The notes under the pieces were generated by a model that worked only from the letters and a program-made list of their open reading frames with translations, made no database searches and was not told the origin of the DNA. DNA of 64,000 bases from a virus, in IMG/VR virus record IMGVR_UViG_3300031873_000003, positions 1 to 64,000 of that record. One strand, written 5' to 3'. Both the position numbers and the translations under genes were made by a program. Shown here piece by piece: positions 1 to 64,000 of the stretch (positions are counted from its first letter, which is position 1; every line of letters starts with the position of its first letter).

Positions 1-115
1 TGAGTTCGATTTTCCTCAAGCCTCAGTTGTAGATAGATGCCAAGTGGACAAGCCAACGAGACAGGTCAACTTCTTGTCCCTTGGTCAGCTTGAGTTTGAG
101 GGTTCGGACGATCAC
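1..115 (-). pseudogene. tnpB: 5' end of an IS200/IS605 TnpB-like gene with an internal TGA; runs off the window
   Basis: Manual translation from GTG at 115 gives MIVRTLKLKLTKGQEVDLSRWLVHLASIYN*GLRKIEL, a typical TnpB N-terminus. TGA at 25-23 sits where W is expected (YNW). Confidence 0.7.
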
Positions 116-246
116 TTCTTTCGTCTCTTCTCGTTGAGTTGCTTCATCCATTCTGAACGTCTTTTACGTTCTTCTTTAGAAATGTTTTTGGATATTCCTT
201 TACCCATTCTTCCTAATGCCTGAGCTGCTTTGTTTAACTCTTCCAT
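112..246 (-). CDS. small basic protein (44 aa) coupled to tnpB by a GTGA overlap
   Basis: MEELNKAAQALGRMGKGISKNISKEERKRRSEWMKQLNEKRRKK; TTGACA-N17-TAAGAT promoter just upstream. Confidence 0.55.
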   Translation of the reverse strand: MEELNKAAQALGRMGKGISKNISKEERKRRSEWMKQLNEKRRKK

Positions 247-314
247 ACTTATATCTTACAACATAAAACGTTTTATGTCAACACTTATTTTAAGTTATTT
301 TGATTTATTTTTAT

Positions 315-358
315 GCCCGACTTACCCCACGAATAAATTCGGGGGAATGCGTCGGGTT
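315..358 (-). mobile_element. IS200/IS605-type left-end hairpin
   Basis: Minus strand CCCGACGCATTCCCCCGAATTTATTCGTGGGGTAAGTCGGGC; similar to the end at 35970-36011. Confidence 0.6.
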
Positions 359-497
359 ACTGTTCCGTAAGTTTGGGACCTCCGCCCCTCAGCAGAGGCC
401 CCATCCCCAACACCTCCTGGTTCGGAATGTTCCACAAGGTCGGGAAAACGACAACGATTTGCATTGACCATGCTATTGCTATTTTTCTCCCGATTCT

Positions 498-749
498 TCA
501 TCCCAACCCTCTATGGCCCGGAGGTAAGGCCGCCGGATTAAACTCTTTCGCAGACGAGATCGCAACTGAGTTGCAACATCGGCCCTGGATATAGAAAAAA
601 CAATCAACGAATCCTGCCTTAAAATAGTAACATTCCTTTGACGGATCAAAACAGACAGAAAGTCGGTTCACTATGAAACAGTGAAGATTTTTTTTGGGTT
701 CTTCTTGAGGAATTATTGTATCAGTCATGTCATAGTCTCCTTTTTTCAA
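498..749 (-). CDS. hypothetical protein
   Basis: ORF in the leftward operon, overlapping the stop of the HNH gene. Confidence 0.4.
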   Translation of the reverse strand: MKKGDYDMTDTIIPQEEPKKNLHCFIVNRLSVCFDPSKECYYFKAGFVDCFFYIQGRCCNSVAISSAKEFNPAALPPGHRGLG

Positions 750-1009
750 TCAATCCTAATGAGGTGACGTTCGACCAGGTCGTGGCACGTTGCGCATAAC
801 GTGATAATGTTTTCCGGGGTATCGCTGCCGAGCTGCGACTTTCTCTTTTTGTGATGTGGTGTTAGGGATCGCCGAGAATTGCAGTGACAACATTTCCATC
901 CATCTCTCTCGTAGACATCCCGGACAAGCTCTCTATAGTCTTTCCCTTTTAGGCGATGTCGGTGCGGTTTAGGGAACGCCAACTGCAAGGGTGCAGGTTC
1001 ACTTTTCAC
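746..1009 (-). CDS. HNH endonuclease
   Basis: ERDGWKCCHC...PHH...N..TLCATCH motif; probable GTG start at 1009. Confidence 0.85.
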   Translation of the reverse strand: MKSEPAPLQLAFPKPHRHRLKGKDYRELVRDVYERDGWKCCHCNSRRSLTPHHKKRKSQLGSDTPENIITLCATCHDLVERHLIRID

Positions 1010-2069
1010 TTTTTTGTTTCTCCAGTTCCTTAAACGAAGTGTACACCGGTATCCCATGTTTCTTGGCCCACTCAACCTCAAGGTCTGCTCCCTTGCTTTC
1101 GCCAGGCATCCTCAGCACCGCACCACAAGCCAGCAACCACGCCTTATCCATATCGATCCAGACCTTCCAGTCCTTGGGGGATATTTCGTCCCAATAGTAG
1201 GATAGATGAGGGATAAAGGGAATAAGTCCCATTTCGAGCACCTTGTCGGCTACCTTAATGGCATTCGCTACGTTTCTTTGTGGGTTAGGGAGAGTGTATG
1301 GCCCGGAAATATAAATGCACTGCTTGCTGCTTGGGGTAAAACAATGCTTAGGCTTGACCTCGGTTCCAGGGGGATATTCGGCCAGGAATGAAGCACAAAT
1401 CACGTCGGCCAGCAGATACCCCTCTTTTTCGGAGGCCGATAATCTACTTGCAATCTCAAGGGCTAACTCAACGATTTCTTGTTGCCCTTGAAATAGCGCA
1501 AAAAATTTCTTGTTTGGCTGTAAGTTGGCCTCTTCCTGCGTTTTAAGTCCCCTCGCCACAGCAACTTTGGCATTCAGGGATTGGACTGTTTCGCCCTTAG
1601 CCACATCAAGCCAGTGGGCCTTGTTTTCCTCTGTTACAACAGGCACAAGCTCCTTGAGCCGACTCCAGCCGATCTGCCCTGCAACCTCTACCCCTATGCC
1701 GACCTCGTCACATTTCTGGCGGGTTGTACGGATGTAGTCAATCGCCCTGGGCTTCAGTTCTAATGGCCCCAATGCTGTTTCACAAAAAGCTCTCCATGTC
1801 GAATACCCCAGGTCAACATAGTGCCTGCCTTCGAATATTTCCTGGAGCACCCGTCCAAGCTCGAACCAACGTGTTTCAATCTCCGTTTTTAGTGCCATGA
1901 CTTTTTCATACAGTTCCCTTCCCCTTGTAGTTTCAATCGTTTCAATTATATTGCCCAACCTACCGAAGGCCCCACATTTATCCGAGACCTTGCATGAATT
2001 TTTACATACCTGAACCGAGATTTTCTTTCCTTTTTTCCTATCGCAAACTAAGTATCGTTGTGGTGTCAA
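999..2069 (-). CDS. fusion protein with a C-terminal DUF4406/DUF1937-like (nucleoside deoxyribosyltransferase fold) domain
   Basis: C-terminal IYISGPYT...PFIPHL...WLLACGAVLRMPGESKGADLEVEWAK; GGAGG RBS. Confidence 0.7.
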   Translation of the reverse strand: MTPQRYLVCDRKKGKKISVQVCKNSCKVSDKCGAFGRLGNIIETIETTRGRELYEKVMALKTEIETRWFELGRVLQEIFEGRHYVDLGYSTWRAFCETALGPLELKPRAIDYIRTTRQKCDEVGIGVEVAGQIGWSRLKELVPVVTEENKAHWLDVAKGETVQSLNAKVAVARGLKTQEEANLQPNKKFFALFQGQQEIVELALEIASRLSASEKEGYLLADVICASFLAEYPPGTEVKPKHCFTPSSKQCIYISGPYTLPNPQRNVANAIKVADKVLEMGLIPFIPHLSYYWDEISPKDWKVWIDMDKAWLLACGAVLRMPGESKGADLEVEWAKKHGIPVYTSFKELEKQKSEK

Positions 2070-2111
2070 TGTTCATCCTCCCCTTTTTTTGGGTTGCAAT
2101 TAAGTGCAACC

Positions 2112-2354
2112 TTAAATTACCCCGTCCCTCTCCACCCTGCTTACGGCTGGCCGATTAATTTTGGCCTCGGTTAACCCACCCAAAACCCGGATTTCAACGA
2201 CCTTCCCTGGTCGAAACCGCACCCCGGATAGTTCGATGGCCTGGATTCCGTCGTTCGCCTCGACCTCCTGCCGGTAGAGGGTTTTCCGTTTGTTTCCCAT
2301 CTCTTTGTGGACAGTAATTTCAAACCGCATTTTTGACCTCTTCTCTCTCTTCAA
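2112..2354 (-). CDS. hypothetical protein
   Basis: ORF in the leftward operon. Confidence 0.45.
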   Translation of the reverse strand: MKREKRSKMRFEITVHKEMGNKRKTLYRQEVEANDGIQAIELSGVRFRPGKVVEIRVLGGLTEAKINRPAVSRVERDGVI

Positions 2355-2413
2355 TCAAAATCTTTCCGGTGATTCCCCATTTTTTTTCAATCCATATATC
2401 GTGAATACCTGAA

Positions 2414-3457
2414 TCATTTAGGAAACTCCCAACTTGGAATAACACTGCTAAATTTTTTAAAAATCAATTCATACCGATAGCAATCTAAACCCAAACTTAA
2501 TGCAATTTCATGACTTTTACGTGATTGAGTAACCATAAGAAGTTTAGAAGATTCTTCAGGAAAATATTTTCTGAATCTTTTAATTTTAGTTATACTTCTT
2601 GAATCAAACCACCCCTTAACTTCTATCCATTTATCAAGAGTCTTATTATAAAAATCAGGAGTAAACGAAACCGAACCCCTTCTTATTCCTTCAAAATAAA
2701 AATCTTTTGGCTCATATTCCCATTCATAACCTAAAAAGTTCATATAACGAGCATAGTTGGCCTCAACCGTACTTCTAAAAAATTTATTATCCAAATCTGG
2801 CCTTTTACCTCCACGTGTCCTACTATATGGGTTTCCCTGATTTTTATTTGTATTTAAAGTTCCATTTTTAATTCTGGTTTGCAATGCCTTTTCTGCTCTT
2901 TTTTCCCAATATTCCTTAGAACAAGAATTCATGAAAACTTTTGATTTTTTACCAATAATTTTTTTTGTCTCTTCTGAAAATTTCTTCCCAAGATTCCCTC
3001 TTGGATGACCATATTTTTTTATTCTTTCTTTTCCTGCATTGATCATGTTTTCTCTACATAATTCTGTAGCCGGTCTTTTATAAGATGTAATTTTCAAATT
3101 ACTTGCCCTACAGGCAATAGCAGCCCTACTTCTACCCATCTTTAAAGCTATTTCGTTTAAAGATATGGAACTATCCCTACTTCCATACAAATCTTTAAGT
3201 ACAGCATCTTCTTTTTCAGACCACTCGTCAGATTCAATTATTCCCCGTTTCGACAATCTTTCCCATACAGATTGACCACACATATTAAATACTTGAGCAA
3301 CTTTCCAAACATTCTTAAGACGTGAATAAGATTCAATTAATTCAAAGTCAGTGGCTTTTTGCATTCCTTTTTTTTCTATCCCAATATGGACTATGGCATC
3401 GGGGACATACTCTAACTTCTTGATTTCTTGGATTCCATTCATAATCACACCTCTCAC
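2414..3457 (-). CDS. putative homing-type endonuclease (HTH/NUMOD3-like repeats plus PD-(D/E)XK domain)
   Basis: FRSTVEANYARY...WEYEP...FTPDFY...WIEVKG; LGKKFSEETKKIIG; markedly AT-rich. Confidence 0.7.
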   Translation of the reverse strand: MRGVIMNGIQEIKKLEYVPDAIVHIGIEKKGMQKATDFELIESYSRLKNVWKVAQVFNMCGQSVWERLSKRGIIESDEWSEKEDAVLKDLYGSRDSSISLNEIALKMGRSRAAIACRASNLKITSYKRPATELCRENMINAGKERIKKYGHPRGNLGKKFSEETKKIIGKKSKVFMNSCSKEYWEKRAEKALQTRIKNGTLNTNKNQGNPYSRTRGGKRPDLDNKFFRSTVEANYARYMNFLGYEWEYEPKDFYFEGIRRGSVSFTPDFYNKTLDKWIEVKGWFDSRSITKIKRFRKYFPEESSKLLMVTQSRKSHEIALSLGLDCYRYELIFKKFSSVIPSWEFPK

Positions 3458-3556
3458 ATTTTAATTGTTTTTTAATTTTTACTTTCATTTAATCTCCTGT
3501 GTGATTACAAATAACATATTTTAGATAACTTGTCAAGTCATTCGGGGCATGGTTTT

Positions 3557-3796
3557 TCACACATCCCCGAACGCTGCTGAACGGGGGTCTATCGCCGGAT
3601 CAAGCTTTTGTCTTGGCTTTTTGACTCGCTTCGGGTTGAGCGACAGGTGGTATTTATTGCTAATCCTGCGGACGATTTTCCTCATTATCCCATCGATCAC
3701 GATGGGGTAGATGGTAGAGACGACCCACACGGTGAAAAGGATTACAAATGGGCTAATAAATGCACCTACCAGAAAACCTAACCAAAATGTGTTCAT
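3557..3796 (-). CDS. small membrane protein
   Basis: Hydrophobic N-terminus, AGGAG RBS. Confidence 0.55.
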   Translation of the reverse strand: MNTFWLGFLVGAFISPFVILFTVWVVSTIYPIVIDGIMRKIVRRISNKYHLSLNPKRVKKPRQKLDPAIDPRSAAFGDV

Positions 3797-3963
3797 AATT
3801 TACTCCTTTTTCTAAAAAGTTAGTCCCCTAGCCCCACATAGTCCAACAAATAGTGACTTTTTGGTTTACCCCCTACCAAGACCCCTTGGTTTTAGTTTTA
3901 AAATGCTGTAGCGCACTCCTGATAATGCTGGGGAACCTAAAAGGGCCATCTATGGGGGCTCTA

Positions 3964-4248
3964 TTAAGTCGATTTAGCCTTAAGTTTGACATTTTTTATC
4001 CTTTTTACAAATTTTTCTTTTTGACTTTCAGACATTACCTTGCTTTTTTTATCAGGATATTTGACCTTGTCCCGGTATGGCATTTGGGGGTAAAGGGGAC
4101 ATTCGGGGATTAAGCAATCAATTCTCCCGTCCACGAACCCCCCACAACAGTCGTAGCACTTGGCTTTGCACATCTGGTTTTTGGTGAGCCTTTCGCCCGC
4201 CTCGTGCCTGAAAAGTTCTCTTCCACCTTGACCCTTTTTCCCGTTCAT
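3964..4248 (-). CDS. Cys-rich phage hypothetical protein
   Basis: KAKCYDCCG...DCLIPECPLYP motif. Confidence 0.65.
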   Translation of the reverse strand: MNGKKGQGGRELFRHEAGERLTKNQMCKAKCYDCCGGFVDGRIDCLIPECPLYPQMPYRDKVKYPDKKSKVMSESQKEKFVKRIKNVKLKAKST

Positions 4249-4255
4249 CAGTTTT

Positions 4256-4876
4256 TCACCTCCCTATTTTTGCTTCGTAAATCTTTGCTTTTGCAAGGAC
4301 TACACGAGCATACCCATCAAGCGCCTTATTATTTGCGTTTGATGATCCTCCATTATAGGCTCGTAAAATTACCATCCAGTTATCCTTGTAAGTTCGCTGA
4401 AGATCGCTCAGGTATGCGATAGACGCCGATATATTTGATAGGGAATCATGGATATTGGTTCCATTTCCGTAGTGCCTCCATGTTGCATCCATGAGCTGGC
4501 CCTGACCTCTCGCACCCTGTGTAGACACTGCTCTTGGATCAAATTGAGACTCTTGTTCGAGGATAGCAAGGATGATCGGCACTGGAATTTTTTTTTGAGA
4601 AGTGACCGCATCCATGATGTCAATGGCGACCCCGATGGTGATGGGACGCTTTCTAAGTGTCTGAAGTAACTCGTGTTTTAGGATGATGAGGTTTCGCTCA
4701 TTCTTGATGGTCTCGTAGGATGAGATGATGATTTTTCTCTCCAGGTCGTAGAGCCATCCCCCAAGACAAAGCATCGCTACCAGCAGGATGCCAATGGAAA
4801 AAACCCAAATCATTTTTTGCTTGAGTCGCCTAATGATCCTGAGATGATCGGACATCAAAATGACTGTATTATCCAT
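4256..4876 (-). CDS. lytic transglycosylase (SLT domain) with an N-terminal TM segment
   Basis: ILEQESQFDPRAVS..GARGQGQLM...AYNGG; start MDNTV at 4876. Confidence 0.85.
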   Translation of the reverse strand: MDNTVILMSDHLRIIRRLKQKMIWVFSIGILLVAMLCLGGWLYDLERKIIISSYETIKNERNLIILKHELLQTLRKRPITIGVAIDIMDAVTSQKKIPVPIILAILEQESQFDPRAVSTQGARGQGQLMDATWRHYGNGTNIHDSLSNISASIAYLSDLQRTYKDNWMVILRAYNGGSSNANNKALDGYARVVLAKAKIYEAKIGR

Positions 4877-5307
4877 GCTTTCCCCCCTCTCTGTGCTTGT
4901 CGTGTGGTTCGTCCAAAAAGGATGTCCCCACAACGCACCCCACGGCATCGATGGCCTTGACCGCATCCTTGATAGATAAATACTTTGTCGCCTTATTGTC
5001 ATCAATAACAGTGACGTTCCCCCCAGAACATTCGATTAGAGTAACTCGCTTATGACCATTGATTGTTATAAGGTCCATCATTTCGGACATCAAAATCACT
5101 GTATTATCCATGCTCTTTTCCATCCTTGTGTTTTCCGTGTGGCCCATGCAAAAAGGATGTCCCCACAACGCTCCCCCCGGACTCAATGGCCTTGACCGCA
5201 TCCTCGATGGATTCATACCTGATCTGCTTAATGCCATTATCTCGCTCGATAACGGTGACATCGCCCCCGAAAGATTCGATTAGGGTGACTCGCTTGTTAC
5301 CATTCAG
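4848..5307 (-). repeat. diverged tandem duplication (~220 bp x2) giving paralogous small genes 4869-5111 and 5104-5325
   Basis: 4848-5062 aligns with 5083-5307; both encode NGxKRVTLIExxGGxVTVI...SIxDAVKAI...VVGTSFL...GKxHG. Confidence 0.85.
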
Positions 5308-5657
5308 TATCCTAAAATCGTTCATTTTTGCTTGCCTTTCGTTTCGTGTCGTAGTATCCTATCGCTTTCCTAATTGGCTTTGCATTCCAAAGGGCAGTAT
5401 CGCCGGTTTCGTCTTGCTTCCTCTGCTGATCCTGAACCCATACTTCGTAATCAAAATTGTCGCTTCGGCCACACTTCCCGCAAACATGGTCTTCCTTGAT
5501 CCAGCCAGTTATACACCACTTGCAAGCCATTTTTGTTGTCCCCCTATATCTTTCGACTCGGAATCGATAAAGTCTCGGGAAAACCCCATTTCCTGGGCTC
5601 TGGGGGGGTAATTTGATCGTTCTGTCTACCCGTGAACCCCAAAATTGCCGGCAGCGA

Positions 5658-6044
5658 TCAAAATGGAAGCTCTGAATCATCCCCTGGCTCCCTCGCTTCC
5701 CCTTCTTTTTGTTTGGACCCTCCCAGCATTTGTAACCGTTGCAGAACAATTTTGATTGTTTGTTTCGGGTTGCCTTCCTTATCCGTCCACTTCTCTGTCC
5801 GAAGAGATCCCTCGCAGTAGACTAGTGACCCCTTGGTGAGGTATTCCGACGCTATCTCTGCAAGACGGTTGAAGGCCACACAACTGAACCACTCAGTTCT
5901 GGTCTGCTTTTGGCCATCCTTGTCCTTGAATGTCTCCGATGCGGCCACGGAGAAGTTTGTAACCTGGCCCCCGGACGGAAGAAACCTAGATTCCGGGTCT
6001 TTTCCGAGGTGGCCGATGATCTGAACTTTATTTAATGAAGCCAT
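5658..6044 (-). CDS. ssb: single-stranded DNA-binding protein
   Basis: MASLNKVQIIGHLGKDPE...acidic tail ending ELPF. Confidence 0.97.
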   Translation of the reverse strand: MASLNKVQIIGHLGKDPESRFLPSGGQVTNFSVAASETFKDKDGQKQTRTEWFSCVAFNRLAEIASEYLTKGSLVYCEGSLRTEKWTDKEGNPKQTIKIVLQRLQMLGGSKQKEGEAREPGDDSELPF

Positions 6045-7724
6045 TTAATCACCTCCATATCTTTTATCTTGAGGGTATTCTTTTTTTTCTGGGGATTTCC
6101 ATCCATCCTGAGTAATAAACTTTGCTCCCTGTACGATTTTAAATTCAATCTCCATTCTCTCTGGGTTTATTTCTGATGCCCAAGTTTTCCCCTTAATGAT
6201 CTTCAGTTTTCCCCGATCTAAAGTTAAATACAGCCGTGGTTTTTCAAGCCCGAGTCCCCCTCCTCGTCCATATTCTTTTTGGGGGTCCTTCTGGATGGCT
6301 ACAAACAGAATTCCTTTATTTAATCTCTTATGATATTCCCGAAGCCGTTCTGCAATTAGATAAAATTTATCTGTAATCTCCAAAAAGTCTATAATATTTA
6401 CTCCGTCCGGATTTAGTGCATTGGCAAAATCTTCTTCTTTTTTATAAAACCCTACCTTCCTCCATTGTTTAATTGGACCTTCAAATTTTTTCAATCTGGC
6501 CTTCAATTCTGGTCCATCCATTTCTGACGAAAAATAAAGAATTGGCCATTTATCCATATTCATCCGAGCAAAATTAAGAAGGAAACAACTTTTTCCTGCA
6601 TTCGGCACACCGGCGATAACCAAGATATTCTTGGGCATAATAGAAATAAGTCGCTCGATCTCAAACGGGAATTGAAGGGGTAAAATCGAATCATCTGCAT
6701 TTTCCCAGTCAATCAACTCAATATCAGTCTCAATTTTACGAAATGACCCTGACCGTTCCCCAAATCTTTCGATAACTCCTTGTTCACAAAGCCTTTTCAG
6801 GATAATTGAAACATTCTTCTTATCTTCTCTTGTAGACAGTTGTAGACTATGTTGACACTCTGTAGACAAAAAGTAGCCACTTTGTAGACAGACCCAATCT
6901 TTTACCTCGTCGGATAAATTTCTTTCTTTACGTTCGGCACGCTTCATAGCACTATCTATTTTTGCCTGTATCCACTTATTATCGTGTTCACCCCATGAAG
7001 CCATAACAGTATGTAATATTTGATAAATTTCGTCTTGTCTTGCCCCTCCCTTTACTAAGCAATTTGCGGTATGAAATAGATCCTCATCTCTTCTTCCCTC
7101 CCTAAACATGTAGACAGTTGTAGACACTTTTTGTTCACTGTCTACAGATTTGTCTACATCCCCTCTAGAAAGATCTTTCTTTAATTCTTTTATTATTCTA
7201 GTATGCAAAAGATCTTTCTTTAATTCTTTTATTATTGCTGCTATTGCATTAGGGAGGGGAGGAGGGTGAACTTCCGATAGGCTGAGACCTTCAATCCATT
7301 GCCATCCTTTTCCAGTACCGTTGACTGAGGGGGAGGCTACGATATAACCGCCTTCGGTTCTAACATCAATTCCTTCTGCAACCCTGGCACGGTTTATAAA
7401 ACCTTCCTGATGTTTAAAAATAAAATGCTTTCCACCCTTTGGAGTTCTTTGGCAGGGAACAAGGAGGCTTTCAGGAATTGCATCGTTTACTCGCATAATC
7501 GCTGAGGCTGTGTCGGTGTCAACCACAAGAAGATTAGATATTGCTCCTGTGACAATGCCAATATTCATATTTGGCCACTTCTGAAACCATCCTTTAATCT
7601 CTTCCCTGGAAGCCCTCTGTTTCTGGTAGGGTTCCCATTTGATCAAAGGAACTTTTTTGTTATCTACTGGTATCACGGAAAAATTCATTTCCTGATACTT
7701 CATCGCCGCTTCAAGAATTGTCAT
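6045..7724 (-). CDS. bifunctional primase-polymerase fused to a RecA-like P-loop helicase
   Basis: NIGIVTG..LLVVDTD, TPKGGKH, IDVRTEGGYIVASPS; Walker A GVPNAGKS. Confidence 0.9.
   Translation of the reverse strand: MTILEAAMKYQEMNFSVIPVDNKKVPLIKWEPYQKQRASREEIKGWFQKWPNMNIGIVTGAISNLLVVDTDTASAIMRVNDAIPESLLVPCQRTPKGGKHFIFKHQEGFINRARVAEGIDVRTEGGYIVASPSVNGTGKGWQWIEGLSLSEVHPPPLPNAIAAIIKELKKDLLHTRIIKELKKDLSRGDVDKSVDSEQKVSTTVYMFREGRRDEDLFHTANCLVKGGARQDEIYQILHTVMASWGEHDNKWIQAKIDSAMKRAERKERNLSDEVKDWVCLQSGYFLSTECQHSLQLSTREDKKNVSIILKRLCEQGVIERFGERSGSFRKIETDIELIDWENADDSILPLQFPFEIERLISIMPKNILVIAGVPNAGKSCFLLNFARMNMDKWPILYFSSEMDGPELKARLKKFEGPIKQWRKVGFYKKEEDFANALNPDGVNIIDFLEITDKFYLIAERLREYHKRLNKGILFVAIQKDPQKEYGRGGGLGLEKPRLYLTLDRGKLKIIKGKTWASEINPERMEIEFKIVQGAKFITQDGWKSPEKKEYPQDKRYGGD
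6831..7237. repeat. TGTAGAC iteron-like cluster plus an AT-rich direct repeat (candidate origin)
   Basis: TGTAGAC at 6831, 6841, 6861, 6883, 7109, 7119; inverted copies at 7140 and 7152; AAGATCTTTCTTTAATTCTTTTATTATT twice (~7170 and ~7209). Confidence 0.55.
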
Positions 7725-7740
7725 TGATAGAGTTCTTTTT

Positions 7741-8106
7741 CTATAATTTTTCCCCCGGCGGAATATTGAGATAATGAATATTAAAAATTATTTTTCTCCA
7801 CATCCGAGAAGAAAGTTGGTTTACTTGATAATTTTTGCGACCAGTCAAAAAACCTATTTCCTTAGTGGTCATTTTTCCAAGAGTTAAAAATAATTTACAG
7901 TAGACTCCAATAAAACTACGACCCGATCCTACTTGATTCCTTTTAGATCCGTCATTCCAGCAAGATACACAAAATAAGGCAGGGTTTTTAATCGTATCTT
8001 TTCCGTCTGGGTAGTTTTTTTGATAAAACCCTATCCTGTCTGCCACGCCTCCGCAGAAAAAGCACTTATATTCGGATAGACGAGATTGAGCCATTTCTGA
8101 ATTCAT
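7741..8106 (-). CDS. hypothetical zinc-finger protein
   Basis: CFFC...CVSC. Confidence 0.55.
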   Translation of the reverse strand: MNSEMAQSRLSEYKCFFCGGVADRIGFYQKNYPDGKDTIKNPALFCVSCWNDGSKRNQVGSGRSFIGVYCKLFLTLGKMTTKEIGFLTGRKNYQVNQLSSRMWRKIIFNIHYLNIPPGEKL

Positions 8107-8108
8107 AA

Positions 8109-8753
8109 TTAGATCCCTAACATTTCAAGTAGAGAAAAAATTTCTTTATCGTATTCTTCTGGGGAAAGTTGAGCGTCAATTAATTTTTGCTTTTCCCTTC
8201 CGTAAACCTCGAATCCCCAGTTTGAGTTCCATCGGTGAGAGGTTCCGTTTTTCCTCAGCTTGAAATATTCAGTCCCGCAGACCTTGAACATAAATTTCAC
8301 ATCAGGGAGGTCCCGGGGGAGAAAAAGTTCTCCGATGAAGAATAGACCGGACAGCCTTGTTGCTAAATATTGAAAACCGTCTGAAAATTCCTTAGATTGC
8401 TGGCTCAAATAATTATTCATTGGAGGGTAGATGAGAATCAGGGGGAGGAAATGTCGAGAACCGTTAAGTTGAAAACGAGTGTGTCTGTATGATATTGCCT
8501 GATGGTAAACTTCAATGATTTGCTTTTTGTTTCCATCCTCCAATTTTTCGGTCTTAATTTCTACGCCAACAGGAATCTCAGGGAATGATAGTTTAAGAAG
8601 GTCTGCTTTTGGGGTTAAAATAGCATCGATTCTCTTTAGGTTTCCTCGCATGTGGTTTCCCCACACCTCTTCTTGAATTTCAAAATATGGGGAAAGATTC
8701 TCTCTGAGATATGCTACGGTGGTATTTTCAAATGATTGCCTGATTATCGGCAT
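8109..8753 (-). CDS. PD-(D/E)XK restriction-endonuclease-like protein
   Basis: RIDA...GVEIK...QAISY motif spacing. Confidence 0.55.
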   Translation of the reverse strand: MPIIRQSFENTTVAYLRENLSPYFEIQEEVWGNHMRGNLKRIDAILTPKADLLKLSFPEIPVGVEIKTEKLEDGNKKQIIEVYHQAISYRHTRFQLNGSRHFLPLILIYPPMNNYLSQQSKEFSDGFQYLATRLSGLFFIGELFLPRDLPDVKFMFKVCGTEYFKLRKNGTSHRWNSNWGFEVYGREKQKLIDAQLSPEEYDKEIFSLLEMLGI

Positions 8754-8898
8754 TTCGAGACTCCAAGAGATAAAGTTTTATGGCAAAAAAAGGGGCCAGA
8801 ACTGGAACGCGTCGCTTTCGCGCTGGGTGAGCGTTGTCCTGACCCCGATTCTTGCCAAGTTTTTAAATTTGAGTTTTCACGTTCCATTATGCTCACCC

Positions 8899-8970
8899 GT
8901 GACTACTCCCCACGGCTAAAGCCGGGGGCTTCTAGGGATTGAGTACCCAAACTCGCTAGTCCGCGAGTTA
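8899..8970 (-). mobile_element. orphan IS200/IS605 right end / short omegaRNA remnant
   Basis: Minus strand ...AGAAGCCCCCGGCTTTAGCCGTGGGGAGTAGTCAC. Confidence 0.7.
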
Positions 8971-9159
8971 ATAAAAAAAATCGCAAACAAAAAGGCTCGC
9001 AGGGAAGGTCTGGCAAACCCGGGGAACCCTTTGAGCCTAATTGCTTGCGAATTATTTTAGTTGTCATTGCCAGTATCCTTTACAGGTTGACCCTGCATCC
9101 CAGTTAACCCTACACTATCACCAATATTCAGAAAAGTCAAGGGGTATTTCACGAATTTC

Positions 9160-9387
9160 TCACTTTTCTTTTTCATCAACCCTCTCCCCCTTGAAACCAC
9201 CGTTCACGATATTCTGGTTTATAAACTTCCCGACCGAGTCAGCGCTCAACAATTTGGCGTGGGTCTGGGGTTCGACTCCAGGATACTGGTAGATGGCTCC
9301 TGATCGGAAAGCAATCTCTAGGATGTTGGTTTGTTCGTCGTACCCGACAGAGGCAACGTTTGATGATTTGACTGGTATCCTTTCCAT
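9160..9387 (-). CDS. KTSC domain protein
   Basis: VKSSNVASVGYD...LEIAF.SG.IYQY..V...LLSADSVGKFIN. Confidence 0.92.
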   Translation of the reverse strand: MERIPVKSSNVASVGYDEQTNILEIAFRSGAIYQYPGVEPQTHAKLLSADSVGKFINQNIVNGGFKGERVDEKEK

Positions 9388-9414
9388 GTTTCACTCCTCG
9401 CAATTGATTGCGAT

Positions 9415-9600
9415 TTACTCCTGAATTTTTAGTTTTAGGCTTGGTACAAGGGCGGTGAACCCTATATTGAGAAATTTTTTATTTGAGGAAATGCCCTCAA
9501 CGAGCGGCAGCCCAGAGTCCAGCGCTTCCCCTATGTCGATGAGCACGATGTCGTTAAGGTCTTCGACGAGCAGTTGTTTTATGAGTTCTCGGACTGTCAT
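9415..9600 (-). CDS. hypothetical protein
   Basis: MTVRELIKQL phage-type start; ATGA overlap with the ERF gene. Confidence 0.6.
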   Translation of the reverse strand: MTVRELIKQLLVEDLNDIVLIDIGEALDSGLPLVEGISSNKKFLNIGFTALVPSLKLKIQE

Positions 9601-10658
9601 GATTTTTCCCCTTCCTTGGTTTTCTTAAACCCCGCCAGCCTTTCGTTCACCATTTTTGATACGTCTGGCATAATAGTGTCTGGGATGTTGTTCTTTTCGG
9701 TAGTGAACCATCTGTTGAGGTTGATAGCGTTAGACCAGATTTCTATTTGTTTTTTGTAATCATTGATTGACATAGGCATTCTGGTGACGTTTTGCCGCTC
9801 TGGATTTCTGACGCCTACATCGATCTCCGGGGTATGCGGCAACAGATCGTCGGCTTTTTCATAATTCACGGGGACGGCATTCTTATCAACGGCCTCTTTT
9901 ATCTCTGGGCCCATGTTATCGAATACTGTTGACTGAACGGCCTGAGGTGGTTCCGGGGTTTCTTGTGCCGTAAGAGATACGATCTCCGGGCCATAGGGCG
10001 TTGTGTGAAAAACGATGGTCACGGGTTTGCCTGCGGTTTTGGCCTCCGAGGCGACCTTGGCAATTGTGGAGCTAAACGTAGAGTATCTCTGGTTCTGGAC
10101 ATGCACAGAATATTTCGTAAATTTGGTCTTATCTTTTTTTGTCCCTTGGGATTGGGTCACGTTTGTGACGATATCAGTGATGGTTTCGGTGGGGGGACGA
10201 TTCTGAGTGCCTTCGGATTTCTGTTTTTCCGTGTCCTTTCCGGTGGCGGCGTTCCCATCATCGTCTGCGGTTGCAATACCGATGATGGCGGCCAGGGAGT
10301 ATCTGCGACCGTAAGAAATTGCCGACCCCATTGATTGAGGGTCATCGGATGGTGTCCATCCCTCGTTTTTTATCTGTTTCATCGGATTGATCGGATATAT
10401 GCTCGAATACCATTCTCCGCTGGAATGTGTCAGGACGGTTTCGAGTATCAACTTACCCTCTATAACCTTCGTGACTTGGATGATTGCGAGCCCGTTTGTG
10501 GATAGGGGTTCCCTGGCCGCATCCCATACCGATGCGAGGGAAGCGTAAGTCATGTGGAAGTAGGGGTTTTCGGAATCCTTTATGGCTCCCCTAATTCCCC
10601 CTTGCGCTTTAGATAGGGCCTCAGCCAATTTTACGATTGATTCAGATCTATTTTCCAT
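9597..10658 (-). CDS. erf: ERF-family single-strand annealing protein
   Basis: LAEALSKAQ...NPYF..YASL...HSSGEW...QSMGSAISYGRRYSL...DDDGN; start MENRSES. Confidence 0.92.
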   Translation of the reverse strand: MENRSESIVKLAEALSKAQGGIRGAIKDSENPYFHMTYASLASVWDAAREPLSTNGLAIIQVTKVIEGKLILETVLTHSSGEWYSSIYPINPMKQIKNEGWTPSDDPQSMGSAISYGRRYSLAAIIGIATADDDGNAATGKDTEKQKSEGTQNRPPTETITDIVTNVTQSQGTKKDKTKFTKYSVHVQNQRYSTFSSTIAKVASEAKTAGKPVTIVFHTTPYGPEIVSLTAQETPEPPQAVQSTVFDNMGPEIKEAVDKNAVPVNYEKADDLLPHTPEIDVGVRNPERQNVTRMPMSINDYKKQIEIWSNAINLNRWFTTEKNNIPDTIMPDVSKMVNERLAGFKKTKEGEKS

Positions 10659-10678
10659 CGTTTTTTCTCCTTTTCGGG

Positions 10679-11563
10679 TTAATCTGCCCCGATAATTAGG
10701 TTTCTCTCCTCCCATTGCGCATACGACCACCGTGGGATGTTAGCGGTGACAATCTTGTTTGGATATCCCGGCCAGAGATCCTCTTGGATGCAGGCCCGCC
10801 AAATGTGTATCCCGTTTTCTACCTTCTGCAACCCTGTAATTTCTGCCATGTTGGGAAGGATGACGAACGAACATAGATGGGGCGGATCGACCTCGACCAG
10901 CACAAACACAAACACAGGGGTTTTGCCTCCTGTGACAGCGGTTACACCACGTTGATACAGGACGCTCTGTATGTCGTATCCCATATTGACGATGGTTTTG
11001 CCAATGTCGATAGGGTTTGCGGTCTGATTCGTGGTTTTTATGTCGAGAATTAAGGTGCGGTCTTTTGATATCCAGTCTGGCCGGGCCTTAATCCAAACTC
11101 CATCCTCTTCCCAAACATACGTCAGTTCTGCGTCTCCCTCTGTGCGAAGATTTTTGATGCCAAGCTCTCCACACTCAAGAATTCTCCGATCAACAACATC
11201 GGCTATCGTTTTTGCCTGGCCATACTGTGCCGTCAGTAAAGGGCTCTTCCCTTCCTTCCATGCTTGATCTCTGACCTCCTTGGCGGCTTTGGTTCGCCAG
11301 TCATCGGCGTCCACAATTACAATATTGTCTAGCCCCTCCAGTATCAGGGAATGGACAGCGGACCCTATGTCGAATTTCCCCCCACCGTTGTCAGGTGTGT
11401 ATAGGGGGTTGAGTCTAGGGTGATTGAACCAGGCTCTCGCCGGTGACGAAAAGACCAGATCCTTGATTATCGATCTCGATAGGCAGGGTTTCTCACATAC
11501 CTGGTCGGCGTGGTAGTCCTGTGACGAGATGGTGTACGATCCTGGCTTAGTGATTAATGTCAT
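10679..11563 (-). CDS. RecE-like PD-(D/E)XK exonuclease (DUF3799)
   Basis: YHA...LSRS...GSAVH...KARPD...DIKTT...YDIQ..LY...WPGY; adjacent to ERF. Confidence 0.88.
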   Translation of the reverse strand: MTLITKPGSYTISSQDYHADQVCEKPCLSRSIIKDLVFSSPARAWFNHPRLNPLYTPDNGGGKFDIGSAVHSLILEGLDNIVIVDADDWRTKAAKEVRDQAWKEGKSPLLTAQYGQAKTIADVVDRRILECGELGIKNLRTEGDAELTYVWEEDGVWIKARPDWISKDRTLILDIKTTNQTANPIDIGKTIVNMGYDIQSVLYQRGVTAVTGGKTPVFVFVLVEVDPPHLCSFVILPNMAEITGLQKVENGIHIWRACIQEDLWPGYPNKIVTANIPRWSYAQWEERNLIIGAD

Positions 11564-11943
11564 GGTGTCCTCCTTTTCTTATTTGTGATCTTCCCAGTAT
11601 TGCATCAGAGCAATAACTCCGAGCAAAAAGATGAGAAACAATAGAGAGTTAGTTGTCTCCATGAACCGTTCCCTCCTCAATCTTATGTGGAAAAAACCCG
11701 GGTTGACTCTTTTTCCTCGCAATGATGCTCGGTATACCAACCTCCTTTGTCTCCAGTTACAACCTTCTCGATGAATTCGACCTCGTGCCCACAATGCGGG
11801 CAGTGTTGGGTCTCAGACCCACTGTCCGGGTTGTGACCATCCTTGGATATCCTCATCACTATTTGGTTCATTTTCCCCTCCTTCTCCGGCTTCCCGGGTT
11901 GTGACGGGGTGCCCCGCCTGCCGGTCTATCGCTCTCCCCGGCG

Positions 11944-11973
11944 TGCGGACTGGTTATCGGGTTTCCAGTCAAC
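11944..11973 (-). promoter_or_regulatory. conserved RNA hairpin, copy 1
   Basis: Minus strand GTTGACTGG-AAACCCGATAA-CCAGTCCGCA; covaries with 12875-12904. Confidence 0.55.
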
Positions 11974-12099
11974 TCTTTCATTCTATCCTAAATAAAAAAA
12001 GGGGACGCTAACCATTATGACGAATGGAAAACGTCCCCTATCTCAGTGCCATTGATGGGATGCCTCAATAACTAGCATCCCTTAAGGCGGAAGGTGGGG

Positions 12100-12816
12100 C
12101 TAAACCTCCACGAAGTGCGGCTCCCTGCAATGATAGCAGGTCGCCTTTTCGACTGCGGCGTAAACCCATTCAGGGGATACGCCTCCCCCGTCACAAATGG
12201 ACGACCATTCTTGGCCGTCCAAAGCCCCTCCCTGGCAGAAGGGAGACTCTGCCAGGATAGACCATTCTCCCTGACCAAACTCGGCCAGGGTTTGAAGTTG
12301 GGCGATCCATTGATTTGGTTCGCCCTCGTCGAGCCAAAACAACGGCTCGTTTGGCTGCTCGTCCAGGCAGCCATTCTTCCACCATGCCTGATGAGTGCCA
12401 TTGGCACCCTTCAGAACTAACTGGTAATGATCCCAACGGTTGGAACCATACTTAGGAGCCAGGTCAAAAACCTGGCTTTCAGACATCCCAGGAGCCAGTA
12501 AGCCTGACTCCACTGGGAGAACCTTAATAGGTCTCCCTTTTTCAAACTCAAGCCGAGTCACTCTCCAGACCCGGATAGTGAAATCCCTCCGGTGATGGGA
12601 TGCCCCTATAACCATCATCCCTTCCTCGGCCCTAAAAAGGGCATGTTCGCTGTTGCTGAGCGAACCCGCCCTTCTCACATATATCGGGGTCAACTTCTCC
12701 CCGTTTGGCCCCGCTACAATTTGAGCGGAGCCGGTGTTTGTCGATCCCCCGCCACTCTCCCAGATGGCGGGCAATCCTTTCTTAGTCACGTCGAGTCTCA
12801 ATTCTTTTTCCATCAA
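12100..12816 (-). CDS. hypothetical protein (first leftward gene)
   Basis: 238-aa ORF downstream of the consensus leftward promoter; C-terminal CYHC..PH. Confidence 0.7.
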   Translation of the reverse strand: MMEKELRLDVTKKGLPAIWESGGGSTNTGSAQIVAGPNGEKLTPIYVRRAGSLSNSEHALFRAEEGMMVIGASHHRRDFTIRVWRVTRLEFEKGRPIKVLPVESGLLAPGMSESQVFDLAPKYGSNRWDHYQLVLKGANGTHQAWWKNGCLDEQPNEPLFWLDEGEPNQWIAQLQTLAEFGQGEWSILAESPFCQGGALDGQEWSSICDGGGVSPEWVYAAVEKATCYHCREPHFVEV

Positions 12817-12874
12817 GTTTTCCTTCCAGCCGTTTATTTTTCCCTATATCGCCAAGGATCGGGCGGCTAACCCC

Positions 12875-12904
12875 TGCGGACCAGTTATCGGGTTTCTGGT
12901 CAAC
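12875..12904 (-). promoter_or_regulatory. conserved RNA hairpin, copy 2
   Basis: Minus strand GTTGACCAG-AAACCCGATAA-CTGGTCCGCA. Confidence 0.55.
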
Positions 12905-12950
12905 CCTCATTATTAAACAGTTTCTTAAACTTTCTTGGATTGTTAATTTG

Positions 12951-12979
12951 ATTATAAACAGTCTAAACTCATTTGTCAA
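12951..12979 (-). promoter_or_regulatory. leftward sigma70 promoter
   Basis: Perfect TTGACA-N17-TATAAT on the minus strand. Confidence 0.8.
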
Positions 12980-13032
12980 GTAAAATCGTAAAAAAAATAA
13001 AAATAAATTTTAACGGTAAATAAAAATTTAGT

Positions 13033-13061
13033 TTGACAAGTTTTGTTTTACGTGTTAATCT
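13033..13061 (+). promoter_or_regulatory. rightward sigma70 promoter (leaderless start)
   Basis: TTGACA-N17-TAATCT with ATG 6 nt downstream. Confidence 0.7.
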
Positions 13062-13067
13062 ATTTTT

Positions 13068-13235
13068 ATGAATCCGCTAACCGTCCAATATCGGTTGCGA
13101 CTCAAGGGATATACCTTTTCTCGGATAGCACGAGAGACCCAGGTATCCAAACAGGTTGTTTGGGAAGCCATCAACAACGACAGGCGAAAAGGGTTGAGCG
13201 CTAAGGTATGGAAGAAGATATCACAAATTATATAA
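13068..13235 (+). CDS. Cro/Ner-like HTH regulator (55 aa, not in the ORF track)
   Basis: MNPLTVQYRLRLKGYTFSRIARETQVSKQVVWEAINN... Confidence 0.75.
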   Translation: MNPLTVQYRLRLKGYTFSRIARETQVSKQVVWEAINNDRRKGLSAKVWKKISQII

Positions 13236-13244
13236 GGGAGGTTT

Positions 13245-13640
13245 ATGACAGAAGAAAAAAACTCATTAGTAATTTTTACTAAAGCAGCTCAAATGTTGGT
13301 TGAAGCTGATACTTTACAGAAAGCAAAGGAACTAAAAAATCTCGCATTAACAGCGGCAGACTGGGCAAAACGAAAAGGGATGGGGGAAGATGCAATTCAA
13401 CATTGTCGATCCTATGCCTTAGAAGCAGAACGAAAGATGGGTGAAATGTTGAGTCAGACGGAAAGGGCTGATGGTGGTGATGCGATGCGTGCTCGGTTAC
13501 ATGGTGTTACCGAGCAACCCCCCACCCTATCCGACCTTGGCCTTACAAAGAGAGAGAGCGCAGAGGCACAGATGCTGGCAAGTATTCCGAGAGAGATGAG
13601 GAAGAAGATTAAGCAATTGATTGCAGGAAAAGGCGCATGA
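13245..13640 (+). CDS. hypothetical protein, paralog of the MTase N-terminal domain
   Basis: NSLVIFT.A..ML.EADT.QKA.ELKNLALTAA shared with the 14363 gene. Confidence 0.75.
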   Translation: MTEEKNSLVIFTKAAQMLVEADTLQKAKELKNLALTAADWAKRKGMGEDAIQHCRSYALEAERKMGEMLSQTERADGGDAMRARLHGVTEQPPTLSDLGLTKRESAEAQMLASIPREMRKKIKQLIAGKGA

Positions 13641-13838
13641 TAGAAATTGCGACGAGTATGGGTTTTTCCGACGGTTTACGGATTGCGGCATCGGTTCCGA
13701 TTTCCGTCAATTGTAGGTTTTTAACGAATTCACTTATCGAGTCTTGTGAATACCCAAGGGAACGTAATGATTTGCAATGATAAAATATCAAATACGAAGC
13801 ACTGTGTTTGCGGGCTTTTTACATTCTAAGGAGACGGT

Positions 13839-14366
13839 ATGGAATCAAAAAGCATAGCATTATTGAACGGGGCGACAAAAATGTTGGCCGAAGTCCAAAC
13901 GATAGACGACGCCAAGGACCTCATGGACATGGCAGCGGCAGCGAAACATTATGCTCAAAAGCATGGACTTGGAAAAGAAGCCGTAACTTTTGCGAAATCA
14001 ATCGAAATATCGGCTGAAATAAAGCTCGGAGAAATATTGATTCAAAACAAAAACGATGCAAGAAAAATCAATGCCAAAAAAATCATAAGAGAGTCTGACG
14101 GATGCGTTATTTGCGGAAATACATTTAAGCCTATTTTGGTAGTCCACCATAAAAAACTCATATGCGTAGGCGGGGAAAGCGACGGAAATAACCTTATTGT
14201 TCTTTGCCCAAATTGCCATGCTATAGCACATAGAATTATTGAAGCAAGAGAGTCTGGAGATAATGCCAGAATGGGCAGACTTGCTTTGTATTTTATTAAA
14301 AGCAATGGCGGAAACATAGATAAATATATGGAGATATTTATATGGATTACAGAAGAGGCGACATGA
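13839..14366 (+). CDS. HNH endonuclease fused to the same N-terminal helical domain
   Basis: CVICG...VHH...NLIVLCPNCH. Confidence 0.8.
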   Translation: MESKSIALLNGATKMLAEVQTIDDAKDLMDMAAAAKHYAQKHGLGKEAVTFAKSIEISAEIKLGEILIQNKNDARKINAKKIIRESDGCVICGNTFKPILVVHHKKLICVGGESDGNNLIVLCPNCHAIAHRIIEARESGDNARMGRLALYFIKSNGGNIDKYMEIFIWITEEAT

Positions 14367-15448
14367 CAGGAGAAAATTCATTAGTAATATTTACGCAAGC
14401 ATCTAAGATGCTTGCCGAGGCTGACACTATCCAAAAAGCACATGAGCTAAAAAATCTTGCTTTGACTGCGGCTGAATGGGCTAAACGAAAAGGCATGGGT
14501 GAAGAAGCTATTCGGTATTGCCGCTCTTATGCGATAGAAGCAGAGCGCAAAATGGGCGAAATGCTGAAACAGACAGAACGGGAGAAACCTGGGCCAGAAA
14601 AGCAAGATCGGTTACCAGGTGTAACCGAACCACCCACGCTTGCCGAGCTTGGTATCACGAAGCGTGAAAGTTCAGAGGCCCAGCTTATTGCCGACCTGGA
14701 TGATGATGATTTTATGGCCGTCAAATCCGGTAAGACAAGCAAGAAGACAGCGAAGAAAAAGCATAAGCAAAAAGAGAAGGAAAGCGAGAAGGCGAAAGAG
14801 GTAAGAACGGCAGAAATAAAACCAGAACTTTATCAAGCCGATGCGTTTTCATTTGATCCCGGGGAGGTGGATTTATTATTGACTGATCCGCCTTACTCAA
14901 CAGACGTTGAAAATATCAAAGACTTTGCTCCAAAGGTTATCGAACTTCTTGGGTATGTCAAGCCGACAGGACGGGCATATATCTTCATTGGTTCATATCC
15001 TGAAGAACTGACGGCATACCTCAATGCTCCAAGTCCCAACCACATGAAGTTAAGCCAGGTACTGGTATGGACATATCGTAACACGTTGGGGCCGTCTCCA
15101 AAGCAACTCTATAAAAACAACTGGCAAGCGATTCTGTATTATATCGGGATTGATGCTCCTCCGTTGGACTGCCCGGTATTGAATGAATTATTCAGCGTCC
15201 AAGACATAAATGCACCAGATGGCCGTTTAGGGGATCGCTATCACTCATGGCAGAAGCCTCTTGAAATAGCTGATAGGTTTATCCGACACTCAACAAAGGT
15301 TGGTGATATTGTATATGATCCATTTGCTTGCACGGGGACTTTTCTAATAAGCGCTGCAAAGTTAGGTCGGCGTGGTATAGGGTGCGAAATAAGTGAGGAT
15401 GTTCTGGCAATAGCAAAGAGCCGGGGAATAGAATGGAAAATAACGTAA
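14363..15448 (+). CDS. DNA N6-A/N4-C methyltransferase (beta class)
   Basis: TDPPY, HSWQKP, YDPFACTGT. Confidence 0.9.
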   Translation: MTGENSLVIFTQASKMLAEADTIQKAHELKNLALTAAEWAKRKGMGEEAIRYCRSYAIEAERKMGEMLKQTEREKPGPEKQDRLPGVTEPPTLAELGITKRESSEAQLIADLDDDDFMAVKSGKTSKKTAKKKHKQKEKESEKAKEVRTAEIKPELYQADAFSFDPGEVDLLLTDPPYSTDVENIKDFAPKVIELLGYVKPTGRAYIFIGSYPEELTAYLNAPSPNHMKLSQVLVWTYRNTLGPSPKQLYKNNWQAILYYIGIDAPPLDCPVLNELFSVQDINAPDGRLGDRYHSWQKPLEIADRFIRHSTKVGDIVYDPFACTGTFLISAAKLGRRGIGCEISEDVLAIAKSRGIEWKIT

Positions 15449-15960
15449 AGCAAGATATGACGGATAGTGCAACGGCTCTTGAACTTCTCATTTGGCCGTC
15501 TGTGTTGCCGTGGGTTGGAGGTGGGGAACTTCTTCAAATGGAGAGTGTCAACGACAGTAAATTCGCATCAATTCTTGACATGAAGGCTGGTATAGATGGT
15601 TGGCAGATTCATAACGATGGTATGAGGGGTATAGCTTCACGGATACAACGGGGGGACAAAGCGTGGAATACGTTTACCATCAGGATGTCACGAGATTCCG
15701 GGGTGGCGACCGAGTATGAAAAAAGAACGGTTGCGATTGAGACGGGGAAATATATCTATCCTTATTTGACAATACAAGCGTATGTTAAGACGTGGCAAGG
15801 GCCGGTTTTGTCTGTTGGTATGGCAAAGACTGCTGATATTATGGAGTTTATAAAAAGAGGGCTAAACACAACAAAGAGAACGACAAACGCAGTTTTTGCC
15901 GTGTGCCCGTGGGAAATAATGGTTAAGAATAAATTTCCAGTAAAGGTTAAAATTAACTAA
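15433..15960 (+). CDS. hypothetical protein
   Basis: 175-aa ORF coupled to the MTase. Confidence 0.7.
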   Translation: MENNVKQDMTDSATALELLIWPSVLPWVGGGELLQMESVNDSKFASILDMKAGIDGWQIHNDGMRGIASRIQRGDKAWNTFTIRMSRDSGVATEYEKRTVAIETGKYIYPYLTIQAYVKTWQGPVLSVGMAKTADIMEFIKRGLNTTKRTTNAVFAVCPWEIMVKNKFPVKVKIN

Positions 15961-16009
15961 GGAGGTATGGTATAAGCCAACAACAGGAACCAAACAAGGA
16001 GGTGCAAGG

Positions 16010-17002
16010 ATGGTAGGCGATAGCACAATTCAATATCTCAATTTTCATCTGAAAGAATACCGTGGAATCACACAGTTGATTCGGGCCACAAAACAGAGAT
16101 TACAATCTCTACCCGGCGAGGACAGACCGGAGGAGTTTGACGCCCTGCTCAAGGGCCGGCAGGCGGTCGGCGAGAGGGAGATTGGACTGGAGATGATCAA
16201 GGCCCGATGTGTCAGGGAGATCGAACACGAGTTGTCGGCCTGGGATATCTGGGGGCACTGGGCGAAGAAAATTCCGGGGATAGGTCCATGGATTGCTGGG
16301 GAGTTGATAATTTTGTTTAAATACCGCTTTATCGCTACTTGCAAAGCCTGTGGGGGGGACCTGGAAAAGAAGGAAAAGACGTTGGTTTGTGTGTTATGTG
16401 GAAAAAAGGCCAAGAAGGACGGGGCATTGATATACCGGATCGAGGAGAAAGACTTCCCCACTATCTCAAAATGGTGGGCATACATGGGTAGACATACGGT
16501 TGATGGCGTGATGCCGAAGTTGAGGGAGAGCGTCAAGTCGTCCTGGTCAACCAATGGTAGGACGGTGGGATGGCATATCGGGGAGGAATTTAATCGTCAA
16601 TCGGGAGACAATCCGTATAAGCTGCTGTTGCTGTTGCGGAAAGAGAAACATGCCAAGAACCATCCAGAATGGTCGATCGGCCATATCCACAGTGCGGCCA
16701 AAAATGAGGTTGCGAAGATCTTCCTTGCGCATTGGTGGACAGTAGCCAGGACGTTGGACGGAAAGTCAGTGTCGGAGCCCTACGCCGGTGCATTAATGGG
16801 CCACACAGGGATCATAAACCCATATTATTGGGAAGAGGAGAGCGAAACCTTAATTGAAACCCATCATCAATTTGCGAGCGAGAATTTGATTGAAACCCAT
16901 GATCAAGATGCGAGCGAGAAAGGATATGAAATCCAAACAAGGACTGCGAGCGATAACGCCGTAATCAGCGGGCGGCGTTTCGGCGCTCCGCTGGATGAGT
17001 AG
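16010..17002 (+). CDS. TIGR-associated Tas-like protein (Nop / IS110 C-terminal-like RNA-binding domain, no visible nuclease; TasA-like) with a zinc-ribbon insert
   Basis: IPGIGPWIAGELI, FPTISKWWAYMG, HIHSAAKNEVAKIFLAHWW resemble the IS110/Nop domain. No DEDD RuvC N-terminus. CKAC..CVLC insert. Runs directly into 36-nt repeat units. Confidence 0.82.
   Translation: MVGDSTIQYLNFHLKEYRGITQLIRATKQRLQSLPGEDRPEEFDALLKGRQAVGEREIGLEMIKARCVREIEHELSAWDIWGHWAKKIPGIGPWIAGELIILFKYRFIATCKACGGDLEKKEKTLVCVLCGKKAKKDGALIYRIEEKDFPTISKWWAYMGRHTVDGVMPKLRESVKSSWSTNGRTVGWHIGEEFNRQSGDNPYKLLLLLRKEKHAKNHPEWSIGHIHSAAKNEVAKIFLAHWWTVARTLDGKSVSEPYAGALMGHTGIINPYYWEEESETLIETHHQFASENLIETHDQDASEKGYEIQTRTASDNAVISGRRFGAPLDE
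16841..16953 (+). ncRNA. TIGR-like array segment 1 (three 36-nt units)
   Basis: AGCGA-N9-TGAAA(C/T)CCA-N9-TGCG x3; spacer pairs aaccttaat/tcatcaatt, gaatttgat/tgatcaaga, gaaaggata/aacaaggac. Confidence 0.88.
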
Positions 17003-17009
17003 GTTAGAA
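16951..17009 (+). mobile_element. integron attC-like site 1
   Basis: TAAC...CAGCGG/CCGCTG stem...GTTAGAA; 59 nt. Confidence 0.7.
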
Positions 17010-17020
17010 AGGAATATTCA

Positions 17021-17215
17021 ATGAGCGAACGACTAATATTGGTATTATACCCAATTTGGATCGGGATAATATTAAACATGATATTTGCAATAATTAATGT
17101 TTCGTTAATAGGCCATTATGGGAAAATAGCGAGTGGATACATGAAATACTTTCCCTGGTTCTTTGGTACAACGTGGATAATGTTAATTGGGTTAGCTGTT
17201 TTTAATTATTTCTAA
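17021..17215 (+). CDS. small two-TM membrane protein in an integron-type gene cassette
   Basis: AT-rich ORF bounded by GTTAGAA (17003) and the complementary TTCTAAC (17210). Confidence 0.7.
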   Translation: MSERLILVLYPIWIGIILNMIFAIINVSLIGHYGKIASGYMKYFPWFFGTTWIMLIGLAVFNYF

Positions 17216-17268
17216 CGCCCACCCTCACGGTCGCGCTCCTGCGCGTACCGTGCAGGGTGTTGTTGGCA
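17210..17268 (+). mobile_element. integron attC-like site 2
   Basis: TTCTAAC-GCCCACCCT-CACGGT-CGCGC...GCGCG-TACCGTG-CAGGGTG-TTGTTGGCA; 59 nt. Confidence 0.8.
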
Positions 17269-17332
17269 GTCTGGATTCCGAGACATGACGCCATACTTCC
17301 AGGATGACGCGGTGACGATCTACCACGGGGAC

Positions 17333-17785
17333 TTACGCAAGCCCGGAGCGGTTCAACGCTTTGACTTCCGCATAGATGGATTCGCGTTGCGCTACAACGG
17401 CGGGGTTAGTCTTTGTGCCGCGAACGCCAACACGCACAGCGCGACGTTGGGCAGTTGGCAACTCCTTAGACTCCCTGAGTTCACAAATCAGTTCGGCCTG
17501 CCTTCGCTTCAACCGCAGGTGAGGAAGCAGCGTCTTGGACGCCGACGCCGCGTTTCTGTTGCTGGCAACCCAGTAGAAAAACGGCTTCCACTTGGGATCT
17601 CGCTGCCGTTGGCGGACTGTTCCGCCAAAGGTGTCGCGCAGCATGTTCGGAACAACGTCGGACACCTGCCCGAGCCCGATGAACTCCGAATAGGTAGTAG
17701 ACCCGCGAATGGTATGCGACCGGATCGAAAAGAACCCGTCGGCATCCATCGCGCCAGCAAGGTAAGCGAGCGTTTCTTTATTCAT
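17333..17785 (-). CDS. LAGLIDADG homing endonuclease (single motif), antisense to the operon
   Basis: LAYLAGAMDADGFF; LLPHLRLKRRQAEL; own TTGACC-N17-TATGTT promoter at 17820-17792. Confidence 0.92.
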   Translation of the reverse strand: MNKETLAYLAGAMDADGFFSIRSHTIRGSTTYSEFIGLGQVSDVVPNMLRDTFGGTVRQRQRDPKWKPFFYWVASNRNAASASKTLLPHLRLKRRQAELICELRESKELPTAQRRAVRVGVRGTKTNPAVVAQRESIYAEVKALNRSGLA

Positions 17786-17812
17786 GCCAGCAACATACCA
17801 TAGGGGGTGTAG

Positions 17813-18607
17813 ATGGTCAAGCCTTATTATCAGGATGATGCCGTAACTATTTTTTGCGGCGACTGCCGTGAGATTGTGCCAACGCTACCGAAACACGACC
17901 TGCTTGTTTCTGACCCTCCGTATTTTGTCCCCGCTGTTGCCTATGTCGGGGCAAGGGGCGAGAAACTTCCGGCGCGAACACTTGGCGACCTGTCAATCAT
18001 GCAGGGCTATTTCGATGTGCTGTTGCCAATGATTGCGCCGTCTGCTGGAGGGTCCGCATATCTGTTTTGCGATGCAAAGTCTTATCCCGTGTTCTTTCGG
18101 GCGATGTTTCCGCACTTCCGCCATTTGCGGCTGTTGGTTTGGGACAAGGTTGTTTCCTACAACGGCTACACATGGAGACACCAGCACGAACTGATTGCAT
18201 GGGGAGAGGGCGACGGCGCAAAGCGGATTCCGACAGGGGACGGGGATGTTTTGCGGGAACGCGGCGTGGTTCAAGAGGGCCGCGTCCATCCTGCGGAAAA
18301 GCCCGTGTCTTTGCTTGGGCGGTTGATCGGGAAGCACGACGAGGCCGCGCTGATTCTTGACCCGTTTATGGGAAGCGGGACAACGCTTCGGGCCGCGAAG
18401 GATTTGGGGCGGAAGGCCATCGGCATTGAAATCGAGGAAAAGTATTGCGAGATTGCGGCCAGACGCATGGGGCAGGGCGTGCTGGATTTTGGTACTGCAA
18501 GCAAAGGAACTAAAAAATCTCGCATTAACAGCGGCAGACTGGGCAAAACGAAAAGGGATGGGGGAAGATGCAATTCAACATTGTCGATCCTACAACGTTG
18601 GAGTTAA
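17813..18607 (+). CDS. DNA N6-A/N4-C methyltransferase
   Basis: SDPPY, HPAEKP, LDPFMGSGTT, GIEIEEKYCEIA. Confidence 0.93.
   Translation: MVKPYYQDDAVTIFCGDCREIVPTLPKHDLLVSDPPYFVPAVAYVGARGEKLPARTLGDLSIMQGYFDVLLPMIAPSAGGSAYLFCDAKSYPVFFRAMFPHFRHLRLLVWDKVVSYNGYTWRHQHELIAWGEGDGAKRIPTGDGDVLRERGVVQEGRVHPAEKPVSLLGRLIGKHDEAALILDPFMGSGTTLRAAKDLGRKAIGIEIEEKYCEIAARRMGQGVLDFGTASKGTKKSRINSGRLGKTKRDGGRCNSTLSILQRWS
18499..18592 (+). repeat. 94-bp exact copy of 13321-13414
   Basis: AAGCAAAGGAACTAAAAAATCTCGC...TGTCGATCCTA identical at both positions. Confidence 0.9.
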
Positions 18608-27091: not shown

Positions 27092-27883
27092 ATGGGAAAG
27101 CGACAATTGACGCCATTTGCAACAGAGGTTTTGGAGATCGGGTCAACGGCGGTTGGGTTGAGTTCCGATAAGTATTTACTCGGAGACTGCGTGATTGATG
27201 GGGGGTTTGAGATATGGACGTCGGCGACCGTCCCCAGGTTTTGGACGACCTCCGTTGCGGTTGGTTCAACGGTAGATCGTGGAGCCACGGTCAAGGCCGG
27301 GACGTATAGTCTCCAGTTGACTATTGATGGAGCAGAGTCAAACGCCAGCGCTTCCCAAGCAATTAGGATGAGTCCTGGGGGACATTATACTCTGGATTTC
27401 TACTACCGGAACTCTGGGGCGAACAAAACCGCAAAGGTGACGATTGCGGATTCGGGTTCCAATAAGTATCTCACAAGCGCAGGTGAATGGCAGACGTCAG
27501 CCACCTACATCACCCTACCCAATTCTAACGCAGCATGGACGCAATATACCCTTACATTTCCGTCACATGGGTTGTATACCGATTACACCATTACGTTTGC
27601 TAACCTGGTCGCTCTTTCATCCAACATCTTCATCGATTCTGTCAGGTTGGTAGAGGCCGAGACAGGGAGACCTATTTTCCCTCAACCAGCCATAGAAGCC
27701 TTTGGGGTATTGGAGACAGCGCAAATTCGATTCTCAAAAAATAATACCCCCACTACAACCATAGGCCAATTGTTAGAGATTGGACAGAACTATACCTTCG
27801 AAAACATTGATGATATCATGAAGTTTAAGGCAATCAGGACAGGGGCAACGTCGGGATTGATGACGGTCGAGTATAGACGGTGA
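27092..27883 (+). CDS. virion protein with a carbohydrate-binding (CBM4/9-like) domain
   Basis: DGGFEIW...G.YSLQL...WTQYTLTF...IFIDSVRL. Confidence 0.6.
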   Translation: MGKRQLTPFATEVLEIGSTAVGLSSDKYLLGDCVIDGGFEIWTSATVPRFWTTSVAVGSTVDRGATVKAGTYSLQLTIDGAESNASASQAIRMSPGGHYTLDFYYRNSGANKTAKVTIADSGSNKYLTSAGEWQTSATYITLPNSNAAWTQYTLTFPSHGLYTDYTITFANLVALSSNIFIDSVRLVEAETGRPIFPQPAIEAFGVLETAQIRFSKNNTPTTTIGQLLEIGQNYTFENIDDIMKFKAIRTGATSGLMTVEYRR

Positions 27884-27907
27884 ACCTTTTGAAAAGGAGA
27901 AAACAAA

Positions 27908-28612
27908 ATGTCAAAGCATGGTCCGATAGGTGGGGAGTCATGGAGAAGCACGGTCATTACTGGTTACGATAGCTCGGCAGTCAGTCAAAATAAAGACGGA
28001 TCGTTAATGGAGAGGTTGGAGGAACTCCGAAACCTTGTGATGTTGGGAGCGGTCGTTGGTTCCCGAAGTCAAAGTCCGTCAGTATCACCGTCAACGTCTC
28101 CGTCTGCCAGTCCATCCTTGAGTCCGTCAACCAGTCCATCCAAGAGTCCGTCGGCCAGTCCATCCAAGAGTCCGTCTGTCTCACCTTCGGCGTCGCCTTC
28201 CTTGAGTCCATCAGCTTCCGTGTCTCCATCGGCTTCGCCGTCCTTAAGCCCATCGGCCTCCGTGTCACCATCAACGAGTCCGTCAGTTTCTCCTTCTGTG
28301 TCACCTTCTGCATCACCATCCTTAAGTCCGTCGGCTTCGGTATCTCCCTCGGCTTCACCATCCTTGAGTCCGTCGGCTTCCGTATCACCGTCTACGAGTC
28401 CTTCGGTCTCACCTTCCACATCTCCATCACTAAGCCCGTCGGCTTCTGTGTCACCATCTGGATCTCCCTCCTTGAGTCCGTCGGTTTCACCTTCGGGATC
28501 GCCATCATTGAGTCCTTCGGTTTCACCTTCGGGATCGCCATCATTGAGTCCCTCGACCAGTCCATCCAAGAGTCCGTCGGCCAGTCCGTCATTATCCCCA
28601 TCCGGAGCTTGA
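27908..28612 (+). CDS. Ser-Pro-Ser-X repeat protein 1
   Basis: ~180 aa of SPSx repeats after a short N-terminal domain; AGGAG RBS. Confidence 0.8.
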   Translation: MSKHGPIGGESWRSTVITGYDSSAVSQNKDGSLMERLEELRNLVMLGAVVGSRSQSPSVSPSTSPSASPSLSPSTSPSKSPSASPSKSPSVSPSASPSLSPSASVSPSASPSLSPSASVSPSTSPSVSPSVSPSASPSLSPSASVSPSASPSLSPSASVSPSTSPSVSPSTSPSLSPSASVSPSGSPSLSPSVSPSGSPSLSPSVSPSGSPSLSPSTSPSKSPSASPSLSPSGA

Positions 28613-28613
28613 T

Positions 28614-28886
28614 ATGGGAATAGAAAAGAAAGTGAAATACGTCGAACCTGATTCAAGAAATTCCATCAGGACTTGTTTGTCGTGCGGCGCTTTGTCGGGG
28701 CCGCAAGGATGGGCAGGACTGTCGGTAAGAGAATGGGTGTGTTCGGCATGTGGTGCCGTGTGGGATCGAGACGTAAATTCGGCCCTAAACACCCTTATCG
28801 GGGCGGGTGCCGCCCACGAGGTGCATCATGCAGCAGCATGATTGCAGTCAGGAATCTGCTGGGCTTCAGCCCAAGCAGAGGCTCAA
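28614..28886 (+). pseudogene. tnpB: tnpB 3' fragment (zinc finger plus RuvC III) with IS605 right end
   Basis: SRNSIRTCLSCG...WVCSACG..WDRDVNSA; ends in hairpin CTGCTGGGCTTCAGCCCAAGCAG-AGGCTCAA. Confidence 0.8.
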
Positions 28887-29059
28887 TGGGCTTGTGGTAA
28901 GGCAATGGTGCTGTAGTGCTTGTGGGGCACATCATGACAGGGATCAAAACTTTGCCAAGAACGCACTATTTGCTGCGCTCGGAACGAGCGTCGAGAAGGA
29001 GGCAGCGTAATGGTTGCTTCCAACAGGAATCCCCCGGCTTTAGCCGTGGGGAGGTTCAA
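28887..29059 (+). pseudogene. tnpB: second tnpB 3' fragment with IS605 right end
   Basis: VRQWCCSACGAHHDRDQNFA; GAATCCCCCGGCTTTAGCCGTGGGGAGGTTCAA. Confidence 0.82.
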
Positions 29060-29145
29060 ACAGAAGAAAGATAAGGGGGACAAAGAAAAACTTAATAGAT
29101 ACCGCATTATAGAAAAAGCACGTCTTTTGCGGCCAACAAGGAGAA

Positions 29146-29436
29146 GTGATGAAATCAGGTTGCCAAACTACACGACCTCATACTCCCTATACGTCAAGAA
29201 AGCAGGCGATTGCAGGTAACATAGCGCTGGCGGCAAGGGAAGGGAGTATCCCTAAGTCGAAGTTGAAGGGTGCGTCCAGGGAGATGGCTAAGGGAATGAC
29301 ACTCAAAGAATTGAGAGGTCACTCAAAGGAGGCCGCCGGGAAGAACCTGCCCTACGCCGTGACGAGGCCGATACTTAAAGCAAAAAACATCCCACTAAGG
29401 GGATATTCTAATATCGGAAAGGAGAACAAAAGATGA
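29146..29436 (+). CDS. small basic protein
   Basis: PYTSRKQAIA...KLKGASREMAKGMT; true start may be downstream. Confidence 0.55.
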   Translation: MMKSGCQTTRPHTPYTSRKQAIAGNIALAAREGSIPKSKLKGASREMAKGMTLKELRGHSKEAAGKNLPYAVTRPILKAKNIPLRGYSNIGKENKR

Positions 29437-29654
29437 AAGGTAAAAAAGGATTAGGAAATTTGGATCTTATGGGTTCTATGGGGGGGCCTTCTTCGAGAGC
29501 ATCATTACCGCCTCCTATGTCAATGCCCCCGATGAAGCGTGCGCCAGTCATGAAACAAAAGGGAACGCCATTGTCGGGGTTCGCTCCTGCACCCAGGAAG
29601 GCAAAGAAAAAGATTCGGAAGGGGTCTGGGATGCCTCCTGGATTGATGATTTAA
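29433..29654 (+). CDS. small Lys/Met/Pro-rich protein
   Basis: GGAG RBS, ATGA coupling. Confidence 0.6.
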   Translation: MKGKKGLGNLDLMGSMGGPSSRASLPPPMSMPPMKRAPVMKQKGTPLSGFAPAPRKAKKKIRKGSGMPPGLMI

Positions 29655-29807
29655 CGCTGAATCAAAGCCACCGGGGGAACCTCGGGAAGAGCGGCCAGAG
29701 GTGTCGTGTAGCAATGCGAACCAATGAAGGTCGAACCATGTTTTTTGTGGAGTTCAACTTGCAATTGAGTGCAACTAATTGAGTTATAGATAAAGGAGGC
29801 AATAATT

Positions 29808-30131
29808 ATGGATAACGGGAATCAACAAAAAAGGCCAAATGCAACTCGACGAGCATTCTCTGAATATTTTAAACCCTCATTAACTAAAACCTCATCAGGA
29901 GCCGTGGATTATATTCCCCGGCCAATGAAGTCCCCAATCATTGCAAGAGAAGAGAGAGAAACTACTATTAGAGGAGGCGGGGAGCTGAATTTGTTGAAAA
30001 ATAAGACACCATTATTCCCAAGGGCTAAAGGGGGGCCTGTTTCTCCTGGAAGATCCCTTATGAAAATGAAGGGTAGCGCATTGTCGGGGTTCATGCCGGA
30101 AGCCAAGAAATTGAAGAAGGGGAGCAAATGA
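29808..30131 (+). CDS. small basic protein
   Basis: AGGAGG RBS; shares MKxKGxxLSGFxP with the 29433 gene. Confidence 0.6.
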   Translation: MDNGNQQKRPNATRRAFSEYFKPSLTKTSSGAVDYIPRPMKSPIIAREERETTIRGGGELNLLKNKTPLFPRAKGGPVSPGRSLMKMKGSALSGFMPEAKKLKKGSK

Positions 30132-30484
30132 CAGATAGCATTTCTGGGGGGATGGCGGTCGATATTTTGACCGGTAGGCCAAAGGGCGTCTATCCTACGG
30201 AAAAAGATCGGTTACTGGAAGGGCAACTTGAGGTGGATGTCGCCACAGGTTTTGAGGCAGACCAGAAACTCAAGACAAGGGCCGGAAAACTATTCGTATC
30301 CCTGATTGACGCTTCCCTCCAGCGACGCATTGAAGAGTTGGTAAATGCCGATCCAGAGTCGATGGCCCTCCTTGGGTTACTATCGAAACTTGGGCATGAC
30401 ATCCAAAAAGGAGAGGCGGCGGCCAAGAGGTTAACACGGATGAGATTGGGAAGGCAATCGAGAGAACTACCGAGTATAGAATAA
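30128..30484 (+). CDS. hypothetical head-module protein
   Basis: ATGA-coupled ORF upstream of the scaffold gene. Confidence 0.65.
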   Translation: MTDSISGGMAVDILTGRPKGVYPTEKDRLLEGQLEVDVATGFEADQKLKTRAGKLFVSLIDASLQRRIEELVNADPESMALLGLLSKLGHDIQKGEAAAKRLTRMRLGRQSRELPSIE

Positions 30485-30592
30485 TTCTGCATCCATTAAA
30501 CGCCCCTGCTCTTAACGCAGATTCGGTGTTTTTGGAAATATAAGAAAGGCTTGGACCCCTACAAAAGGGATTCTCCAGGAGAGTGAAGATTA

Positions 30593-31618
30593 ATGGGAAG
30601 ACAGGTTACGGCAAAAGAGTTGGATCTGGATGATGGGTACGAGGAAAGGGATGATGTCCCTGCTGGCGAGGGTCCCGATAAGGATTCACCCGAAACCAAA
30701 TTTAAGGGCGCACCCGATCATGGCGCAATAGGGGCAGAAGTAGTTGAAGAGGAAGTGGAAGAAGCAAAGGCACGGCAGAAAAAGGCTGACAAAGACCGAG
30801 CGGCAGAGGAGTCAGAAAAAGTAGAGGGAGGGGAAAATGAAAAAGAACAACCCCTTCAATACAAAGACCAGGTCGCCGCTGAAAAGGCCGTCAGAGAAGC
30901 CAAAAGGAAGATGACGGAGGCCACCACAAAGGCTGCGAAGTTACAAAGCATTGTCACAGACCTTGAAAAACGTGTGCAAACAGCCTCCAGTGAAGCTCCC
31001 AATACGGCTCCTGCCGAAAACCCCTGGGATATGAAACGCCAGAAGGTTGCCGATGACACCATAACCAAGGCTGCGGCCATTGCGTCTCCCGCACCACCAC
31101 AGGACAGGGATGATCCAGACTTCGACGCCAAGTGGACCGATTATCAAAAGAAGATGGGGGAATACAACGCAAAGGTAGCAAGAGCGTGGGCGGATGCGCA
31201 AACAGAGATTGCCAATCTTGCAATCGAAGAGCGTGAGGAAGCCAAAAAAAACAAAGAAACCGTTATCTTCGCTGTTGATAACGCACTTGAGGAAGCTGGA
31301 CTAATCACCGACAAGTCGTCCCAGAAAGAGAAAGATAGCGTACTGAAACTCTTCTGGTCGATGTCGGGAGACGTATCAAAGTCTCTTCCAATGGAAGACC
31401 AGATCAAACAGACCGCCGATCTGTGTAAGGATTTTGTTGATGAACTTAGAGGCAAAGAGAGGGAGCGTGTCAAGAAAGAGAAAATTAACCAGGACGATCT
31501 ACAGGTCTTGGGACGTGGCTCCAGAGTAACCACCCAAAAACAACCGGAGATCACTCTAACCATAGGGGAAGCTCAAAGAGCAGTTATGGAAAGGAGAAGA
31601 CTCCGCCGTAATCCATAA
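30593..31618 (+). CDS. capsid scaffolding protein
   Basis: Acidic N-terminus, coiled coil, basic tail; immediately upstream of the MCP. Confidence 0.72.
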   Translation: MGRQVTAKELDLDDGYEERDDVPAGEGPDKDSPETKFKGAPDHGAIGAEVVEEEVEEAKARQKKADKDRAAEESEKVEGGENEKEQPLQYKDQVAAEKAVREAKRKMTEATTKAAKLQSIVTDLEKRVQTASSEAPNTAPAENPWDMKRQKVADDTITKAAAIASPAPPQDRDDPDFDAKWTDYQKKMGEYNAKVARAWADAQTEIANLAIEEREEAKKNKETVIFAVDNALEEAGLITDKSSQKEKDSVLKLFWSMSGDVSKSLPMEDQIKQTADLCKDFVDELRGKERERVKKEKINQDDLQVLGRGSRVTTQKQPEITLTIGEAQRAVMERRRLRRNP

Positions 31619-31631
31619 GGAGGAATATATC

Positions 31632-33139
31632 ATGGCAGAAATGACATGGGAATTTAGTGCACCATCAGGCGTCAATGTAGGCGCCATTAAGGAGTGATTC
31701 TTAATGCAAACCCAGAATTTGCTGGAAACACCGAGAATCCAACACTACTTGCCAGAAGGCAGTGAAAACGTGCTTGGTGCGGTCAATCAGCAGGCAGAAC
31801 AACCCTTAGCGAATGCTATGCCAACTCTTTACGAAGAGGTAGGTTGTTCGGCCCCAGAGACTTACAATGGGCATCTCTTACGAGAGATGGTGATAAAGTC
31901 CGGCCCTCCGGCGACGGAAGGGATGAGCCGCTACAAAAATTCCGCTATAAGTTCGAAGCTCCGTGAACAGTCGATTGCCGAGTCCAAGTTCATGGATTTC
32001 GTCAGGACGGAACCGGGTTTCGGAAAAAAGCGCGGAGAATCTATCACCATTACACGGGCTGATATTTTGACACAGCCTACCAGCGCCACCCTCTCCGAAC
32101 ACGATCGGATTCCTGTGGACGACTTTTCTCTGTCTACCACAGCTATCACAGTGTCGGAGTATGGCCGAGCAGTAACATTTACTCACATGAGTCAATTGCT
32201 TTCAAGGTTTGACCCACAAGACCCGATCCAGAAGGCTTTGCGGAAACAGATGACCAAGGCGCTGGACAGGCTTGCGGCAACAACCATGAAGACGACCTAC
32301 CTTATTTACGCTCCAACCTCATTGACGGGTGGAACGTTCATGGAGGACGGGACGATTGACACGGCGGCCTTAGTGAACGTCAACATCGATCACCTTGGGG
32401 CCATCAGGGATGCCTTTGCGGACACCTACGTCGTAGACCCCTACGAGGGAGACGACTACATTGGGCTGCTCTCAACAAAGGCCCTCAGAGGAATCAAGTC
32501 TGACGAAAATTTTGAGACTTGGAAACAGTATCTCCGGGAAGGAGACACCCTGCACAATTCCGAGGTCGGAAAGGTTGAGTCTATTCGGTGTATCGAGATC
32601 AAGGATACCAGTTGCCTTGCCAACAACAAGGGAACGGGATCTGTTCTTGGAGAAGGGATCATCTTCGGAGATGACTTCTGCGCCATGATCGAGGCAGAAA
32701 CGCCAGAGGTTAGGGTACAGGTCAACTTCGGACAAGATCATGGTAGAGTGAACTCAGCAGCCTGGTACGGTGTTGAACCCAACTACTTGAATTAATTGGG
32801 GAATGGCACCATTAAGGAGCGATCTTTAATGAAAAACCCTGAATTTGCTGGAATAACCGAGAATCCGACACTACTCGCCAATGGCAGTGAAAATGTGTTC
32901 GGTGCGGTCAATCAGCAGACAGGACGATCCTTAGCGTCTTCAAACGCTTTGCCAACTCTTACCGAAAGAGGTAGATCGTCCGGTTTCAGAGGCCACCAAG
33001 GGGCATCTCCACAAGGAGATGATGGTATGGTCCATCCCACCGGCGACGGATGGGGAGCCAATGCGTAGGCTTAGGTTTAGTTTGGCCGTTGACTGCCACG
33101 GCAGGAAAAGTCCGAGGGGCGTTCATAAGTTCCTCGTGA
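31632..33139 (+). CDS. major capsid protein, spliced: join(31632-31672, 31931-32773, 33064-33139), 319 aa
   Basis: Splicing gives MAEMTWEFSAPSGV|YKNSAISSKLR ... DHGRVNSAAWYGV|VGLGLVWP...; GKKRGESITI, EYGRAV, EVGKVESIRCIE are N4-gp56-like MCP motifs; AGGAGG RBS before 31632. Confidence 0.88.
31673..31930 (+). ncRNA. group I intron 1 (258 nt, ORF-less)
   Basis: P1 GGCGU/GCGCC with U-G wobble; P AATTTGCTGGAAA, Q AATCAGCAGG, R CAGAGACTTA, S ATAAAGTCC; terminal G; P10 TGTAG/CTACA. Confidence 0.88.
32774..33063 (+). ncRNA. group I intron 2 (290 nt, ORF-less)
   Basis: P1 GGUGU/GCACC; AATTTGCTGGAAT, AATCAGCAGA, TTCAGAGGCCA, TATGGTCC; terminal G; homologous to intron 1. Confidence 0.86.
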
Positions 33140-33151
33140 TAATTGAGGAAT

Positions 33152-33288
33152 TTTAAGAATGATAGCGGCGGGAATCGCCGGTACTGCCAGTCGAGGCACT
33201 GTTAGTCGAGCCAGGGGGCGAAAACCCTCTGTCCTTGCCCGTGCCGTTGAAGCTGGAAGCCCCCGCCTTTAGGCGTGGGGTAATTCAC
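33152..33288 (+). mobile_element. orphan IS605 right end / omegaRNA module A
   Basis: ILRMIAAGIAGTAS TnpB-tail remnant; GAAGCCCCCGCCTTTAGGCGTGGGGTAATTCAC. Confidence 0.72.
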
Positions 33289-33388
33289 ATAGGGCAGGAA
33301 CTGCCCAAATCAACGTTTGGGGAGAGGCGGTGTATCAATGCCCTTCAACGAACCAAGAAGCCCCGTCCGTAAGGGCGGGGTAGTTCAC
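33289..33388 (+). mobile_element. orphan IS605 right end / omegaRNA module B, in tandem with A
   Basis: AGGGCAGGAACTGCCC...GAAGCCCCGTCCGTAAGGGCGGGGTAGTTCAC. Confidence 0.75.
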
Positions 33389-33427
33389 ACAATCTTACGC
33401 TAAGGCGTAAAAAAGGAGGTAACAACG

Positions 33428-33877
33428 ATGGCTTACACAGATTCTAAGTGTTTATGTATTGGTGAAGGAGAAGCAACATCAGCTACTTTAGGTTTTGCCG
33501 CAAGTGCAACGGTTGTTTGCTTGGTGAGACAGCCCTGTACCCTTTATGCGGTTGGTGCTCTGGTCCGGGTAGTCATGGATACAAATGCCGCAGCCATAGT
33601 GGTGACTCGAAGAGTTATCCCGAATAGCGATGTCGGTGCAACGGCGGTGGCTACCGTTACCCTTCCAACCCTCACCGCTGCGGGGAAGATTGTCTATAAG
33701 GGAGGTGTTAATCCGCAGACCGTCGCAAATCTTCTTCCTGTCAAGCTCAATGCTGGGGATGAATTAAAATTTGTTGCGGATGGTGGAGGAGGGTCTTATT
33801 ACTGGAAGCCCTGGTTTGAGGCATATCCTCGACCAGAAACGATGGATAACAACACTGACTTTATTGAAAGTGCATAA
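33428..33877 (+). CDS. putative capsid decoration/cement protein
   Basis: Beta-rich 149 aa after the MCP; AGGAGG RBS. Confidence 0.55.
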   Translation: MAYTDSKCLCIGEGEATSATLGFAASATVVCLVRQPCTLYAVGALVRVVMDTNAAAIVVTRRVIPNSDVGATAVATVTLPTLTAAGKIVYKGGVNPQTVANLLPVKLNAGDELKFVADGGGGSYYWKPWFEAYPRPETMDNNTDFIESA

Positions 33878-34000
33878 CCTAACCCGGGGAGGGAGCCTAG
33901 TCTCTCTCCCCGCAATGTCTCTGTAGGTATTCAACCCTCGCTCTAACTGGGGGATACCCCAAATACTAATGAGGGCAAGGGAAACTAATGGAGGTGAAAT

Positions 34001-35266
34001 ATGGGCAGTATCGTAGCAACAGACGTAACGATTACGGGGCACCTTAATCGCTTAGGCAGAAAGAAAATGTATGACGCAACCCTCACCTTTGGGGGTGGCG
34101 CACTTCAGTATCCTTATGGCGGGGTACCTCTTCCCCCGATAGGAAGATTCGGGATGCATTCTGCTCCTGAAATGGAAATTTCCCAGCCGGACACATCAGG
34201 AATTATCTGGAAGTATGATCAGACAAACCACAAACTTAAGGCATATCATAGGGCGCCGGTGGTTGTGTTTGAAGAAGTGGTTACGTCGACACATGGAGTA
34301 ACTTATTCAACCGGCACGACAAAATACCCTATGGCATGGCCTCTTTATGCCAGCAATGGGAACCAGGCTCTTGGGCTCTTGCCTGCCGGCCTCAATCCTG
34401 TGACCACAACGATTGCGATCAACATGTATTCGGCAACCCCGGGAACAAGAGCGTTGATCACATCGTTACATGCAACAGATCATTATGACACCGTTACAAT
34501 CAGTTACATCACTCAGGCATGGGCAGAAGTGTTTGAAAATCTGGTGGAAGCTGAGACCATGACTGCCGGTGCAACGACCACAAACGGGATTACGCTTACT
34601 GCGGACGTGGGGACAACAGACCTCATTAGCTTTTTAACGCCTGGCCCATTTCTATGTGGCTTGATGGTCGGATTGAGCCGAGCTGGAACCGTAACCTGTC
34701 CAAAACCATTAGGTTTGTTACAGGTTGCTGCGGCAGGAGAATATGCACTTGACTTTACGGATGCAAACCCAGTTGCAACGACTATGGCAAGTCTCGCAAG
34801 CCAAGCATGGGATGCGGGAACGGCTATTATCAAATTTAACTACCTCAAAAAGCCCTCTTCAGGTTTTCTCTATGATAGGTTCGTAGAAGAAGAGGCCATT
34901 ACGGCCAGTGGTCAGATAGCTACTCATGCGGCTGGGGGCGATGTTTTGCAGCCTCTCTTATGGGCAACCCCTGGGTTTATGCCTTCAGTGACGGTTAGCA
35001 CAACCTCCGCTACCTGGCCTATCGGTGGTACAGGCATGACAATAGGGACGACCGCACAATGGCAGCCAACAAATTTTTATCCGAAACAGAAATTAACGAC
35101 GGCTGCAACATGGACTTCAGGGACAGGGGTCTTAGTAACCCTTGCAGTTAAACCCTCTTATATTTGGGGGATTCCAGAGGATATTGACGTTATCGTTCCC
35201 CTTGAGATGCCGCACGGAGTGAGATTGAAAAGTCGAAGTATCCGGGCACAGGTCTGGGGACAGTAA
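34001..35266 (+). CDS. virion structural protein
   Basis: Thr/Ala/Gly-rich; YPYGGVPLP...KYDQTNHKLKAY; GGAGG RBS. Confidence 0.6.
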   Translation: MGSIVATDVTITGHLNRLGRKKMYDATLTFGGGALQYPYGGVPLPPIGRFGMHSAPEMEISQPDTSGIIWKYDQTNHKLKAYHRAPVVVFEEVVTSTHGVTYSTGTTKYPMAWPLYASNGNQALGLLPAGLNPVTTTIAINMYSATPGTRALITSLHATDHYDTVTISYITQAWAEVFENLVEAETMTAGATTTNGITLTADVGTTDLISFLTPGPFLCGLMVGLSRAGTVTCPKPLGLLQVAAAGEYALDFTDANPVATTMASLASQAWDAGTAIIKFNYLKKPSSGFLYDRFVEEEAITASGQIATHAAGGDVLQPLLWATPGFMPSVTVSTTSATWPIGGTGMTIGTTAQWQPTNFYPKQKLTTAATWTSGTGVLVTLAVKPSYIWGIPEDIDVIVPLEMPHGVRLKSRSIRAQVWGQ

Positions 35267-35344
35267 TCAGATCGTTTATGATTATCGTGGGAGCCTCGTT
35301 TCTTGAGGCCCCCACTTTTCTAAAAAACAGAAAGGAGATCATAG

Positions 35345-35800
35345 ATGTTGCCACAACCAACAAGGACGGAAGGGTCGAGAAAGACGTTGAATGGAAGGGA
35401 GGTTTGGACAAGGCATAATTTTACGACTGAGCAAGGCAATGTTTTAGAAACGATGGGTGGAGAATATATCCTCCCCAACGGGGAACCAGCGACAGATAGG
35501 GCTATCCTTGAGTTGCTTCCCGATCAGCATAAGCAAAAAGCTCTTGCGTGGTGGGACAGGATGTTTGGTGGAAGCCAGACACAGGAAAAACCAGTCCATA
35601 CGACAGAGTTTGTGCCGGAAACAGTTGAATCTCTGATGGCGCAAATGGCAATCATTCAGGAACGAATCGCTACGGTCCAGGGAGCAAAGGTTGCGAAGGA
35701 CGTGGAGCCTGATGCTGACAAAGAACCCAAGAAGCCGCCGGTAAAGTCAAGAACCGAGAAGATACCCGATGTCCTTGCCCAGATGGGCATAGCGAGGTGA
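35345..35800 (+). CDS. hypothetical protein
   Basis: AAGGAG RBS, 151 aa. Confidence 0.65.
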   Translation: MLPQPTRTEGSRKTLNGREVWTRHNFTTEQGNVLETMGGEYILPNGEPATDRAILELLPDQHKQKALAWWDRMFGGSQTQEKPVHTTEFVPETVESLMAQMAIIQERIATVQGAKVAKDVEPDADKEPKKPPVKSRTEKIPDVLAQMGIAR

Positions 35801-35964
35801 ATGAGTGACCCAAACAGTTGCCGAAGGGACTACTGACCCCAACCCGGGGACAAGCAGCGTTACACATTGTCCGAAATGCGGAAATATCTTCATTATGGAC
35901 GAAGATTTTGAGAATAAGTGTCCATTCTGCGGGTACTCGTTCGAGAATAAGGATTAGGATTGAA

Positions 35965-36189
35965 GTGTCGCCGAACGCATTCCCCTGATTTTAATCGGGG
36001 GTAAGTGAGGCACTTGACAAATTCAGGTAGGGCAGGATATGCCCTAATTAACGCCTGTGGAGAGACTCACCTCTGCTTTTCGATTTCGTCGAAAAGTAAG
36101 TGGACTCAAAGAAGCAGGAACCGTACTTGGAGGTTGCTAATGAGCAACCAACAAGGATGCCCCCGAATTCATTCGGGGGAGGATGTCAC
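35965..36189 (+). mobile_element. non-autonomous IS200/IS605 mini-element (left end + omegaRNA scaffold + right end)
   Basis: Left hairpin GCATTCCCCTGATTTTAATCGGGGGTAAG; AGGGCAGGATATGCCC..ACGCCTGTGGAG; right end GATGCCCCCGAATTCATTCGGGGGAGGATGTCAC. Confidence 0.78.
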
Positions 36190-36224
36190 GTGGGAGGAAA
36201 CTTAACAGAGGTGGAGAAGGTGTA

Positions 36225-36911
36225 ATGTGTGAATTAATAGTGAAGGCGGTAGATGCAACTCATCCAGACCCTGAGAAGGATAGAAGAGGATGCTATAAAA
36301 GGGGATACCCTGTCGCAGTCTATCCTGATGGAACTAAGTGGGGAGCCTGTGAGTGTTTACCCAGGTTTGTCATTATCAAATTTCCTGGAGTTCCTGTAGA
36401 TAATCCAATAGTGCAGAAATATACGAAACCTCATATTGAACCTTGTCAACAGACAAGAAGTTGGAATATTATCGAGTGGAATAGAGCTGTAGCAAGGAGT
36501 AAGTATCGGGAATTTTTATCCAAGCCTGTGGTTCTATCTACAGTGGATGAACCTTTTGAGAAAATAATTACTTTGGATCAATGGCAGGAAATGCAGGATG
36601 AAAACGATTATTATCCATTTTTTGTAATGCCAACCATTGAAATCCTTATAGGAGAAATAACAGGAATAAAGTTGTCTGGAACTGTTCGTTTAGTTGAGCT
36701 ACAGGGAGATATTAATACAACCATTATAAGGAGGCTTTGGCAAATACGTTGGGCGTCTTTGCCTCTTGTAGCAAGAAATAAGTTGGCATCGTTGGGAGAG
36801 TTAGTGATAAAGGTTGGTTTATATGGTGGCACGTATGATTACACTTGGGCACAGGTGAAAGGTTATTTCAGGAACCAGCAGACCAATCTGGATGAGACCG
36901 AGGACTTATAA
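36225..36911 (+). CDS. hypothetical virion-associated protein
   Basis: MCELIVKAVD...CYKRGYPVAVYPDG; abuts the next gene. Confidence 0.65.
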   Translation: MCELIVKAVDATHPDPEKDRRGCYKRGYPVAVYPDGTKWGACECLPRFVIIKFPGVPVDNPIVQKYTKPHIEPCQQTRSWNIIEWNRAVARSKYREFLSKPVVLSTVDEPFEKIITLDQWQEMQDENDYYPFFVMPTIEILIGEITGIKLSGTVRLVELQGDINTTIIRRLWQIRWASLPLVARNKLASLGELVIKVGLYGGTYDYTWAQVKGYFRNQQTNLDETEDL

Positions 36912-39900
36912 ATGGCAACAGAAGTAACCCATATAGTTGACCCTGGAGAAGGTGCAGGACACGATTACCATTCCCTATCCTTATGGGAGGCTGGTGAAGT
37001 GGGCGACCTCACGGGCGTAAGGGATGAGATCGCTGTTGCCAAGTGCCGAGCTACAGATGGGGATGCGGATACGACTGCCGTAGTTCTTGACGGTTGGATA
37101 ACTTCCCCCACCCAGTATATCAAAATCTGGACTGATCCTGCGGAATCACATCGCCATGATGGGAAATGGAATACAAGTAAATATCGTCTAACTGTTAGTG
37201 GTGCTTATACAATACAAAATAGTGAAAATTATACGAAAATAGATGGTATCCAATTTTCCGGGAATACGGGCGCCATATATAGGGGTTTGGCAATCGGTGC
37301 TCTTTCAAATTGTATATTAAATGGACTTAATACTAATAATCTTTCTGGTGTGTTACAAGAATCTGGAGGAGCGGTTACTTGTTGGAATGTTGTTGTTTTC
37401 AATTTGGGGACTGGTGCGAGTGGTTTTATTTCTTATACAAATGGTTCTAATTTTCGTAATTGTACTGCTTTTAATTGTGATAACGTAGGTATCGAGAATG
37501 GTTATGCGGATGCTGTAGCAACAAATTGTGTGGCACTTACTTGTGGGTCTTGCTTTGATGGCGGTATTGTTGGAAATTATAATTGTTCCTCAGATACGAC
37601 TGCTCCTGGGGCTAACTCTCTAAAAAGTAAGTCCGCAGCAAATAATTTTGTTGATATAGGTGCCGGAACAGAAGATTTGCATCTAAAACTTGGTGCAGAT
37701 TGTATAGATACAGGAACTGATTTATCTGCTTATTTTACAACTGACATAGATGGTACGACCCGACCGACAGGAGCAAATACCTGGGACATCGGGGCGGATG
37801 AGTATGTAGCTGGTGCAGAATCCCTATCTCCATCTGCTAGTCCTAGTTTAAGTCCATCACCATCCTTATCTCCCAGTGCAAGTTTGTCTCCTTCCGAGTC
37901 GCCATCCCTATCCCCCAGTGCAAGCTTGTCTCCATCTGCCTCGCTTTCGTCTTCTCTTAGTCCTTCGACCTCACCGTCAAAAAGTCCATCTAAAAGTCCT
38001 TCGACCTCACCCTCCAGGAGTCCCTCCAAAAGTCCCTCCAGGAGTCCCAGCGCCAGCCCAAGCTTAAGTCCATCAGCGTCAGCGTCTCCGTCTTTATCAC
38101 CATCTATTTCCCCAAGCATATCTCCTTCGGGATCTCCTTCGTTAAGTGCGAGTATAAGTCCAAGTGAGAGCCCGAGTTTGTCACCTTCGGCTTCGGTAAG
38201 CCCGTCTGTCAGTCCTTCAGTCAGTCCATCGGCATCTCCGTCAATGTCACCGAGTGTATCACCGTCGGCATCGCCTTCCGTATCGCCAAGCCTGAGTCCA
38301 TCAGCTTCTATTAGCCCTTCGCTTAGTCCATCTGCGAGTCCCTCGGAGAGCCCAAGTGAATCACCGTCGTTGAGTCCTTCTGCTTCAGTTTCACCAAGCG
38401 AATTGCCATCTGTATCACCGAGTATTTCCCCTTCGGGATCACCAAGTGAAAGTCCAAGCCTGTCTCCAAGCGTAAGCCCATCGGAATCTTTTTCAGAAAG
38501 TCCCTCAGAGTCGCCATCCTTATTACCCTCGGCCTCTGTGAGTCCTTCTTTGTCCCCATCTGCAAGCGTGTCACCTTCCGAGTCACCATCGTTGAGTCCG
38601 AGCATCTCACCATCGGTATCTCCATCTGCATCCCCATCACTATCTCCATCAGCGAGTATAAGTCCGTCGGTATCTCCATCAGTTTCACCCAGCGAAAGTC
38701 CTTCATTAAGCCCATCGGCTTCCGTAAGTCCCTCGGTTTCACCTTCGTTATCACCTTCTATCAGTCCAAGCATTAGTCCAAGTCTATCACCATCCGTTAG
38801 CCCAAGCAAAAGTCCTTCATTAAGCCCCAGCGCTTCACTATCTCCAAGTGTTTCACCAAGCGTCTCTCCATCAGTGAGTCCCAGTATTAGTCCTTCGGTA
38901 AGCCCCTCATTGTCTCCAAGTGCTTCGGTTTCACCGAGTATCAGTCCATCTCTATCGCCGAGCATAAGTCCGAGTGTTAGCCCAAGTGTTTCACCCAGTA
39001 TATCACCGTCAATAAGCCCATCTGAATCACCATCGTTTTCTCCGTCAGTTTCGCCATCTGTATCGCCAAGCGTAAGTCCTTCAATCAGTCCAAGTTTATC
39101 ACCGTCCCTGAGCCCATCAGTTTCACCATCGGTAAGTCCATCAATCAGTCCATCGGCGTCACCGTCCATGAGTCCGTCTTTAAGCCCCAGTGCTTCTGTC
39201 TCTCCATCAATGTCTCCCTCGGCTTCTCCGAGTTTATCTCCTTCTATTTCGCCATCGGTATCGCCAAGCGTAAGTCCTTCAATCAGTCCATCGGTTAGCC
39301 CGTCTGTAAGTCCGAGCATTAGTCCATCATTAAGTCCCAGTTTAAGTCCTTCAAAGAGTCCAAGTTTAAGTCCCAGTGCATCATTAAGTCCCAGTTTAAG
39401 TCCGTCTTTATCACCTTCCGAGAGCCCTTCACTTTTACCATCGGCTTCGCTCTCCCCGAGCTTGTCACCGAGCGCCAGCCCAAGCGTATCACCATCGGAA
39501 TCTCCGAGCTTATCGCCCTCGGCTTCGGTAAGTCCTTCCATAAGCCCGAGTTTGTCGGCTTCTGAATCTCCCTCGGTATCCCCAAGCTTTAGTCCGAGTG
39601 AATCACCATCCCTGAGTCCATCCGTTAGTCTTTCAATCTCTCCGTCGATCAGCCCCTCGGTTAGTCCGAGCAAATCACCTTCGGTTTCACCCTCTGAGAG
39701 TCCGAGTTTAAGTCCTTCCATTAGTCCATCTCTCAGCCCTTCAGCGAGCGTTTCACCATCGATTAGTCCATCCCTCTCCTTAAGTGAGTCACCATCGGTA
39801 AGCTATAGCCTATCGCCCAGCGCAAGTCCGTCCCTTAGCCCATCGATCTCACCCTCGGAGAGTGCAAGCTTAAGTCCAAGTATCAGTCCTTCGGTCTCTC

Positions 39901-40019
39901 CTTCGGCATCCGAGAGTCCATCAAGGTCGCCCTCAATATCTCCTTCTATGTCTCCGTCTATTGAGGGCGCTATGCTTTTGCAAAATTTTCATTACTACTA
40001 TCAAAACATAGGGGCTTGA
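36912..40019 (+). CDS. beta-helix (pectin-lyase-like) domain followed by a ~715-aa Ser-Pro-Ser-X tract
   Basis: NCTAFNC..., DLHLKLGADCIDTG...DIDG..R...WDIGADEY, then SPSx repeats at ~37818-39960. Confidence 0.85.
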   Translation: MATEVTHIVDPGEGAGHDYHSLSLWEAGEVGDLTGVRDEIAVAKCRATDGDADTTAVVLDGWITSPTQYIKIWTDPAESHRHDGKWNTSKYRLTVSGAYTIQNSENYTKIDGIQFSGNTGAIYRGLAIGALSNCILNGLNTNNLSGVLQESGGAVTCWNVVVFNLGTGASGFISYTNGSNFRNCTAFNCDNVGIENGYADAVATNCVALTCGSCFDGGIVGNYNCSSDTTAPGANSLKSKSAANNFVDIGAGTEDLHLKLGADCIDTGTDLSAYFTTDIDGTTRPTGANTWDIGADEYVAGAESLSPSASPSLSPSPSLSPSASLSPSESPSLSPSASLSPSASLSSSLSPSTSPSKSPSKSPSTSPSRSPSKSPSRSPSASPSLSPSASASPSLSPSISPSISPSGSPSLSASISPSESPSLSPSASVSPSVSPSVSPSASPSMSPSVSPSASPSVSPSLSPSASISPSLSPSASPSESPSESPSLSPSASVSPSELPSVSPSISPSGSPSESPSLSPSVSPSESFSESPSESPSLLPSASVSPSLSPSASVSPSESPSLSPSISPSVSPSASPSLSPSASISPSVSPSVSPSESPSLSPSASVSPSVSPSLSPSISPSISPSLSPSVSPSKSPSLSPSASLSPSVSPSVSPSVSPSISPSVSPSLSPSASVSPSISPSLSPSISPSVSPSVSPSISPSISPSESPSFSPSVSPSVSPSVSPSISPSLSPSLSPSVSPSVSPSISPSASPSMSPSLSPSASVSPSMSPSASPSLSPSISPSVSPSVSPSISPSVSPSVSPSISPSLSPSLSPSKSPSLSPSASLSPSLSPSLSPSESPSLLPSASLSPSLSPSASPSVSPSESPSLSPSASVSPSISPSLSASESPSVSPSFSPSESPSLSPSVSLSISPSISPSVSPSKSPSVSPSESPSLSPSISPSLSPSASVSPSISPSLSLSESPSVSYSLSPSASPSLSPSISPSESASLSPSISPSVSPSASESPSRSPSISPSMSPSIEGAMLLQNFHYYYQNIGA

Positions 40020-40020
40020 T

Positions 40021-40722
40021 ATGTATGAACTAAAAACCAATACAGCAGTAAGAATACCGGTTGGGCCATTCGTTGACCCTACAGACGGTAAAACCGCAGA
40101 GACATCATTAGTTGTGACTGATATATCTGTCCAGCTTTATCAAACCAAGACAGACGGTACAGCCGTTGTTCGTGCTCAATTCGCCCCTACCTCCTCTGGT
40201 GGTAATAATGACATGGCCTTAGTTGCAAGTTCAACCGACGGAATGTACGACTTGGAGTTGACGGCCAATCAACTTAATTGGCTTGGGAATGGTCGAATCA
40301 CGTTCTACGATATTGATGGAGCCTTGGTTCACTGGATAGATGTCCAAGTTGTAAATGCTGATTATTTTAATGGTAAGTATGGAACGTCGGGGGATATTTG
40401 GTCAAAGGTTTTACCTGGAACCTATGGAGCAACCGAGGCAGGACATATTTTGGCTGATATAAAAACAAAAACAGATACTATTGGGGGAGCGGGAGCCCTT
40501 GCCTGGACATACACTCTAACGGACGAAGGTACGGGAGACCCCATCGATGGCGCAGAGGTCTGGATAACCACGGATTCATTAGGATCAAATATTGTTGCGT
40601 CAGGGGTAACAAATACCTTTGGGGTCGTAAACTTTACATTGGATGCAGGAAGTTACTTTGTTTGGAGGAAAAAGGCAGGATGGAATTTTAGTCCAGAGCC
40701 GGATACCGAAATAGTTTCTTAA
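40021..40722 (+). CDS. virion structural protein with a C-terminal Ig/carboxypeptidase-regulatory-like module
   Basis: IPVGPFVD..DGKTAET; PIDGAEVWIT...G.T...G.V.F.LDAGSY. Confidence 0.6.
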   Translation: MYELKTNTAVRIPVGPFVDPTDGKTAETSLVVTDISVQLYQTKTDGTAVVRAQFAPTSSGGNNDMALVASSTDGMYDLELTANQLNWLGNGRITFYDIDGALVHWIDVQVVNADYFNGKYGTSGDIWSKVLPGTYGATEAGHILADIKTKTDTIGGAGALAWTYTLTDEGTGDPIDGAEVWITTDSLGSNIVASGVTNTFGVVNFTLDAGSYFVWRKKAGWNFSPEPDTEIVS

Positions 40723-40732
40723 GGGGGGTTAA

Positions 40733-41758
40733 ATGGCTGGAACAGGCACAGGGAAAAGGGTAAGCGTGACTCCGGTTGCGGGGGTAACAAGTCCTCCGGC
40801 AGGAGCCATGAGTATCGGGGGAGATGGTGGCATCATTGACCTGGCAAGAAAGGCCATCCTTGATGATGACATTGAACCCTACTTATGGAGTGGGATTGAA
40901 CTCATCCACTACTTGAACATTATTACCGAAGAGTTATACCGAGAAACGCTTCTAATTGAAGATCGCACCACAACCGCACTTACACAACTGAAACTCTTGA
41001 GCAATCTTAGCGACTATACCATTGACGATAGGGTATTGAACGTCAAGGAAGGCGCCAAGCTGTCCGAGAACACAAACGACAATTATGGCGTGCTAAAACG
41101 AACCTCCCAGGCTTATATGGATCAACTCAAGGCAACATGGCGAGAAATCACAGACATCGCTCCAACACGATTTATCCCTGATTGTGGTAGAGGGTCTTTG
41201 TCTATCTATCCCAAATTTGACGATGAGGGAGAAGTTGTTGGCGCATCAAACATTACTTTCACAGCAGCCACCAAGAAGATATCTAAGGTGGGAGAGGATT
41301 TTACCGCCCACTACGTGGTGGGAGACGAGATTAATGTTTCTGGAACAACCTACAACGACGGATATGTGACGGCAACATTAGTGAGTGCAACGGAAATTAC
41401 TGTTACAGAGACACTTGTTAATGAGACGCTTACCTCGGCAACCTTGCGGAAGGTTCGTGATACCCTTCTGATGGTAGTCAATCGCCTTCCTCTTACGCCA
41501 TTTGTTGTTGCTGATATTACTGCTGTTACCGCTGTTTATCCTGAGATTAAGACCATGTATCATAGGGAGCTTCTTTACGGGATTGGGAGGGAAGCGTTTC
41601 AGAAAGAGGACACCCAAACCCTTGACCTGGCAGCGGCGGATCGAAACGGGAAGAGGTTTGAGGAATTCAAGGATAAAGTCAAGAGGAGCTTGGTGTTCCT
41701 AAATCGATCGGAAAGGCAGGGGAGTTCGGGGAGTTCGGGGATTTGGAAGAGTTATTGA
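40733..41758 (+). CDS. putative head-tail adaptor protein
   Basis: ARKAILDD...YLWS..ELIHYLN...PEI..YHRELLYG..REAF. Confidence 0.65.
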   Translation: MAGTGTGKRVSVTPVAGVTSPPAGAMSIGGDGGIIDLARKAILDDDIEPYLWSGIELIHYLNIITEELYRETLLIEDRTTTALTQLKLLSNLSDYTIDDRVLNVKEGAKLSENTNDNYGVLKRTSQAYMDQLKATWREITDIAPTRFIPDCGRGSLSIYPKFDDEGEVVGASNITFTAATKKISKVGEDFTAHYVVGDEINVSGTTYNDGYVTATLVSATEITVTETLVNETLTSATLRKVRDTLLMVVNRLPLTPFVVADITAVTAVYPEIKTMYHRELLYGIGREAFQKEDTQTLDLAAADRNGKRFEEFKDKVKRSLVFLNRSERQGSSGSSGIWKSY

Positions 41759-41773
41759 TCAAAAAGGCGTGAA

Positions 41774-42778
41774 ATGTCAAACATAACCACGAGCGTGATT
41801 ATACCGAGCAGAAATTGCAAGTATGTGTCCCGCACAATACAGGACGTTTTTGAAAAGGCAGGGGGACCGATAGAAGTGATTTGCCTCTTAGATGGGTACT
41901 ATCCCGATCCTCCAATCAAGGATCATCCTAATTTAACGATAGTCCATAAACCAGAAGTCACGGGAATGAGAAAGAGCATTAACATGGGGGTTCAGCTTGC
42001 AAAAGGAAAATATATTTGCAAAATGGATGATCATACGATGGTCGGAGAGAACTTTGATAGGATTATCAGTGAGAGTATAGATGACGACTGGCTTGCTGTC
42101 CCGAGTCGATATTCACTCGATCCAGAGAAGTGGGAGAAGGGCAGAGGACCAACTGAATACCTATTCGTTACCTACCCATACAATCACGACAATTTGTATG
42201 GAAATGGCCTCCACGGAAAGAAGTGGATCGGGGAAGATGGTATCGGAAAGAATATGGGCAAGACTGAGTTCTATTGGATGGAGGATCATCGAAAGGATAA
42301 ACGGATTGACGATTTACAAACGTTCCAGGGCTCGTTTTGGGCAATGTCGAAAGAACACTATTTCAGGATCGGAATGTTGGACGAAAAACATTGTGATTTG
42401 ATGGAGAATGAACCGCAGGAGCTGGGGTTTAAAACTTTTTTGTCGGGGGGACGTTGTGTTTTGATAAAAGACGCCTGGCACGCCCATATGCACAAAAACG
42501 AGCGTGAGTTAGACAACAGGGGACGAAGCTGGAAACTTAGTTGGCAGGCCATGAGAGACACGGGAAGGTTTCAAACTTTTGTGTGGATGAATAATCGCTG
42601 GGCCGGGGCAACTAAAAAGATTGAAGATTTTGTGGAGCATTTCTGGCCTATCCCTAGTTGGCCGTCGGACTGGATTTCGCAAAGGGATCAGTGGAACAAG
42701 GAACACCCAGAGATGAACACAAACTTCCGGATTTTTGACCCCGATGGGCATGACGGATTACCCCTTCGGGAAACATAG
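41774..42778 (+). CDS. glycosyltransferase family 2
   Basis: SVIIPSRN...EVICLLDG...KMDDH. Confidence 0.88.
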   Translation: MSNITTSVIIPSRNCKYVSRTIQDVFEKAGGPIEVICLLDGYYPDPPIKDHPNLTIVHKPEVTGMRKSINMGVQLAKGKYICKMDDHTMVGENFDRIISESIDDDWLAVPSRYSLDPEKWEKGRGPTEYLFVTYPYNHDNLYGNGLHGKKWIGEDGIGKNMGKTEFYWMEDHRKDKRIDDLQTFQGSFWAMSKEHYFRIGMLDEKHCDLMENEPQELGFKTFLSGGRCVLIKDAWHAHMHKNERELDNRGRSWKLSWQAMRDTGRFQTFVWMNNRWAGATKKIEDFVEHFWPIPSWPSDWISQRDQWNKEHPEMNTNFRIFDPDGHDGLPLRET

Positions 42779-42798
42779 AGGGGCGGCGGGAAACGAAA

Positions 42799-43560
42799 AT
42801 GCGTGAACTCATTACCCTAACGGGAAGCCGAGGTTTTCTTGGAACCGCCATCAGGAAGGACATCAAATATCCTTATAGTGAGGTCGATTACCTTATCGGA
42901 AAAGACCATAAGGACGTCATCGGAAGAAAGGGAACGTTGATCTTTATGTCGTCATGGGTGGACCAGGGAGAGTCGATGGTGAACCCCGCAAAGTATATTC
43001 AAAATAATTTAGTTTACCTTGCGATGATACTGACCAACAATGCGTTCGATCAAGTGATCTTCCCCTCTTCCTGTATGGTCTACGACAAGGACGGGAAATT
43101 GGAACCAAGCTCAGTGTATGGCTTTACGAAACTCGCTGGAGAGAAGTTGATTAAAATTTACTCTAAGAATTACTGGATATTGAGGATCGGGAACCCCTAC
43201 GGGCCGAACGACCATCGATCGGTCTTTCGTGAACTGGCAAGATGCAAAAAAGAAGGGGATACGTTTATAATCTCTGGCGGAAAGATCGTTAGGGATTATT
43301 TTCCTGTTGCTCATATCGCAAAGCTTGTGAACAGGATATTGGACGGAGGTATCGAGCCAGGTATTTATAATGTTGGGTCTGGAAACCACGTCGTGACATC
43401 GGAATATTTAAAAATGTTTTGTGTGAACCATGCGATTAAGCATGTGGTGGTTGATGGGACGGGGACGCTTGCTTCCGGGTACGCAGCCAAGGATCACATG
43501 TTGGCCTGTAGGCAAAAGAAAATATCCGACAGAGAATGGAAGGATTACTATTTGGGATAG
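42799..43560 (+). CDS. NAD-dependent epimerase/dehydratase (extended SDR)
   Basis: TGSRGFLG, SS..VY, YGFTK, LRIGNPYGP. Confidence 0.9.
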   Translation: MRELITLTGSRGFLGTAIRKDIKYPYSEVDYLIGKDHKDVIGRKGTLIFMSSWVDQGESMVNPAKYIQNNLVYLAMILTNNAFDQVIFPSSCMVYDKDGKLEPSSVYGFTKLAGEKLIKIYSKNYWILRIGNPYGPNDHRSVFRELARCKKEGDTFIISGGKIVRDYFPVAHIAKLVNRILDGGIEPGIYNVGSGNHVVTSEYLKMFCVNHAIKHVVVDGTGTLASGYAAKDHMLACRQKKISDREWKDYYLG

Positions 43561-43570
43561 GGGTATCATC

Positions 43571-44230
43571 GTGAGTGACATAACTCTTCTGTACTATACA
43601 GCAAACAGAATACCTGATCGCTTTGCGGTGAACGTCAGAAACCACTTGATTATAACGGCACAAGGGAAGCCTATTATCAGTATCTCCCAACAACCTATCA
43701 ATCTTGGAGAAAACATATGTGTTGGTGATATAGGATATACCGTTCCAAATGTCTATGCACAGATTTTGGTGGGAGCCAAGATGGCAAAAACACAGTACGT
43801 TGCTTGTTGTGAAGACGATACCCTGTATGTCCCGGAGCATTTTGACTATATTCCGCCAGACGATACGTTTGGATACAATAAGAACAGGTGGAATCTTACC
43901 GAAAGCCATTTCTATTTACAGTCTCGAAGGTCAAACATGTGTGTATGCATAGTTCCAACCGAATCGATGATAAGGACGCTTGAGGAAAGGGTAACTAAGT
44001 TTGGTTCTGGAGGGCCTCCTCACCTTGGAGAACCTGGGAGACGTGAGAGAACGATGGGAATCAATACAGTAAAGGCTTGTAAGTTCAACACTATTGATCC
44101 TGTGTTACAAATTAATCATGCCATATCCCTTGGTGGAATTCGGAGGCGGGCGAATTACAACGTAATCCAGGCAGAACATCCTGCGTGGGGGAAAGCCTCC
44201 GCTTTATGGGAAAAAATGGTGAATGGATAG
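43571..44230 (+). CDS. GT-A fold glycosyltransferase-like protein
   Basis: LLYYTAN...VACCEDDTLY..EHF; related to the C-terminal domain of the 52903 gene. Confidence 0.65.
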   Translation: MSDITLLYYTANRIPDRFAVNVRNHLIITAQGKPIISISQQPINLGENICVGDIGYTVPNVYAQILVGAKMAKTQYVACCEDDTLYVPEHFDYIPPDDTFGYNKNRWNLTESHFYLQSRRSNMCVCIVPTESMIRTLEERVTKFGSGGPPHLGEPGRRERTMGINTVKACKFNTIDPVLQINHAISLGGIRRRANYNVIQAEHPAWGKASALWEKMVNG

Positions 44231-44513
44231 CAACGACTGGTTCAGTTGGAGCCCCGAAACAGAAGAGCGGATGAATTTTGTTGGTGGACGGTATACTGCC
44301 TGCGAAGTAATCAGGCAAGCATACCGTAGGATTCAAGACCCGGAAGTAAAGTTGATGTTAAGGATTGCTACAACGATGTGCAAGTCGATGGCAACAAGAA
44401 TCACCAAATATGATGGGCGAAGGTGGGGAAAGGATATATACCCGCTTAATCCATACTTAAATAGAGAAACGGAAATGTTGGTGAAGGTTGACATCCTCCC
44501 CCCACTAAAGTAG
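44223..44513 (+). CDS. hypothetical protein, paralog of the 55367 gene; 3' end altered by the IS
   Basis: C..IR..Y....DPE.KL..R.A..M.K.M shared. Confidence 0.65.
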   Translation: MDSNDWFSWSPETEERMNFVGGRYTACEVIRQAYRRIQDPEVKLMLRIATTMCKSMATRITKYDGRRWGKDIYPLNPYLNRETEMLVKVDILPPLK

Positions 44514-45815
44514 GGGGATTCCCAGAAAGGTTAAACAGAGTGCTTAACATTTCCAAGTTGGTTCACGTTTCTACGAGGTCTGCCTTTTCGAGCCGAAGCC
44601 CGAACTGGTCTTGTAACCTCTCCACGCGCTTTTACGGAGTGTCCCTCCGCATCACGGATATTTATCGCTGCGTTATCATCGCGGTCGTGGTGAGTCTTAC
44701 ACTCGGGGCAATACCACTCACGAATGCTCAAGGGAAGCGATTCCAGTATGTACCCGCAGACATTACAGCGTTTACTACTTGGGAAAAATGGATCGATAAT
44801 CCGAAGATCCTTTTCGTACCAGTCGCATTTGTAGGTAAGCATTCCCCGAAACATGCCAAAGGCGGCATCGCCGATAACTCTTGCCAGTTTGTGATTTCTG
44901 ACCATACCTCGAACATTCAGATCTTCGATTTGAATTACGTCAAAGCGACGAACCAAATCGGTGGTCACTTTGTAGAGGTGGTCTTTCCGCATGTTAGCAA
45001 TATGCTCTTGAAGACGAGCAACCTTGAGAATAGCCCGGCGCCGTCTACCGCTCCCCTTCTTCTTCTTGGCAAGCTTCCGCTGCAGCTTCTTCAGCTTCAG
45101 GAGATTCGTCCCAAGAGCCCTGGGGTTTGGGATTTGTTCGCCATTGGACAAGGTAGCCAGACGAGAAACGCCGAGGTCGATGCCGATTTTCAAGCCAGTC
45201 TTCGGAAGGGGCAGCCTCACTTCATCGAGGCAGAGAGTAACAAAGTATTTCCCACTTGGCAACTTGGTTATTGTCACCGTGGTGGGGATACTCTGGAAAC
45301 CTCTGCTCCAGTGAATGTCAAGTCTGCCAATGCCGGAGATGCTCAAATTGCGATTGGCAGCATCCCACTTGAACGCGCTTCGGGTGTACTCAGCGGTCTG
45401 CTTGCCTCGCTTCTTCTTGAATGTCGGATACTTCGCAGTCTTGTTCCAGAAGTTGATGTAAGCAGTCTGGAGATGCCGAAGCGCTTGCTGGGTCGGGACG
45501 CAAGAGATCTCGTTGAGCCATTCGGTTTCCGGTTGCCTTTTCAGTTCGGTGAGCATAGCGGAAGATTCGTTGTACCCAATGCTTCGGTTCTCTTTGAACC
45601 AAGCATCAGTACGGATGCGCAGAAAACGATTGAAGACGAACCGACAGGAACCGAAAATCCGAGAAAGGCTCTCGGCCTGTTGTTTTGTCGGGTAAACCCG
45701 GTATGTGTGTCTCATCTTCACAATACTATTGTATCTTGTGTAAATTCAGAAGTCAAACAAAAATAAAAGATGGCATTTCCTCCCCCGGCTAAAGTCGGGG
45801 GTATCCATGCCGAAA
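44488..45815 (-). mobile_element. IS200/IS605 family element (tnpB only, IS1341-like)
   Basis: Right end (minus) GAATCCCCCTACTTTAGTGGGGGGAGGATGTCAA; left hairpin 45775-45815; no tnpA. Confidence 0.88.
44531..45721 (-). CDS. tnpB: TnpB RNA-guided endonuclease, apparently intact
   Basis: YRVYPT..Q, GIDLG, IEDL, SSKRC..CG, CPEC..HDRDDNAA. Confidence 0.96.
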   Translation of the reverse strand: MKMRHTYRVYPTKQQAESLSRIFGSCRFVFNRFLRIRTDAWFKENRSIGYNESSAMLTELKRQPETEWLNEISCVPTQQALRHLQTAYINFWNKTAKYPTFKKKRGKQTAEYTRSAFKWDAANRNLSISGIGRLDIHWSRGFQSIPTTVTITKLPSGKYFVTLCLDEVRLPLPKTGLKIGIDLGVSRLATLSNGEQIPNPRALGTNLLKLKKLQRKLAKKKKGSGRRRRAILKVARLQEHIANMRKDHLYKVTTDLVRRFDVIQIEDLNVRGMVRNHKLARVIGDAAFGMFRGMLTYKCDWYEKDLRIIDPFFPSSKRCNVCGYILESLPLSIREWYCPECKTHHDRDDNAAINIRDAEGHSVKARGEVTRPVRASARKGRPRRNVNQLGNVKHSV

Positions 45816-45822
45816 AATTCTC

Positions 45823-46572
45823 ATGAACCATCCAACCTGTGAAGTAATAACGATGTGGTATAACGATGTGTTTCTGGCGCCATTTTTCCTGAAACATTAT
45901 TCGTATGCAGACCATATTCGAGTCATTATAGATGCGGATACAGATGATAAGGCAGAATGCGAGGCGCTTGTTCATCAGTATCCAAACGCATCCGCAGAGT
46001 TCTTCAGTTTTCCTGATGGGTATAACGTAGATGTTCGGCAAAATTTAATCTTTTCCGCATGTAATGAATCTAAGGCTGACTGGGTGATTGTGCCAGATTC
46101 AGATGAGTTTATATTTTGTGGAGATATGCATCAGTTTCTATCATCTCAAACGGCAGACATAGTTGTTGTTAGGCTATACCAGGTTTTTAGGAATAGTTTA
46201 GACGCAGACCTTGATTTATCTCAACCAATAGAGGGTCAGCGTAGACATGGAGACCCAAATTATGTCAAGGGAAGAAACTCGCATGGAAGCAAACCAATCA
46301 TCATAAGGACAGGCAAGAAGATACACCTTATGCCGGGAAATCATAATGTTTGGAATAAACATCGCTACACGGTAAGCAAAGATATTCTTATTGGCCAGCA
46401 CTGGCAAATGGCTGATCCTTGTTTTTGTGTTCCTCGAAGGCTGTCGAGGAGCAAGAGGTTAGGCGATGCAAGCCTCCCGACCGGATATGCTTTTCATGAC
46501 CTTCATGTGACCGAAGAATATATTCTATCTCAATGTAATGCTCACTTAAACGATGGAGAATTGCCGGCTTGA
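45823..46572 (+). CDS. glycosyltransferase (GT2-like/GT92-like)
   Basis: FFLKHY...ADWVIVPDSDEFI. Confidence 0.8.
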   Translation: MNHPTCEVITMWYNDVFLAPFFLKHYSYADHIRVIIDADTDDKAECEALVHQYPNASAEFFSFPDGYNVDVRQNLIFSACNESKADWVIVPDSDEFIFCGDMHQFLSSQTADIVVVRLYQVFRNSLDADLDLSQPIEGQRRHGDPNYVKGRNSHGSKPIIIRTGKKIHLMPGNHNVWNKHRYTVSKDILIGQHWQMADPCFCVPRRLSRSKRLGDASLPTGYAFHDLHVTEEYILSQCNAHLNDGELPA

Positions 46573-47129
46573 AAGCAACAGACATACCTGGATGGATGGA
46601 CGAAAAAGAGATTGAGTGGCTCGCAGAACAGGCCAAGCACCACAATCTTATCGTTGAAATCGGAACGTGGCTTGGAAGGTCTGCCTATGCGATGGGAGAA
46701 GTAACGCCAGGAAAAATTATCACTATTGATAGTTTTAAGATGGAGGGTGTTCCTCCGAAAAGGTGGCCAACGGCAATAGAGGCACACAAGGAAATGGAAA
46801 CCGATCCGGATTGGATTTATCGCCGTTGCCTGGATAACCTTGATGAACTTATAACAAGCGGAAAGGTAGAGGTTATTCGGGGAGATAGCCTTAAGGTTAT
46901 CAAGGATTTGGATGGTATAAAAGGTCAGGTGGACATGGTATTTATTGATGGAAGTCATGATTATGTTTCTGTTCAAGAGGATATCTATAAATATCGGCCT
47001 TTACTAAAAAAGGGTGGGTTACTGTGCGGGCACGACTTGGCTCACCAGGTAAAAAAGGCGGTTAGTCGCTTAGTTCCTGACTATAAGTTAGTTGCAGGAA
47101 CTTTGATCTGGGCAGCAATAGAGAGTTAA
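46569..47129 (+). CDS. class I SAM methyltransferase (Methyltransf_24-like)
   Basis: IVEIGTWLGRS, VFIDGSHDY, GGLLCGHD. Confidence 0.9.
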   Translation: MKATDIPGWMDEKEIEWLAEQAKHHNLIVEIGTWLGRSAYAMGEVTPGKIITIDSFKMEGVPPKRWPTAIEAHKEMETDPDWIYRRCLDNLDELITSGKVEVIRGDSLKVIKDLDGIKGQVDMVFIDGSHDYVSVQEDIYKYRPLLKKGGLLCGHDLAHQVKKAVSRLVPDYKLVAGTLIWAAIES

Positions 47130-47131
47130 GG

Positions 47132-47725
47132 GTGATGGGAACCGATAACGAGATACGTAATAGGTTTAGGGTTCGTTCTGGGGACACCCTTCCCCACAAG
47201 ACACATAATTGCACCAGGGAAACCTTGGCTAAATTTATGGGAGATATGGCATTTCAAGCAGGGGCGGAAATAGGGGTTGCGAAGGGAGACTTTTCTCTCG
47301 TTCTTTGTTCTTACATTCCCAATCTAAAACTGAAACTGATAGACCCCTGGGATACATTTGGAAGACGTACGACAAGGGAAAGTAACGAGAAGAACTTACA
47401 AAGGGCCATGAACAGACTGAAAGGGTTTCCAAATTGCGAATTTATACGGAAGGGCAGCTTGGATGCGGTCAAAGATGTTCCAGACAATTCCCTTGATTTT
47501 GTCTATATCGATGAGATGCATGAATTCGACCCTGTGATGATGGACTTGATCCAGTGGAGCCCAAAGGTAAGGTCTGGGGGGATTGTGTCTGGTCATGATT
47601 ACTCGAATGTCTTCTATCAGTTTGGCGTAATACAAGCAGTGCATTCCTATACATACATACATAATATATATAATTGGTATATAACTTCAGACGATGTACA
47701 TCCGTCATTTTTTTGGGTAAAGTGA
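47132..47725 (+). CDS. class I SAM methyltransferase (Methyltransf_24-like)
   Basis: GAEIGV..G, LDFVYID..H, GGIVSGHDY. Confidence 0.9.
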   Translation: MMGTDNEIRNRFRVRSGDTLPHKTHNCTRETLAKFMGDMAFQAGAEIGVAKGDFSLVLCSYIPNLKLKLIDPWDTFGRRTTRESNEKNLQRAMNRLKGFPNCEFIRKGSLDAVKDVPDNSLDFVYIDEMHEFDPVMMDLIQWSPKVRSGGIVSGHDYSNVFYQFGVIQAVHSYTYIHNIYNWYITSDDVHPSFFWVK

Positions 47726-47726
47726 A

Positions 47727-48452
47727 GTGATACTTGATATTTTAAGTGGCATGGTTAAACGGACGGACGTTGGGCTAACGGCGGCAGTGGCTATTTCAGG
47801 TGGAATAGATAGCGCCGTGATTCTTCATCATGTGGTGCATGACCTTATGGATGGGGATGGCTCTAAGGTTCATACGTTCACCGCTGTGTTTAAGAACAGT
47901 TCAGACGAAAGAGAGAAGGCCAAGAGGGTTGCTGAGTTTTATCATACTAACCATACAGAGGTTTTAATATCAAGAGAGCGTATGGCCTCAATGTTTCCGG
48001 TAGCCCTTCAACATTATCCATTTCCAAGATTTAATATATGGCCGTGGATAGTAGTTGAGGCAGTGAAAGAAAATGGACTTGGATGTTTATTTATTGCAGA
48101 AGGGGCAGACGAACTTTTTGGGTACTCCGATCGTTCATTTCTTGAGGGATGGGCGGGTCAATTGATATGGGTATGGCCTGCATGGGAGGAACCATGCCGA
48201 CACTATGACGTTAAGCTATTCGCACCCTTTATGGCTATACAGGACAGCCGGTTGCCAGTCATAGAGTTTTATAAACCACCTAACAAGGAATTGTTAAGGC
48301 GGGAATATCAAGGAATACTTCCAGGATTTATTATAGCACAATCTTCTACTTCTCCGGCATTAGGATTCTATAAGATGATGGGGATGACCAGGGAACAGCT
48401 TCAGTTGGAAGCCTCAAAAGTATGGCATGAAGTACATATTAGAGCTAACTAA
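47727..48452 (+). CDS. asparagine-synthetase C-terminal-like ATP pyrophosphatase
   Basis: ISGGIDS, EGADELFGY. Confidence 0.82.
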   Translation: MILDILSGMVKRTDVGLTAAVAISGGIDSAVILHHVVHDLMDGDGSKVHTFTAVFKNSSDEREKAKRVAEFYHTNHTEVLISRERMASMFPVALQHYPFPRFNIWPWIVVEAVKENGLGCLFIAEGADELFGYSDRSFLEGWAGQLIWVWPAWEEPCRHYDVKLFAPFMAIQDSRLPVIEFYKPPNKELLRREYQGILPGFIIAQSSTSPALGFYKMMGMTREQLQLEASKVWHEVHIRAN

Positions 48453-49074
48453 TGACTGTAATATAACTTGCAGCATGTGTCCACGGAACTATATCGATAT
48501 GGAAATTGGATATATGTCTATGGGGTTATGGAAAATGATGGTAGATAGGATGCCTCTTGGATCAACCGTGCTTCCGTTTTGGAGGGGGGAATCAACCATG
48601 CACCCAGATTTCTGCGAGATGATCAGTTGTTTGAATGGGTGCAAGGTGGTGTTGGCTACCAATGGAATTATCACTGATAAAATTATTGATGTACTACCAT
48701 ACATCGACGTTATCAATGTAAGTATTCATAATCAGGATTCATACACGGGATATGTAAGTCTAAGGGATCATGTAATCGGTTCAAAACCGATTGTCATTGC
48801 ATCAATGGTTGAAGGAGAAAGGCCGCTGGTCGAGAACCCAAGAATATATAAGAAGCATAGCGTTGATGGATCATGGGGAAAGGTGGAGGAAATACCTCTT
48901 GGCCTATCAAGGGGTAATTCGTGCTCAAGGCTGAACGAGACAGTATTATCATGGGATGGTAGGTCCTGCCGGTGTTGTTATGTGTGGGATACCTCCAAGA
49001 CTAAACAGTTTAATTATCCTGACGAAACATGTAGCACATGCAACCAGTGGGCGGGCGGAGACCGAACGTTATGA
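48427..49074 (+). CDS. radical SAM / SPASM-like protein
   Basis: CNITCSMC; C-terminal C..WDG..CC..C..C. Confidence 0.88.
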   Translation: MKYILELTNDCNITCSMCPRNYIDMEIGYMSMGLWKMMVDRMPLGSTVLPFWRGESTMHPDFCEMISCLNGCKVVLATNGIITDKIIDVLPYIDVINVSIHNQDSYTGYVSLRDHVIGSKPIVIASMVEGERPLVENPRIYKKHSVDGSWGKVEEIPLGLSRGNSCSRLNETVLSWDGRSCRCCYVWDTSKTKQFNYPDETCSTCNQWAGGDRTL

Positions 49075-49760
49075 GCAGAATCGGAGCATTACTTACGTCT
49101 ATAGATGAACCACAACTCCAAAGATGCCTTACGTCTATAGGTTCCCAGGCAGTTCCATTTTCAGATTTTGTGCATATCAATAACGTAGTTCCTGCGTCTG
49201 CGGCACTTAACTTAGGGATTAGCAAGGTAAGTTCGGAATGGTTCATGTATATTGGGGGAGACTTCATTCTTCACCAAAACGCAGTAGAGGTTGCGCATGG
49301 ATATATCGACCATGAGGGAAATGATCAAATATGTGGATATTGCTTCGGAATTTACGATACGTTCCTGCAATGCACCACCGGATATTGCAATGTGTACCGT
49401 ACCATAGTTTTTAAGCTTGAATTGGCTCGTGACACCCTGTATGACGATAGGCAACTTTCAGGGAGATTAAGAAGGAAGGGGTGGAAGTTTAGGAAACCCA
49501 AGGAAGTTCTTGCTACGCATTTTGATGATCCAAGCGAGTTTCAGGTATTCTGTAGATTTTTCTTTCATGCTAATAAGTTTAACGATGACAACTCTTACGT
49601 CAGGGATAGAATGAACGAGTTACTGAAGGATACGGGAAATCCGTTGTATCAGGTTGGACTTGATGCCTTAAACTTTGCAAAGCTTAAACATAATTATCCC
49701 GGAAGCCCTAATCTGGACTTTAATAAAAAGATGTTTGAGGAATTTAAAAGGAGGGATTAA
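49071..49760 (+). CDS. glycosyltransferase family 2-like
   Basis: LQRCLTSI..Q...ALNLGI...WFMYIGGDFIL. Confidence 0.7.
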   Translation: MSRIGALLTSIDEPQLQRCLTSIGSQAVPFSDFVHINNVVPASAALNLGISKVSSEWFMYIGGDFILHQNAVEVAHGYIDHEGNDQICGYCFGIYDTFLQCTTGYCNVYRTIVFKLELARDTLYDDRQLSGRLRRKGWKFRKPKEVLATHFDDPSEFQVFCRFFFHANKFNDDNSYVRDRMNELLKDTGNPLYQVGLDALNFAKLKHNYPGSPNLDFNKKMFEEFKRRD

Positions 49761-50529
49761 AGAGAAGTTGGCAGAGAAGAAAGTCTCAATTGTCGTTGCA
49801 GTCTTGAACTCGCATATTATCGTTCTTAGGCAAATACGAGCGTGGAAATCTATGCATTTACCCGATGGCGTTGAGATCATTCTTGTTGATGATGGAAGCA
49901 ATCCACCTATTTTACATACAGCAGAGAGTACTGGACTTAGGAATTTAATTGTACTTGCAACTCACGACAAGAGGCCCTGGACGCAAGGATTGGCGAGAAA
50001 TATGGGGGCAGCAAAAGCACAAGGTGAATATCTATTTTTTACCGACATAGATCATATCATTACAAGAGAGGCAATAGATGATGTGCTTAAGTTTGATGGT
50101 AACAAGATGGTGTTTCCCAGGTACTTCGGGATACTTGATAGGAAGGGAAATATTATCAATGACGAAAAGTCACTGCTGGACTTTGGGCTTGATCCTGCAA
50201 GAGTGAGGACACATCGGGGACATCTATGCGGAGGGTTTCACGGAAACACCTACGCTATTCGGAAAAGTATTTTTGAAAAGATTGGTGGGTACATACCTCG
50301 TTACTGCGAGTCGGGCTTCCATGTGGGAGGCAAACATCAATCGGAAGAGAGTAAGTTTAACAGTATGTATAGGAATTTTAAAGAGGAAGGATTTATTCCA
50401 ACCGAGACCATAGGTTCCAAGATTTATCATTATCCCGTAAGTAAATTCAGAACGGACGGAGACAATAATCCGTTTGGACTGTTCCATGAGCTGAGCTTGG
50501 AACAAGTTCCACAACCCAGGAAGTTATGA
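49675..50529 (+). CDS. glycosyltransferase family 2 (true start probably near 49768)
   Basis: EIILVDDGS, ARNMGA, LFFTDIDH. Confidence 0.88.
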   Translation: MQSLNIIIPEALIWTLIKRCLRNLKGGIKEKLAEKKVSIVVAVLNSHIIVLRQIRAWKSMHLPDGVEIILVDDGSNPPILHTAESTGLRNLIVLATHDKRPWTQGLARNMGAAKAQGEYLFFTDIDHIITREAIDDVLKFDGNKMVFPRYFGILDRKGNIINDEKSLLDFGLDPARVRTHRGHLCGGFHGNTYAIRKSIFEKIGGYIPRYCESGFHVGGKHQSEESKFNSMYRNFKEEGFIPTETIGSKIYHYPVSKFRTDGDNNPFGLFHELSLEQVPQPRKL

Positions 50530-51398
50530 AACTTCTACTTATTCGTTCGGCCAGTTGCAGTGGTCACTCCTACATGGTTCAGTGTTTGCACTACATGACG
50601 GGAATCGAACCGACCGTAGTTCATATTGATAGTTGCCACACGATTGACTATGGCGAGCACGACTACCTTATTTATAATGCATTTTCTAACGAGAGTTACG
50701 CACCGAAGTTTGACACCAAGATTATATATCCAGCCGATGAGCGATTCCATGCGTTCAAGGGCAAAAAGATATTGTTTGATACACACGACGAAGGAAATAG
50801 GGATGGGTTCGAGAGGATGAAGGGTTACGGCTACCCAAGGCTTAAGATAAATCCTGGATATGATTTCATGACTAAGTTCAACGTAGTGGCTGCAATACCA
50901 TTTACGGCATACCATAGATTTTTCTTGAAGTCTCCTGTGCCCAAAACAATTCCCCTGCTCTATTGTGTCAATTGTAAGGGGATTACGTTTCCCCCCAACA
51001 TAAGACCTACGGTATTCGAGAGACTAAAGCCGTTTAATCCATACACTACCAGAACATCCATGAACTATTATGCGGATACGCTAAAGACCGCAAAGATATC
51101 GGTAACTGTGCCGGGATATGGAACTGGATGTAAGTCCCATGTTGAGGCGTTAGCGGCAAGTACACTTCTTTTTTCGTATGATTCTATTAGCATGGTAAAG
51201 ACCTTACCATTCGCAGACCTTGTTGATGGAAAGCATTACATTTCATTTAACCTTGATAATCTTGAGGAGAAATTATCCTTATGCTTATCTGACGATAAAC
51301 TTGTGGAAGAGGTTAGCAGGGAGGGTCATTTGTGCTTTAGGTTGGGTTACGATCCCCGTCGGACGGGGGAGGAGATAGCAAGATGGTTCAGCTCATAG
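50526..51398 (+). CDS. glycosyltransferase-like protein (GT-B, CgeB/Glyco_trans_1_2-like)
   Basis: Y...L..AKIS...G.G....EAL...DGKHYI. Confidence 0.65.
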   Translation: MKLLLIRSASCSGHSYMVQCLHYMTGIEPTVVHIDSCHTIDYGEHDYLIYNAFSNESYAPKFDTKIIYPADERFHAFKGKKILFDTHDEGNRDGFERMKGYGYPRLKINPGYDFMTKFNVVAAIPFTAYHRFFLKSPVPKTIPLLYCVNCKGITFPPNIRPTVFERLKPFNPYTTRTSMNYYADTLKTAKISVTVPGYGTGCKSHVEALAASTLLFSYDSISMVKTLPFADLVDGKHYISFNLDNLEEKLSLCLSDDKLVEEVSREGHLCFRLGYDPRRTGEEIARWFSS

Positions 51399-52144
51399 AC
51401 TGCTTTATGTTCTTTAATGAGATAGACCTGCTTGAAATAAGATTGAATTCTCTTGCTCCTTACGTCAATCGTTTCGTGCTGTGCGAGATGCCAATAACTC
51501 ATAGCGGTAAACCAAAGCCTCTTTTTTTCCAGGACAATAAGGATAGGTTTAAGGATTTCAATATCACTTATCTGGTGGCGCCCCCCAGGGAAGGTAGTTC
51601 ATGGAAATTGGAGCATTACCAGAGGGATTATTTGTTAAATGGAATTACAGACGTAGACCCAGATGATATTATGTTGATCTCAGACATGGACGAGATTCCT
51701 GACATCAGCAAGTATCACCTCGGAGATGAGGGAGTCTTCAGGCAAAGCATGTATTACTACTACTTTAATGTCTATGTATCCGGAAGTTGGAAGGGGACGA
51801 TTGCGAAAAAACGTAAAAGCTTTGCAAACTTTAATGACATAAGAAATCTTAGAAACAGAATGCCAACCATTGTTAAGCAGGGGGGATGGCATTTTTCCAC
51901 TATGGGAACCGCAGAGGACATTAAGTATAAGATTGAATCTTTCGCCCACATTGAACTGGATAAACCTGAATTCAAGTCCAGGATTGAAGAAAATAGAAAG
52001 AACTTGGTTGATCCTTATAATCGTGGTGCGCCAAATTGGGGCGAGAGAGGACTAAAATTGATAGTGCAGATGCCCAGTGGGCCGCAATGGTTATTAGAGA
52101 ATAGGGAAAAATACGAACATTTATTTTGGAAGGGCGATGCATAG
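51383..52144 (+). CDS. GT17-like (beta-1,4-GlcNAc transferase-like) protein
   Basis: DCFMFFNEIDLLEIRL, THSGKPK, E..QR, ISDMDEIP, GGWHFS, KIESFAH. Confidence 0.88.
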   Translation: MVQLIDCFMFFNEIDLLEIRLNSLAPYVNRFVLCEMPITHSGKPKPLFFQDNKDRFKDFNITYLVAPPREGSSWKLEHYQRDYLLNGITDVDPDDIMLISDMDEIPDISKYHLGDEGVFRQSMYYYYFNVYVSGSWKGTIAKKRKSFANFNDIRNLRNRMPTIVKQGGWHFSTMGTAEDIKYKIESFAHIELDKPEFKSRIEENRKNLVDPYNRGAPNWGERGLKLIVQMPSGPQWLLENREKYEHLFWKGDA

Positions 52145-52610
52145 CAATAGCATTAAACTTATGCGTTGGTTTAGGGATAAGTATTTACAGGAGTTGAAAG
52201 GATGTACCGTGCTGGATATTGGGTCTAAGGTAGGCAGAACTTCAAGGAATGCTACGTACGGAGGTAGGGTATTTTTTCCCCCAGACTATAATTATATTGG
52301 AATGGATGTTGTTCCGGGAAGAAACGTGACAATAGTGGGATACGATAATCTTCCAGTGTGTGAGGTGGTTGTCAGTGGGCAGGTTATGGAGCATGTGCAG
52401 AGGCCGTGGGAGTGGCTGAAGAATTTGGTGCAATATTACACAAAGTTTATCTGTGTTATTGCTCCGAATACTTGCCCGGAGCATAAGTTTCCTTTCGATA
52501 CATATAGATATTTCACAGATGGAATGCGTGATTTATTTGAGTACGCAGGTATTCGAGAGATTGAAATCAGAATGAGTGGAAATGATACGATAGGAGTTGG
52601 GGGGAAATAA
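52137..52610 (+). CDS. SAM-dependent methyltransferase
   Basis: VLDIGS, GMDVVPG.NV, SGQVMEHV..PW. Confidence 0.85.
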   Translation: MHSNSIKLMRWFRDKYLQELKGCTVLDIGSKVGRTSRNATYGGRVFFPPDYNYIGMDVVPGRNVTIVGYDNLPVCEVVVSGQVMEHVQRPWEWLKNLVQYYTKFICVIAPNTCPEHKFPFDTYRYFTDGMRDLFEYAGIREIEIRMSGNDTIGVGGK

Positions 52611-52630
52611 TGCCAAACTTTACGGCAAGC

Positions 52631-52852
52631 TTAATTGCCCTTGGACAATACAACCCAGTCCGTTCCCGACATGTCTCCAGTAGAGATGACCAGGGGGTGA
52701 AGACTTTGGTCTTTGGGCGTGAAAATGACAAGTTTTTCCTGGGACATGACCACATAGGTTCCGTCGTCGGGCCATTCAAGGCGTCTCAGTTTTTTCCCTT
52801 CGAGAAGACTCTCGGTACAATCGGGGAAATCCATGGTGTTTTCTTCGTTCAT
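52631..52852 (-). CDS. DUF2829 / Tad2-like protein, antisense to the operon
   Basis: MDF.....LLEGKKLRRLEW...S.GDM..TDW; AGGAGG RBS; own TTGACA-N18-TATAAT promoter at 52909-52880. Confidence 0.68.
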   Translation of the reverse strand: MNEENTMDFPDCTESLLEGKKLRRLEWPDDGTYVVMSQEKLVIFTPKDQSLHPLVISTGDMSGTDWVVLSKGN

Positions 52853-52902
52853 TGTTGGCTGACCTCCTTTTTGGGCAATATTATACGCAAAGGCGTTGGT
52901 GA

Positions 52903-55377
52903 ATGTCAAGAAAAATCGACTTAGCAAGGGGGTATATGTCTCAAAAATATAGTTTAAGCGTGTGCATTCCCGCAAGAAACGAACAATTTCTTTCCCTTAC
53001 GGTTGATGATCTCTTGAAGAATATCCGAGGGAATACTGAAATCATCGTGATATGTGACGGGAACTATCCTGACCCTCCCATTAAGGATGACCCAAGGGTA
53101 ACGCTGATCTATCATAGCCAGTCTATTGGACAGAGAGCGGCATGTAATGAGGCGGCGAGGTATTCAAGGGCGAAATATCTGGCGAAGTGTGATAGCCACT
53201 GTTCCTTTGATGAAGGGTTTGATGTGAAGTTACTTGAAGATATGCAGGATGATTGGACGATGGTTCCGATCATGAAAAATTTATGGATTTATGATTGGGT
53301 GTGCGAATCAGGCCACCGTAGGTACCAAGGTCCTTCTGGCCCCTGTACGGAATGTGGTAAACCAACTGTAAGAGATTTGAAGTGGATCGGGAAAAATAAT
53401 CCACAGAGTACAGTATACTGCTTTGACCCCGAACCGCATTTCCAGTACGCAGTAGACTTTAAGAAACGGGATTGGTATCAAAAGTCTCTTAAAGAAACAG
53501 GGTTGACCGAGACAATGAGTTTACAGGGGTCTTTTTTCATGTTAACCCGACAGAAGTATTTTGAACTCAATATGAATGACGAGGAGTTCGAGAACTGGGG
53601 ATCGCAAGGTTTAGAAGTGGCAATAAAAACATGGACTTCTGGGGGAAAGGTTATCTGTTCTCATAAGACATGGTATTCTCACTGCTTTCACACGCAAGGG
53701 GGGGATTTCGGGTTTTCATGGCCTTGTTCTGGTAGACAGGTTGCCCGAACAAAGAGAAGGGCGAAACAAGTTTTCTTCAAACAAAAATGGGGACCACAGC
53801 AAAGATATCCCCTGAGCTGGCTTGTGGAACGATTTTGGCCTACTTCTTATTGGAAAGATGAGGATTTAAGGATTCTCAAGGCGACGGAGGCGACATTCTT
53901 TGACTTTGACCTTAAACTTTTCAGGGTTCCTGGCGTAGTTGGTTCTGTTCCAAGCCCGGTGACAGATCATACATCTTCTGTGTCCTCTCTTGTCGGGAGG
54001 AGGGAGCAAGTGCCCGTTTCTGCAATGAGTCAACCTGGTCTTCCAGGGGATAATCTTATCTCCGGGACCACGGTTCTCTCTGACGTTGGCACGTCGCCTA
54101 CGTTGACCGTCGGCAGCACAGATAGTACAGATACGAAAAGGAGGACTGTTGGGAAAGTGTCTCGTGGGGGGCAAGAGGTGTCCTCTGGGGCAGTGAGTTT
54201 TGGCACGGTTGACGGAAGAAACAGCATTGGAGGGACGGAGATTATCAATCTGCAAAGCCAATCTGAGATGGAAAGGACTACAACAAGCCCTATTATTACA
54301 GACAACATGATCAACAACGGGAATGCCAGTGGCGTAACCCATAGGGACGGGTCCGATAAGCCAGGCGAAAGTCAATCTGTGCATTCTGAAGGTGTGGTTG
54401 TGTCCGATAGAGTTGGCGAGACGTTTGAAGTTGCCAAGCCCATATCCATCCTTGTCGAGACTCCCCAGCCAGTTCCAGCACCCAGTGATAGGGTCAATCT
54501 CAATCTTGGAAAAAATTCTGTCGATGTCTCTTGCGGAAAGGGTGGGGATTATGAGAAAATTGGAATTAGACATGAATCCTCCCATAGTAAGGATTTGTGT
54601 TTAGGATTGGAACGGTGCGACGAACATCGTTCCATTCCGAATACTATACCACAAGCCGATAAATTACGCAAGTGTATAATATTTTACAGTGACAATGAAT
54701 TAGATGAAACGATCTTCAAGGCAGTCCAGAAACAACTCCTTCGATCCCTCAATGGCAACGAACTCATTTCTGTCACTCTCAAGCCAATAGACTTCGGCAA
54801 AAACATCGTCCTCCCCCTAAAACGTAGCCACCTTTCTATGGCACGTCAACAGCTTGCAGGGTTGGAGGCAAGTACAGCAGACATCATATTTTTCGCAGAG
54901 CACGATATTTTATATCCAAAAGAGCATTTTGATTTTACTCCCCCACGTAAAGATGTTTTTTATTACAATTTGAACTGGTACAAGGTTCGCACCCAGGACG
55001 GCCAATCTCTTCACTTTACGGCCAAGCAAGTAAGTGGCCTATGCGCTTACCGAGACATCCTTCTCGACTACTACCGGAAGAGGGTTTCCATGATCGAGAG
55101 TGGAGAGATTGGAGGGAGAAGGCATTTTGAGCCAGGAAGCAATCATTACAGGGATGCGTATGATAAGCTTACCAACCTTGGGTCTGATACCTGGCGATCT
55201 TCCGTCCCTTACGTGGACATTAGGCACAAAGGAACTGTGACCAGGAATATCTTCGATCCCTCTGGTTATCGCAACACGATGAAGGATTGGACAATGGTGG
55301 ACGAGATACCTGGAGGGTGGGGAAAAACAAAAGGAAGATTTTGGGAGTTCTTGCAGGAGGCGGTCGATGCCATATAA
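52903..55377 (+). CDS. two-domain glycosyltransferase with a ~270-aa insert that is the antisense of an HNH gene
   Basis: N-terminal GT2 (SVCIPARNE..KCDSH); C-terminal GT-A (IIFYSDN..FFAEHDILY); alternative start 52936. Confidence 0.82.
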   Translation: MSRKIDLARGYMSQKYSLSVCIPARNEQFLSLTVDDLLKNIRGNTEIIVICDGNYPDPPIKDDPRVTLIYHSQSIGQRAACNEAARYSRAKYLAKCDSHCSFDEGFDVKLLEDMQDDWTMVPIMKNLWIYDWVCESGHRRYQGPSGPCTECGKPTVRDLKWIGKNNPQSTVYCFDPEPHFQYAVDFKKRDWYQKSLKETGLTETMSLQGSFFMLTRQKYFELNMNDEEFENWGSQGLEVAIKTWTSGGKVICSHKTWYSHCFHTQGGDFGFSWPCSGRQVARTKRRAKQVFFKQKWGPQQRYPLSWLVERFWPTSYWKDEDLRILKATEATFFDFDLKLFRVPGVVGSVPSPVTDHTSSVSSLVGRREQVPVSAMSQPGLPGDNLISGTTVLSDVGTSPTLTVGSTDSTDTKRRTVGKVSRGGQEVSSGAVSFGTVDGRNSIGGTEIINLQSQSEMERTTTSPIITDNMINNGNASGVTHRDGSDKPGESQSVHSEGVVVSDRVGETFEVAKPISILVETPQPVPAPSDRVNLNLGKNSVDVSCGKGGDYEKIGIRHESSHSKDLCLGLERCDEHRSIPNTIPQADKLRKCIIFYSDNELDETIFKAVQKQLLRSLNGNELISVTLKPIDFGKNIVLPLKRSHLSMARQQLAGLEASTADIIFFAEHDILYPKEHFDFTPPRKDVFYYNLNWYKVRTQDGQSLHFTAKQVSGLCAYRDILLDYYRKRVSMIESGEIGGRRHFEPGSNHYRDAYDKLTNLGSDTWRSSVPYVDIRHKGTVTRNIFDPSGYRNTMKDWTMVDEIPGGWGKTKGRFWEFLQEAVDAI
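53866..54573 (-). CDS. HNH homing endonuclease nested antisense inside the glycosyltransferase
   Basis: GCWNWLG..DKDGYG, HRL.F, VDHVVCNNRACC.P.HL, KTHCPRGH and THCRNGH zinc fingers; GGAGG RBS; TTGCGT-N17-TATAGT promoter at 54671-54643. Confidence 0.92.
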   Translation of the reverse strand: MSNSNFLIIPTLSARDIDRIFSKIEIDPITGCWNWLGSLDKDGYGLGNFKRLANSIGHNHTFRMHRLTFAWLIGPVPMGYATGIPVVDHVVCNNRACCSPFHLRLALQIDNLRPSNAVSSVNRAKTHCPRGHLLPPTRHFPNSPPFRICTICAADGQRRRRANVRENRGPGDKIIPWKTRLTHCRNGHLLPPPDKRGHRRCMICHRAWNRTNYARNPEKFKVKVKECRLRRLENP

Positions 55378-55609
55378 AAAATACCCACCCGTAGATGAAG
55401 CGACGATGGACAGAAAAAGATTCGAGGGACATCATTCCGTGTGCCAGACCCTAAGAGATATTTATCATCTTACGGATGATCCGGAGATTAAGCTTAAGTG
55501 CAGGTTGGCGGTGGCAATGACGAAAGCTATGCACGAGCGCCTAAAATGGTACAAGGCAAAGAACCTTGCCGAAGCAGAAATAAGGGAGAAAAAGGATGCC
55601 TCAACTTAA
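55367..55609 (+). CDS. hypothetical protein, paralog of the 44223 gene
   Basis: SVCQTLRDIY...DPEIKLKCRLA..M.KAM. Confidence 0.65.
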   Translation: MPYKKYPPVDEATMDRKRFEGHHSVCQTLRDIYHLTDDPEIKLKCRLAVAMTKAMHERLKWYKAKNLAEAEIREKKDAST

Positions 55610-56579
55610 CTTTGAATATAAAAACCTTATAGGCATTTCAAGGCAGAAGGATACCAACAGAATTCCGGTAGGATATGTTGCCTACGCCATGAATGTTGAT
55701 TCGGATGATGAAAAGAAACTTCGTAGACGCAGGGGTCTTACTTCTGTTTCCACGGTGAATACCCATAGCGTATGGTCAAACAGGGATATCTGTCTATGTG
55801 TCCAGGGAGGCGTCTTAAAAGAGGTAACAATTAACCTTGTTACCAACACAGCCACCTATGTTACCCTGTTATCTGGGGCGGGCGATACACCCATGATCTT
55901 TCGGGAAGCGGGGGATATGGTCTTTTTTTCCAATAGCGACGTTTTTGGATATATCCGGGAACATGCGGTACATGGTATTTCAGAAGTTAGCGAGACCTTT
56001 AAGGTTCGGATGGTGGGAGGACACCTGATGGAATATTGGGATTCTCGCCTATGGGTATTTCAGGATAACATTCTGATTTATTCCGATGCCACAGAACCAA
56101 TGGTTAGAGACGAGAGGCATAACTTCGTGACGTTCAATGGCCGTGGAAGGATGCTTGAGGCCGTCAGGGACGGGATTTACGTGAGCGATAACGAAAGGTG
56201 TGGTTTTCTTCAGGGAGGAGCGGGAGACCCTCCCAAGTTCAATTATACCGAGGTCTGTCCTTCTCCATGTATCGAAGGCATGGCAGTCTCAAGTGTTGAA
56301 CAATTAGCAGGAATATCGGTTAAGGTGGTATTCTGGGTTACAGAGGAAGGTTGTTACATGGGACTGCCAGGGGGGCAAGTGAATAAGGTTACGGGGGATC
56401 ATTTTTACATTGAAGGGGCGTCAATAGGGAGGATGATGGTTTTGAATAGGTCTTTTCCGGATCATACAAGTATTGACCAGCTATTAGGGACCTATGACTT
56501 ATGGCCTGGCTATGGAGGAATGGAAATAGAGTTAGATGTTCCGGCGACGGACGTTGACGGTCGCATTACTGCGGCTTAA
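55596..56579 (+). CDS. putative tail tubular/nozzle-like beta protein
   Basis: NVD.D....LRRRRG start; beta-rich; position in the structural module. Confidence 0.5.
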   Translation: MPQLNFEYKNLIGISRQKDTNRIPVGYVAYAMNVDSDDEKKLRRRRGLTSVSTVNTHSVWSNRDICLCVQGGVLKEVTINLVTNTATYVTLLSGAGDTPMIFREAGDMVFFSNSDVFGYIREHAVHGISEVSETFKVRMVGGHLMEYWDSRLWVFQDNILIYSDATEPMVRDERHNFVTFNGRGRMLEAVRDGIYVSDNERCGFLQGGAGDPPKFNYTEVCPSPCIEGMAVSSVEQLAGISVKVVFWVTEEGCYMGLPGGQVNKVTGDHFYIEGASIGRMMVLNRSFPDHTSIDQLLGTYDLWPGYGGMEIELDVPATDVDGRITAA

Positions 56580-56617
56580 TCTTACGCTTTTGCGTAGAAG
56601 AAAGGGAGGAAAGGAAA

Positions 56618-57409
56618 ATGACGGTAAAATATTCGAGGGCTTTAATAAATTTGTTGGCTGATGGAAAGGGATTAAGGGAAATTTATGGAGATTGCGTCTT
56701 AGATGTGTATTCTGGGACGGCTCCTACAAACCCGGAAGATGCGGCAACGGGAACAAAGCTTTGCAAGTTTACCTTGTCAAGTGCCGCCGTAGTAACTACT
56801 GACCGAGGCGTTCCGAGAGTCTACAAGCTTGTTCCTGCTACCGGTTCTACGCCGGGCAGCACCATTAAAGTTACCGTTACGGTGGAGGGAGTTGGTACCA
56901 CACACATCTATACCATTTTGGCGGCTGACAGTACAGACCAGAAGGTTGCCGTGAAGGTGGCACAGATGTTAAACGATCTTCCTCAGATTCAGGCTATCTG
57001 TGAGGGAGACACAGTAAATATCTGGGCACAATGTAGGATTCCTGGTTTGGCATTGACGATTGCCGATGGAACCGGTACTTATGGAATCAACTGCTCGGCA
57101 AAGGTGGCGGCGGTCGCCACAAACGCCCTCCAGTTTAGTGCGCCAACGGCAGGGGTTATTTCAAAACCAACGGCAGCTACCTGGACAGGAACTAACCTTG
57201 CAACCGGAACGGCAGGATATTTTAGATTATGCCTTCCGGTAGACCCCGAAAGTGCGGGAACTCCAACCGCTGACACTGGTTACATCTACAAGAGAACTCA
57301 AGGAACGCTTGCGACGGTAGGAGGGGACGCACAGATTGATCCAACAACGGTGACATTGAGTGCAACGTCAACGGTTACATCGTTCAGCTTGACAGTACCG
57401 ACGTCTTAG
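56618..57409 (+). CDS. virion structural protein
   Basis: LDVYSGTAP..PEDAATGTKL...ATGTAGYFRL. Confidence 0.65.
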   Translation: MTVKYSRALINLLADGKGLREIYGDCVLDVYSGTAPTNPEDAATGTKLCKFTLSSAAVVTTDRGVPRVYKLVPATGSTPGSTIKVTVTVEGVGTTHIYTILAADSTDQKVAVKVAQMLNDLPQIQAICEGDTVNIWAQCRIPGLALTIADGTGTYGINCSAKVAAVATNALQFSAPTAGVISKPTAATWTGTNLATGTAGYFRLCLPVDPESAGTPTADTGYIYKRTQGTLATVGGDAQIDPTTVTLSATSTVTSFSLTVPTS

Positions 57410-57454
57410 GACGTGTTTTTTAAAACCATTCTTGCTTTATAATAGAGGGAAACT

Positions 57455-60400
57455 ATGCCTGAATCTGCTTCGATGAGTCCGAGCGAATCGCCGAGCGAAT
57501 CACCTTCGTTGAGTCCATCGGCCTCTGCATCACCATCGATTTCGCCGTCGCTCAGCCCGAGCGCAAGCGTCAGTCCATCGATTTCGCCTTCGAGATCACC
57601 CTCCGGGAGTCCTTCGGCGTCACCATCGTTAAGTCCGAGCGCAAGCATTTCGCCTTCGACGTCACCATCCAAAAGTCCGTCGGAGTCGCCATCGAGAAGT
57701 CCATCCAAAAGTCCTTCTGGAAGTCCTTCAATGTCTCCAAGCGAAAGTCCCTCAAAATCGCCTTCGGCGTCACCATCCTTAAGTCCGTCAACGTCACCAT
57801 CGTTAAGCCCCAGCGCAAGCCTTTCTCCGTCCCTGAGTCCTTCGGCCAGCTTGTCGCCGAGTGCAAGCCCAAGCGTATCACCCAGCATGTCACCCTCTGC
57901 ATCGCCATCGTTAAGTCCAAGTCCCGTGATAGATATTATTAAGGCTGGATGTTCGATAAGCAGCATAAGCTCAAATAATGGACGAAAACTTGTCCGAGAT
58001 AGCACAGGAAGATTGCACGTTGTTTATCATAGGGTTGCAACTGTCTGGAATATTTATCATTCGTATTCGGATGACAGCGGACAAACATGGACGGAAGAAG
58101 CGATTACAAGTGATGCATCGTACAACCAGTGGAGTCCATCCATAGCCATCGATAGTAGCAATCACTTGCATGTGGTATGGCATGGAACATCTGTCTTATC
58201 CACCACTATTGACCAAATCAGATATTCTAAATACGAAGGTTCGTGGAGTACGCCGGTTGACTTAACCGGGGAAGTTTACACGCAGGCACTTCCTTCGATA
58301 GCCATTGATAGCGGTGATCATATACATGTGGTTTGGGAGGGAATGTCCTCCGTGTCCCCAAGTTACACTCAGGTTAGGTATTCTCAGTACGAATCTTCCT
58401 GGAGTGCGCCTACCAACCTAACCAGCGGAAACCTCTGGAGGTGGAATCCCTCCGTAGCCATTGATAGTGGGAATAATTTGCATATTGTTTGGGGGGAAGG
58501 CCCCGATAGTCTTACCAGCCAAATAATGTATTCTAAGGGTGCGCCCTGGAGCCCCGTCCAGTTAAGCGATGGCAGTTATATGCAGGCTGACGCCTCTATT
58601 GCCATCGATAGCAGTAATCATGTGCACGTTGTCTGGGAGGGTAGGTCTCCCGCTCTCCCGGACTATAATCAAATCAGGTATGCTAAATATGAAGCTTCGT
58701 GGAGCACGGTTGTCGATTTAACTGGGACGAAGACCGTGGGTTATGATCAGCAAAGCCCTTCCATAGCGATCGATACCGGTGACCGGTTACATGTAGTGTG
58801 GTATGGCGCATCGGTGGTTTCTCCAAGCGCTTATCAAATCAGGCATACCAAATATGACGGTTCATGGAGTACGGACACTGACTTAACTACTGATAGTGTG
58901 TCTCAATATTATCCTTCAACTCTATGGGCAAACAATATTTATTCGGTCAATGCACAGGGTTATTGTTTCGCCTACATGGATGACACAACCCTAACGTTTT
59001 ATGCGAGCGACGAAATATCTTTCTATGGAATGGCTTCCCCCAGCTTATCGCCAAGCCTGAGCCCAAGCAAATCGCCAAGTCAATCTCCATCACTCTCTTC
59101 TTCGGGCAGCCCAAGCTTAAGTCCGAGCCCGTCGCCATCGCTTTCACCCTCGGCCTCGGAAAGCCCTTCGGCGTCACCATCGTTGAGTCCAAGCGCAAGC
59201 CTATCTCCTTCGGCCTCTGTCAGTCCAAGCACATCACCCTCGCTATCTCCATCGGCCTCTATTAGCCCAAGCGAGTCACCGTCGAGAAGTCCCTCTAAAT
59301 CACCTTCGGCGTCACCATCTATAAGCCCTTCGGCGTCACCATCGTTAAGTCCGAGCGCAAGCCTATCGCCTTCGGCCTCTGTCAGTCCAAGCGCATCTCC
59401 TTCGCTATCTGCAAGTTTGAGTCCATCGCCTTCGGCCTCTGTCAGTCCAAGCGCATCTCCTTCGGTGAGCCCAAGCCCAAGTGCGGGAACCCTTATCTGT
59501 GATTTAGCCTTTGCTCTTAGCGTTCCGGCAATAGAGGTTAGCGGAAAAATCGCTGGCCCAGGGTTGATAGGACCATCGCTTGAATTACCGGCGATTGTGG
59601 TTTCAGGCAATATCGTTACCGGCGGGGCGTTTTCGGCAATCCTTGAGCTTGCACCTCATGCATCAGGAACTATTCGTGTTGGAGGGTTGTTTTCGGGGAC
59701 AATCAATGTTCCCATTGAGGTATCAGGAACGATTTATAGTGGTGGCGGATTGGTTGCCTCGTTAATCCTTCCTGCGATACATGTTGATGGCCTCATTGCC
59801 AAAAACACGACTGGGTTTGAAATCACTGTTCCCGTGATAACCCTTTCGGGCACGATCATTACCGGAAGAGTGGTTAGTGGCGGAGTAAGCGTTCCTGCGA
59901 TTAAGGTTCTGGCAACCATCGGCCATTATAATTCGCTGACATTTGACCTCGATTTGCCTGAGATAACTACCAACCTTTTTATTATGGGAGCGCAAAAGAT
60001 CACGGTTCAAGGCGCTCCTCTTCGGAAGGCGTTCGTTGTTAATTTAGCTCATTTCGGGGTGACAGAATACTCTGGATACTCTTTCAATTCATTTGCTAAC
60101 TACCATTTTAGTAAAACCTACATAGGCGCCAGCGAAGAAGGTATTTTTGTGCTGGACGGGGATGACGACAATGGCGTTAGGATCAATGCTACAATTCAAC
60201 CAGGGAATGAAGACCTTTGGTCACAGACGATAAAGCGACTTAGGGAGGGTTTTGTAACGATGAGGGGTGGGCCAATTTCCATCGAACTGATTCTTGACGA
60301 AGGAAGGTTAGACCCGGTGACGAGGGATTTAGAGTATGTCGAAAGTACGATTCATGAAGAGCGATTTAAAATATCACGGGGGTTGAAGAATAGATTTTTT

Positions 60401-60490
60401 TCTGTGATTTTTAAAAACTTAGGTGGGAATGACTTTAGCCTTGAGTCTTTCCGATTTTTTTGCGATGAGATTCAAAGGAGAAAACGTTGA
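57455..60490 (+). CDS. tail-associated protein: SPSx tract, BNR-like beta-propeller, SPSx tract, tail domain
   Basis: SDDSGQTW Asp-box; repeated PSIAIDS.xxHVVW blades; SPS tracts at ~57461-57925 and ~59033-59483. Confidence 0.8.
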   Translation: MPESASMSPSESPSESPSLSPSASASPSISPSLSPSASVSPSISPSRSPSGSPSASPSLSPSASISPSTSPSKSPSESPSRSPSKSPSGSPSMSPSESPSKSPSASPSLSPSTSPSLSPSASLSPSLSPSASLSPSASPSVSPSMSPSASPSLSPSPVIDIIKAGCSISSISSNNGRKLVRDSTGRLHVVYHRVATVWNIYHSYSDDSGQTWTEEAITSDASYNQWSPSIAIDSSNHLHVVWHGTSVLSTTIDQIRYSKYEGSWSTPVDLTGEVYTQALPSIAIDSGDHIHVVWEGMSSVSPSYTQVRYSQYESSWSAPTNLTSGNLWRWNPSVAIDSGNNLHIVWGEGPDSLTSQIMYSKGAPWSPVQLSDGSYMQADASIAIDSSNHVHVVWEGRSPALPDYNQIRYAKYEASWSTVVDLTGTKTVGYDQQSPSIAIDTGDRLHVVWYGASVVSPSAYQIRHTKYDGSWSTDTDLTTDSVSQYYPSTLWANNIYSVNAQGYCFAYMDDTTLTFYASDEISFYGMASPSLSPSLSPSKSPSQSPSLSSSGSPSLSPSPSPSLSPSASESPSASPSLSPSASLSPSASVSPSTSPSLSPSASISPSESPSRSPSKSPSASPSISPSASPSLSPSASLSPSASVSPSASPSLSASLSPSPSASVSPSASPSVSPSPSAGTLICDLAFALSVPAIEVSGKIAGPGLIGPSLELPAIVVSGNIVTGGAFSAILELAPHASGTIRVGGLFSGTINVPIEVSGTIYSGGGLVASLILPAIHVDGLIAKNTTGFEITVPVITLSGTIITGRVVSGGVSVPAIKVLATIGHYNSLTFDLDLPEITTNLFIMGAQKITVQGAPLRKAFVVNLAHFGVTEYSGYSFNSFANYHFSKTYIGASEEGIFVLDGDDDNGVRINATIQPGNEDLWSQTIKRLREGFVTMRGGPISIELILDEGRLDPVTRDLEYVESTIHEERFKISRGLKNRFFSVIFKNLGGNDFSLESFRFFCDEIQRRKR

Positions 60491-60529
60491 CAGTGACTTT
60501 TTATAGAAACCATGTAAAGGAGAAACAAC

Positions 60530-61723
60530 ATGGCCTTCCCGACTAACTTAAGTTCCGCAATAGACAATGTCACAGAGATCGTAGCGGCACATCTGAACAA
60601 CCTTGAGGTTAAGGTTGGAATAGATGGGTCGGCGGTCAACACTACCCTGGACTATCTGATCAAGAGTGCATCCAGCACTGACCCTGGGCATAAACATCCG
60701 CAGGCTAAGATAACAGGGTTGACTACGGGAGATAGTCCTGTGTTTGGAACGGTTTACCTGTCAAATGTTGGTGATGGTCATGTTCCTTATCAGAACAATG
60801 GAATGGCAGGGTTAGTGTCAGGTTCAATTCACACAGATGGGTCGAATGTTTTTATAGGTGATACACAGAATGCTAATACAACCCTTGGACTAACAATCAA
60901 TCAGGGAGCTAATGACGATCAGATATTGGCTCTCAAATCCAGTGATATTGCTCATACCGTTACAACTGACACCGAAGCAGATACCTTTGGATATATTTCA
61001 AAGTATTCAGCTACCCTCGGTGGAGTTTTATTCCGAGGTCTCACGGATGCTGATGCGGCGGGAGCAATGGTCGTTGAGGGTATCATAGGGGCAACTGACC
61101 CAACGGATACGAATGCGGCCTTGATCCTGATTGGAAGTAAGCAGACGGGGACAACTACAGCAGCCTTGGCAGCAGCAGAGACGGTGTTACAGGTTAAGAA
61201 TAGGACTACTAATCTGGTAACTGTTTTGGGAAGCGGCAACGTCGGCATCGGGACGACGGGACCGAATGATAAATTAACCTTAGCTAATTCTTCTGCTAAC
61301 AGCACGGGTATTCAGTTGCGTTCGAGCGTTTTGACCCCCAATGGTACTGACTATTCTGCGGGTAGAATTCTTGGAGGATTCAGAGGTGAAAGCGGGTATG
61401 ATAATGGATATTTGGATTTACAATATCCTACCGCAGAAAACACTTTTACAACGGGGCTAAGGTTAATAAACGGCAAAGTCGGCATCGGGACGACGGCACC
61501 ACAGCAAGCATTACATGTGGTAGGCACTATCCTAGCAGATGGAGATGGTGGAGGATACGCTGGTACAACTGGATTTACTGATGTTGTAGATATAGCGGCG
61601 AGGTCAACCGGAGTGGGAACGGTACTATTTGATGATGCAACAAATCGAAACAGTGCAGGGTTTATCAAGATATACATTGGGACCGTTCCTTATTTTTTAC
61701 CTGCGTTTGCAGCTATAACCTAA
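60530..61723 (+). CDS. tail fibre-like protein
   Basis: MAFPTNL...AAHLNNL; GNVGIGTT repeats. Confidence 0.7.
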   Translation: MAFPTNLSSAIDNVTEIVAAHLNNLEVKVGIDGSAVNTTLDYLIKSASSTDPGHKHPQAKITGLTTGDSPVFGTVYLSNVGDGHVPYQNNGMAGLVSGSIHTDGSNVFIGDTQNANTTLGLTINQGANDDQILALKSSDIAHTVTTDTEADTFGYISKYSATLGGVLFRGLTDADAAGAMVVEGIIGATDPTDTNAALILIGSKQTGTTTAALAAAETVLQVKNRTTNLVTVLGSGNVGIGTTGPNDKLTLANSSANSTGIQLRSSVLTPNGTDYSAGRILGGFRGESGYDNGYLDLQYPTAENTFTTGLRLINGKVGIGTTAPQQALHVVGTILADGDGGGYAGTTGFTDVVDIAARSTGVGTVLFDDATNRNSAGFIKIYIGTVPYFLPAFAAIT

Positions 61724-61764
61724 ATGTAGTATACTTCAATGTATGCAACCATTTAGGAGGGACT

Positions 61765-62466
61765 ATGCCAGAGCGACTAAATAAAAGGATTTGCGAGTTT
61801 TGCGGCAAGGAATATCAGACACACAACAGTACAAGAACGTGCTCTATAAAGTGTCGTGACCACTTAAAAACGCAGAACAGGATACAGCGATCTGAAACTA
61901 AGGAATGCCCGATCTGCGGAGAGATAAGTAAGTTGCAGTGGATTGCTCACGGGATAAGTGTGTGCAGTTTGAGATGCAAACGAACAATTAACTCAAGGGA
62001 ATGGCGCAACCAACATGGCGGATCAGTTGATATTAGTAAACGTAGCACAATAAAGCCTTTTGTAACTTGTAAGGTGTGCGGGAAAATCGTTTTGGGTAAA
62101 AGCTACAAACAATTATATTGCAGTAGAGAGTGTAAAATAATTGGCGGACATCGAAACAAGAAAATGATAGTTGATAATAAAAGGGAGTCTATAAAGACTT
62201 GCGAAATATGCGGCGTGTCTATTGATAAAATTCCAACTCCAAGAGAACTCAACTTCAGATCGTTTGGGCAAAGGGCGATGGATACTAAGGTGCAATTCGA
62301 TCACATTGTTTGCCGAGTTGATAACGGACAAAACAACGACGAGAATCTTCGAGGTGTGTGTTGGATGTGTAACCACGTAAGGGGAACGATGGACAAGAAG
62401 TTCGACAACGCCGTGGCAAAAGCGTCAATAGCGTTTTGGGCTGAGGTATTTGCTACAATTACCTAG
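61765..62466 (+). CDS. HNH endonuclease with zinc-finger repeats
   Basis: Multiple CxxC/CS..C; FDHIV....GQN...NL..VCWMCN. Confidence 0.85.
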   Translation: MPERLNKRICEFCGKEYQTHNSTRTCSIKCRDHLKTQNRIQRSETKECPICGEISKLQWIAHGISVCSLRCKRTINSREWRNQHGGSVDISKRSTIKPFVTCKVCGKIVLGKSYKQLYCSRECKIIGGHRNKKMIVDNKRESIKTCEICGVSIDKIPTPRELNFRSFGQRAMDTKVQFDHIVCRVDNGQNNDENLRGVCWMCNHVRGTMDKKFDNAVAKASIAFWAEVFATIT

Positions 62467-62474
62467 GAGGATCA

Positions 62475-62840
62475 ATGGACATAAAACGTAATCCCGCTGG
62501 ATTAGGATGGATGGTAAGGTACGATAATGGAACGTATACAATATTTTACACACAAAAGGAGGCAGTGAAATGTATGGCAAAAATTGATACAGTAAAAGCG
62601 ATCATCAATGCAGTTAAAAGTCTGGCAACAGCAACCGATCAAGCAACAGATTTAGTCAGCGAATACTGGGATGTTGGAACATTCGTTGACGAGGATGTAG
62701 CAGCGTTGGGCATCACTGCTGCACAGCTTACATCCTGCATTACGTTATTAGAGCAGGTAGATAAACTCATGACGAACCAAGAGACAAGCCTATCTATGTA
62801 TAGAACTACCCTGAATCAAGTTCGAAGGGTTGCAACGTAA
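62475..62840 (+). CDS. hypothetical protein
   Basis: GGAGG RBS; alternative internal start MAKIDTV. Confidence 0.6.
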   Translation: MDIKRNPAGLGWMVRYDNGTYTIFYTQKEAVKCMAKIDTVKAIINAVKSLATATDQATDLVSEYWDVGTFVDEDVAALGITAAQLTSCITLLEQVDKLMTNQETSLSMYRTTLNQVRRVAT

Positions 62841-62914
62841 ATTATAGAATATACGTTGCTTACGATACAACGAACTGGAGACCGATTAACTAAGTAAATA
62901 AGAAGGGAGATCCC

Positions 62915-63229
62915 ATGAAGATTAATTTTAGTCAAGCGTTAAAGGCGTTGGATGGAACACCAATCTCAAGACTTGACGGAAAGGGAGAATTTACCCTCAA
63001 GTTTGTTTCCCAGGAAGCGTTACTTTTATCCTTTCAGGACGAACAGGGGTTGGGGGGAGAAGAGAAAACCAGGAGGTGGGTTTTGGCTACGATGATTGAG
63101 GCAAACCCAGAGAAAATTGATTTAACCTCGGAGCAGATAGCGTTGATTAAGAAACTTATTGGCAAGGCTTATGGGCCGCTTATCGTTGGTCAGGCATGGG
63201 AGTTGTTGGAGGCGGGAGTCACTGGTTAG
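62915..63229 (+). CDS. putative tail fibre assembly/chaperone-like protein
   Basis: MKINF.Q.L..LDG...EEK..R..LA...LT.E...LIK..IGK.Y.PL.VG. Confidence 0.6.
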   Translation: MKINFSQALKALDGTPISRLDGKGEFTLKFVSQEALLLSFQDEQGLGGEEKTRRWVLATMIEANPEKIDLTSEQIALIKKLIGKAYGPLIVGQAWELLEAGVTG

Positions 63230-63242
63230 GGGGAACTGAACT

Positions 63243-64000
63243 TTGGCCGACATCATAAAGTATGGAACTGGAATTCTATATGGTACGGGTCATCTATATG
63301 GAGAATATATTCCCTCGGCCTCGATATCTCCGAGCCTTTCGCCCTCTAAGGGTCCTTCGGTTTCTCCATCCCTAAGTCCTTCGGCTTCTATAAGTCCTTC
63401 GTTATCTCCATCAGTCTCACCTTCAATCAGTCCTTCGGTCTCACCTTCGGTCTCACCCTCTTTAAGCCCATCTGTTAGTCCAAGTTTATCACCGTCGGCC
63501 AGTCCATCCTTGAGTCCATCATTGAGTCCTTCTGCTTCCTTGAGTCCCAGTCTAAGTCCGTCTAAATCTCCTTCTGTATCACCCTCGGTATCACCTTCAC
63601 TATCACCCTCTCTTAGTCCGAGTGAATCTCCGAGTCTCTCTCCTTCGGCCTCATTATCTCCATCATTGAGTCCGTCTGTTTCACCGTCCGTTAGCCCATC
63701 GATTTCACCGAGCCTATCACCGAGTTTATCTCCGTCGGAAAGTCCGAGTCTTTCACCCTCTGCGAGTTTAAGCCCATCTGAAAGTCCGTCACTTAGTCCA
63801 AGTGTATCGCCTTCTTTTTCGCCATCGATGAGTCCGTCTTTATCACCTTCGGAGAGCCCTTCGTTAAGTCCAAGTGCTTCGCTCTCTCCGAGCCTGTCAC
63901 CAAGCAAATCTCCAAGTCTGTCACCATCGGCTTCGCTCTCACCCAGCTTGTCACCGAGCGAAAGTCCTTCTGCCAGTCCTTCTGTAGGCAGTTTTTCCTT
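63243..64000 (+). CDS. Ser-Pro-Ser-X repeat protein 4 (partial, runs off the window; not in the ORF track)
   Basis: TTG start, MADIIKYGTGILYGTGHLYGEYIPSASISPSLSPS...; open to the window end. Confidence 0.78.
   Translation, partial: MADIIKYGTGILYGTGHLYGEYIPSASISPSLSPSKGPSVSPSLSPSASISPSLSPSVSPSISPSVSPSVSPSLSPSVSPSLSPSASPSLSPSLSPSASLSPSLSPSKSPSVSPSVSPSLSPSLSPSESPSLSPSASLSPSLSPSVSPSVSPSISPSLSPSLSPSESPSLSPSASLSPSESPSLSPSVSPSFSPSMSPSLSPSESPSLSPSASLSPSLSPSKSPSLSPSASLSPSLSPSESPSASPSVGSFS

Follow-up and report, generated by a model that had tools for sequence, protein, structure and literature searches.

Why does a phage carry four genes with long Ser- and Pro-rich repeats around a cluster of sugar enzymes, and do the enzymes act on the repeats? 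The uncultured phage genome in IMG/VR record IMGVR_UViG_3300031873_000003 is complete at 93.8 kb (~94 kb); the window that we analyzed is its first 64,000 nucleotides, and genes are named here by their first coordinate. A preliminary description had reported (Ser-Pro-Ser-X)n tracts, or (SPSX)n, in four genes on either side of a glycosylation cluster, and had proposed a glycan-cloaked virion. Both observations hold. The tracts are encoded by open plus-strand frames in 27908, 36912, 57455 and 63243, and the 13.8-kb enzyme cluster that these genes flank (41774-55609) is real according to Pfam and NCBIfam matches. All four tract genes lie between the portal/capsid genes and the neck/tail genes, inside a co-oriented structural block. 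This block of a complete phage genome contains an inserted cassette of ~14 kb as well as four separate tract genes. We found no paper on this cassette in the literature. The tract genes and one neighboring gene are:

27908-28612, plus strand: SPSX protein 1, 234 aa; 46-aa N-terminal domain, then tract.
28046-28609, plus strand: its tract, aa 47-234 (188 aa), reaching the C-terminus and stop codon.
36183-36911, plus strand: 242-aa gene, by tblastn usually upstream of the beta-helix gene.
36912-40019, plus strand: SPSX protein 2, 1035 aa; right-handed beta-helix (aa 1-298), tract, 14-aa aromatic tail.
37806-39974, plus strand: its tract, aa 299-1021 (723 aa).
57455-60490, plus strand: SPSX protein 3, 1011 aa; tract, six-bladed BNR-like propeller, tract, C-domain (aa 684-1011).
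57455-57937, plus strand: its first tract, aa 1-161 (161 aa).
59015-59497, plus strand: its second tract, aa 521-681 (161 aa).
63243 to genome base 65450, past the window end at 64000, plus strand: SPSX protein 4, 735 aa.
63306-65087, plus strand: its tract, aa 22-615 (594 aa).

Together the tracts comprise 1,827 residues, 891 of them Ser (~49% Ser and ~22% Pro); Thr is nearly absent (12 in 1,827 aa). The X position is mostly Leu, Val, Ile or Ala, followed by Glu, Lys, Thr or Gly, and most units have four residues with a minority of six (105 and 11, respectively, in 63243). A scan of the whole 93.8-kb genome found no other gene with such a tract. As the preliminary description noted, the Ser codons are mixed: all six are present in each tract. 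Because the arrays that Tandem Repeats Finder detects inside the tracts are short and only 67-91% matching, it is the peptide that is kept rather than the DNA repeat. The reading frame is correct, since the tracts continue without a frame change into domains that are conserved elsewhere, an architecture that recurs in hundreds of proteins. We therefore regard it as extremely improbable that the tracts are low-complexity junk or wrong-frame artefacts lacking a selected function. Long opposite-strand ORFs do cover the tracts (e.g., 37730-39721), as they would for any such repeat; against this stand the fusions to conserved domains on both sides and a peptide preserved despite scrambled codons. 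The in-frame fusions and their recurrence effectively refute this reading.

To what are the tracts attached? We compared the proteins with the closest near-complete relatives, G001 (145 kb, 100% complete) and G002 (88 kb, 94% complete), whose portal and capsid proteins are 71-72% and 86-88% identical to those of this phage. The 27908 protein has no homologue in either relative; a homologue elsewhere, P0005, shares its N-terminal domain and SPS tract and has an extra C-terminal domain of ~140 aa. In 36912, which is likewise absent from G001 and G002, the N-terminal domain is a confident right-handed beta-helix (AlphaFold2 pLDDT 93) with Foldseek matches to Pel9A, PL6 lyases (pectate/alginate lyases) and phage tailspikes. 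At least 132 relatives of this domain occur in IMG/VR, and in some of them other Ser-rich repeats come next. The N-terminal ~70 aa of the adjacent 36183 have tblastn matches in 45 of 83 loci searched, including G031, and among the matches listed these lie directly 5' of the beta-helix gene.

The 57455 protein carries six BNR-like blades (a weak Pfam BNR_2 match; atlas score 0.91) and a C-domain that matches phrog_26502, 'virion structural protein' (E 2e-13), with a weak PDB match to a 'Structural protein'. Its counterparts in G001 (380 aa) and G002 (309 aa) consist of the C-domain only, at 48% identity. The 63243 protein has a 21-aa N-terminus and a C-terminus of ~120 aa made of about six 20-residue repeats; G001 and G002 have no homologue of it, and the next gene, 65434, is conserved there.

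The earlier picture of virion proteins whose tracts adjoin beta-helix or propeller domains and present them on stalks thus holds in part. The tract adjoins a beta-helix in 36912 and BNR-like blades in 57455; no globular domain was recognised in 27908 or 63243. Direct evidence of virion status comes from 57455, through phrog_26502 and the C-domain conserved in relatives, whereas fold and position suggest it for 36912 and gene position for 27908 and 63243. A stalk presenting a binding domain fits 57455, with its propeller between two tracts, and may fit 36912, provided that its beta-helix lies distally; it does not fit 27908, where the tract is itself the end, or 63243. One could instead suppose that the tracts are glycosylated but belong to proteins outside the virion, which would be produced in the infected cell and work inside it or at its surface, for example by mimicking or competing with a surface fibre of SPS repeats that the host makes, or by surrounding infected cells with a matrix. 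The same cassette does sit beside giant SPS-repeat proteins in CPR bacteria (see below), and 27908 and 63243 lack a recognised virion domain. Nevertheless, we judge a non-virion role distinctly unlikely, given the placement of all four genes within the structural block, the fusion of the 57455 tracts to a conserved C-domain of virion-structural type, and the tailspike/depolymerase fold class of the 36912 beta-helix.

The cluster and its edges contain the following features:

40733-41758, plus strand: left-edge conserved core gene; homologues in G001/G002 62-63% identical.
41774-42778, plus strand: diverged ppGalNAc-T-like GT-A paralogue (Pfam GT2 E 2e-13; A2 profile E 2e-52).
42799-43560, plus strand: epimerase/dehydratase-like, NAD-dependent (Pfam Epimerase E 6e-16).
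43430-44230, plus strand: free-standing copy of the family C-terminal domain (A2 profile positions 323-536).
45823-46572, plus strand: accessory GT2-like transferase (Pfam Glyco_tranf_2_4 E 7e-5, under the curated cut-off).
46569-47129, plus strand: Methyltransf_24 SAM methyltransferase (Pfam E 1.5e-16).
47132-47725, plus strand: Methyltransf_24 SAM methyltransferase (Pfam E 1.6e-14).
47727-48452, plus strand: asparagine-synthase-like PP-loop protein (Pfam Asn_synthase E 2.5e-20).
48427-49074, plus strand: radical-SAM-like protein (Pfam Radical_SAM E 2e-4, under cut-off).
49038-49760, plus strand: GT2 transferase (Pfam).
49675-50529, plus strand: GT2 transferase (Pfam).
51383-52144, plus strand: GT17-like accessory transferase (Pfam Glyco_transf_17 E 1.1e-25).
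52903-55377, plus strand: lead enzyme, 824 aa; GT-A domain, ~250-aa insert at the linker, family C-terminal domain.
52945-53886, plus strand: its ppGalNAc-T-like GT-A domain (A2 profile).
53866-54585, antisense to 52903: HNH gene within the insert.
54640-55362, plus strand: its C-terminal family domain (A2 profile).
55596-56579, plus strand: right-edge gene, Hc3-like, neck/virion (phrog).
56618-57409, plus strand: right-edge gene, virion structural (phrog).

The lead enzyme, 52903, belongs to a very large, unnamed family whose profile, A2, it matches with E values of 6e-150 and 1.5e-89. Pfam scores this family as generic GT2. The best PDB matches of the profile are the polypeptide GalNAc-transferases T1, T2, T9, T7, T10 and T4 (E 1.8e-10 to 3e-5). 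In HMMER alignments the family's DAHC falls on the DxH metal site of T1, and its WGxxGxE...W..GG...H.FR on the Gal/GalNAc-T motif; 52903 retains both, as DSHC and WGSQGLE...SGG...HCFH. Judged by these matches, the lead enzyme is distantly related to the transferases that initiate mucin-type glycosylation. The likeness of the A2 family to GT27 is distant, which counts against a mucin-type reading. Family members have a zinc-ribbon-like CxxC...CxxC insert and a C-domain of their own, without a ricin-type lectin domain or membrane anchor, and 52903 has no TM segment.

Two further genes form a diverged, split paralogue of 52903. The 41774 protein is 28% identical to aa 17-317 of the lead enzyme and retains DxH with loss of the WG motif; the 43430 protein is 27% identical to aa 592-745. 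The 43430 domain has no Pfam or PDB match and occurs largely in viruses, to which all of its best 30 atlas clusters belong. Between these two halves sits 42799, which covers only the C-terminal part of the Epimerase family (profile positions 78-240) and whose GalE/RmlB/RmlD-like NCBIfam matches fall far under the cut-offs. We also scanned nine transferase-type proteins of the cluster (GT domains and adjoining unnamed ORFs) and found a TM-like segment in the unnamed 44540 only, which makes cytoplasmic action plausible.

G001 and G002 provide a natural control: both lack Ser-rich tracts, PF00535 matches and matches to profile A2. Relatives that kept the tracts without the transferases would have spoken against the preliminary description, and this comparison favors it. 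Homologues of 40733 and 55596 are directly adjacent in both relatives, so 41774-55609 is an insertion. The right-edge genes 55596 and 56618 match phrog_8040 (E 7e-25) and phrog_3758 (E 1e-10) and have 54-67% identical homologues in G001 and G002. The tracts occupy four further sites; tracts and cluster have been gained or lost together, at five separate sites.

Does this association extend to other genomes? We chose 38 IMG/VR loci solely for homologues of 49675 or of the 52903 GT domain. In 28 of them Ser-rich tract ORFs, mostly of SPS type, lie no more than 10 kb away, and the GT strand carries 39 of the 41 tract ORFs. By comparison, beta-helix-picked loci had tracts in 10 of 80 cases and pieces of other phages in 3 of 51 (Fisher p ~1e-10, a value that overstates the case because the loci are not phylogenetically independent). 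The tract gene begins directly after the GT gene in several loci. In seven contigs, homologues of 49675 share 44-69% identity, with Ser-rich tract genes within 10 kb in four and farther along the contig in two. Selection was also made from the other side. G005, the only contig picked by SPS tracts alone that has real SPS-tract genes, carries the family C-domain at its cut end; the beta-helix-picked G031 has homologues of 52903, 49675 (39% identical), 41774 and 43430 just upstream of a beta-helix and Ser-rich protein.

The rest of the cassette recurs to varying degrees. Homologues of 43430 occur in 33 of the 38 GT-picked loci and those of the methyltransferases 46569 and 47132 in 17 and 31, making both methyltransferase genes part of the conserved core; the GT17-like 51383 occurs in only three. 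The family is also cellular: 46 of 80 MAG loci that carry it are from CPR bacteria, and 46 of the 80 are flanked by tract ORFs of SPS type, the longest reaching 2,700 aa; these ORFs share the strand of the GT in every case and almost always lie downstream of it. From the location of these copies, the host is probably a CPR/Patescibacteria bacterium. The coupling has exceptions. Of the contigs with the GT, four (40-78% complete) have no tract in their available portions, and the poly-Ser fragments G022, G034 and G038 and the SPS-type G036 have no GT2 within the 2-32% of the genome covered. These results show that the enzyme family is coupled to Ser-rich tract genes across genomes of phages and CPR bacteria.

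This coupling bears on the idea that the SPSX tracts carry no modification and serve as extended linkers or spacers, as poly-Ser and Pro-Thr stretches do in carbohydrate-active enzymes of bacteria, with the cluster modifying another target such as phage DNA, a lipid carrier or glycans of the host envelope. Ser/Pro linkers act unmodified as spacers in many secreted bacterial enzymes, which counts against glycosylation. In Chloroflexi and Saccharibacteria MAGs, beta-helices with the same terminal motif, DIGADEY, precede TPT- or SSS-type linkers in multi-domain proteins, and tract-less phages with GT2 genes exist (G007, G011, G035, G045). Phage GTs acting on DNA or host serotype have also been described (PMC12619734). 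Still, we consider unmodified linkers unlikely. The GT2 genes of those four phages have no tblastn match to 52903 or 49675 in the covered flanks. The 52903-type family accompanies Ser-rich tract genes in both phages and cells, and its likeness to protein-Ser/Thr transferases extends to individual motifs; tracts and cluster, moreover, have been gained or lost jointly.

We therefore favor, as the probable reading, a phage-encoded cytoplasmic protein O-glycosylation system that acts on the phage's own proteins. The idea that enzymes and Ser-rich substrates alike come from the phage genome is strongly supported by the relatives, the likeness of the enzyme and the family-tract coupling; the glycan-cloaked virion as a whole is borne out in part. 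The SPSX repeats are probably sugar-coated, because the lead enzyme resembles mucin initiators and stands beside such repeats in dozens of other phages and ultra-small bacteria. In this model, the soluble two-domain 52903, together with its split copy, would start sugar chains on tract Ser residues; the other GT2 and GT17-like transferases would lengthen them; and the two Methyltransf_24, epimerase-like, amidotransferase-like and radical-SAM-like proteins would tailor the sugars, 47727 and 48427 being probable sugar-tailoring enzymes. The substrates would be the four structural-block proteins. The 57455 protein may be anchored in the virion by its conserved C-domain, holding the propeller between two tracts, and 36912 would join a lyase- or tailspike-like beta-helix to its 723-residue tract. 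Such modification would equip the particle with a brush, or with extended stalks that resemble mucins and resist proteases. We infer Ser as the acceptor residue, all four tract proteins as virion components, and likewise the purpose of the coat and the identity of its sugars.

How does this system compare with known ones? Freeman et al. in 2023 (Cell Host Microbe 31:1216) reportedly described virion glycosylation in mycobacteriophages. According to two other sources, it has been shown experimentally for Che8, Corndog and Myrna (PMC12619734, PMC12582341), with glycans at the C-termini of capsid and tail-tube subunits (PMC12619734). As in those accounts, glycosyltransferases encoded by the phage are proposed here, from genes, to act in the cytoplasm on its own structural proteins. 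Unlike the cases covered there, the capsid protein here has no tract; the candidate substrates, four accessory proteins, carry tracts of 160-720 residues, and the lead enzyme belongs to a different type.

The lead enzyme resembles eukaryotic polypeptide GalNAc-transferases (CAZy GT27; GalNAc-T1, PDB 1xhb; GalNAc-T2), with which it shares a GT-A catalytic domain, DxH and WG..E...W..GG...H.FR, and the presumed acceptors are, as in mucins, long Ser-/Pro-rich tandem repeats. The similarity is distant (profile E 1.8e-10), the ricin-type lectin domain, membrane anchor and Golgi context are missing, and the phage enzyme has its zinc-ribbon-like insert and an unrelated, mainly viral C-terminal domain. 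Mucins are Thr-rich; the tracts here are Ser-only, and the setting is phage and CPR bacteria.

The Ser-rich repeat glycoproteins of Gram-positive bacteria, GspB, Fap1 and PsrP, are modified by GtfA/GtfB and exported by an accessory Sec system (PMC7948813, PMC6973325). Here the presumed initiating enzyme is instead GT-A and GT27-like, with no accessory Sec export system, the unit is SPSX rather than their own Ser-rich repeats, and a phage carries the system. What the two systems share is a set of dedicated enzymes encoded alongside very long Ser-rich repeats; cytoplasmic O-glycosylation, which in those glycoproteins yields extended fibres with a binding domain, would do the same here.

Long Ser-Pro-Ser-X repeats, (SPSX)n, lie precisely where the preliminary description had placed them, in four + strand genes that start at 27908, 36912, 57455, and 63243 (genes are named here by their start coordinates); the last of these ends at genome base 65450, past the window. 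The tracts are 188 (27908), 723 (36912), 161 + 161 (57455), and 594 (63243) residues long, a total of 1,827 residues that includes 891 Ser, about 22% Pro, and 12 Thr; no further gene in the whole genome carries such a tract. All six Ser codons appear in each tract and the arrays detected by Tandem Repeats Finder are short and degenerate, so it is indeed the peptide that is conserved and not the DNA repeat. The reading frame is secure given that the tracts are fused in-frame to domains conserved elsewhere. With a tract segment as the IMG/VR query, at least 597 stretches match; tblastn retained 3, presumably through low complexity.

The expectation that the tracts adjoin beta-helix or beta-propeller domains holds for 36912 (a helix) and 57455 (BNR-like blades) and fails for 27908 and 63243, where we found short termini or other repeats. 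AlphaFold2, run on an alignment of 33 relatives, predicts that residues 1-298 of 36912 form a right-handed parallel beta-helix of the pectate-lyase-like type (pLDDT 93, pTM 0.92; this model supersedes a single-sequence one with pLDDT 30), and Foldseek matches the model to pectate lyase Pel9A, PL6 alginate lyase, and chondroitinase B (probability 1.00), as well as to phage tail-fibre/tailspike models. In 57455, six BNR-like blades sit between the two tracts; the Pfam BNR_2 match is weak, the atlas lead agrees with it, and the region has no PDB match by sequence. The C-domain of 57455 matches phrog_26502, 'virion structural protein', and a pattern search of IMG/VR found no close relatives of it. 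The N-terminal domain of 27908 is only 46 aa long and is held in common with the database protein P0005, in which an SPS tract is followed by a globular C-domain beyond the architecture of 27908; P0005 is the sole true homologue among phmmer matches that are mostly unrelated Ser-rich proteins (diatom proteins among them) and for which a cluster look-up gave uninformative names. The 63243 protein has a 21-aa N-terminus and, after its tract, about six 20-residue repeats of the PPLLSPEGGFGY..LKMVV type (genome 65088-65450; L092:2088-2450 in the corresponding locus), with no family match.

Downstream of the beta-helix, relatives of 36912 carry (SxSPSGS...)n, (ATPS/SASVS)n, or (SSSSH)n repeats or poly-Ser interrupted by single F, I, or R residues, and in relatives from metagenome-assembled genomes (MAGs) the next element is a TPT- or SSS-type linker. 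Because the motifs vary and Ser richness stays constant, a role as substrate or spacer fits better than a folded repeat. The beta-helix family, with its C-terminal end WDIGADEY, is found at 132 or more loci in IMG/VR and 154 or more in MAGs, many of them in CPR and DPANN bins. A 36183-like gene and the beta-helix gene resemble a conserved pair (window 36183-37820, loci L012-L091): a tblastn search of 83 loci matched 36183 in 45 of them, directly upstream of the beta-helix among the matches listed. Among other phages that carry the beta-helix family, some have a 713-aa protein containing hundreds of collagen-like Gly-Thr-Ser/Gly-Ser-Ser triplets (L045/L046:1090-3231), and another has a 1,229-aa protein with about 1,000 residues of poly-Ser interrupted by single I, R, or F residues (L044:5383-9072).

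The IMG/VR virus record is that of a tailed phage, 93,790 bp long with a CheckV completeness of 100%, and its structural block comprises the following features.

21056-23728, + strand: large terminase, with a LAGLIDADG-type insert
25231-27078, + strand: portal
31704-32795, + strand: major capsid protein
starts at 55596 and 56618, + strand: neck and virion proteins
reaching about 81 kb, + strand: large, poorly annotated tail or internal proteins

The closest isolated-phage relatives of the capsid protein, from Vibrio phages, are only 27% identical, which places this phage at a distance from all cultured ones. The capsid ORF is 363 aa long, and the 319-aa capsid proteins of the two closest near-complete relatives, G001 and G002, align to residues 77-357 only. 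In the 890-aa large terminase, residues 275-346 match LAGLIDADG/Hom_end, and the terminases of G001 and G002 (536-548 aa) align to residues 421-890 only; together these matches point to an intein or another insertion in the N-terminal half.

As proposed, the glycosyltransferase (GT) cluster is encoded by the phage itself: at least 7 GT domains, including at least five of GT2 type and one GT17-like protein, fall within 41774-55377 of this genome. Other genes in the cluster encode two Methyltransf_24 proteins, a partial epimerase/dehydratase, an asparagine-synthase-like PP-loop protein, and a radical-SAM-like protein. Pfam scans of 20 cluster genes returned GT2, GT17-like, methyltransferase, epimerase, AsnB-like, and rSAM-like matches only, with no GT-B (Glycos_transf_1) and no Sec components. 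No membrane-spanning segment was found in the transferase-type cluster proteins scanned, the exception being the unnamed 44540. At window 44531-45766, two ORFs overlap over nearly their whole length: one of 408 aa on the + strand, which contains a TM-like segment and matches no family, and one of 396 aa on the other strand.

The lead enzyme of the cluster, 52903, is an 824-aa protein made up of a GT-A domain, an insert of about 250 aa, and a C-terminal domain; 41774 and 43430 are separate, diverged copies of its GT-A and C-domains. Other phages encode both domains in a single 520-600-aa chain or have a free-standing GT domain. A profile built from 16 family proteins (A2) and compared with all PDB sequences has polypeptide GalNAc-transferases as its best matches, led by T1 (E 1.8e-10) and followed by T2, T9, T7, T10, and T4. 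GT27 enzymes transfer GalNAc from UDP-GalNAc onto Ser/Thr of polypeptides, and their Gal/GalNAc-T motif, WGGENxE...W.CGG...H.FR, is located in the latter half of the catalytic domain. By sequence, the phage family shares with GT27 a GT-A catalytic domain that has both the DxH and the Gal/GalNAc-T motifs. D85, A86, and H87 of A2 are invariant, and HMMER aligns DAHC to the LDAHC of the GalNAc-T1 DxH metal site; the motif reads DSHC in 52903 and DDHT in 41774. Likewise, WGxxGxE...W.SGG...H.FR of A2 aligns to the Gal/GalNAc-T motif within residues 171-288 of GalNAc-T1 (domain i-Evalue 2.3e-6). Both 52903 and 25 phage family members retain this motif; 41774 has lost it and keeps DxH alone.

The phage family also departs from GT27. 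Where GT27 enzymes end in a ricin-type (CBM13) lectin domain, the phage proteins have none: no Pfam domain other than PF00535/PF13641 was found in the 16 family members, and a profile of their C-domain (A3) has no meaningful PDB match and no Pfam relative, its best 30 atlas clusters being viral. Unlike GT27 enzymes, which carry a type II membrane anchor and work in the secretory pathway, 52903 and 41774 lack a TM-like segment (maximum 19-residue hydropathy 1.05 and 0.82, respectively). In addition, the phage catalytic domain contains a CxxC...CxxC insert that is missing from animal GalNAc-transferases. This nearly invariant, zinc-ribbon-like insert (A2 positions about 118-155, window about 53250-53370) has a weak PDB match to ribosomal protein L37 and may be an acceptor-binding element. 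The longer insert in 52903-55377 spans window 53866-54640; it is open over about 250 aa and falls exactly at profile position 312, in the interdomain linker, with an HNH gene antisense within it. Free-standing HNH homologues occur in G001, in G002, and in the contig G031, where the gene lies just upstream of the GT. Long forms of the family recur, since the protein database holds at least 20 members of 800-880 aa.

With 8,000 candidates scored, the family numbers more than 5,100 clusters at E <= 1e-5, for which the most specific existing name is 'glycosyltransferase family 2'. About 50,700 genomes of isolated phages yielded no relative of either the lead GT or the beta-helix, and hence no cultured model.

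The preliminary description had suggested testing whether SPS tracts and GT clusters co-occur across phage genomes. We chose 38 IMG/VR loci solely by homology, 7 via the cluster GT2 gene 49675 and 31 via the 52903 GT domain, and 28 of them contain tract ORFs (long, Ser-rich, and mostly of SPS type) within 10 kb. The GT strand carries 39 of the 41 tract ORFs, several of which begin directly after the GT. Under identical criteria, positives were fewer among control loci chosen by the beta-helix (10/80) and pieces of other phages (3/51), and some of these are wrong-frame artefacts. The difference from the controls corresponds to a Fisher p of about 1e-10, a value that overstates the coupling, given the relatedness of the loci and the double sampling of two contigs. 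Some GT-chosen negatives could be followed over a longer stretch of contig: an SPS tract turned up farther off in one, and in four others (40-78% complete) the examined parts contained none. The presence or absence of generic GT2 genes does not track with tracts among beta-helix-bearing phages, and the signal is limited to the 52903-type family. The GT27-like domain is present in all 38 loci, its C-domain in 33, and a Methyltransf_24 enzyme in 31; these make up the conserved core, and the remaining cluster genes are accessory.

Two contigs reached by other routes carry both elements. G005, the sole contig found by SPS tracts alone that bears real SPS-tract genes, has the family C-domain at its cut end. 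G031, found via the beta-helix, has homologues of 52903, 49675, 41774, and 43430, together with a free-standing homologue of the HNH gene, directly upstream of a 36183-like gene and of a beta-helix protein whose Ser-rich tract is 250 residues long. The support for a putative polypeptide acceptor of 52903-type enzymes comes from this genomic coupling to Ser-rich tract genes. The main alternative, that the tracts are unmodified linkers and the cluster enzymes act on something else, seems to us quite unlikely when set beside the coupling.

G001 (145 kb, 100% complete) and G002 (88 kb, 94% complete) were found via the portal protein. Portal (71-72% identity to this phage) and capsid (86-88%) genes are shared, as are those for scaffold-like, neck, and tail proteins, all in the same order. 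The preliminary description had raised the prospect of relatives that keep the SPS tracts without GTs; G001 and G002 have neither, with no Ser-rich tract, no PF00535 match, and no match to the lead-enzyme family. Homologues of 40733 and 55596 are directly adjacent in both, which indicates that 41774-55609 (13.8 kb) was inserted here or deleted in the relatives. The homologues of 57455 are 380 aa (G001) and 309 aa (G002) long and match residues 684-1011 only, so the tract-propeller-tract region represents an N-terminal extension of a conserved virion protein. Counterparts of 27908, 36183/36912, and 63243 are missing from both genomes. In all, five separate sites differ, every one in the same direction, as functional linkage predicts. 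The joint absence of substrates and enzymes makes G001 and G002 a clean natural control.

The enzyme family is also present in 80 MAG loci, 46 of which are CPR/Patescibacteria by record title and 21 of which come from bins labelled Gammaproteobacteria or Pseudomonadales; DPANN archaea, Planctomycetota, and Anaerolineae account for a few. SPS-type tract ORFs, the longest about 2,700 aa, accompany the GT in 46 of the 80 loci; these ORFs all share the strand of the GT and almost always lie downstream of it. Mis-binned phages may be among these contigs. A similar CPR/DPANN-rich spread is seen for the beta-helix family. From the CPR-rich distribution of both families, our best guess is that the phage has a CPR host.

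Overall, we consider it probable that phage-encoded enzymes glycosylate the tract proteins; we infer the acceptor, sugar, location, and purpose. During infection, a soluble GT27-like enzyme would put the first sugar on tract Ser residues in the cytoplasm, with the C-domain perhaps serving as a second transferase or as an acceptor clamp. Chain extension would fall to the accessory GTs, and capping or modification to the methyltransferases and tailoring enzymes, after which the glycosylated proteins would assemble onto the particle. In the case of 57455, attachment would be through the conserved C-domain, holding the propeller about 160 residues outward. We put forward a broader proposal more tentatively, as one that is rather doubtful at present: that an unnamed GT27-like polypeptide O-glycosyltransferase family of more than 5,100 clusters, common to CPR bacteria and their phages, makes mucin-like methylated glycan brushes on Ser-Pro-Ser-X fibres. 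Here these would cover stalks of up to about 200 nm when extended (723 residues at an estimated 0.3 nm or so each), mimicking or engaging host SPS-glycoprotein fibres, and the family would be a prokaryotic/viral sister, or the source, of the eukaryotic initiators of mucin-type O-glycosylation.

This complete phage genome pairs candidate substrates, 891 Ser residues in four proteins, with a dedicated set of enzymes. If the predicted glycosylation holds, it would reveal a new and widespread prokaryotic protein-glycosylation system, offer a molecular handle on CPR surface biology and CPR-phage recognition, and provide a soluble, cytoplasmic, repeat-directed O-glycosyltransferase usable in glyco-engineering.

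Mucin-type O-glycosylation, initiated by GT27 enzymes, is regarded as eukaryotic, and to our knowledge glycosylation of phage-particle proteins has been demonstrated only in a few mycobacteriophages. According to summaries of Freeman et al. 2023 (PMC12619734, PMC12582341), mycobacteriophage virions are glycosylated on the C-termini of capsid and tail-tube proteins. GTs are phage-encoded in both cases; the mycobacteriophage glycans were found on capsid and tail-tube subunits by mass spectrometry, whereas a genome-wide scan found no Ser-rich tract in our capsid protein, 31704, so the substrates would differ. Gram-positive bacteria have serine-rich repeat (SRR) glycoproteins with dedicated cytoplasmic glycosylation (PMC7948813, PMC6973325). 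SRR systems place a GtfA/GtfB pair and accessory Sec genes beside the repeat gene, and neither turned up among the 20 cluster genes scanned. Within the part of the literature covered, searches for phage SPS repeats and for phage GT27-like enzymes yielded no paper, a scope that does not prove novelty. The present case brings together known features of virion, SRR, and mucin-type glycosylation; its enzyme family and substrates are new.

Follow-up and report, generated by a model that had tools for sequence, protein, structure and literature searches.

A phage major capsid gene predicted to contain two sibling ORF-less group I introns

The stretch of DNA analysed here, referred to as the window, comprises 64,000 nucleotides (positions 1-64,000) of IMG/VR record IMGVR_UViG_3300031873_000003, an uncultured phage whose full record of 93,790 bp (~94 kb) is rated complete by CheckV. 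The major capsid protein gene in the window is interrupted by two inserts, one at Val14 (site 1) and one at Val295 (site 2), each of which splits the valine codon after its second base beside an invariant glycine (Gly13 and Gly294). When the three exons are joined they give a 319-aa frame with a ribosome-binding site in front of it and a TAA directly after its TGA stop (Table 1). This arrangement, including the cut points, had been proposed in a first-pass annotation made from the sequence and proved correct to the base, as did the location of each insert after the U of a U-G pair, the G at each 3' end and the Gly-Val context. The protein of the open reading frame track at this position (31704-32795, 363 aa), which the same annotation had held to have a false start and a false end, does indeed start inside intron 1 and stop inside intron 2.

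Table 1. Coordinates in the window of the capsid gene elements, the intron guides and the relict start region
Feature	Positions	Strand	Description and basis
Ribosome-binding site	31617..31623	+	AAGGAGG, with 8 nt between it and the ATG; visible in the sequence itself
Exon 1	31632..31672	+	41 nt; MAEMTWEFSAPSG and codon positions 1-2 of Val14, ending ...GGCGU; gapless homologue alignment, intronless alleles
Intron 1	31673..31930	+	258 nt, putative ORF-less group I, terminal G at 31930; RF00028, structure, covariation, MFE
Guide of intron 1	31680..31685	+	GGCGCC; forms P1 with exon GGCGU and the intron C; splice-site U.G
Relict start region of intron 1	31689..31706	+	AAGGAG (P2 5' strand) and ATG in J2/3; equals the RBS and start of the LAGLIDADG ORF of L011
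Exon 2	31931..32773	+	843 nt, residues 14-295, ending ...GGUGU; PHROG, Pfam, homologues
Intron 2	32774..33063	+	290 nt, putative ORF-less group I, terminal G at 33063; RF00028, MFE fold, covariation
Guide of intron 2	32805..32810	+	GGCACC; pairs with exon GGUGU (GGUGU/U)
Exon 3	33064..33139	+	last base of Val295, 24 codons and TGA (33137-33139); homologue C-termini align (...WYGVVGLGLVWP...)

The exon frame runs into a stop 23 nt into intron 1 (31695-31697) and 20 nt into intron 2 (32793-32795), and early in-frame stops of this kind are usual in bacterial group I introns (PMC3984707). An interruption of the gene, taken with nothing further, would also fit an intein, a site of translational bypass or frameshifting, or an insertion sequence, readings to which we attach a next to negligible probability: inteins are excluded by the two stops, the 258 and 290 nt are far longer than known bypass gaps, and an insertion sequence is opposed by the lack of a transposase and of terminal repeats and by an RNA core that is conserved with covariation. 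Beyond the capsid stop, the ~290 nt up to the next gene at 33428 (33140-33427, +) are GC-rich, contain inverted repeats and have no convincing ORF.

The exon boundaries are fixed by the relatives of the gene. With exon 2 alone as the query 307 homologues were found, and the closest of these (70-90% identity) are mostly exactly 319 aa long. The spliced 319-aa product aligns with 20 homologues of 70-90% identity without a gap across either junction, in the contexts ...APSGVYKN... at site 1 and ...AAWYGVVGLGLVWP... at site 2, and the predicted junction peptides of the spliced protein are SGVYK and AAWYGVVGLGLVWPLTATAGK, respectively. The capsid gene is uninterrupted in nine of the 11 related viral contigs (denoted by L-numbers, with P-numbers for capsid homologues), and in three intronless ones (L007, L012 and L038) the sequence at site 1, CAGGCGT/CTACAA, is that of the joined exons of the window, the slash here and below marking the junction. 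Alignment to intronless homologues had been named as a check on the splicing proposal; intronless alleles exist, and the homologues do not align through the inserts.

As to the identity of the protein, exon 2 matches a PHROG major head protein at 3.6e-9 and Pfam PF25209 at 27.6 bits, where the cut-off is 27. Against TIGR04387, the N4-gp56 equivalog with a cut-off of 60 bits, both exon 2 (41.6 bits) and the homologue P0001 (37.7 bits) fall below the threshold. On these scores the capsid protein is only a distant relative of the N4-gp56 family, and the naming of its homologues by JGI is looser than the NCBI cut-off. Because the HMM evidence for capsid identity is modest, P0001, which is intronless and 90% identical, was folded. 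The AlphaFold model, calculated with a 40-sequence alignment, has a pLDDT of 81 and a pTM of 0.78, and its top PDB matches in Foldseek are all HK97-fold phage capsids (NF5, Pan3, GP4, HK97 and N4), with E-values of 2e-13 to 1e-10. Site 1 lies in the N-terminal arm (residue 14) and site 2 on the long C-terminal strand (residue 295). A gene for an acidic, coiled-coil-like and scaffold-like protein is situated upstream of the capsid gene and is kept in four of the related contigs (L011, L035, L034 and L033); in L011 a tRNA gene (451-524, +; 56 bits) lies upstream of it. Among isolated phages the nearest capsid proteins are only 27% identical.

Both inserts match the group I intron family RF00028 of Rfam over model positions 1-253. 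With lax settings on the 1.8-kb region, intron 1 scored 42.1 bits (E 6.8e-9) and intron 2 scored 26.6 bits (E 3e-4), both below the gathering score of 50, which is the curation threshold of one model and not a structural criterion. In gathering mode Rfam finds neither intron, and a lax scan extended to the whole window loses both as well, because the filters discard them. One Rfam family alone exceeds its threshold in the window, an int-alpA RNA at 24306-24381 (+; 42.5 bits against a gathering score of 35.8), and beyond the window a HEARO RNA (HNH endonuclease-associated RNA and ORF) is found at L046:9425-9655 (-), genome positions 87425-87655, with 108 bits against a gathering score of 83.

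A secondary structure comprising P1-P2-P3-P4-P5-P5a-P5b-P6-P6a-P6b-P7-P8-P9.0-P9 was derived by hand. The two introns are 75-83% identical, depending on the alignment, and 84 of the 85 hand-derived pairs are kept in both, 13 of them by double changes. The P/Q/R/S core common to both inserts and the covariation of P7, which is GACUU/AAGUC in one intron and GGCCA/UGGUC in the other, are present as first described. The covariation extends strongly through the core in a set of seven ORF-less family members, in which 97.2% of the pair cells are standard-paired, compared with 33-44% in controls with slid partners, and double changes occur in 43 of the 81 pairs; these pair counts are somewhat inflated by an alignment fitted to the hand-derived structure, although the margin is large and none of 500 shuffles reached any of the measures. 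Double changes include the P3/P7 pseudoknot (four of four pairs in P3 and two of five in P7) and P9.0. The latter, formed by the two bases before the terminal G and the bases just after P7, co-varies by site, being GG/CC at site 1 and AU/AU at site 2, and therefore provides support for the 3' splice sites.

Minimum free energy folding gave dinucleotide-shuffle z-scores of -3.0 for intron 1 and -3.2 for intron 2. The fold of intron 2 recovers P1, P2, P3, P4, P5, P5a/b, P6, P8 and P9, while in that of intron 1 P1 is recovered and P3-P5 are missing. Intron 2 has a 24-nt extra hairpin in the loop of P1, and its P10 is weak, a 4-bp match inside the loop that does not adjoin the guide. GNRA loops are found at L2 and L9. 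Since only 4 nt (ACAA or CCAA) separate P7 from P3' in both, the introns lack P7.1/P7.2 and are not of the IA type. The IA type is usual for the introns of T4 (td/nrdB) and Twort, and the Twort ribozymes have P7.1/P7.2. Neither insert contains a homing-endonuclease gene, in agreement with their description as ORF-less, and they are the only two introns in the whole genome. Taken together, the model matches, structure and covariation go far beyond what chance would give and support the interpretation of the inserts as a homologous pair of ORF-less group I introns that interrupts the capsid gene.

Splicing, and its autonomy, we infer from the same sequence data. It is conceivable, if quite improbable, that splicing is not autonomous and that, after loss of an endonuclease or maturase, a protein of the host or phage or the sibling ribozyme is needed. 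Some LAGLIDADG proteins are maturases (PMC3984707), the Rfam scores are below threshold, especially for intron 2, and P3-P5 are absent from the predicted fold of intron 1; against this, compensatory changes preserve every core helix in both introns, the GNRA loops are in place and three other family members (L015, L018 and L019) are ORF-less with the same compact core.

The guide sequences bear on whether the introns are spliced. P1 can be formed at both sites, with a U.G at each 5' splice site. At site 2 the third base of the glycine codon and the opposing base of the guide change together: they are U and A in the window, C and G in L036, and G and C in L042, so that exon GGU stands opposite guide GGCACC in the window, GGC opposite GGCGCC in L036 and GGG opposite GGCCC in L042. 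A guide that tracks a synonymous change in the exon would be hard to explain without selection on P1 pairing, and hence on splicing. This argues, together with the intact pairs of both introns, against the inserts having ceased to splice and the gene being a capsid pseudogene in a defective or chimeric genome, as might be considered for a record that is a metagenome assembly. The exons are moreover undamaged and 90% identical to intact homologues, the same intron alleles are present in independent samples, and the CheckV-complete genome has no second capsid gene, which makes a pseudogene very improbable.

Among the relatives, occupancy of the two sites varies, with alleles carrying neither intron, an intron at site 1 only, at site 2 only or at both; most carry neither. 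In L036 site 1 is empty and site 2 holds a 259-nt ORF-less intron, and L042 has an intron at site 2, with site 1 off the contig. The C-terminus of the homologue P0009 is a read-through of an L042-type intron, and P0011 diverges directly after WYGV. In L011 an intron lies exactly at site 1 and only there; it is 661 nt long, with a 198-aa ORF, and its first 39 nt are identical to those of intron 1. The AAGGAG and ATG with which this ORF begins are retained in both window introns, and in intron 1 the ATG is the false start of the ORF-track protein. From this relict ATG a frame stays open over 31704-31930 (+), and the corresponding stretch of intron 2 is open over 32829-33068 (+), 76 and 79 codons running to or just past the 3' splice site. 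In unspliced RNA the frame from 31704 would yield the 363-aa chimera reported by gene callers. The two open frames were considered as remnants of an in-frame deletion of the endonuclease, a reading that was rejected as the copies are frame-shifted with respect to each other and to L011 at the R element, so that they share no conserved peptide; they are probably due to chance.

Related ORF-bearing introns are found in more distant capsid genes. In L035, whose capsid gene is 36% identical, the intron (1409-2073, -) follows GGT, between Gly and Ile, 2 nt upstream of site 1, with its guide matched to CGGU, a position that may reflect either sliding of the intron or an independent insertion. Three further contigs (L033, L034 and L016) have introns after ...VKFR, at about residue 35, in capsid genes of 27-29% identity (two scorable). 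The ORFs in the introns of L011, L035, L034, L033 and L016, which sit in the P6 loop, resemble the I-CreI/I-MsoI type of LAGLIDADG protein. While the L011 ORF was not recognised by Pfam alone, an alignment profile of the intron ORFs did recognise the family, matching I-MsoI (1.7e-7), I-CvuI (2.6e-6) and I-CreI (6e-4) in the PDB; Pfam LAGLIDADG_1 matches two of four intron ORFs at 7e-4, and the motif WLAGIIDGEG is invariant in the four. By these profile matches they are single-motif LAGLIDADG homing endonucleases, which is not the commonest type of endonuclease in phage introns (PMC3984707).

The wider family was seeded by a motif search across all viral contigs, rather than a search of capsid genes, that gave 22 matches, about half of which proved on screening by core elements not to be introns. 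A covariance model built from the two window introns found relatives scoring 48-96 bits among other viral contigs and two metagenome alleles scoring 277-289 bits. A scan of genome contigs found no relative, and blastn of intron 1 against isolated phages gave no match. Four of the six family lineages are in capsid genes. In capsid genes of the N4-gp56-like type at least four positions are occupied (Val14, 2 nt upstream of it, about residue 35, and Val295), with one more in an unrelated HK97-fold capsid gene (L019/L026); outside capsid genes, members of the family interrupt an ATPase gene (L018) and a short gene (L015/L031/L032). The member at L019:10990-11201 (+), also in L026, interrupts a phrog_3922 capsid gene directly after ...KERYG, at a proposed junction in a locus that contains N; its RYG context resembles the WYG of site 2, but the cut comes directly at the end of the Gly codon, whereas that of site 2 is 2 nt further on. 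The member at L032:2494-2715 (+), also in L015 and L031, is a 222-nt ORF-less intron seven codons into the short gene, upstream of an ORF at 2813-3514, and comes directly after a free-standing GIY-YIG gene (1763-2461), an arrangement that recalls collaborative homing.

In a tree of the intron cores (188 alignment columns) both window introns form a clade with those of L036, L042, L011 and L035 (support 100/99). Within it the four ORF-less introns group together (85/97), the ORF-bearing site-1 introns fall outside this group, and the site-2 introns group at 78/80. Common to the ORF-less copies, and missing from the other members, are a longer P5b and a branched P6. It would seem, with moderate support (78-85% bootstrap), that the ORF-less form is derived and arose at site 1 and that, by parsimony, site 2 was colonised from there. 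Intron 1 had also been considered as a recombinant mosaic, as its termini agree with L011 at all 10 informative sites there, while the core agrees with the site-2 introns at 20; this was dropped, since three lineages cannot show incompatibility and plain descent with changes limited to the site-defining termini gives the same pattern.

Likeness between the two sites is limited to positions -5 to +1 (GGYGU/C). The exon and guide at site 2 of L036 are the same as those at site 1 of the window (GGCGU/C and GGCGCC), and the L036 intron is also, at 82%, the site-2 copy most like intron 1. The changes from intron 1 that are common to all of the site-2 copies are confined to P2, P9.0 and the 3' tail. 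That the intron moved from site 1 to site 2 is plausible, and is favoured by both the tree and the shared GGCGU/C target. Guide-directed insertion through RNA, for example by the reverse splicing suggested in the first-pass annotation, is compatible with these findings and is given close to an even chance as the route by which the intron spread.

The introns might also be real and removed and the second copy have arrived by DNA, either through a break made in trans at or near site 2 by an endonuclease, followed by repair from the copy that has the intron, or through recombination between intron copies; we regard this as possible without being probable. The enzyme could be that of a co-infecting L011-type phage, as active-looking LAGLIDADG genes are present in the introns of relatives within the same family, or the product of a free-standing LAGLIDADG-like gene of the phage itself (17336-17785, -; hhalign probability 92%). 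In cyanophage psbA, ORF-less introns are known to be mobilised by free-standing endonucleases. No reverse transcriptase is encoded by the present phage, and mobility by reverse splicing is without direct experimental support according to a review that names relaxed endonuclease specificity as the alternative (PMC3984707). A DNA route is at odds, however, with the likeness of the sites, which is as long as P1, whereas a LAGLIDADG site spans 18-22 bp, and with the finding that all of the site-2 copies are ORF-less and share the derived core features of the ORF-less site-1 copy. The free-standing ORF, moreover, has 150 aa and a classical LAYLAGAMDADG motif, yet is 14 kb distant and only 21% identical to the intron enzymes, and it has no match in Pfam. 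Whatever the route, an insertion can persist in an essential gene only where the guide fits.

Returning to guide-directed insertion, a broader proposal can be made tentatively, and we consider it rather unlikely as a whole: the family would be a capsid-gene specialist that moves within and between capsid mRNAs by insertion of the reverse-splicing type, with L036 representing the state just after a jump and the guides of later alleles having been re-tuned to synonymous changes in the exon.

It is highly probable, from the evidence as a whole, that this phage has a single capsid gene containing two sibling ORF-less group I introns, which are spliced to give the mRNA of a 319-aa HK97-fold major capsid protein. 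Most simply, an ORF-less branch that arose at site 1 would later have come to occupy site 2. In the late transcript each intron would fold into a group I ribozyme in which the guide (GGCGCC or GGCACC) pairs with the 3' end of the preceding exon as P1, with a U.G wobble where the cut is made. A guanosine taken up from solution and held at P7 would attack this 5' site, after which the terminal G of the intron, placed by P9.0, would replace the guanosine and the exons would be ligated. Two such events would be needed for each capsid mRNA, and the in-frame stops in the introns would halt ribosomes ahead of the ribozyme core.

The statement in the first-pass annotation that group I introns of phages lie mostly in genes of DNA metabolism requires a qualifier, as capsid-gene introns have been published for LittleE and, as cited in the same paper, Tuc2009 (PMC3706429). 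The LittleE intron, probably of group I, has a LAGLIDADG-like ORF, and RT-PCR together with sequencing of the protein N-terminus established that it is spliced (Pope et al, 2013; PMC3706429); an ORF-less sibling of it is found in a tail gene of BAKA/Optimus (PMC3706429). As in LittleE, there is here an intron in the N-terminal part of the capsid gene, with an exon 1 ending in U, an intron ending in G, an ORF-less sibling elsewhere and intronless relatives that define the junctions. In LittleE and BAKA, however, each gene has one intron, the sibling is in another gene and the ORF runs on the other strand, whereas here two siblings share one gene; and in contrast to the demonstrated splicing of LittleE, splicing is here predicted and the ORF-bearing form occurs only in relatives.

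Three group I introns in one gene, orf142 of the Staphylococcus phage Twort, are credited to Landthaler & Shub (1999) as cited in PMC6669764. That gene resembles the present one in having several related ORF-less group I introns, with one splicing event for each, and differs in that P7.1/P7.2 are lacking here and the interrupted gene is the capsid gene. The jumbo gut phages called Jug have ~18 small (~206 nt) group I introns per genome, with terL divided into two or three, and metatranscriptome reads support the splicing of 37 of 76 introns (PMC12880540). These likewise are uncultured phages in which essential late genes are cut by short ORF-less introns detected with covariance models; the examples considered here include no capsid gene, whereas the present genome has its only two introns there. 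Siblings at different sites are also the classical circumstantial case for reverse splicing among the group I introns of rDNA (PMC1299323; PMC3984707). There too the siblings lie within one transcript and their sites share only a few guide-pairing bases, although those introns are in eukaryote rRNA and the present ones are in the mRNA of a bacterial virus, where the site-2 guide of L036 is still that of site 1. Capsid-gene introns and phage genes with multiple introns are thus already published, and what is added here is the allele series and the repeated association of the family with capsid genes.

Gene callers report the 363-aa chimera at this locus and routine Rfam scans miss both introns, so that capsid genes of this kind are under-counted in viral metagenomes. 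The natural alleles, with neither, either or both introns, with and without the ORF and with three combinations of guide and exon, are a ready-made test system for intron movement and guide re-tuning. If the family does retarget itself between capsid mRNAs, it would be the clearest natural series so far of the retargeting of a group I intron in a protein-coding gene, a pathway described as without direct evidence (PMC3984707). For the phage itself, with hundreds of capsid subunits in each particle and two ribozyme reactions for each message, splicing must be efficient, and the double splicing could be a point of regulation or of vulnerability.

What the first reader, a model, noticed from the sequence alone, without database searches (positions are those of the whole stretch)
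53866..54671. HNH homing endonuclease nested antisense inside a glycosyltransferase without breaking its reading frame
Seen in sequence: the whole HNH gene, its RBS, two hairpins (54576-54638) and its promoter lie within the open 824-aa plus-strand ORF, between the two GT domains. The frames are codon-aligned, so 235 HNH codons avoid TTA, CTA and TCA. I see no intein (C...HN) or group I motifs in the insert. Inference: this may be a further way for a homing endonuclease to be harmless, being translated on the host strand as a tolerated linker rather than spliced out.
Basis: partly seen in the sequence, partly recalled or inferred. Interest (0 to 1): 0.82.

Follow-up and report, generated by a model that had tools for sequence, protein, structure and literature searches.

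The report
Backwards HNH gene read through by glycosyltransferase
A selfish DNA-cutting (HNH) gene sits backwards, codon for codon, between the two halves of a phage sugar-transferase gene and avoids every codon that would stop the host frame, so the host protein is probably made with a floppy junk linker rather than by splicing the insert out.

Summary
An intact HNH endonuclease gene (53866-54573, minus strand, 235 codons) lies inside an unbroken 824-codon plus-strand ORF (52903-55377). That ORF joins two glycosyltransferase-fold domains. The gene has a ribosome-binding site, two 5' hairpins and a promoter-like site.

The two frames are codon-aligned. The HNH gene has no TTA, CTA or TCA codon, against 3.9% of codons in the window's other genes (P about 1e-4). 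The other two antisense phases carry 7 and 17 stops.

The layout recurs. Six other uncultured-phage contigs carry 33-65% identical HNH genes backwards in this glycosyltransferase, at two sites, and all are open. Six clade members outside the frame carry 2-7 such codons.

The HNH frame is the conserved one. AlphaFold gives the insert as disordered, between two confident domains. I found no intein or intron signal.

Best reading: a free-standing homing-endonuclease cassette that is tolerated because ribosomes read through it. The benefit could be the fused protein, unbroken translation of the operon, or both.

The nearest published cases are the same-strand 'ShiLan' hidden HNH (2025) and antisense endonucleases inside inteins. 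This scan has already noted the same antisense layout in other phage genes, so I class it as a new variant. Expression, cleavage and the full-length protein are all untested.

The parts
52903..55377 (+). Host ORF, 824 codons: two-domain phage glycosyltransferase, open across the whole insert
   Evidence: ORF; Pfam GT2, aa 19-121, E 3.4e-14; more than 1400 homologues
52903..53922 (+). N domain (aa 1-340), GT-A fold resembling polypeptide GalNAc-transferases, ending in a helix at aa 319-340
   Evidence: pLDDT above 90 for aa 12-330; Foldseek hits to GalNAc-T2/T1, E about 1e-15
53923..54669 (+). Host-frame translation of the insert (aa 341-589): predicted disordered spacer with no family match
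   Evidence: pLDDT 27-50, almost no secondary structure; no PHROG; no Pfam; host-frame identity between copies is lower than HNH-frame identity
54670..55377 (+). C domain (aa 590-824), a second GT-A-like domain with a conserved EHD motif
   Evidence: own model pLDDT 90.6; Foldseek: heparosan synthase 2, PBCV-1 capsid glycosyltransferase, TarP, SpsA; E about 1e-5, TM about 0.5
53866..54573 (-). HNH endonuclease gene, 235 codons plus stop. An upstream in-frame ATG at 54585 is unlikely to be the start. The gene contains a duplicated THC..GHLLPP zinc-finger-like module.
   Evidence: PHROG 826, E 1.2e-34; D88 H89 C92 N93 N94 C97 C98 P100 H102 N111 are invariant across nested and free copies; 0 TTA/CTA/TCA
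53869..53904 (.). True dual-coding overlap: the last 12 HNH codons are antisense to conserved N-domain residues L322-F333
   Evidence: W317 invariant, DL..LKE....F conserved in HNH-free homologues; sequence
54577..54583 (-). Shine-Dalgarno GGGAGGA, 3 nt before the ATG at 54573
54570..54600 (-). 5'-UTR hairpin that pairs the SD and start codon (possible translational damper)
   Evidence: MFE fold of the predicted leader, -19.5 kcal/mol for both hairpins together
54608..54634 (-). 5'-UTR hairpin, conserved with one substitution in L002
   Evidence: the 51-nt stretch 54640-54590 holding it folds at -16.3 kcal/mol, z -3.8, 0 of 200 shuffles as stable
54643..54671 (-). Promoter-like site: -35 TTGCGT (54671-54666), 17-nt spacer, extended -10 TGnTATAGT (-10 at 54648-54643). 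Both hexamers and the 17-nt spacing are identical in L002.
   Evidence: not flagged by the consensus scan; function inferred only

Best explanation
A free-standing HNH homing-endonuclease cassette sits backwards in the variable linker of a two-domain phage glycosyltransferase gene. The cassette comprises a promoter-like site, a two-hairpin leader, an SD and a 235-codon ORF. It is in the one antisense phase where only three of its own codons (TTA, CTA, TCA) would create host-frame stops. All three can be replaced synonymously, and selection keeps them out.

Ribosomes translating the glycosyltransferase therefore run straight through the insert. They make the N domain, about 250 residues of disordered filler, and the C domain as one chain, and they continue into the operon. 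No RNA or protein splicing is involved. The HNH protein is made from its own antisense transcript. It presumably spreads the cassette by cutting HNH-less alleles in co-infecting relatives.

Shown: the anatomy, the selection for an open frame, purifying selection on the HNH frame, recurrence at two sites, and the absence of intron or intein signals.

Inferred: translation of the full-length fusion, the antisense promoter, and nuclease activity and homing.
For: (1) Stop avoidance in the window. There are 0 such codons in 235, against 3.9% genome-wide. The model probabilities are P 8e-5 (all codons) and 2e-4 (synonymous). Only the aligned phase is open: 0 stops, against 7 and 17 in the other two.

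(2) Replication. Nested copies with both flanks seen are the window, L002, L092, L120, L124, L206 and L213. All have 0 stops in ORFs of 715-824 codons. The partial copies L242 and L218 are also open.

(3) Natural control. Members of the same HNH clade that lie outside the frame carry such codons: L033 5, L034 2, L035 3, L128 5, L205 7, L207 2. Four lie just beyond the 3' end of an N-only gene (L033, L034, L035, L128). L205 lies at the N-domain 3' end on a short contig, and L207 lies upstream of an N gene. At their pooled rate (24 in about 1000 codons), the probability of 0 in the 1218 nested codons is about 1e-13.

(4) Which frame is selected. Differences between copies pile up at HNH codon position 3 (for example 52/22/74 at positions 1/2/3 for L092 versus L120). 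HNH identity exceeds host-frame identity in all 10 pairs. In a roughly 95% identical variant, 4 of 7 listed changes inside the HNH are HNH-synonymous but change the host residue.

(5) The insert is dispensable and is a linker. Most homologues join N and C by 0-60 residues. L064 has a natural 175-residue acidic linker. AlphaFold gives aa 341-579 pLDDT below 50, between domains above 90.

(6) No splicing machinery was found.

(7) The cassette behaves as foreign and mobile. Its GC content is 0.50-0.53 against 0.42-0.46 in the flanks. It is present in only some alleles: 44 of 267 retrieved homologue representatives carry the translated antisense-HNH signature. HNH and glycosyltransferase identities correlate only weakly (rho 0.21). 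In the X4 contig, listed differences drop from 23 in 194 nt of the glycosyltransferase flank to 7 in about 520 nt of cassette.
Against: There are no expression data of any kind. No RNA run is listed for this DNA, and neither the full-length protein nor the antisense transcript has been seen.

L202 and L209 keep the frame open through the HNH even though no C domain is fused downstream. So the fusion itself need not be what is selected.

Per-gene frequencies of the three codons vary widely in this window (0.4-12%). The single-locus P value is therefore softer than the model suggests, and the case rests on the replicated comparison.

The promoter call is manual, and its -35 element is poor (3 of 6).

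No HNH-less allele above 85% identity was found, so the exact insertion boundaries and target site are undefined.

The mosaic-divergence argument uses a truncated difference list.

For those proteins the antisense HNH is inferred from a translation signature only.
Confidence: 0.75

Rival explanations
1. Ribosome transit, not fusion, is what is selected. The frame is kept open so that the operon mRNA stays translated across an antisense passenger. That would avoid Rho-type polarity and keep translational coupling. The N-filler-C chain would be a by-product, or would be cleaved or non-functional. This rival is partly compatible with the best explanation.
For: In L202 and L209 the N ORF reads through the whole HNH. 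In L202 it overlaps the next gene's start (stop 2526-2528, next ATG at 2514), and in L209 it ends 3 nt before it (stop 2517-2519, next ATG at 2513). No C domain is fused in either. In this same window an antisense TnpB gene (44531-45721) has 0 of 396 such codons, with P about 6e-8. Its operon-strand frame is open from 44492 to 45766 although it lies between genes. A small antisense Tad2-like gene (52634-52852) is likewise covered by a codon-aligned plus ORF, 52610-52924. That ORF starts where the upstream gene ends (52610) and runs into the glycosyltransferase start.
Against: At the second site the HNH splits the N domain itself (L092, L120, L124, L206). There a single chain is the simplest way to keep an enzyme. 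The window has no usable start for the C domain. Polarity in the unknown host is assumed, not shown. Four clade members lie just beyond the 3' end of an N-only gene (L033, L034, L035, L128). They carry host-frame stops although the strand continues: L035 has a further gene 1886-2551 downstream on the same strand.
Confidence: 0.3
2. The insert is removed after all, either by an unrecognised intron (RNA) or by an atypical intein or protease step (protein). The open frame would then be needed only until removal.
For: Antisense endonuclease genes inside bona fide inteins are documented (bioRxiv 10.1101/2025.01.02.630785). One homologue of this glycosyltransferase (P0198) does carry a real intein. 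The residue after the insert is Cys in both the window and L002.
Against: Pfam finds no Hint or intein domain in the 824-aa protein, yet finds one readily in P0198. The HNH antisense begins inside the N domain's last helix, and only about 30 residues remain on the other side. That leaves no room for a splicing domain of 130 residues or more. No HN precedes the Cys. The model is disordered. Rfam finds nothing at E<=1, and an intron would not need an open frame.
Confidence: 0.04
3. The open antisense frame is a compositional accident of this HNH gene and is not selected.
For: The codon-aligned antisense phase is generally the poorest in stops. Some genes in this window have only 1 such codon in 170-220 codons. 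About 14 of 80 more distant HNH genes in other phages also have none.
Against: The result is replicated in 7 diverged nested copies, with 2 more partial ones, against 6 of 6 non-nested clade members that have stops. Fisher's test on 9 versus 6 genes gives about 2e-4. The nested genes are 40-50% GC, and their own loci use these codons at 3.7-9%.
Confidence: 0.02

Closest known systems
ShiLan domain / 'hidden' out-of-frame HNH insertions in actinobacteriophage DNA methylases (Arsenault, Gosselin and Gogarten 2025, PMC11855218)
   Same: An HNH endonuclease gene is inserted in a phage enzyme gene. No intein or intron is detectable. The host frame has no stop across the insert, and the insert is proposed to be translated as a tolerated loop. 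Its distribution among alleles is patchy.
   Different: There the HNH is on the same strand, in the third frame, in high-GC phages, and how it is translated is unexplained. That paper does not mention antisense at all. Here the HNH is on the opposite strand, codon-aligned, and has its own promoter-like site and SD. The genomes are 40-50% GC, where an open frame is statistically demanding. A natural stops-versus-no-stops control is available.
Inteins with an endonuclease gene on the antisense strand (LAGLIDADG: Gorbalenya 1998, Gogarten 2002; LAGLIDADG and VSR-like in actinophages: bioRxiv 10.1101/2025.01.02.630785)
   Same: The endonuclease ORF is antisense to a host ORF that stays open across it. 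The host-frame translation of that stretch has no recognisable fold.
   Different: In those cases the filler is flanked by intein splicing domains and is excised from the protein. Here no splicing domain exists, so the filler should remain in the mature protein.
Free-standing homing endonucleases that split a host gene: mobE in Aeromonas phage Aeh1 nrdA (PMC3045599; review PMC2988022)
   Same: An HNH-family free-standing endonuclease gene is inserted into a phage enzyme gene at a tolerated position, without an intron or intein. The host function is rescued by other means.
   Different: There the host gene is broken into two ORFs whose products reassemble. Here the ORF is never broken. The clade members at N-only genes (L033, L034, L035, L128) resemble the split solution.
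Nuclease genes at recombination boundaries in phage genomes (Barth et al. 2023, PMC10448857)
   Same: There is a sharp change of divergence at the edge of the nuclease cassette (X4 contig).
   Different: That work concerns intergenic endonuclease genes between core genes, not antisense intragenic ones.

Membership tests
HNH endonuclease (phage HNH_3 / PHROG 826 type) | Significant profile match to HNH endonuclease families | tested here: met
   PHROG 826 at E 1.2e-34, plus five further HNH PHROGs. Pfam HNH_3 alone is below its cut-off (16.2 against 24.8 bits).
HNH endonuclease (phage HNH_3 / PHROG 826 type) | Conserved catalytic and metal-binding motif (DH..CNN..CC.P.HL ... N) | tested here: met
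   D88 H89 C92 N93 N94 C97 C98 P100 H102 L105 N111 are invariant across the 6 aligned nested and free copies.
Free-standing homing endonuclease gene | Own expression signals; not part of an intron or intein | tested here: met
   SD and ATG, with a promoter-like site conserved in L002. Clade members outside the frame (L033, L035, L128) have a promoter-like TTGACT-17-TATAAT/TATACT/TAAACT site ending 6 nt before the ATG. No Rfam intron and no Hint domain. Promoter function is inferred.
Free-standing homing endonuclease gene | Presence/absence polymorphism among otherwise homologous alleles, and evidence of horizontal movement | tested here: inconclusive
   Presence is patchy: 44 of 267 homologue representatives carry the signature, and most IMG/VR alleles lack it. 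There are two insertion sites. HNH and host identities correlate weakly. Divergence is mosaic in one variant contig. No near-identical HNH was seen in clearly different hosts, and no empty allele above 85% identity was found.
Free-standing homing endonuclease gene | Site-specific cleavage of the endonuclease-less allele | not testable with these tools
   Needs purified protein and an empty-site substrate.
Intein | Hint splicing domain with N-terminal Cys/Ser and C-terminal His-Asn followed by Cys/Ser/Thr | tested here: not met
   Pfam finds no intein or Hint match in the 824-aa protein, while P0198 is detected with the same tool. Lys-Cys, not His-Asn-Cys, stands at the right edge. The insert is disordered in the model.
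Group I / group II intron | Conserved catalytic RNA core | tested here: not met
   cmscan against Rfam 15 over 52500-55800, both strands, E<=1, gave no match. Only about 90 nt of the insert lie outside the HNH ORF.
ShiLan-type read-through endonuclease insertion | Endonuclease ORF inside a host ORF that has no stop across it, with no splicing element | tested here: met
ShiLan-type read-through endonuclease insertion | Endonuclease encoded on the same strand in an alternative frame | tested here: not met
   Here it is on the opposite strand and codon-aligned.
GT-A fold glycosyltransferase (host gene, both domains) | GT-A fold with a DxD-like motif | tested here: met
   N: Pfam GT2 and Foldseek hits to ppGalNAc-T at E about 1e-15. 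C: Foldseek hits to GT-A enzymes at E about 1e-5 and TM about 0.5, with an invariant EHD motif. The C assignment is moderate.

The most novel reading that the evidence does not exclude
Selfish or accessory genes that point against a translationally coupled phage operon may be systematically 'stop-proofed' on the operon strand. They would sit in the codon-aligned antisense phase and purge TTA, CTA and TCA, so that ribosomes cross them. This single window shows the pattern three times: the HNH inside the glycosyltransferase, a TnpB between genes, and a Tad2-like gene under a spacer ORF. The HNH case recurs at two sites in many phages. That would make 'antisense read-through' a general third route, beside introns and inteins, by which mobile genes live harmlessly inside operons and genes.
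Probability: 0.45. Interest if true: 0.85.

Novelty: new variant of a known kind. Interest (0 to 1): 0.72.

Why it matters
Homing endonuclease genes are thought to survive inside genes only by riding on self-splicing introns or inteins, or else by splitting the gene. Here the cost of insertion seems to be removed by nothing more than phase choice and synonymous codon choice. That is a minimal route, and it leaves a clear and countable signature.

It has practical consequences for annotation. Gene callers report one long protein and hide the nuclease: 44 of the 267 retrieved database homologue representatives carry such hidden translated inserts.

It also provides a natural experiment on dual-strand coding and on how much disordered filler an enzyme tolerates.

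Finally, together with the TnpB case in the same window, it raises a testable idea. Keeping ribosomes moving across antisense passengers may be under selection in phage operons.

Tried and rejected
- GenBank phage collection: blastn and tblastn with the locus and the protein gave no match.
DNA behind the database proteins could not be checked, so I used a profile of the host-frame translation instead.
- The consensus sigma-70 and terminator scan found nothing on the minus strand upstream of the HNH. The promoter-like site was found by eye and by conservation.
- Rfam gave no match.
- Sequencing runs: no RNA holder is listed.
- Laying contigs of four sediment metagenomes found no contig that joins the N domain to the C domain across the insert. 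No empty allele at 85% identity or more was found either. Two internal joints in X4 (276 and 71 nt skipped, 'between: not known') were left uninterpreted.
- A class of 806-851-residue homologues looked at first like a third insert type. It is a tandem duplication of the C domain.
- Pfam on ten other antisense ORF pairs in the window gave nothing.
- An internal start for the C domain was considered. There is no in-frame ATG after 54308, and the in-frame TTGs at 54595 and 54607 have an AGGA only 0-1 nt upstream, so this is unlikely.
- Complex prediction and the protein atlas were not used.
Full report
**What is there**

The window is part of a 93.8-kb uncultured virus record that CheckV rates complete. 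At 52903-55377 the plus strand has an unbroken 824-codon ORF. At 53866-54585 the minus strand has a 239-codon ORF.

Alignment with relatives places the real start at the second ATG, 54573.

The minus-strand protein is an HNH endonuclease. It matches PHROG 826 at E 1.2e-34 and five further HNH PHROGs. Its DH..CNN..CC.P.HL...N motif is invariant across relatives. It carries a duplicated THC..GHLLPP zinc-finger-like module, which explains its extra length.

Codons on both strands start at coordinates equal to 1 mod 3, so the two frames are codon-aligned.

**The host gene**

The N part (aa 12-340) is Pfam GT2. In an AlphaFold model it folds with pLDDT above 90 and resembles polypeptide GalNAc-transferases.

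The C part (aa 590-824) has no Pfam match. Modelled alone it reaches pLDDT 90.6 and has a GT-A fold (heparosan synthase 2, the PBCV-1 capsid glycosyltransferase, TarP, SpsA). So 'two GT domains' is supported, moderately for C.

More than 1400 homologues exist. Most join N and C by 0-60 residues. Some phages encode N and C as separate genes, and one has a natural 175-residue acidic linker. The junction is therefore a tolerant place.

In the model the insert (aa 341-579) has pLDDT 27-50 and almost no secondary structure.

The last 12 HNH codons are antisense to conserved N-domain residues L322-F333. That is a short stretch of true dual coding.

**Is the open frame more than chance?**

In this phase a host stop arises only from the HNH codons TTA, CTA or TCA. 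The HNH gene has none in 235 codons.

The window's other genes use these codons at 3.9%. That gives P 8e-5, or 2e-4 when only synonymous choice at its 19 Leu and 11 Ser codons is modelled. The two other antisense phases have 7 and 17 stops.

Per-gene rates vary from 0.4% to 12%. However, no real gene of 150 codons or more in the window has zero, apart from this HNH and a TnpB.

**Replication**

The stronger evidence is replication. DNA-level searches that do not depend on an ORF being called were run with the N domain, the C domain and the HNH alignment, in IMG/VR and in metagenome contigs. They found the same HNH clade backwards in this glycosyltransferase in L002 and L213, at the N/C junction. 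They also found it in L092, L120, L124 and L206 at a second site, a loop inside the N domain near window aa 190-200.

The partial cases L242 and L218 are also open as far as they can be seen.

All are in the aligned phase and all have zero stops, in ORFs of 715-824 codons. The HNH proteins are only 33-65% identical and differ at most third positions. The codons have therefore turned over many times.

**A natural control**

Six members of the same clade do not lie within a frame that must continue. Four lie just beyond the 3' end of an N-only gene (L033, L034, L035, L128). L205 lies at the N-domain 3' end on a short contig, and L207 lies upstream of an N gene. They carry 2-7 such codons each.

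At their pooled rate, zero in the 1218 nested codons has a probability of about 1e-13. By genes the comparison is 0 of 9 against 6 of 6.

**Which frame is the gene?**

Between nested copies, differences concentrate at HNH codon position 3. HNH identity exceeds host-frame identity in every pair.

A roughly 95% identical variant contig from a freshwater sediment metagenome covers 53593-54513. It shows the same pattern in miniature. Of seven listed changes inside the HNH, four are silent for the HNH and change the host residue. In the glycosyltransferase flank, 18 of 23 listed changes are at host third positions.

So the HNH protein is under purifying selection. The host frame in the insert is constrained only not to stop.

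**Expression signals**

Upstream of the ATG on the minus strand lie the following:

- an SD, GGGAGGA, at 54583-54577;
- a hairpin that pairs the SD, at 54600-54570;
- a second hairpin at 54634-54608; the 51-nt stretch 54640-54590 that holds it folds with z -3.8;
- a promoter-like TTGCGT-17-TGnTATAGT at 54671-54643.

The hexamers, the spacing and the main hairpin are conserved in L002, although the HNH proteins are only about 47% identical.

The clade members L033, L035 and L128 have a promoter-like TTGACT-17-TATAAT, TATACT or TAAACT site ending 6 nt before the ATG. These are readings of sequence, not evidence of function. The tool's own scan did not flag the window's site.

**Splicing**

Rfam finds nothing at E<=1. 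Only about 90 nt of the insert lie outside the HNH ORF, and an intron would not need an open frame.

Pfam finds no Hint or intein domain. The same tool does find one in a homologue, P0198. There is no room for a splicing domain, no His-Asn before the Cys at the right edge, and no predicted fold.

**Mobility**

The cassette is richer in GC than its flanks. Its translated signature is present in only 44 of 267 retrieved homologue representatives, and it occurs at two sites. Its relationships follow those of the host gene only weakly (rho 0.21).

In the X4 variant, listed differences fall from 23 in 194 nt (53652-53845) to 7 in about 520 nt (53846-54368). This is the pattern expected if the cassette was exchanged more recently than its surroundings. 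The list is truncated, so I treat this as suggestive.

No empty allele close enough to define the exact boundaries was found.

**What is selected?**

In the window there is no plausible start for the C domain. Read-through is therefore the only evident way to make it.

In L202 and L209, however, the N ORF also runs through the whole HNH although no C domain follows. In L202 it overlaps the start of the next gene, and in L209 it ends 3 nt before the next gene's start.

The same window also holds an antisense TnpB gene (44531-45721). It has 0 of 396 such codons, and its operon-strand frame is open from 44492 to 45766 (P about 6e-8). A small antisense Tad2-like gene is likewise covered by a codon-aligned spacer ORF that bridges two plus-strand genes.

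Continuous translation of the operon may thus be part, or even the core, of the benefit. The two readings are not exclusive.

**What is known**

The closest published case is the 'ShiLan domain'. It is an HNH hidden in an alternative frame on the same strand of mycobacteriophage methylase genes, read through by the host frame, with no intron or intein. That paper does not mention antisense (PMC11855218).

Antisense endonuclease ORFs are known inside inteins, where the filler is spliced out (bioRxiv 10.1101/2025.01.02.630785).

Free-standing endonucleases that split a gene are known from phage Aeh1 nrdA (PMC3045599).

Literature searches found no description of an antisense endonuclease gene with no intein that the host frame reads through.

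Earlier notes of this scan report the same layout in other phage genes, namely virion proteins, a protease and a methylase. I did not test those. They mean this is not the first sighting within the scan.

**Verdict**

I class it as a new variant of a known kind. What this locus adds is a clean natural control, two insertion sites, a sense in-frame GIY-YIG at the same junction in other phages, and hints that ribosome transit matters.

Noticed in passing
window 44492-45766: A 396-codon TnpB gene (OrfB_IS605, Cas12f-like TNB, HTH_OrfB_IS605) lies on the minus strand at 44531-45721, between plus-strand genes. It has no TTA, CTA or TCA codon. Its codon-aligned plus frame is open for 424 codons (listed ORF 44540-45766, no Pfam), while the other antisense phases have 9 and 19 stops. 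P is about 6e-8 with the window's codon usage.
   Followed up: partly
window 52610-52975: A 73-codon minus-strand Tad2-like gene (52634-52852, Pfam E 8e-7) is covered by a codon-aligned plus ORF, 52610-52924, with no family match. That ORF starts where the upstream methyltransferase-like ORF ends (52610) and runs into the glycosyltransferase start at 52903. It is too short for the stop-avoidance to be significant on its own.
   Followed up: partly
L019:4992-7094 (also P0009, P0014, P0024, P0213, P0262): In other phages the same N/C junction holds a GIY-YIG plus NUMOD3 endonuclease in the sense orientation. It is in frame and has no stop of its own. An internal Met lies just before the GIY-YIG motif, so it is either an N-endonuclease-C fusion or an endonuclease-C product from an internal start. 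For P0262 the only support is a precomputed Pfam PF01541 entry.
   Followed up: partly
P0198 (1181 aa homologue): One homologue of the glycosyltransferase carries a genuine intein (Pfam Intein_splicing, Hint_2). This gene family therefore hosts inteins, sense GIY-YIG genes and antisense HNH genes.
   Followed up: no
L033:2588-2788: Beyond the convergent HNH there is a second, weak copy of the N-domain 3' end (aa 261-326, E 6e-5) on the glycosyltransferase strand. It may be a remnant of the original gene end displaced by the cassette.
   Followed up: no
P0178-P0197 class (806-851 aa): Many homologues have the architecture N-C-C, a tandem duplication of the C domain.
   Followed up: partly
window 36912-40019 (+) and 37730-39721 (-): A 1035-codon plus gene with PT-repeat-like composition has a 663-codon antisense ORF in a phase that is not codon-aligned. 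Neither matches a family beyond the weak repeat hit, so this is probably compositional.
   Followed up: no
window 17285-17803, 18822-19664, 23701-24162: Three further pairs of similar-length ORFs lie on opposite strands, with no Pfam match on either strand. Which strand codes is unclear.
   Followed up: partly
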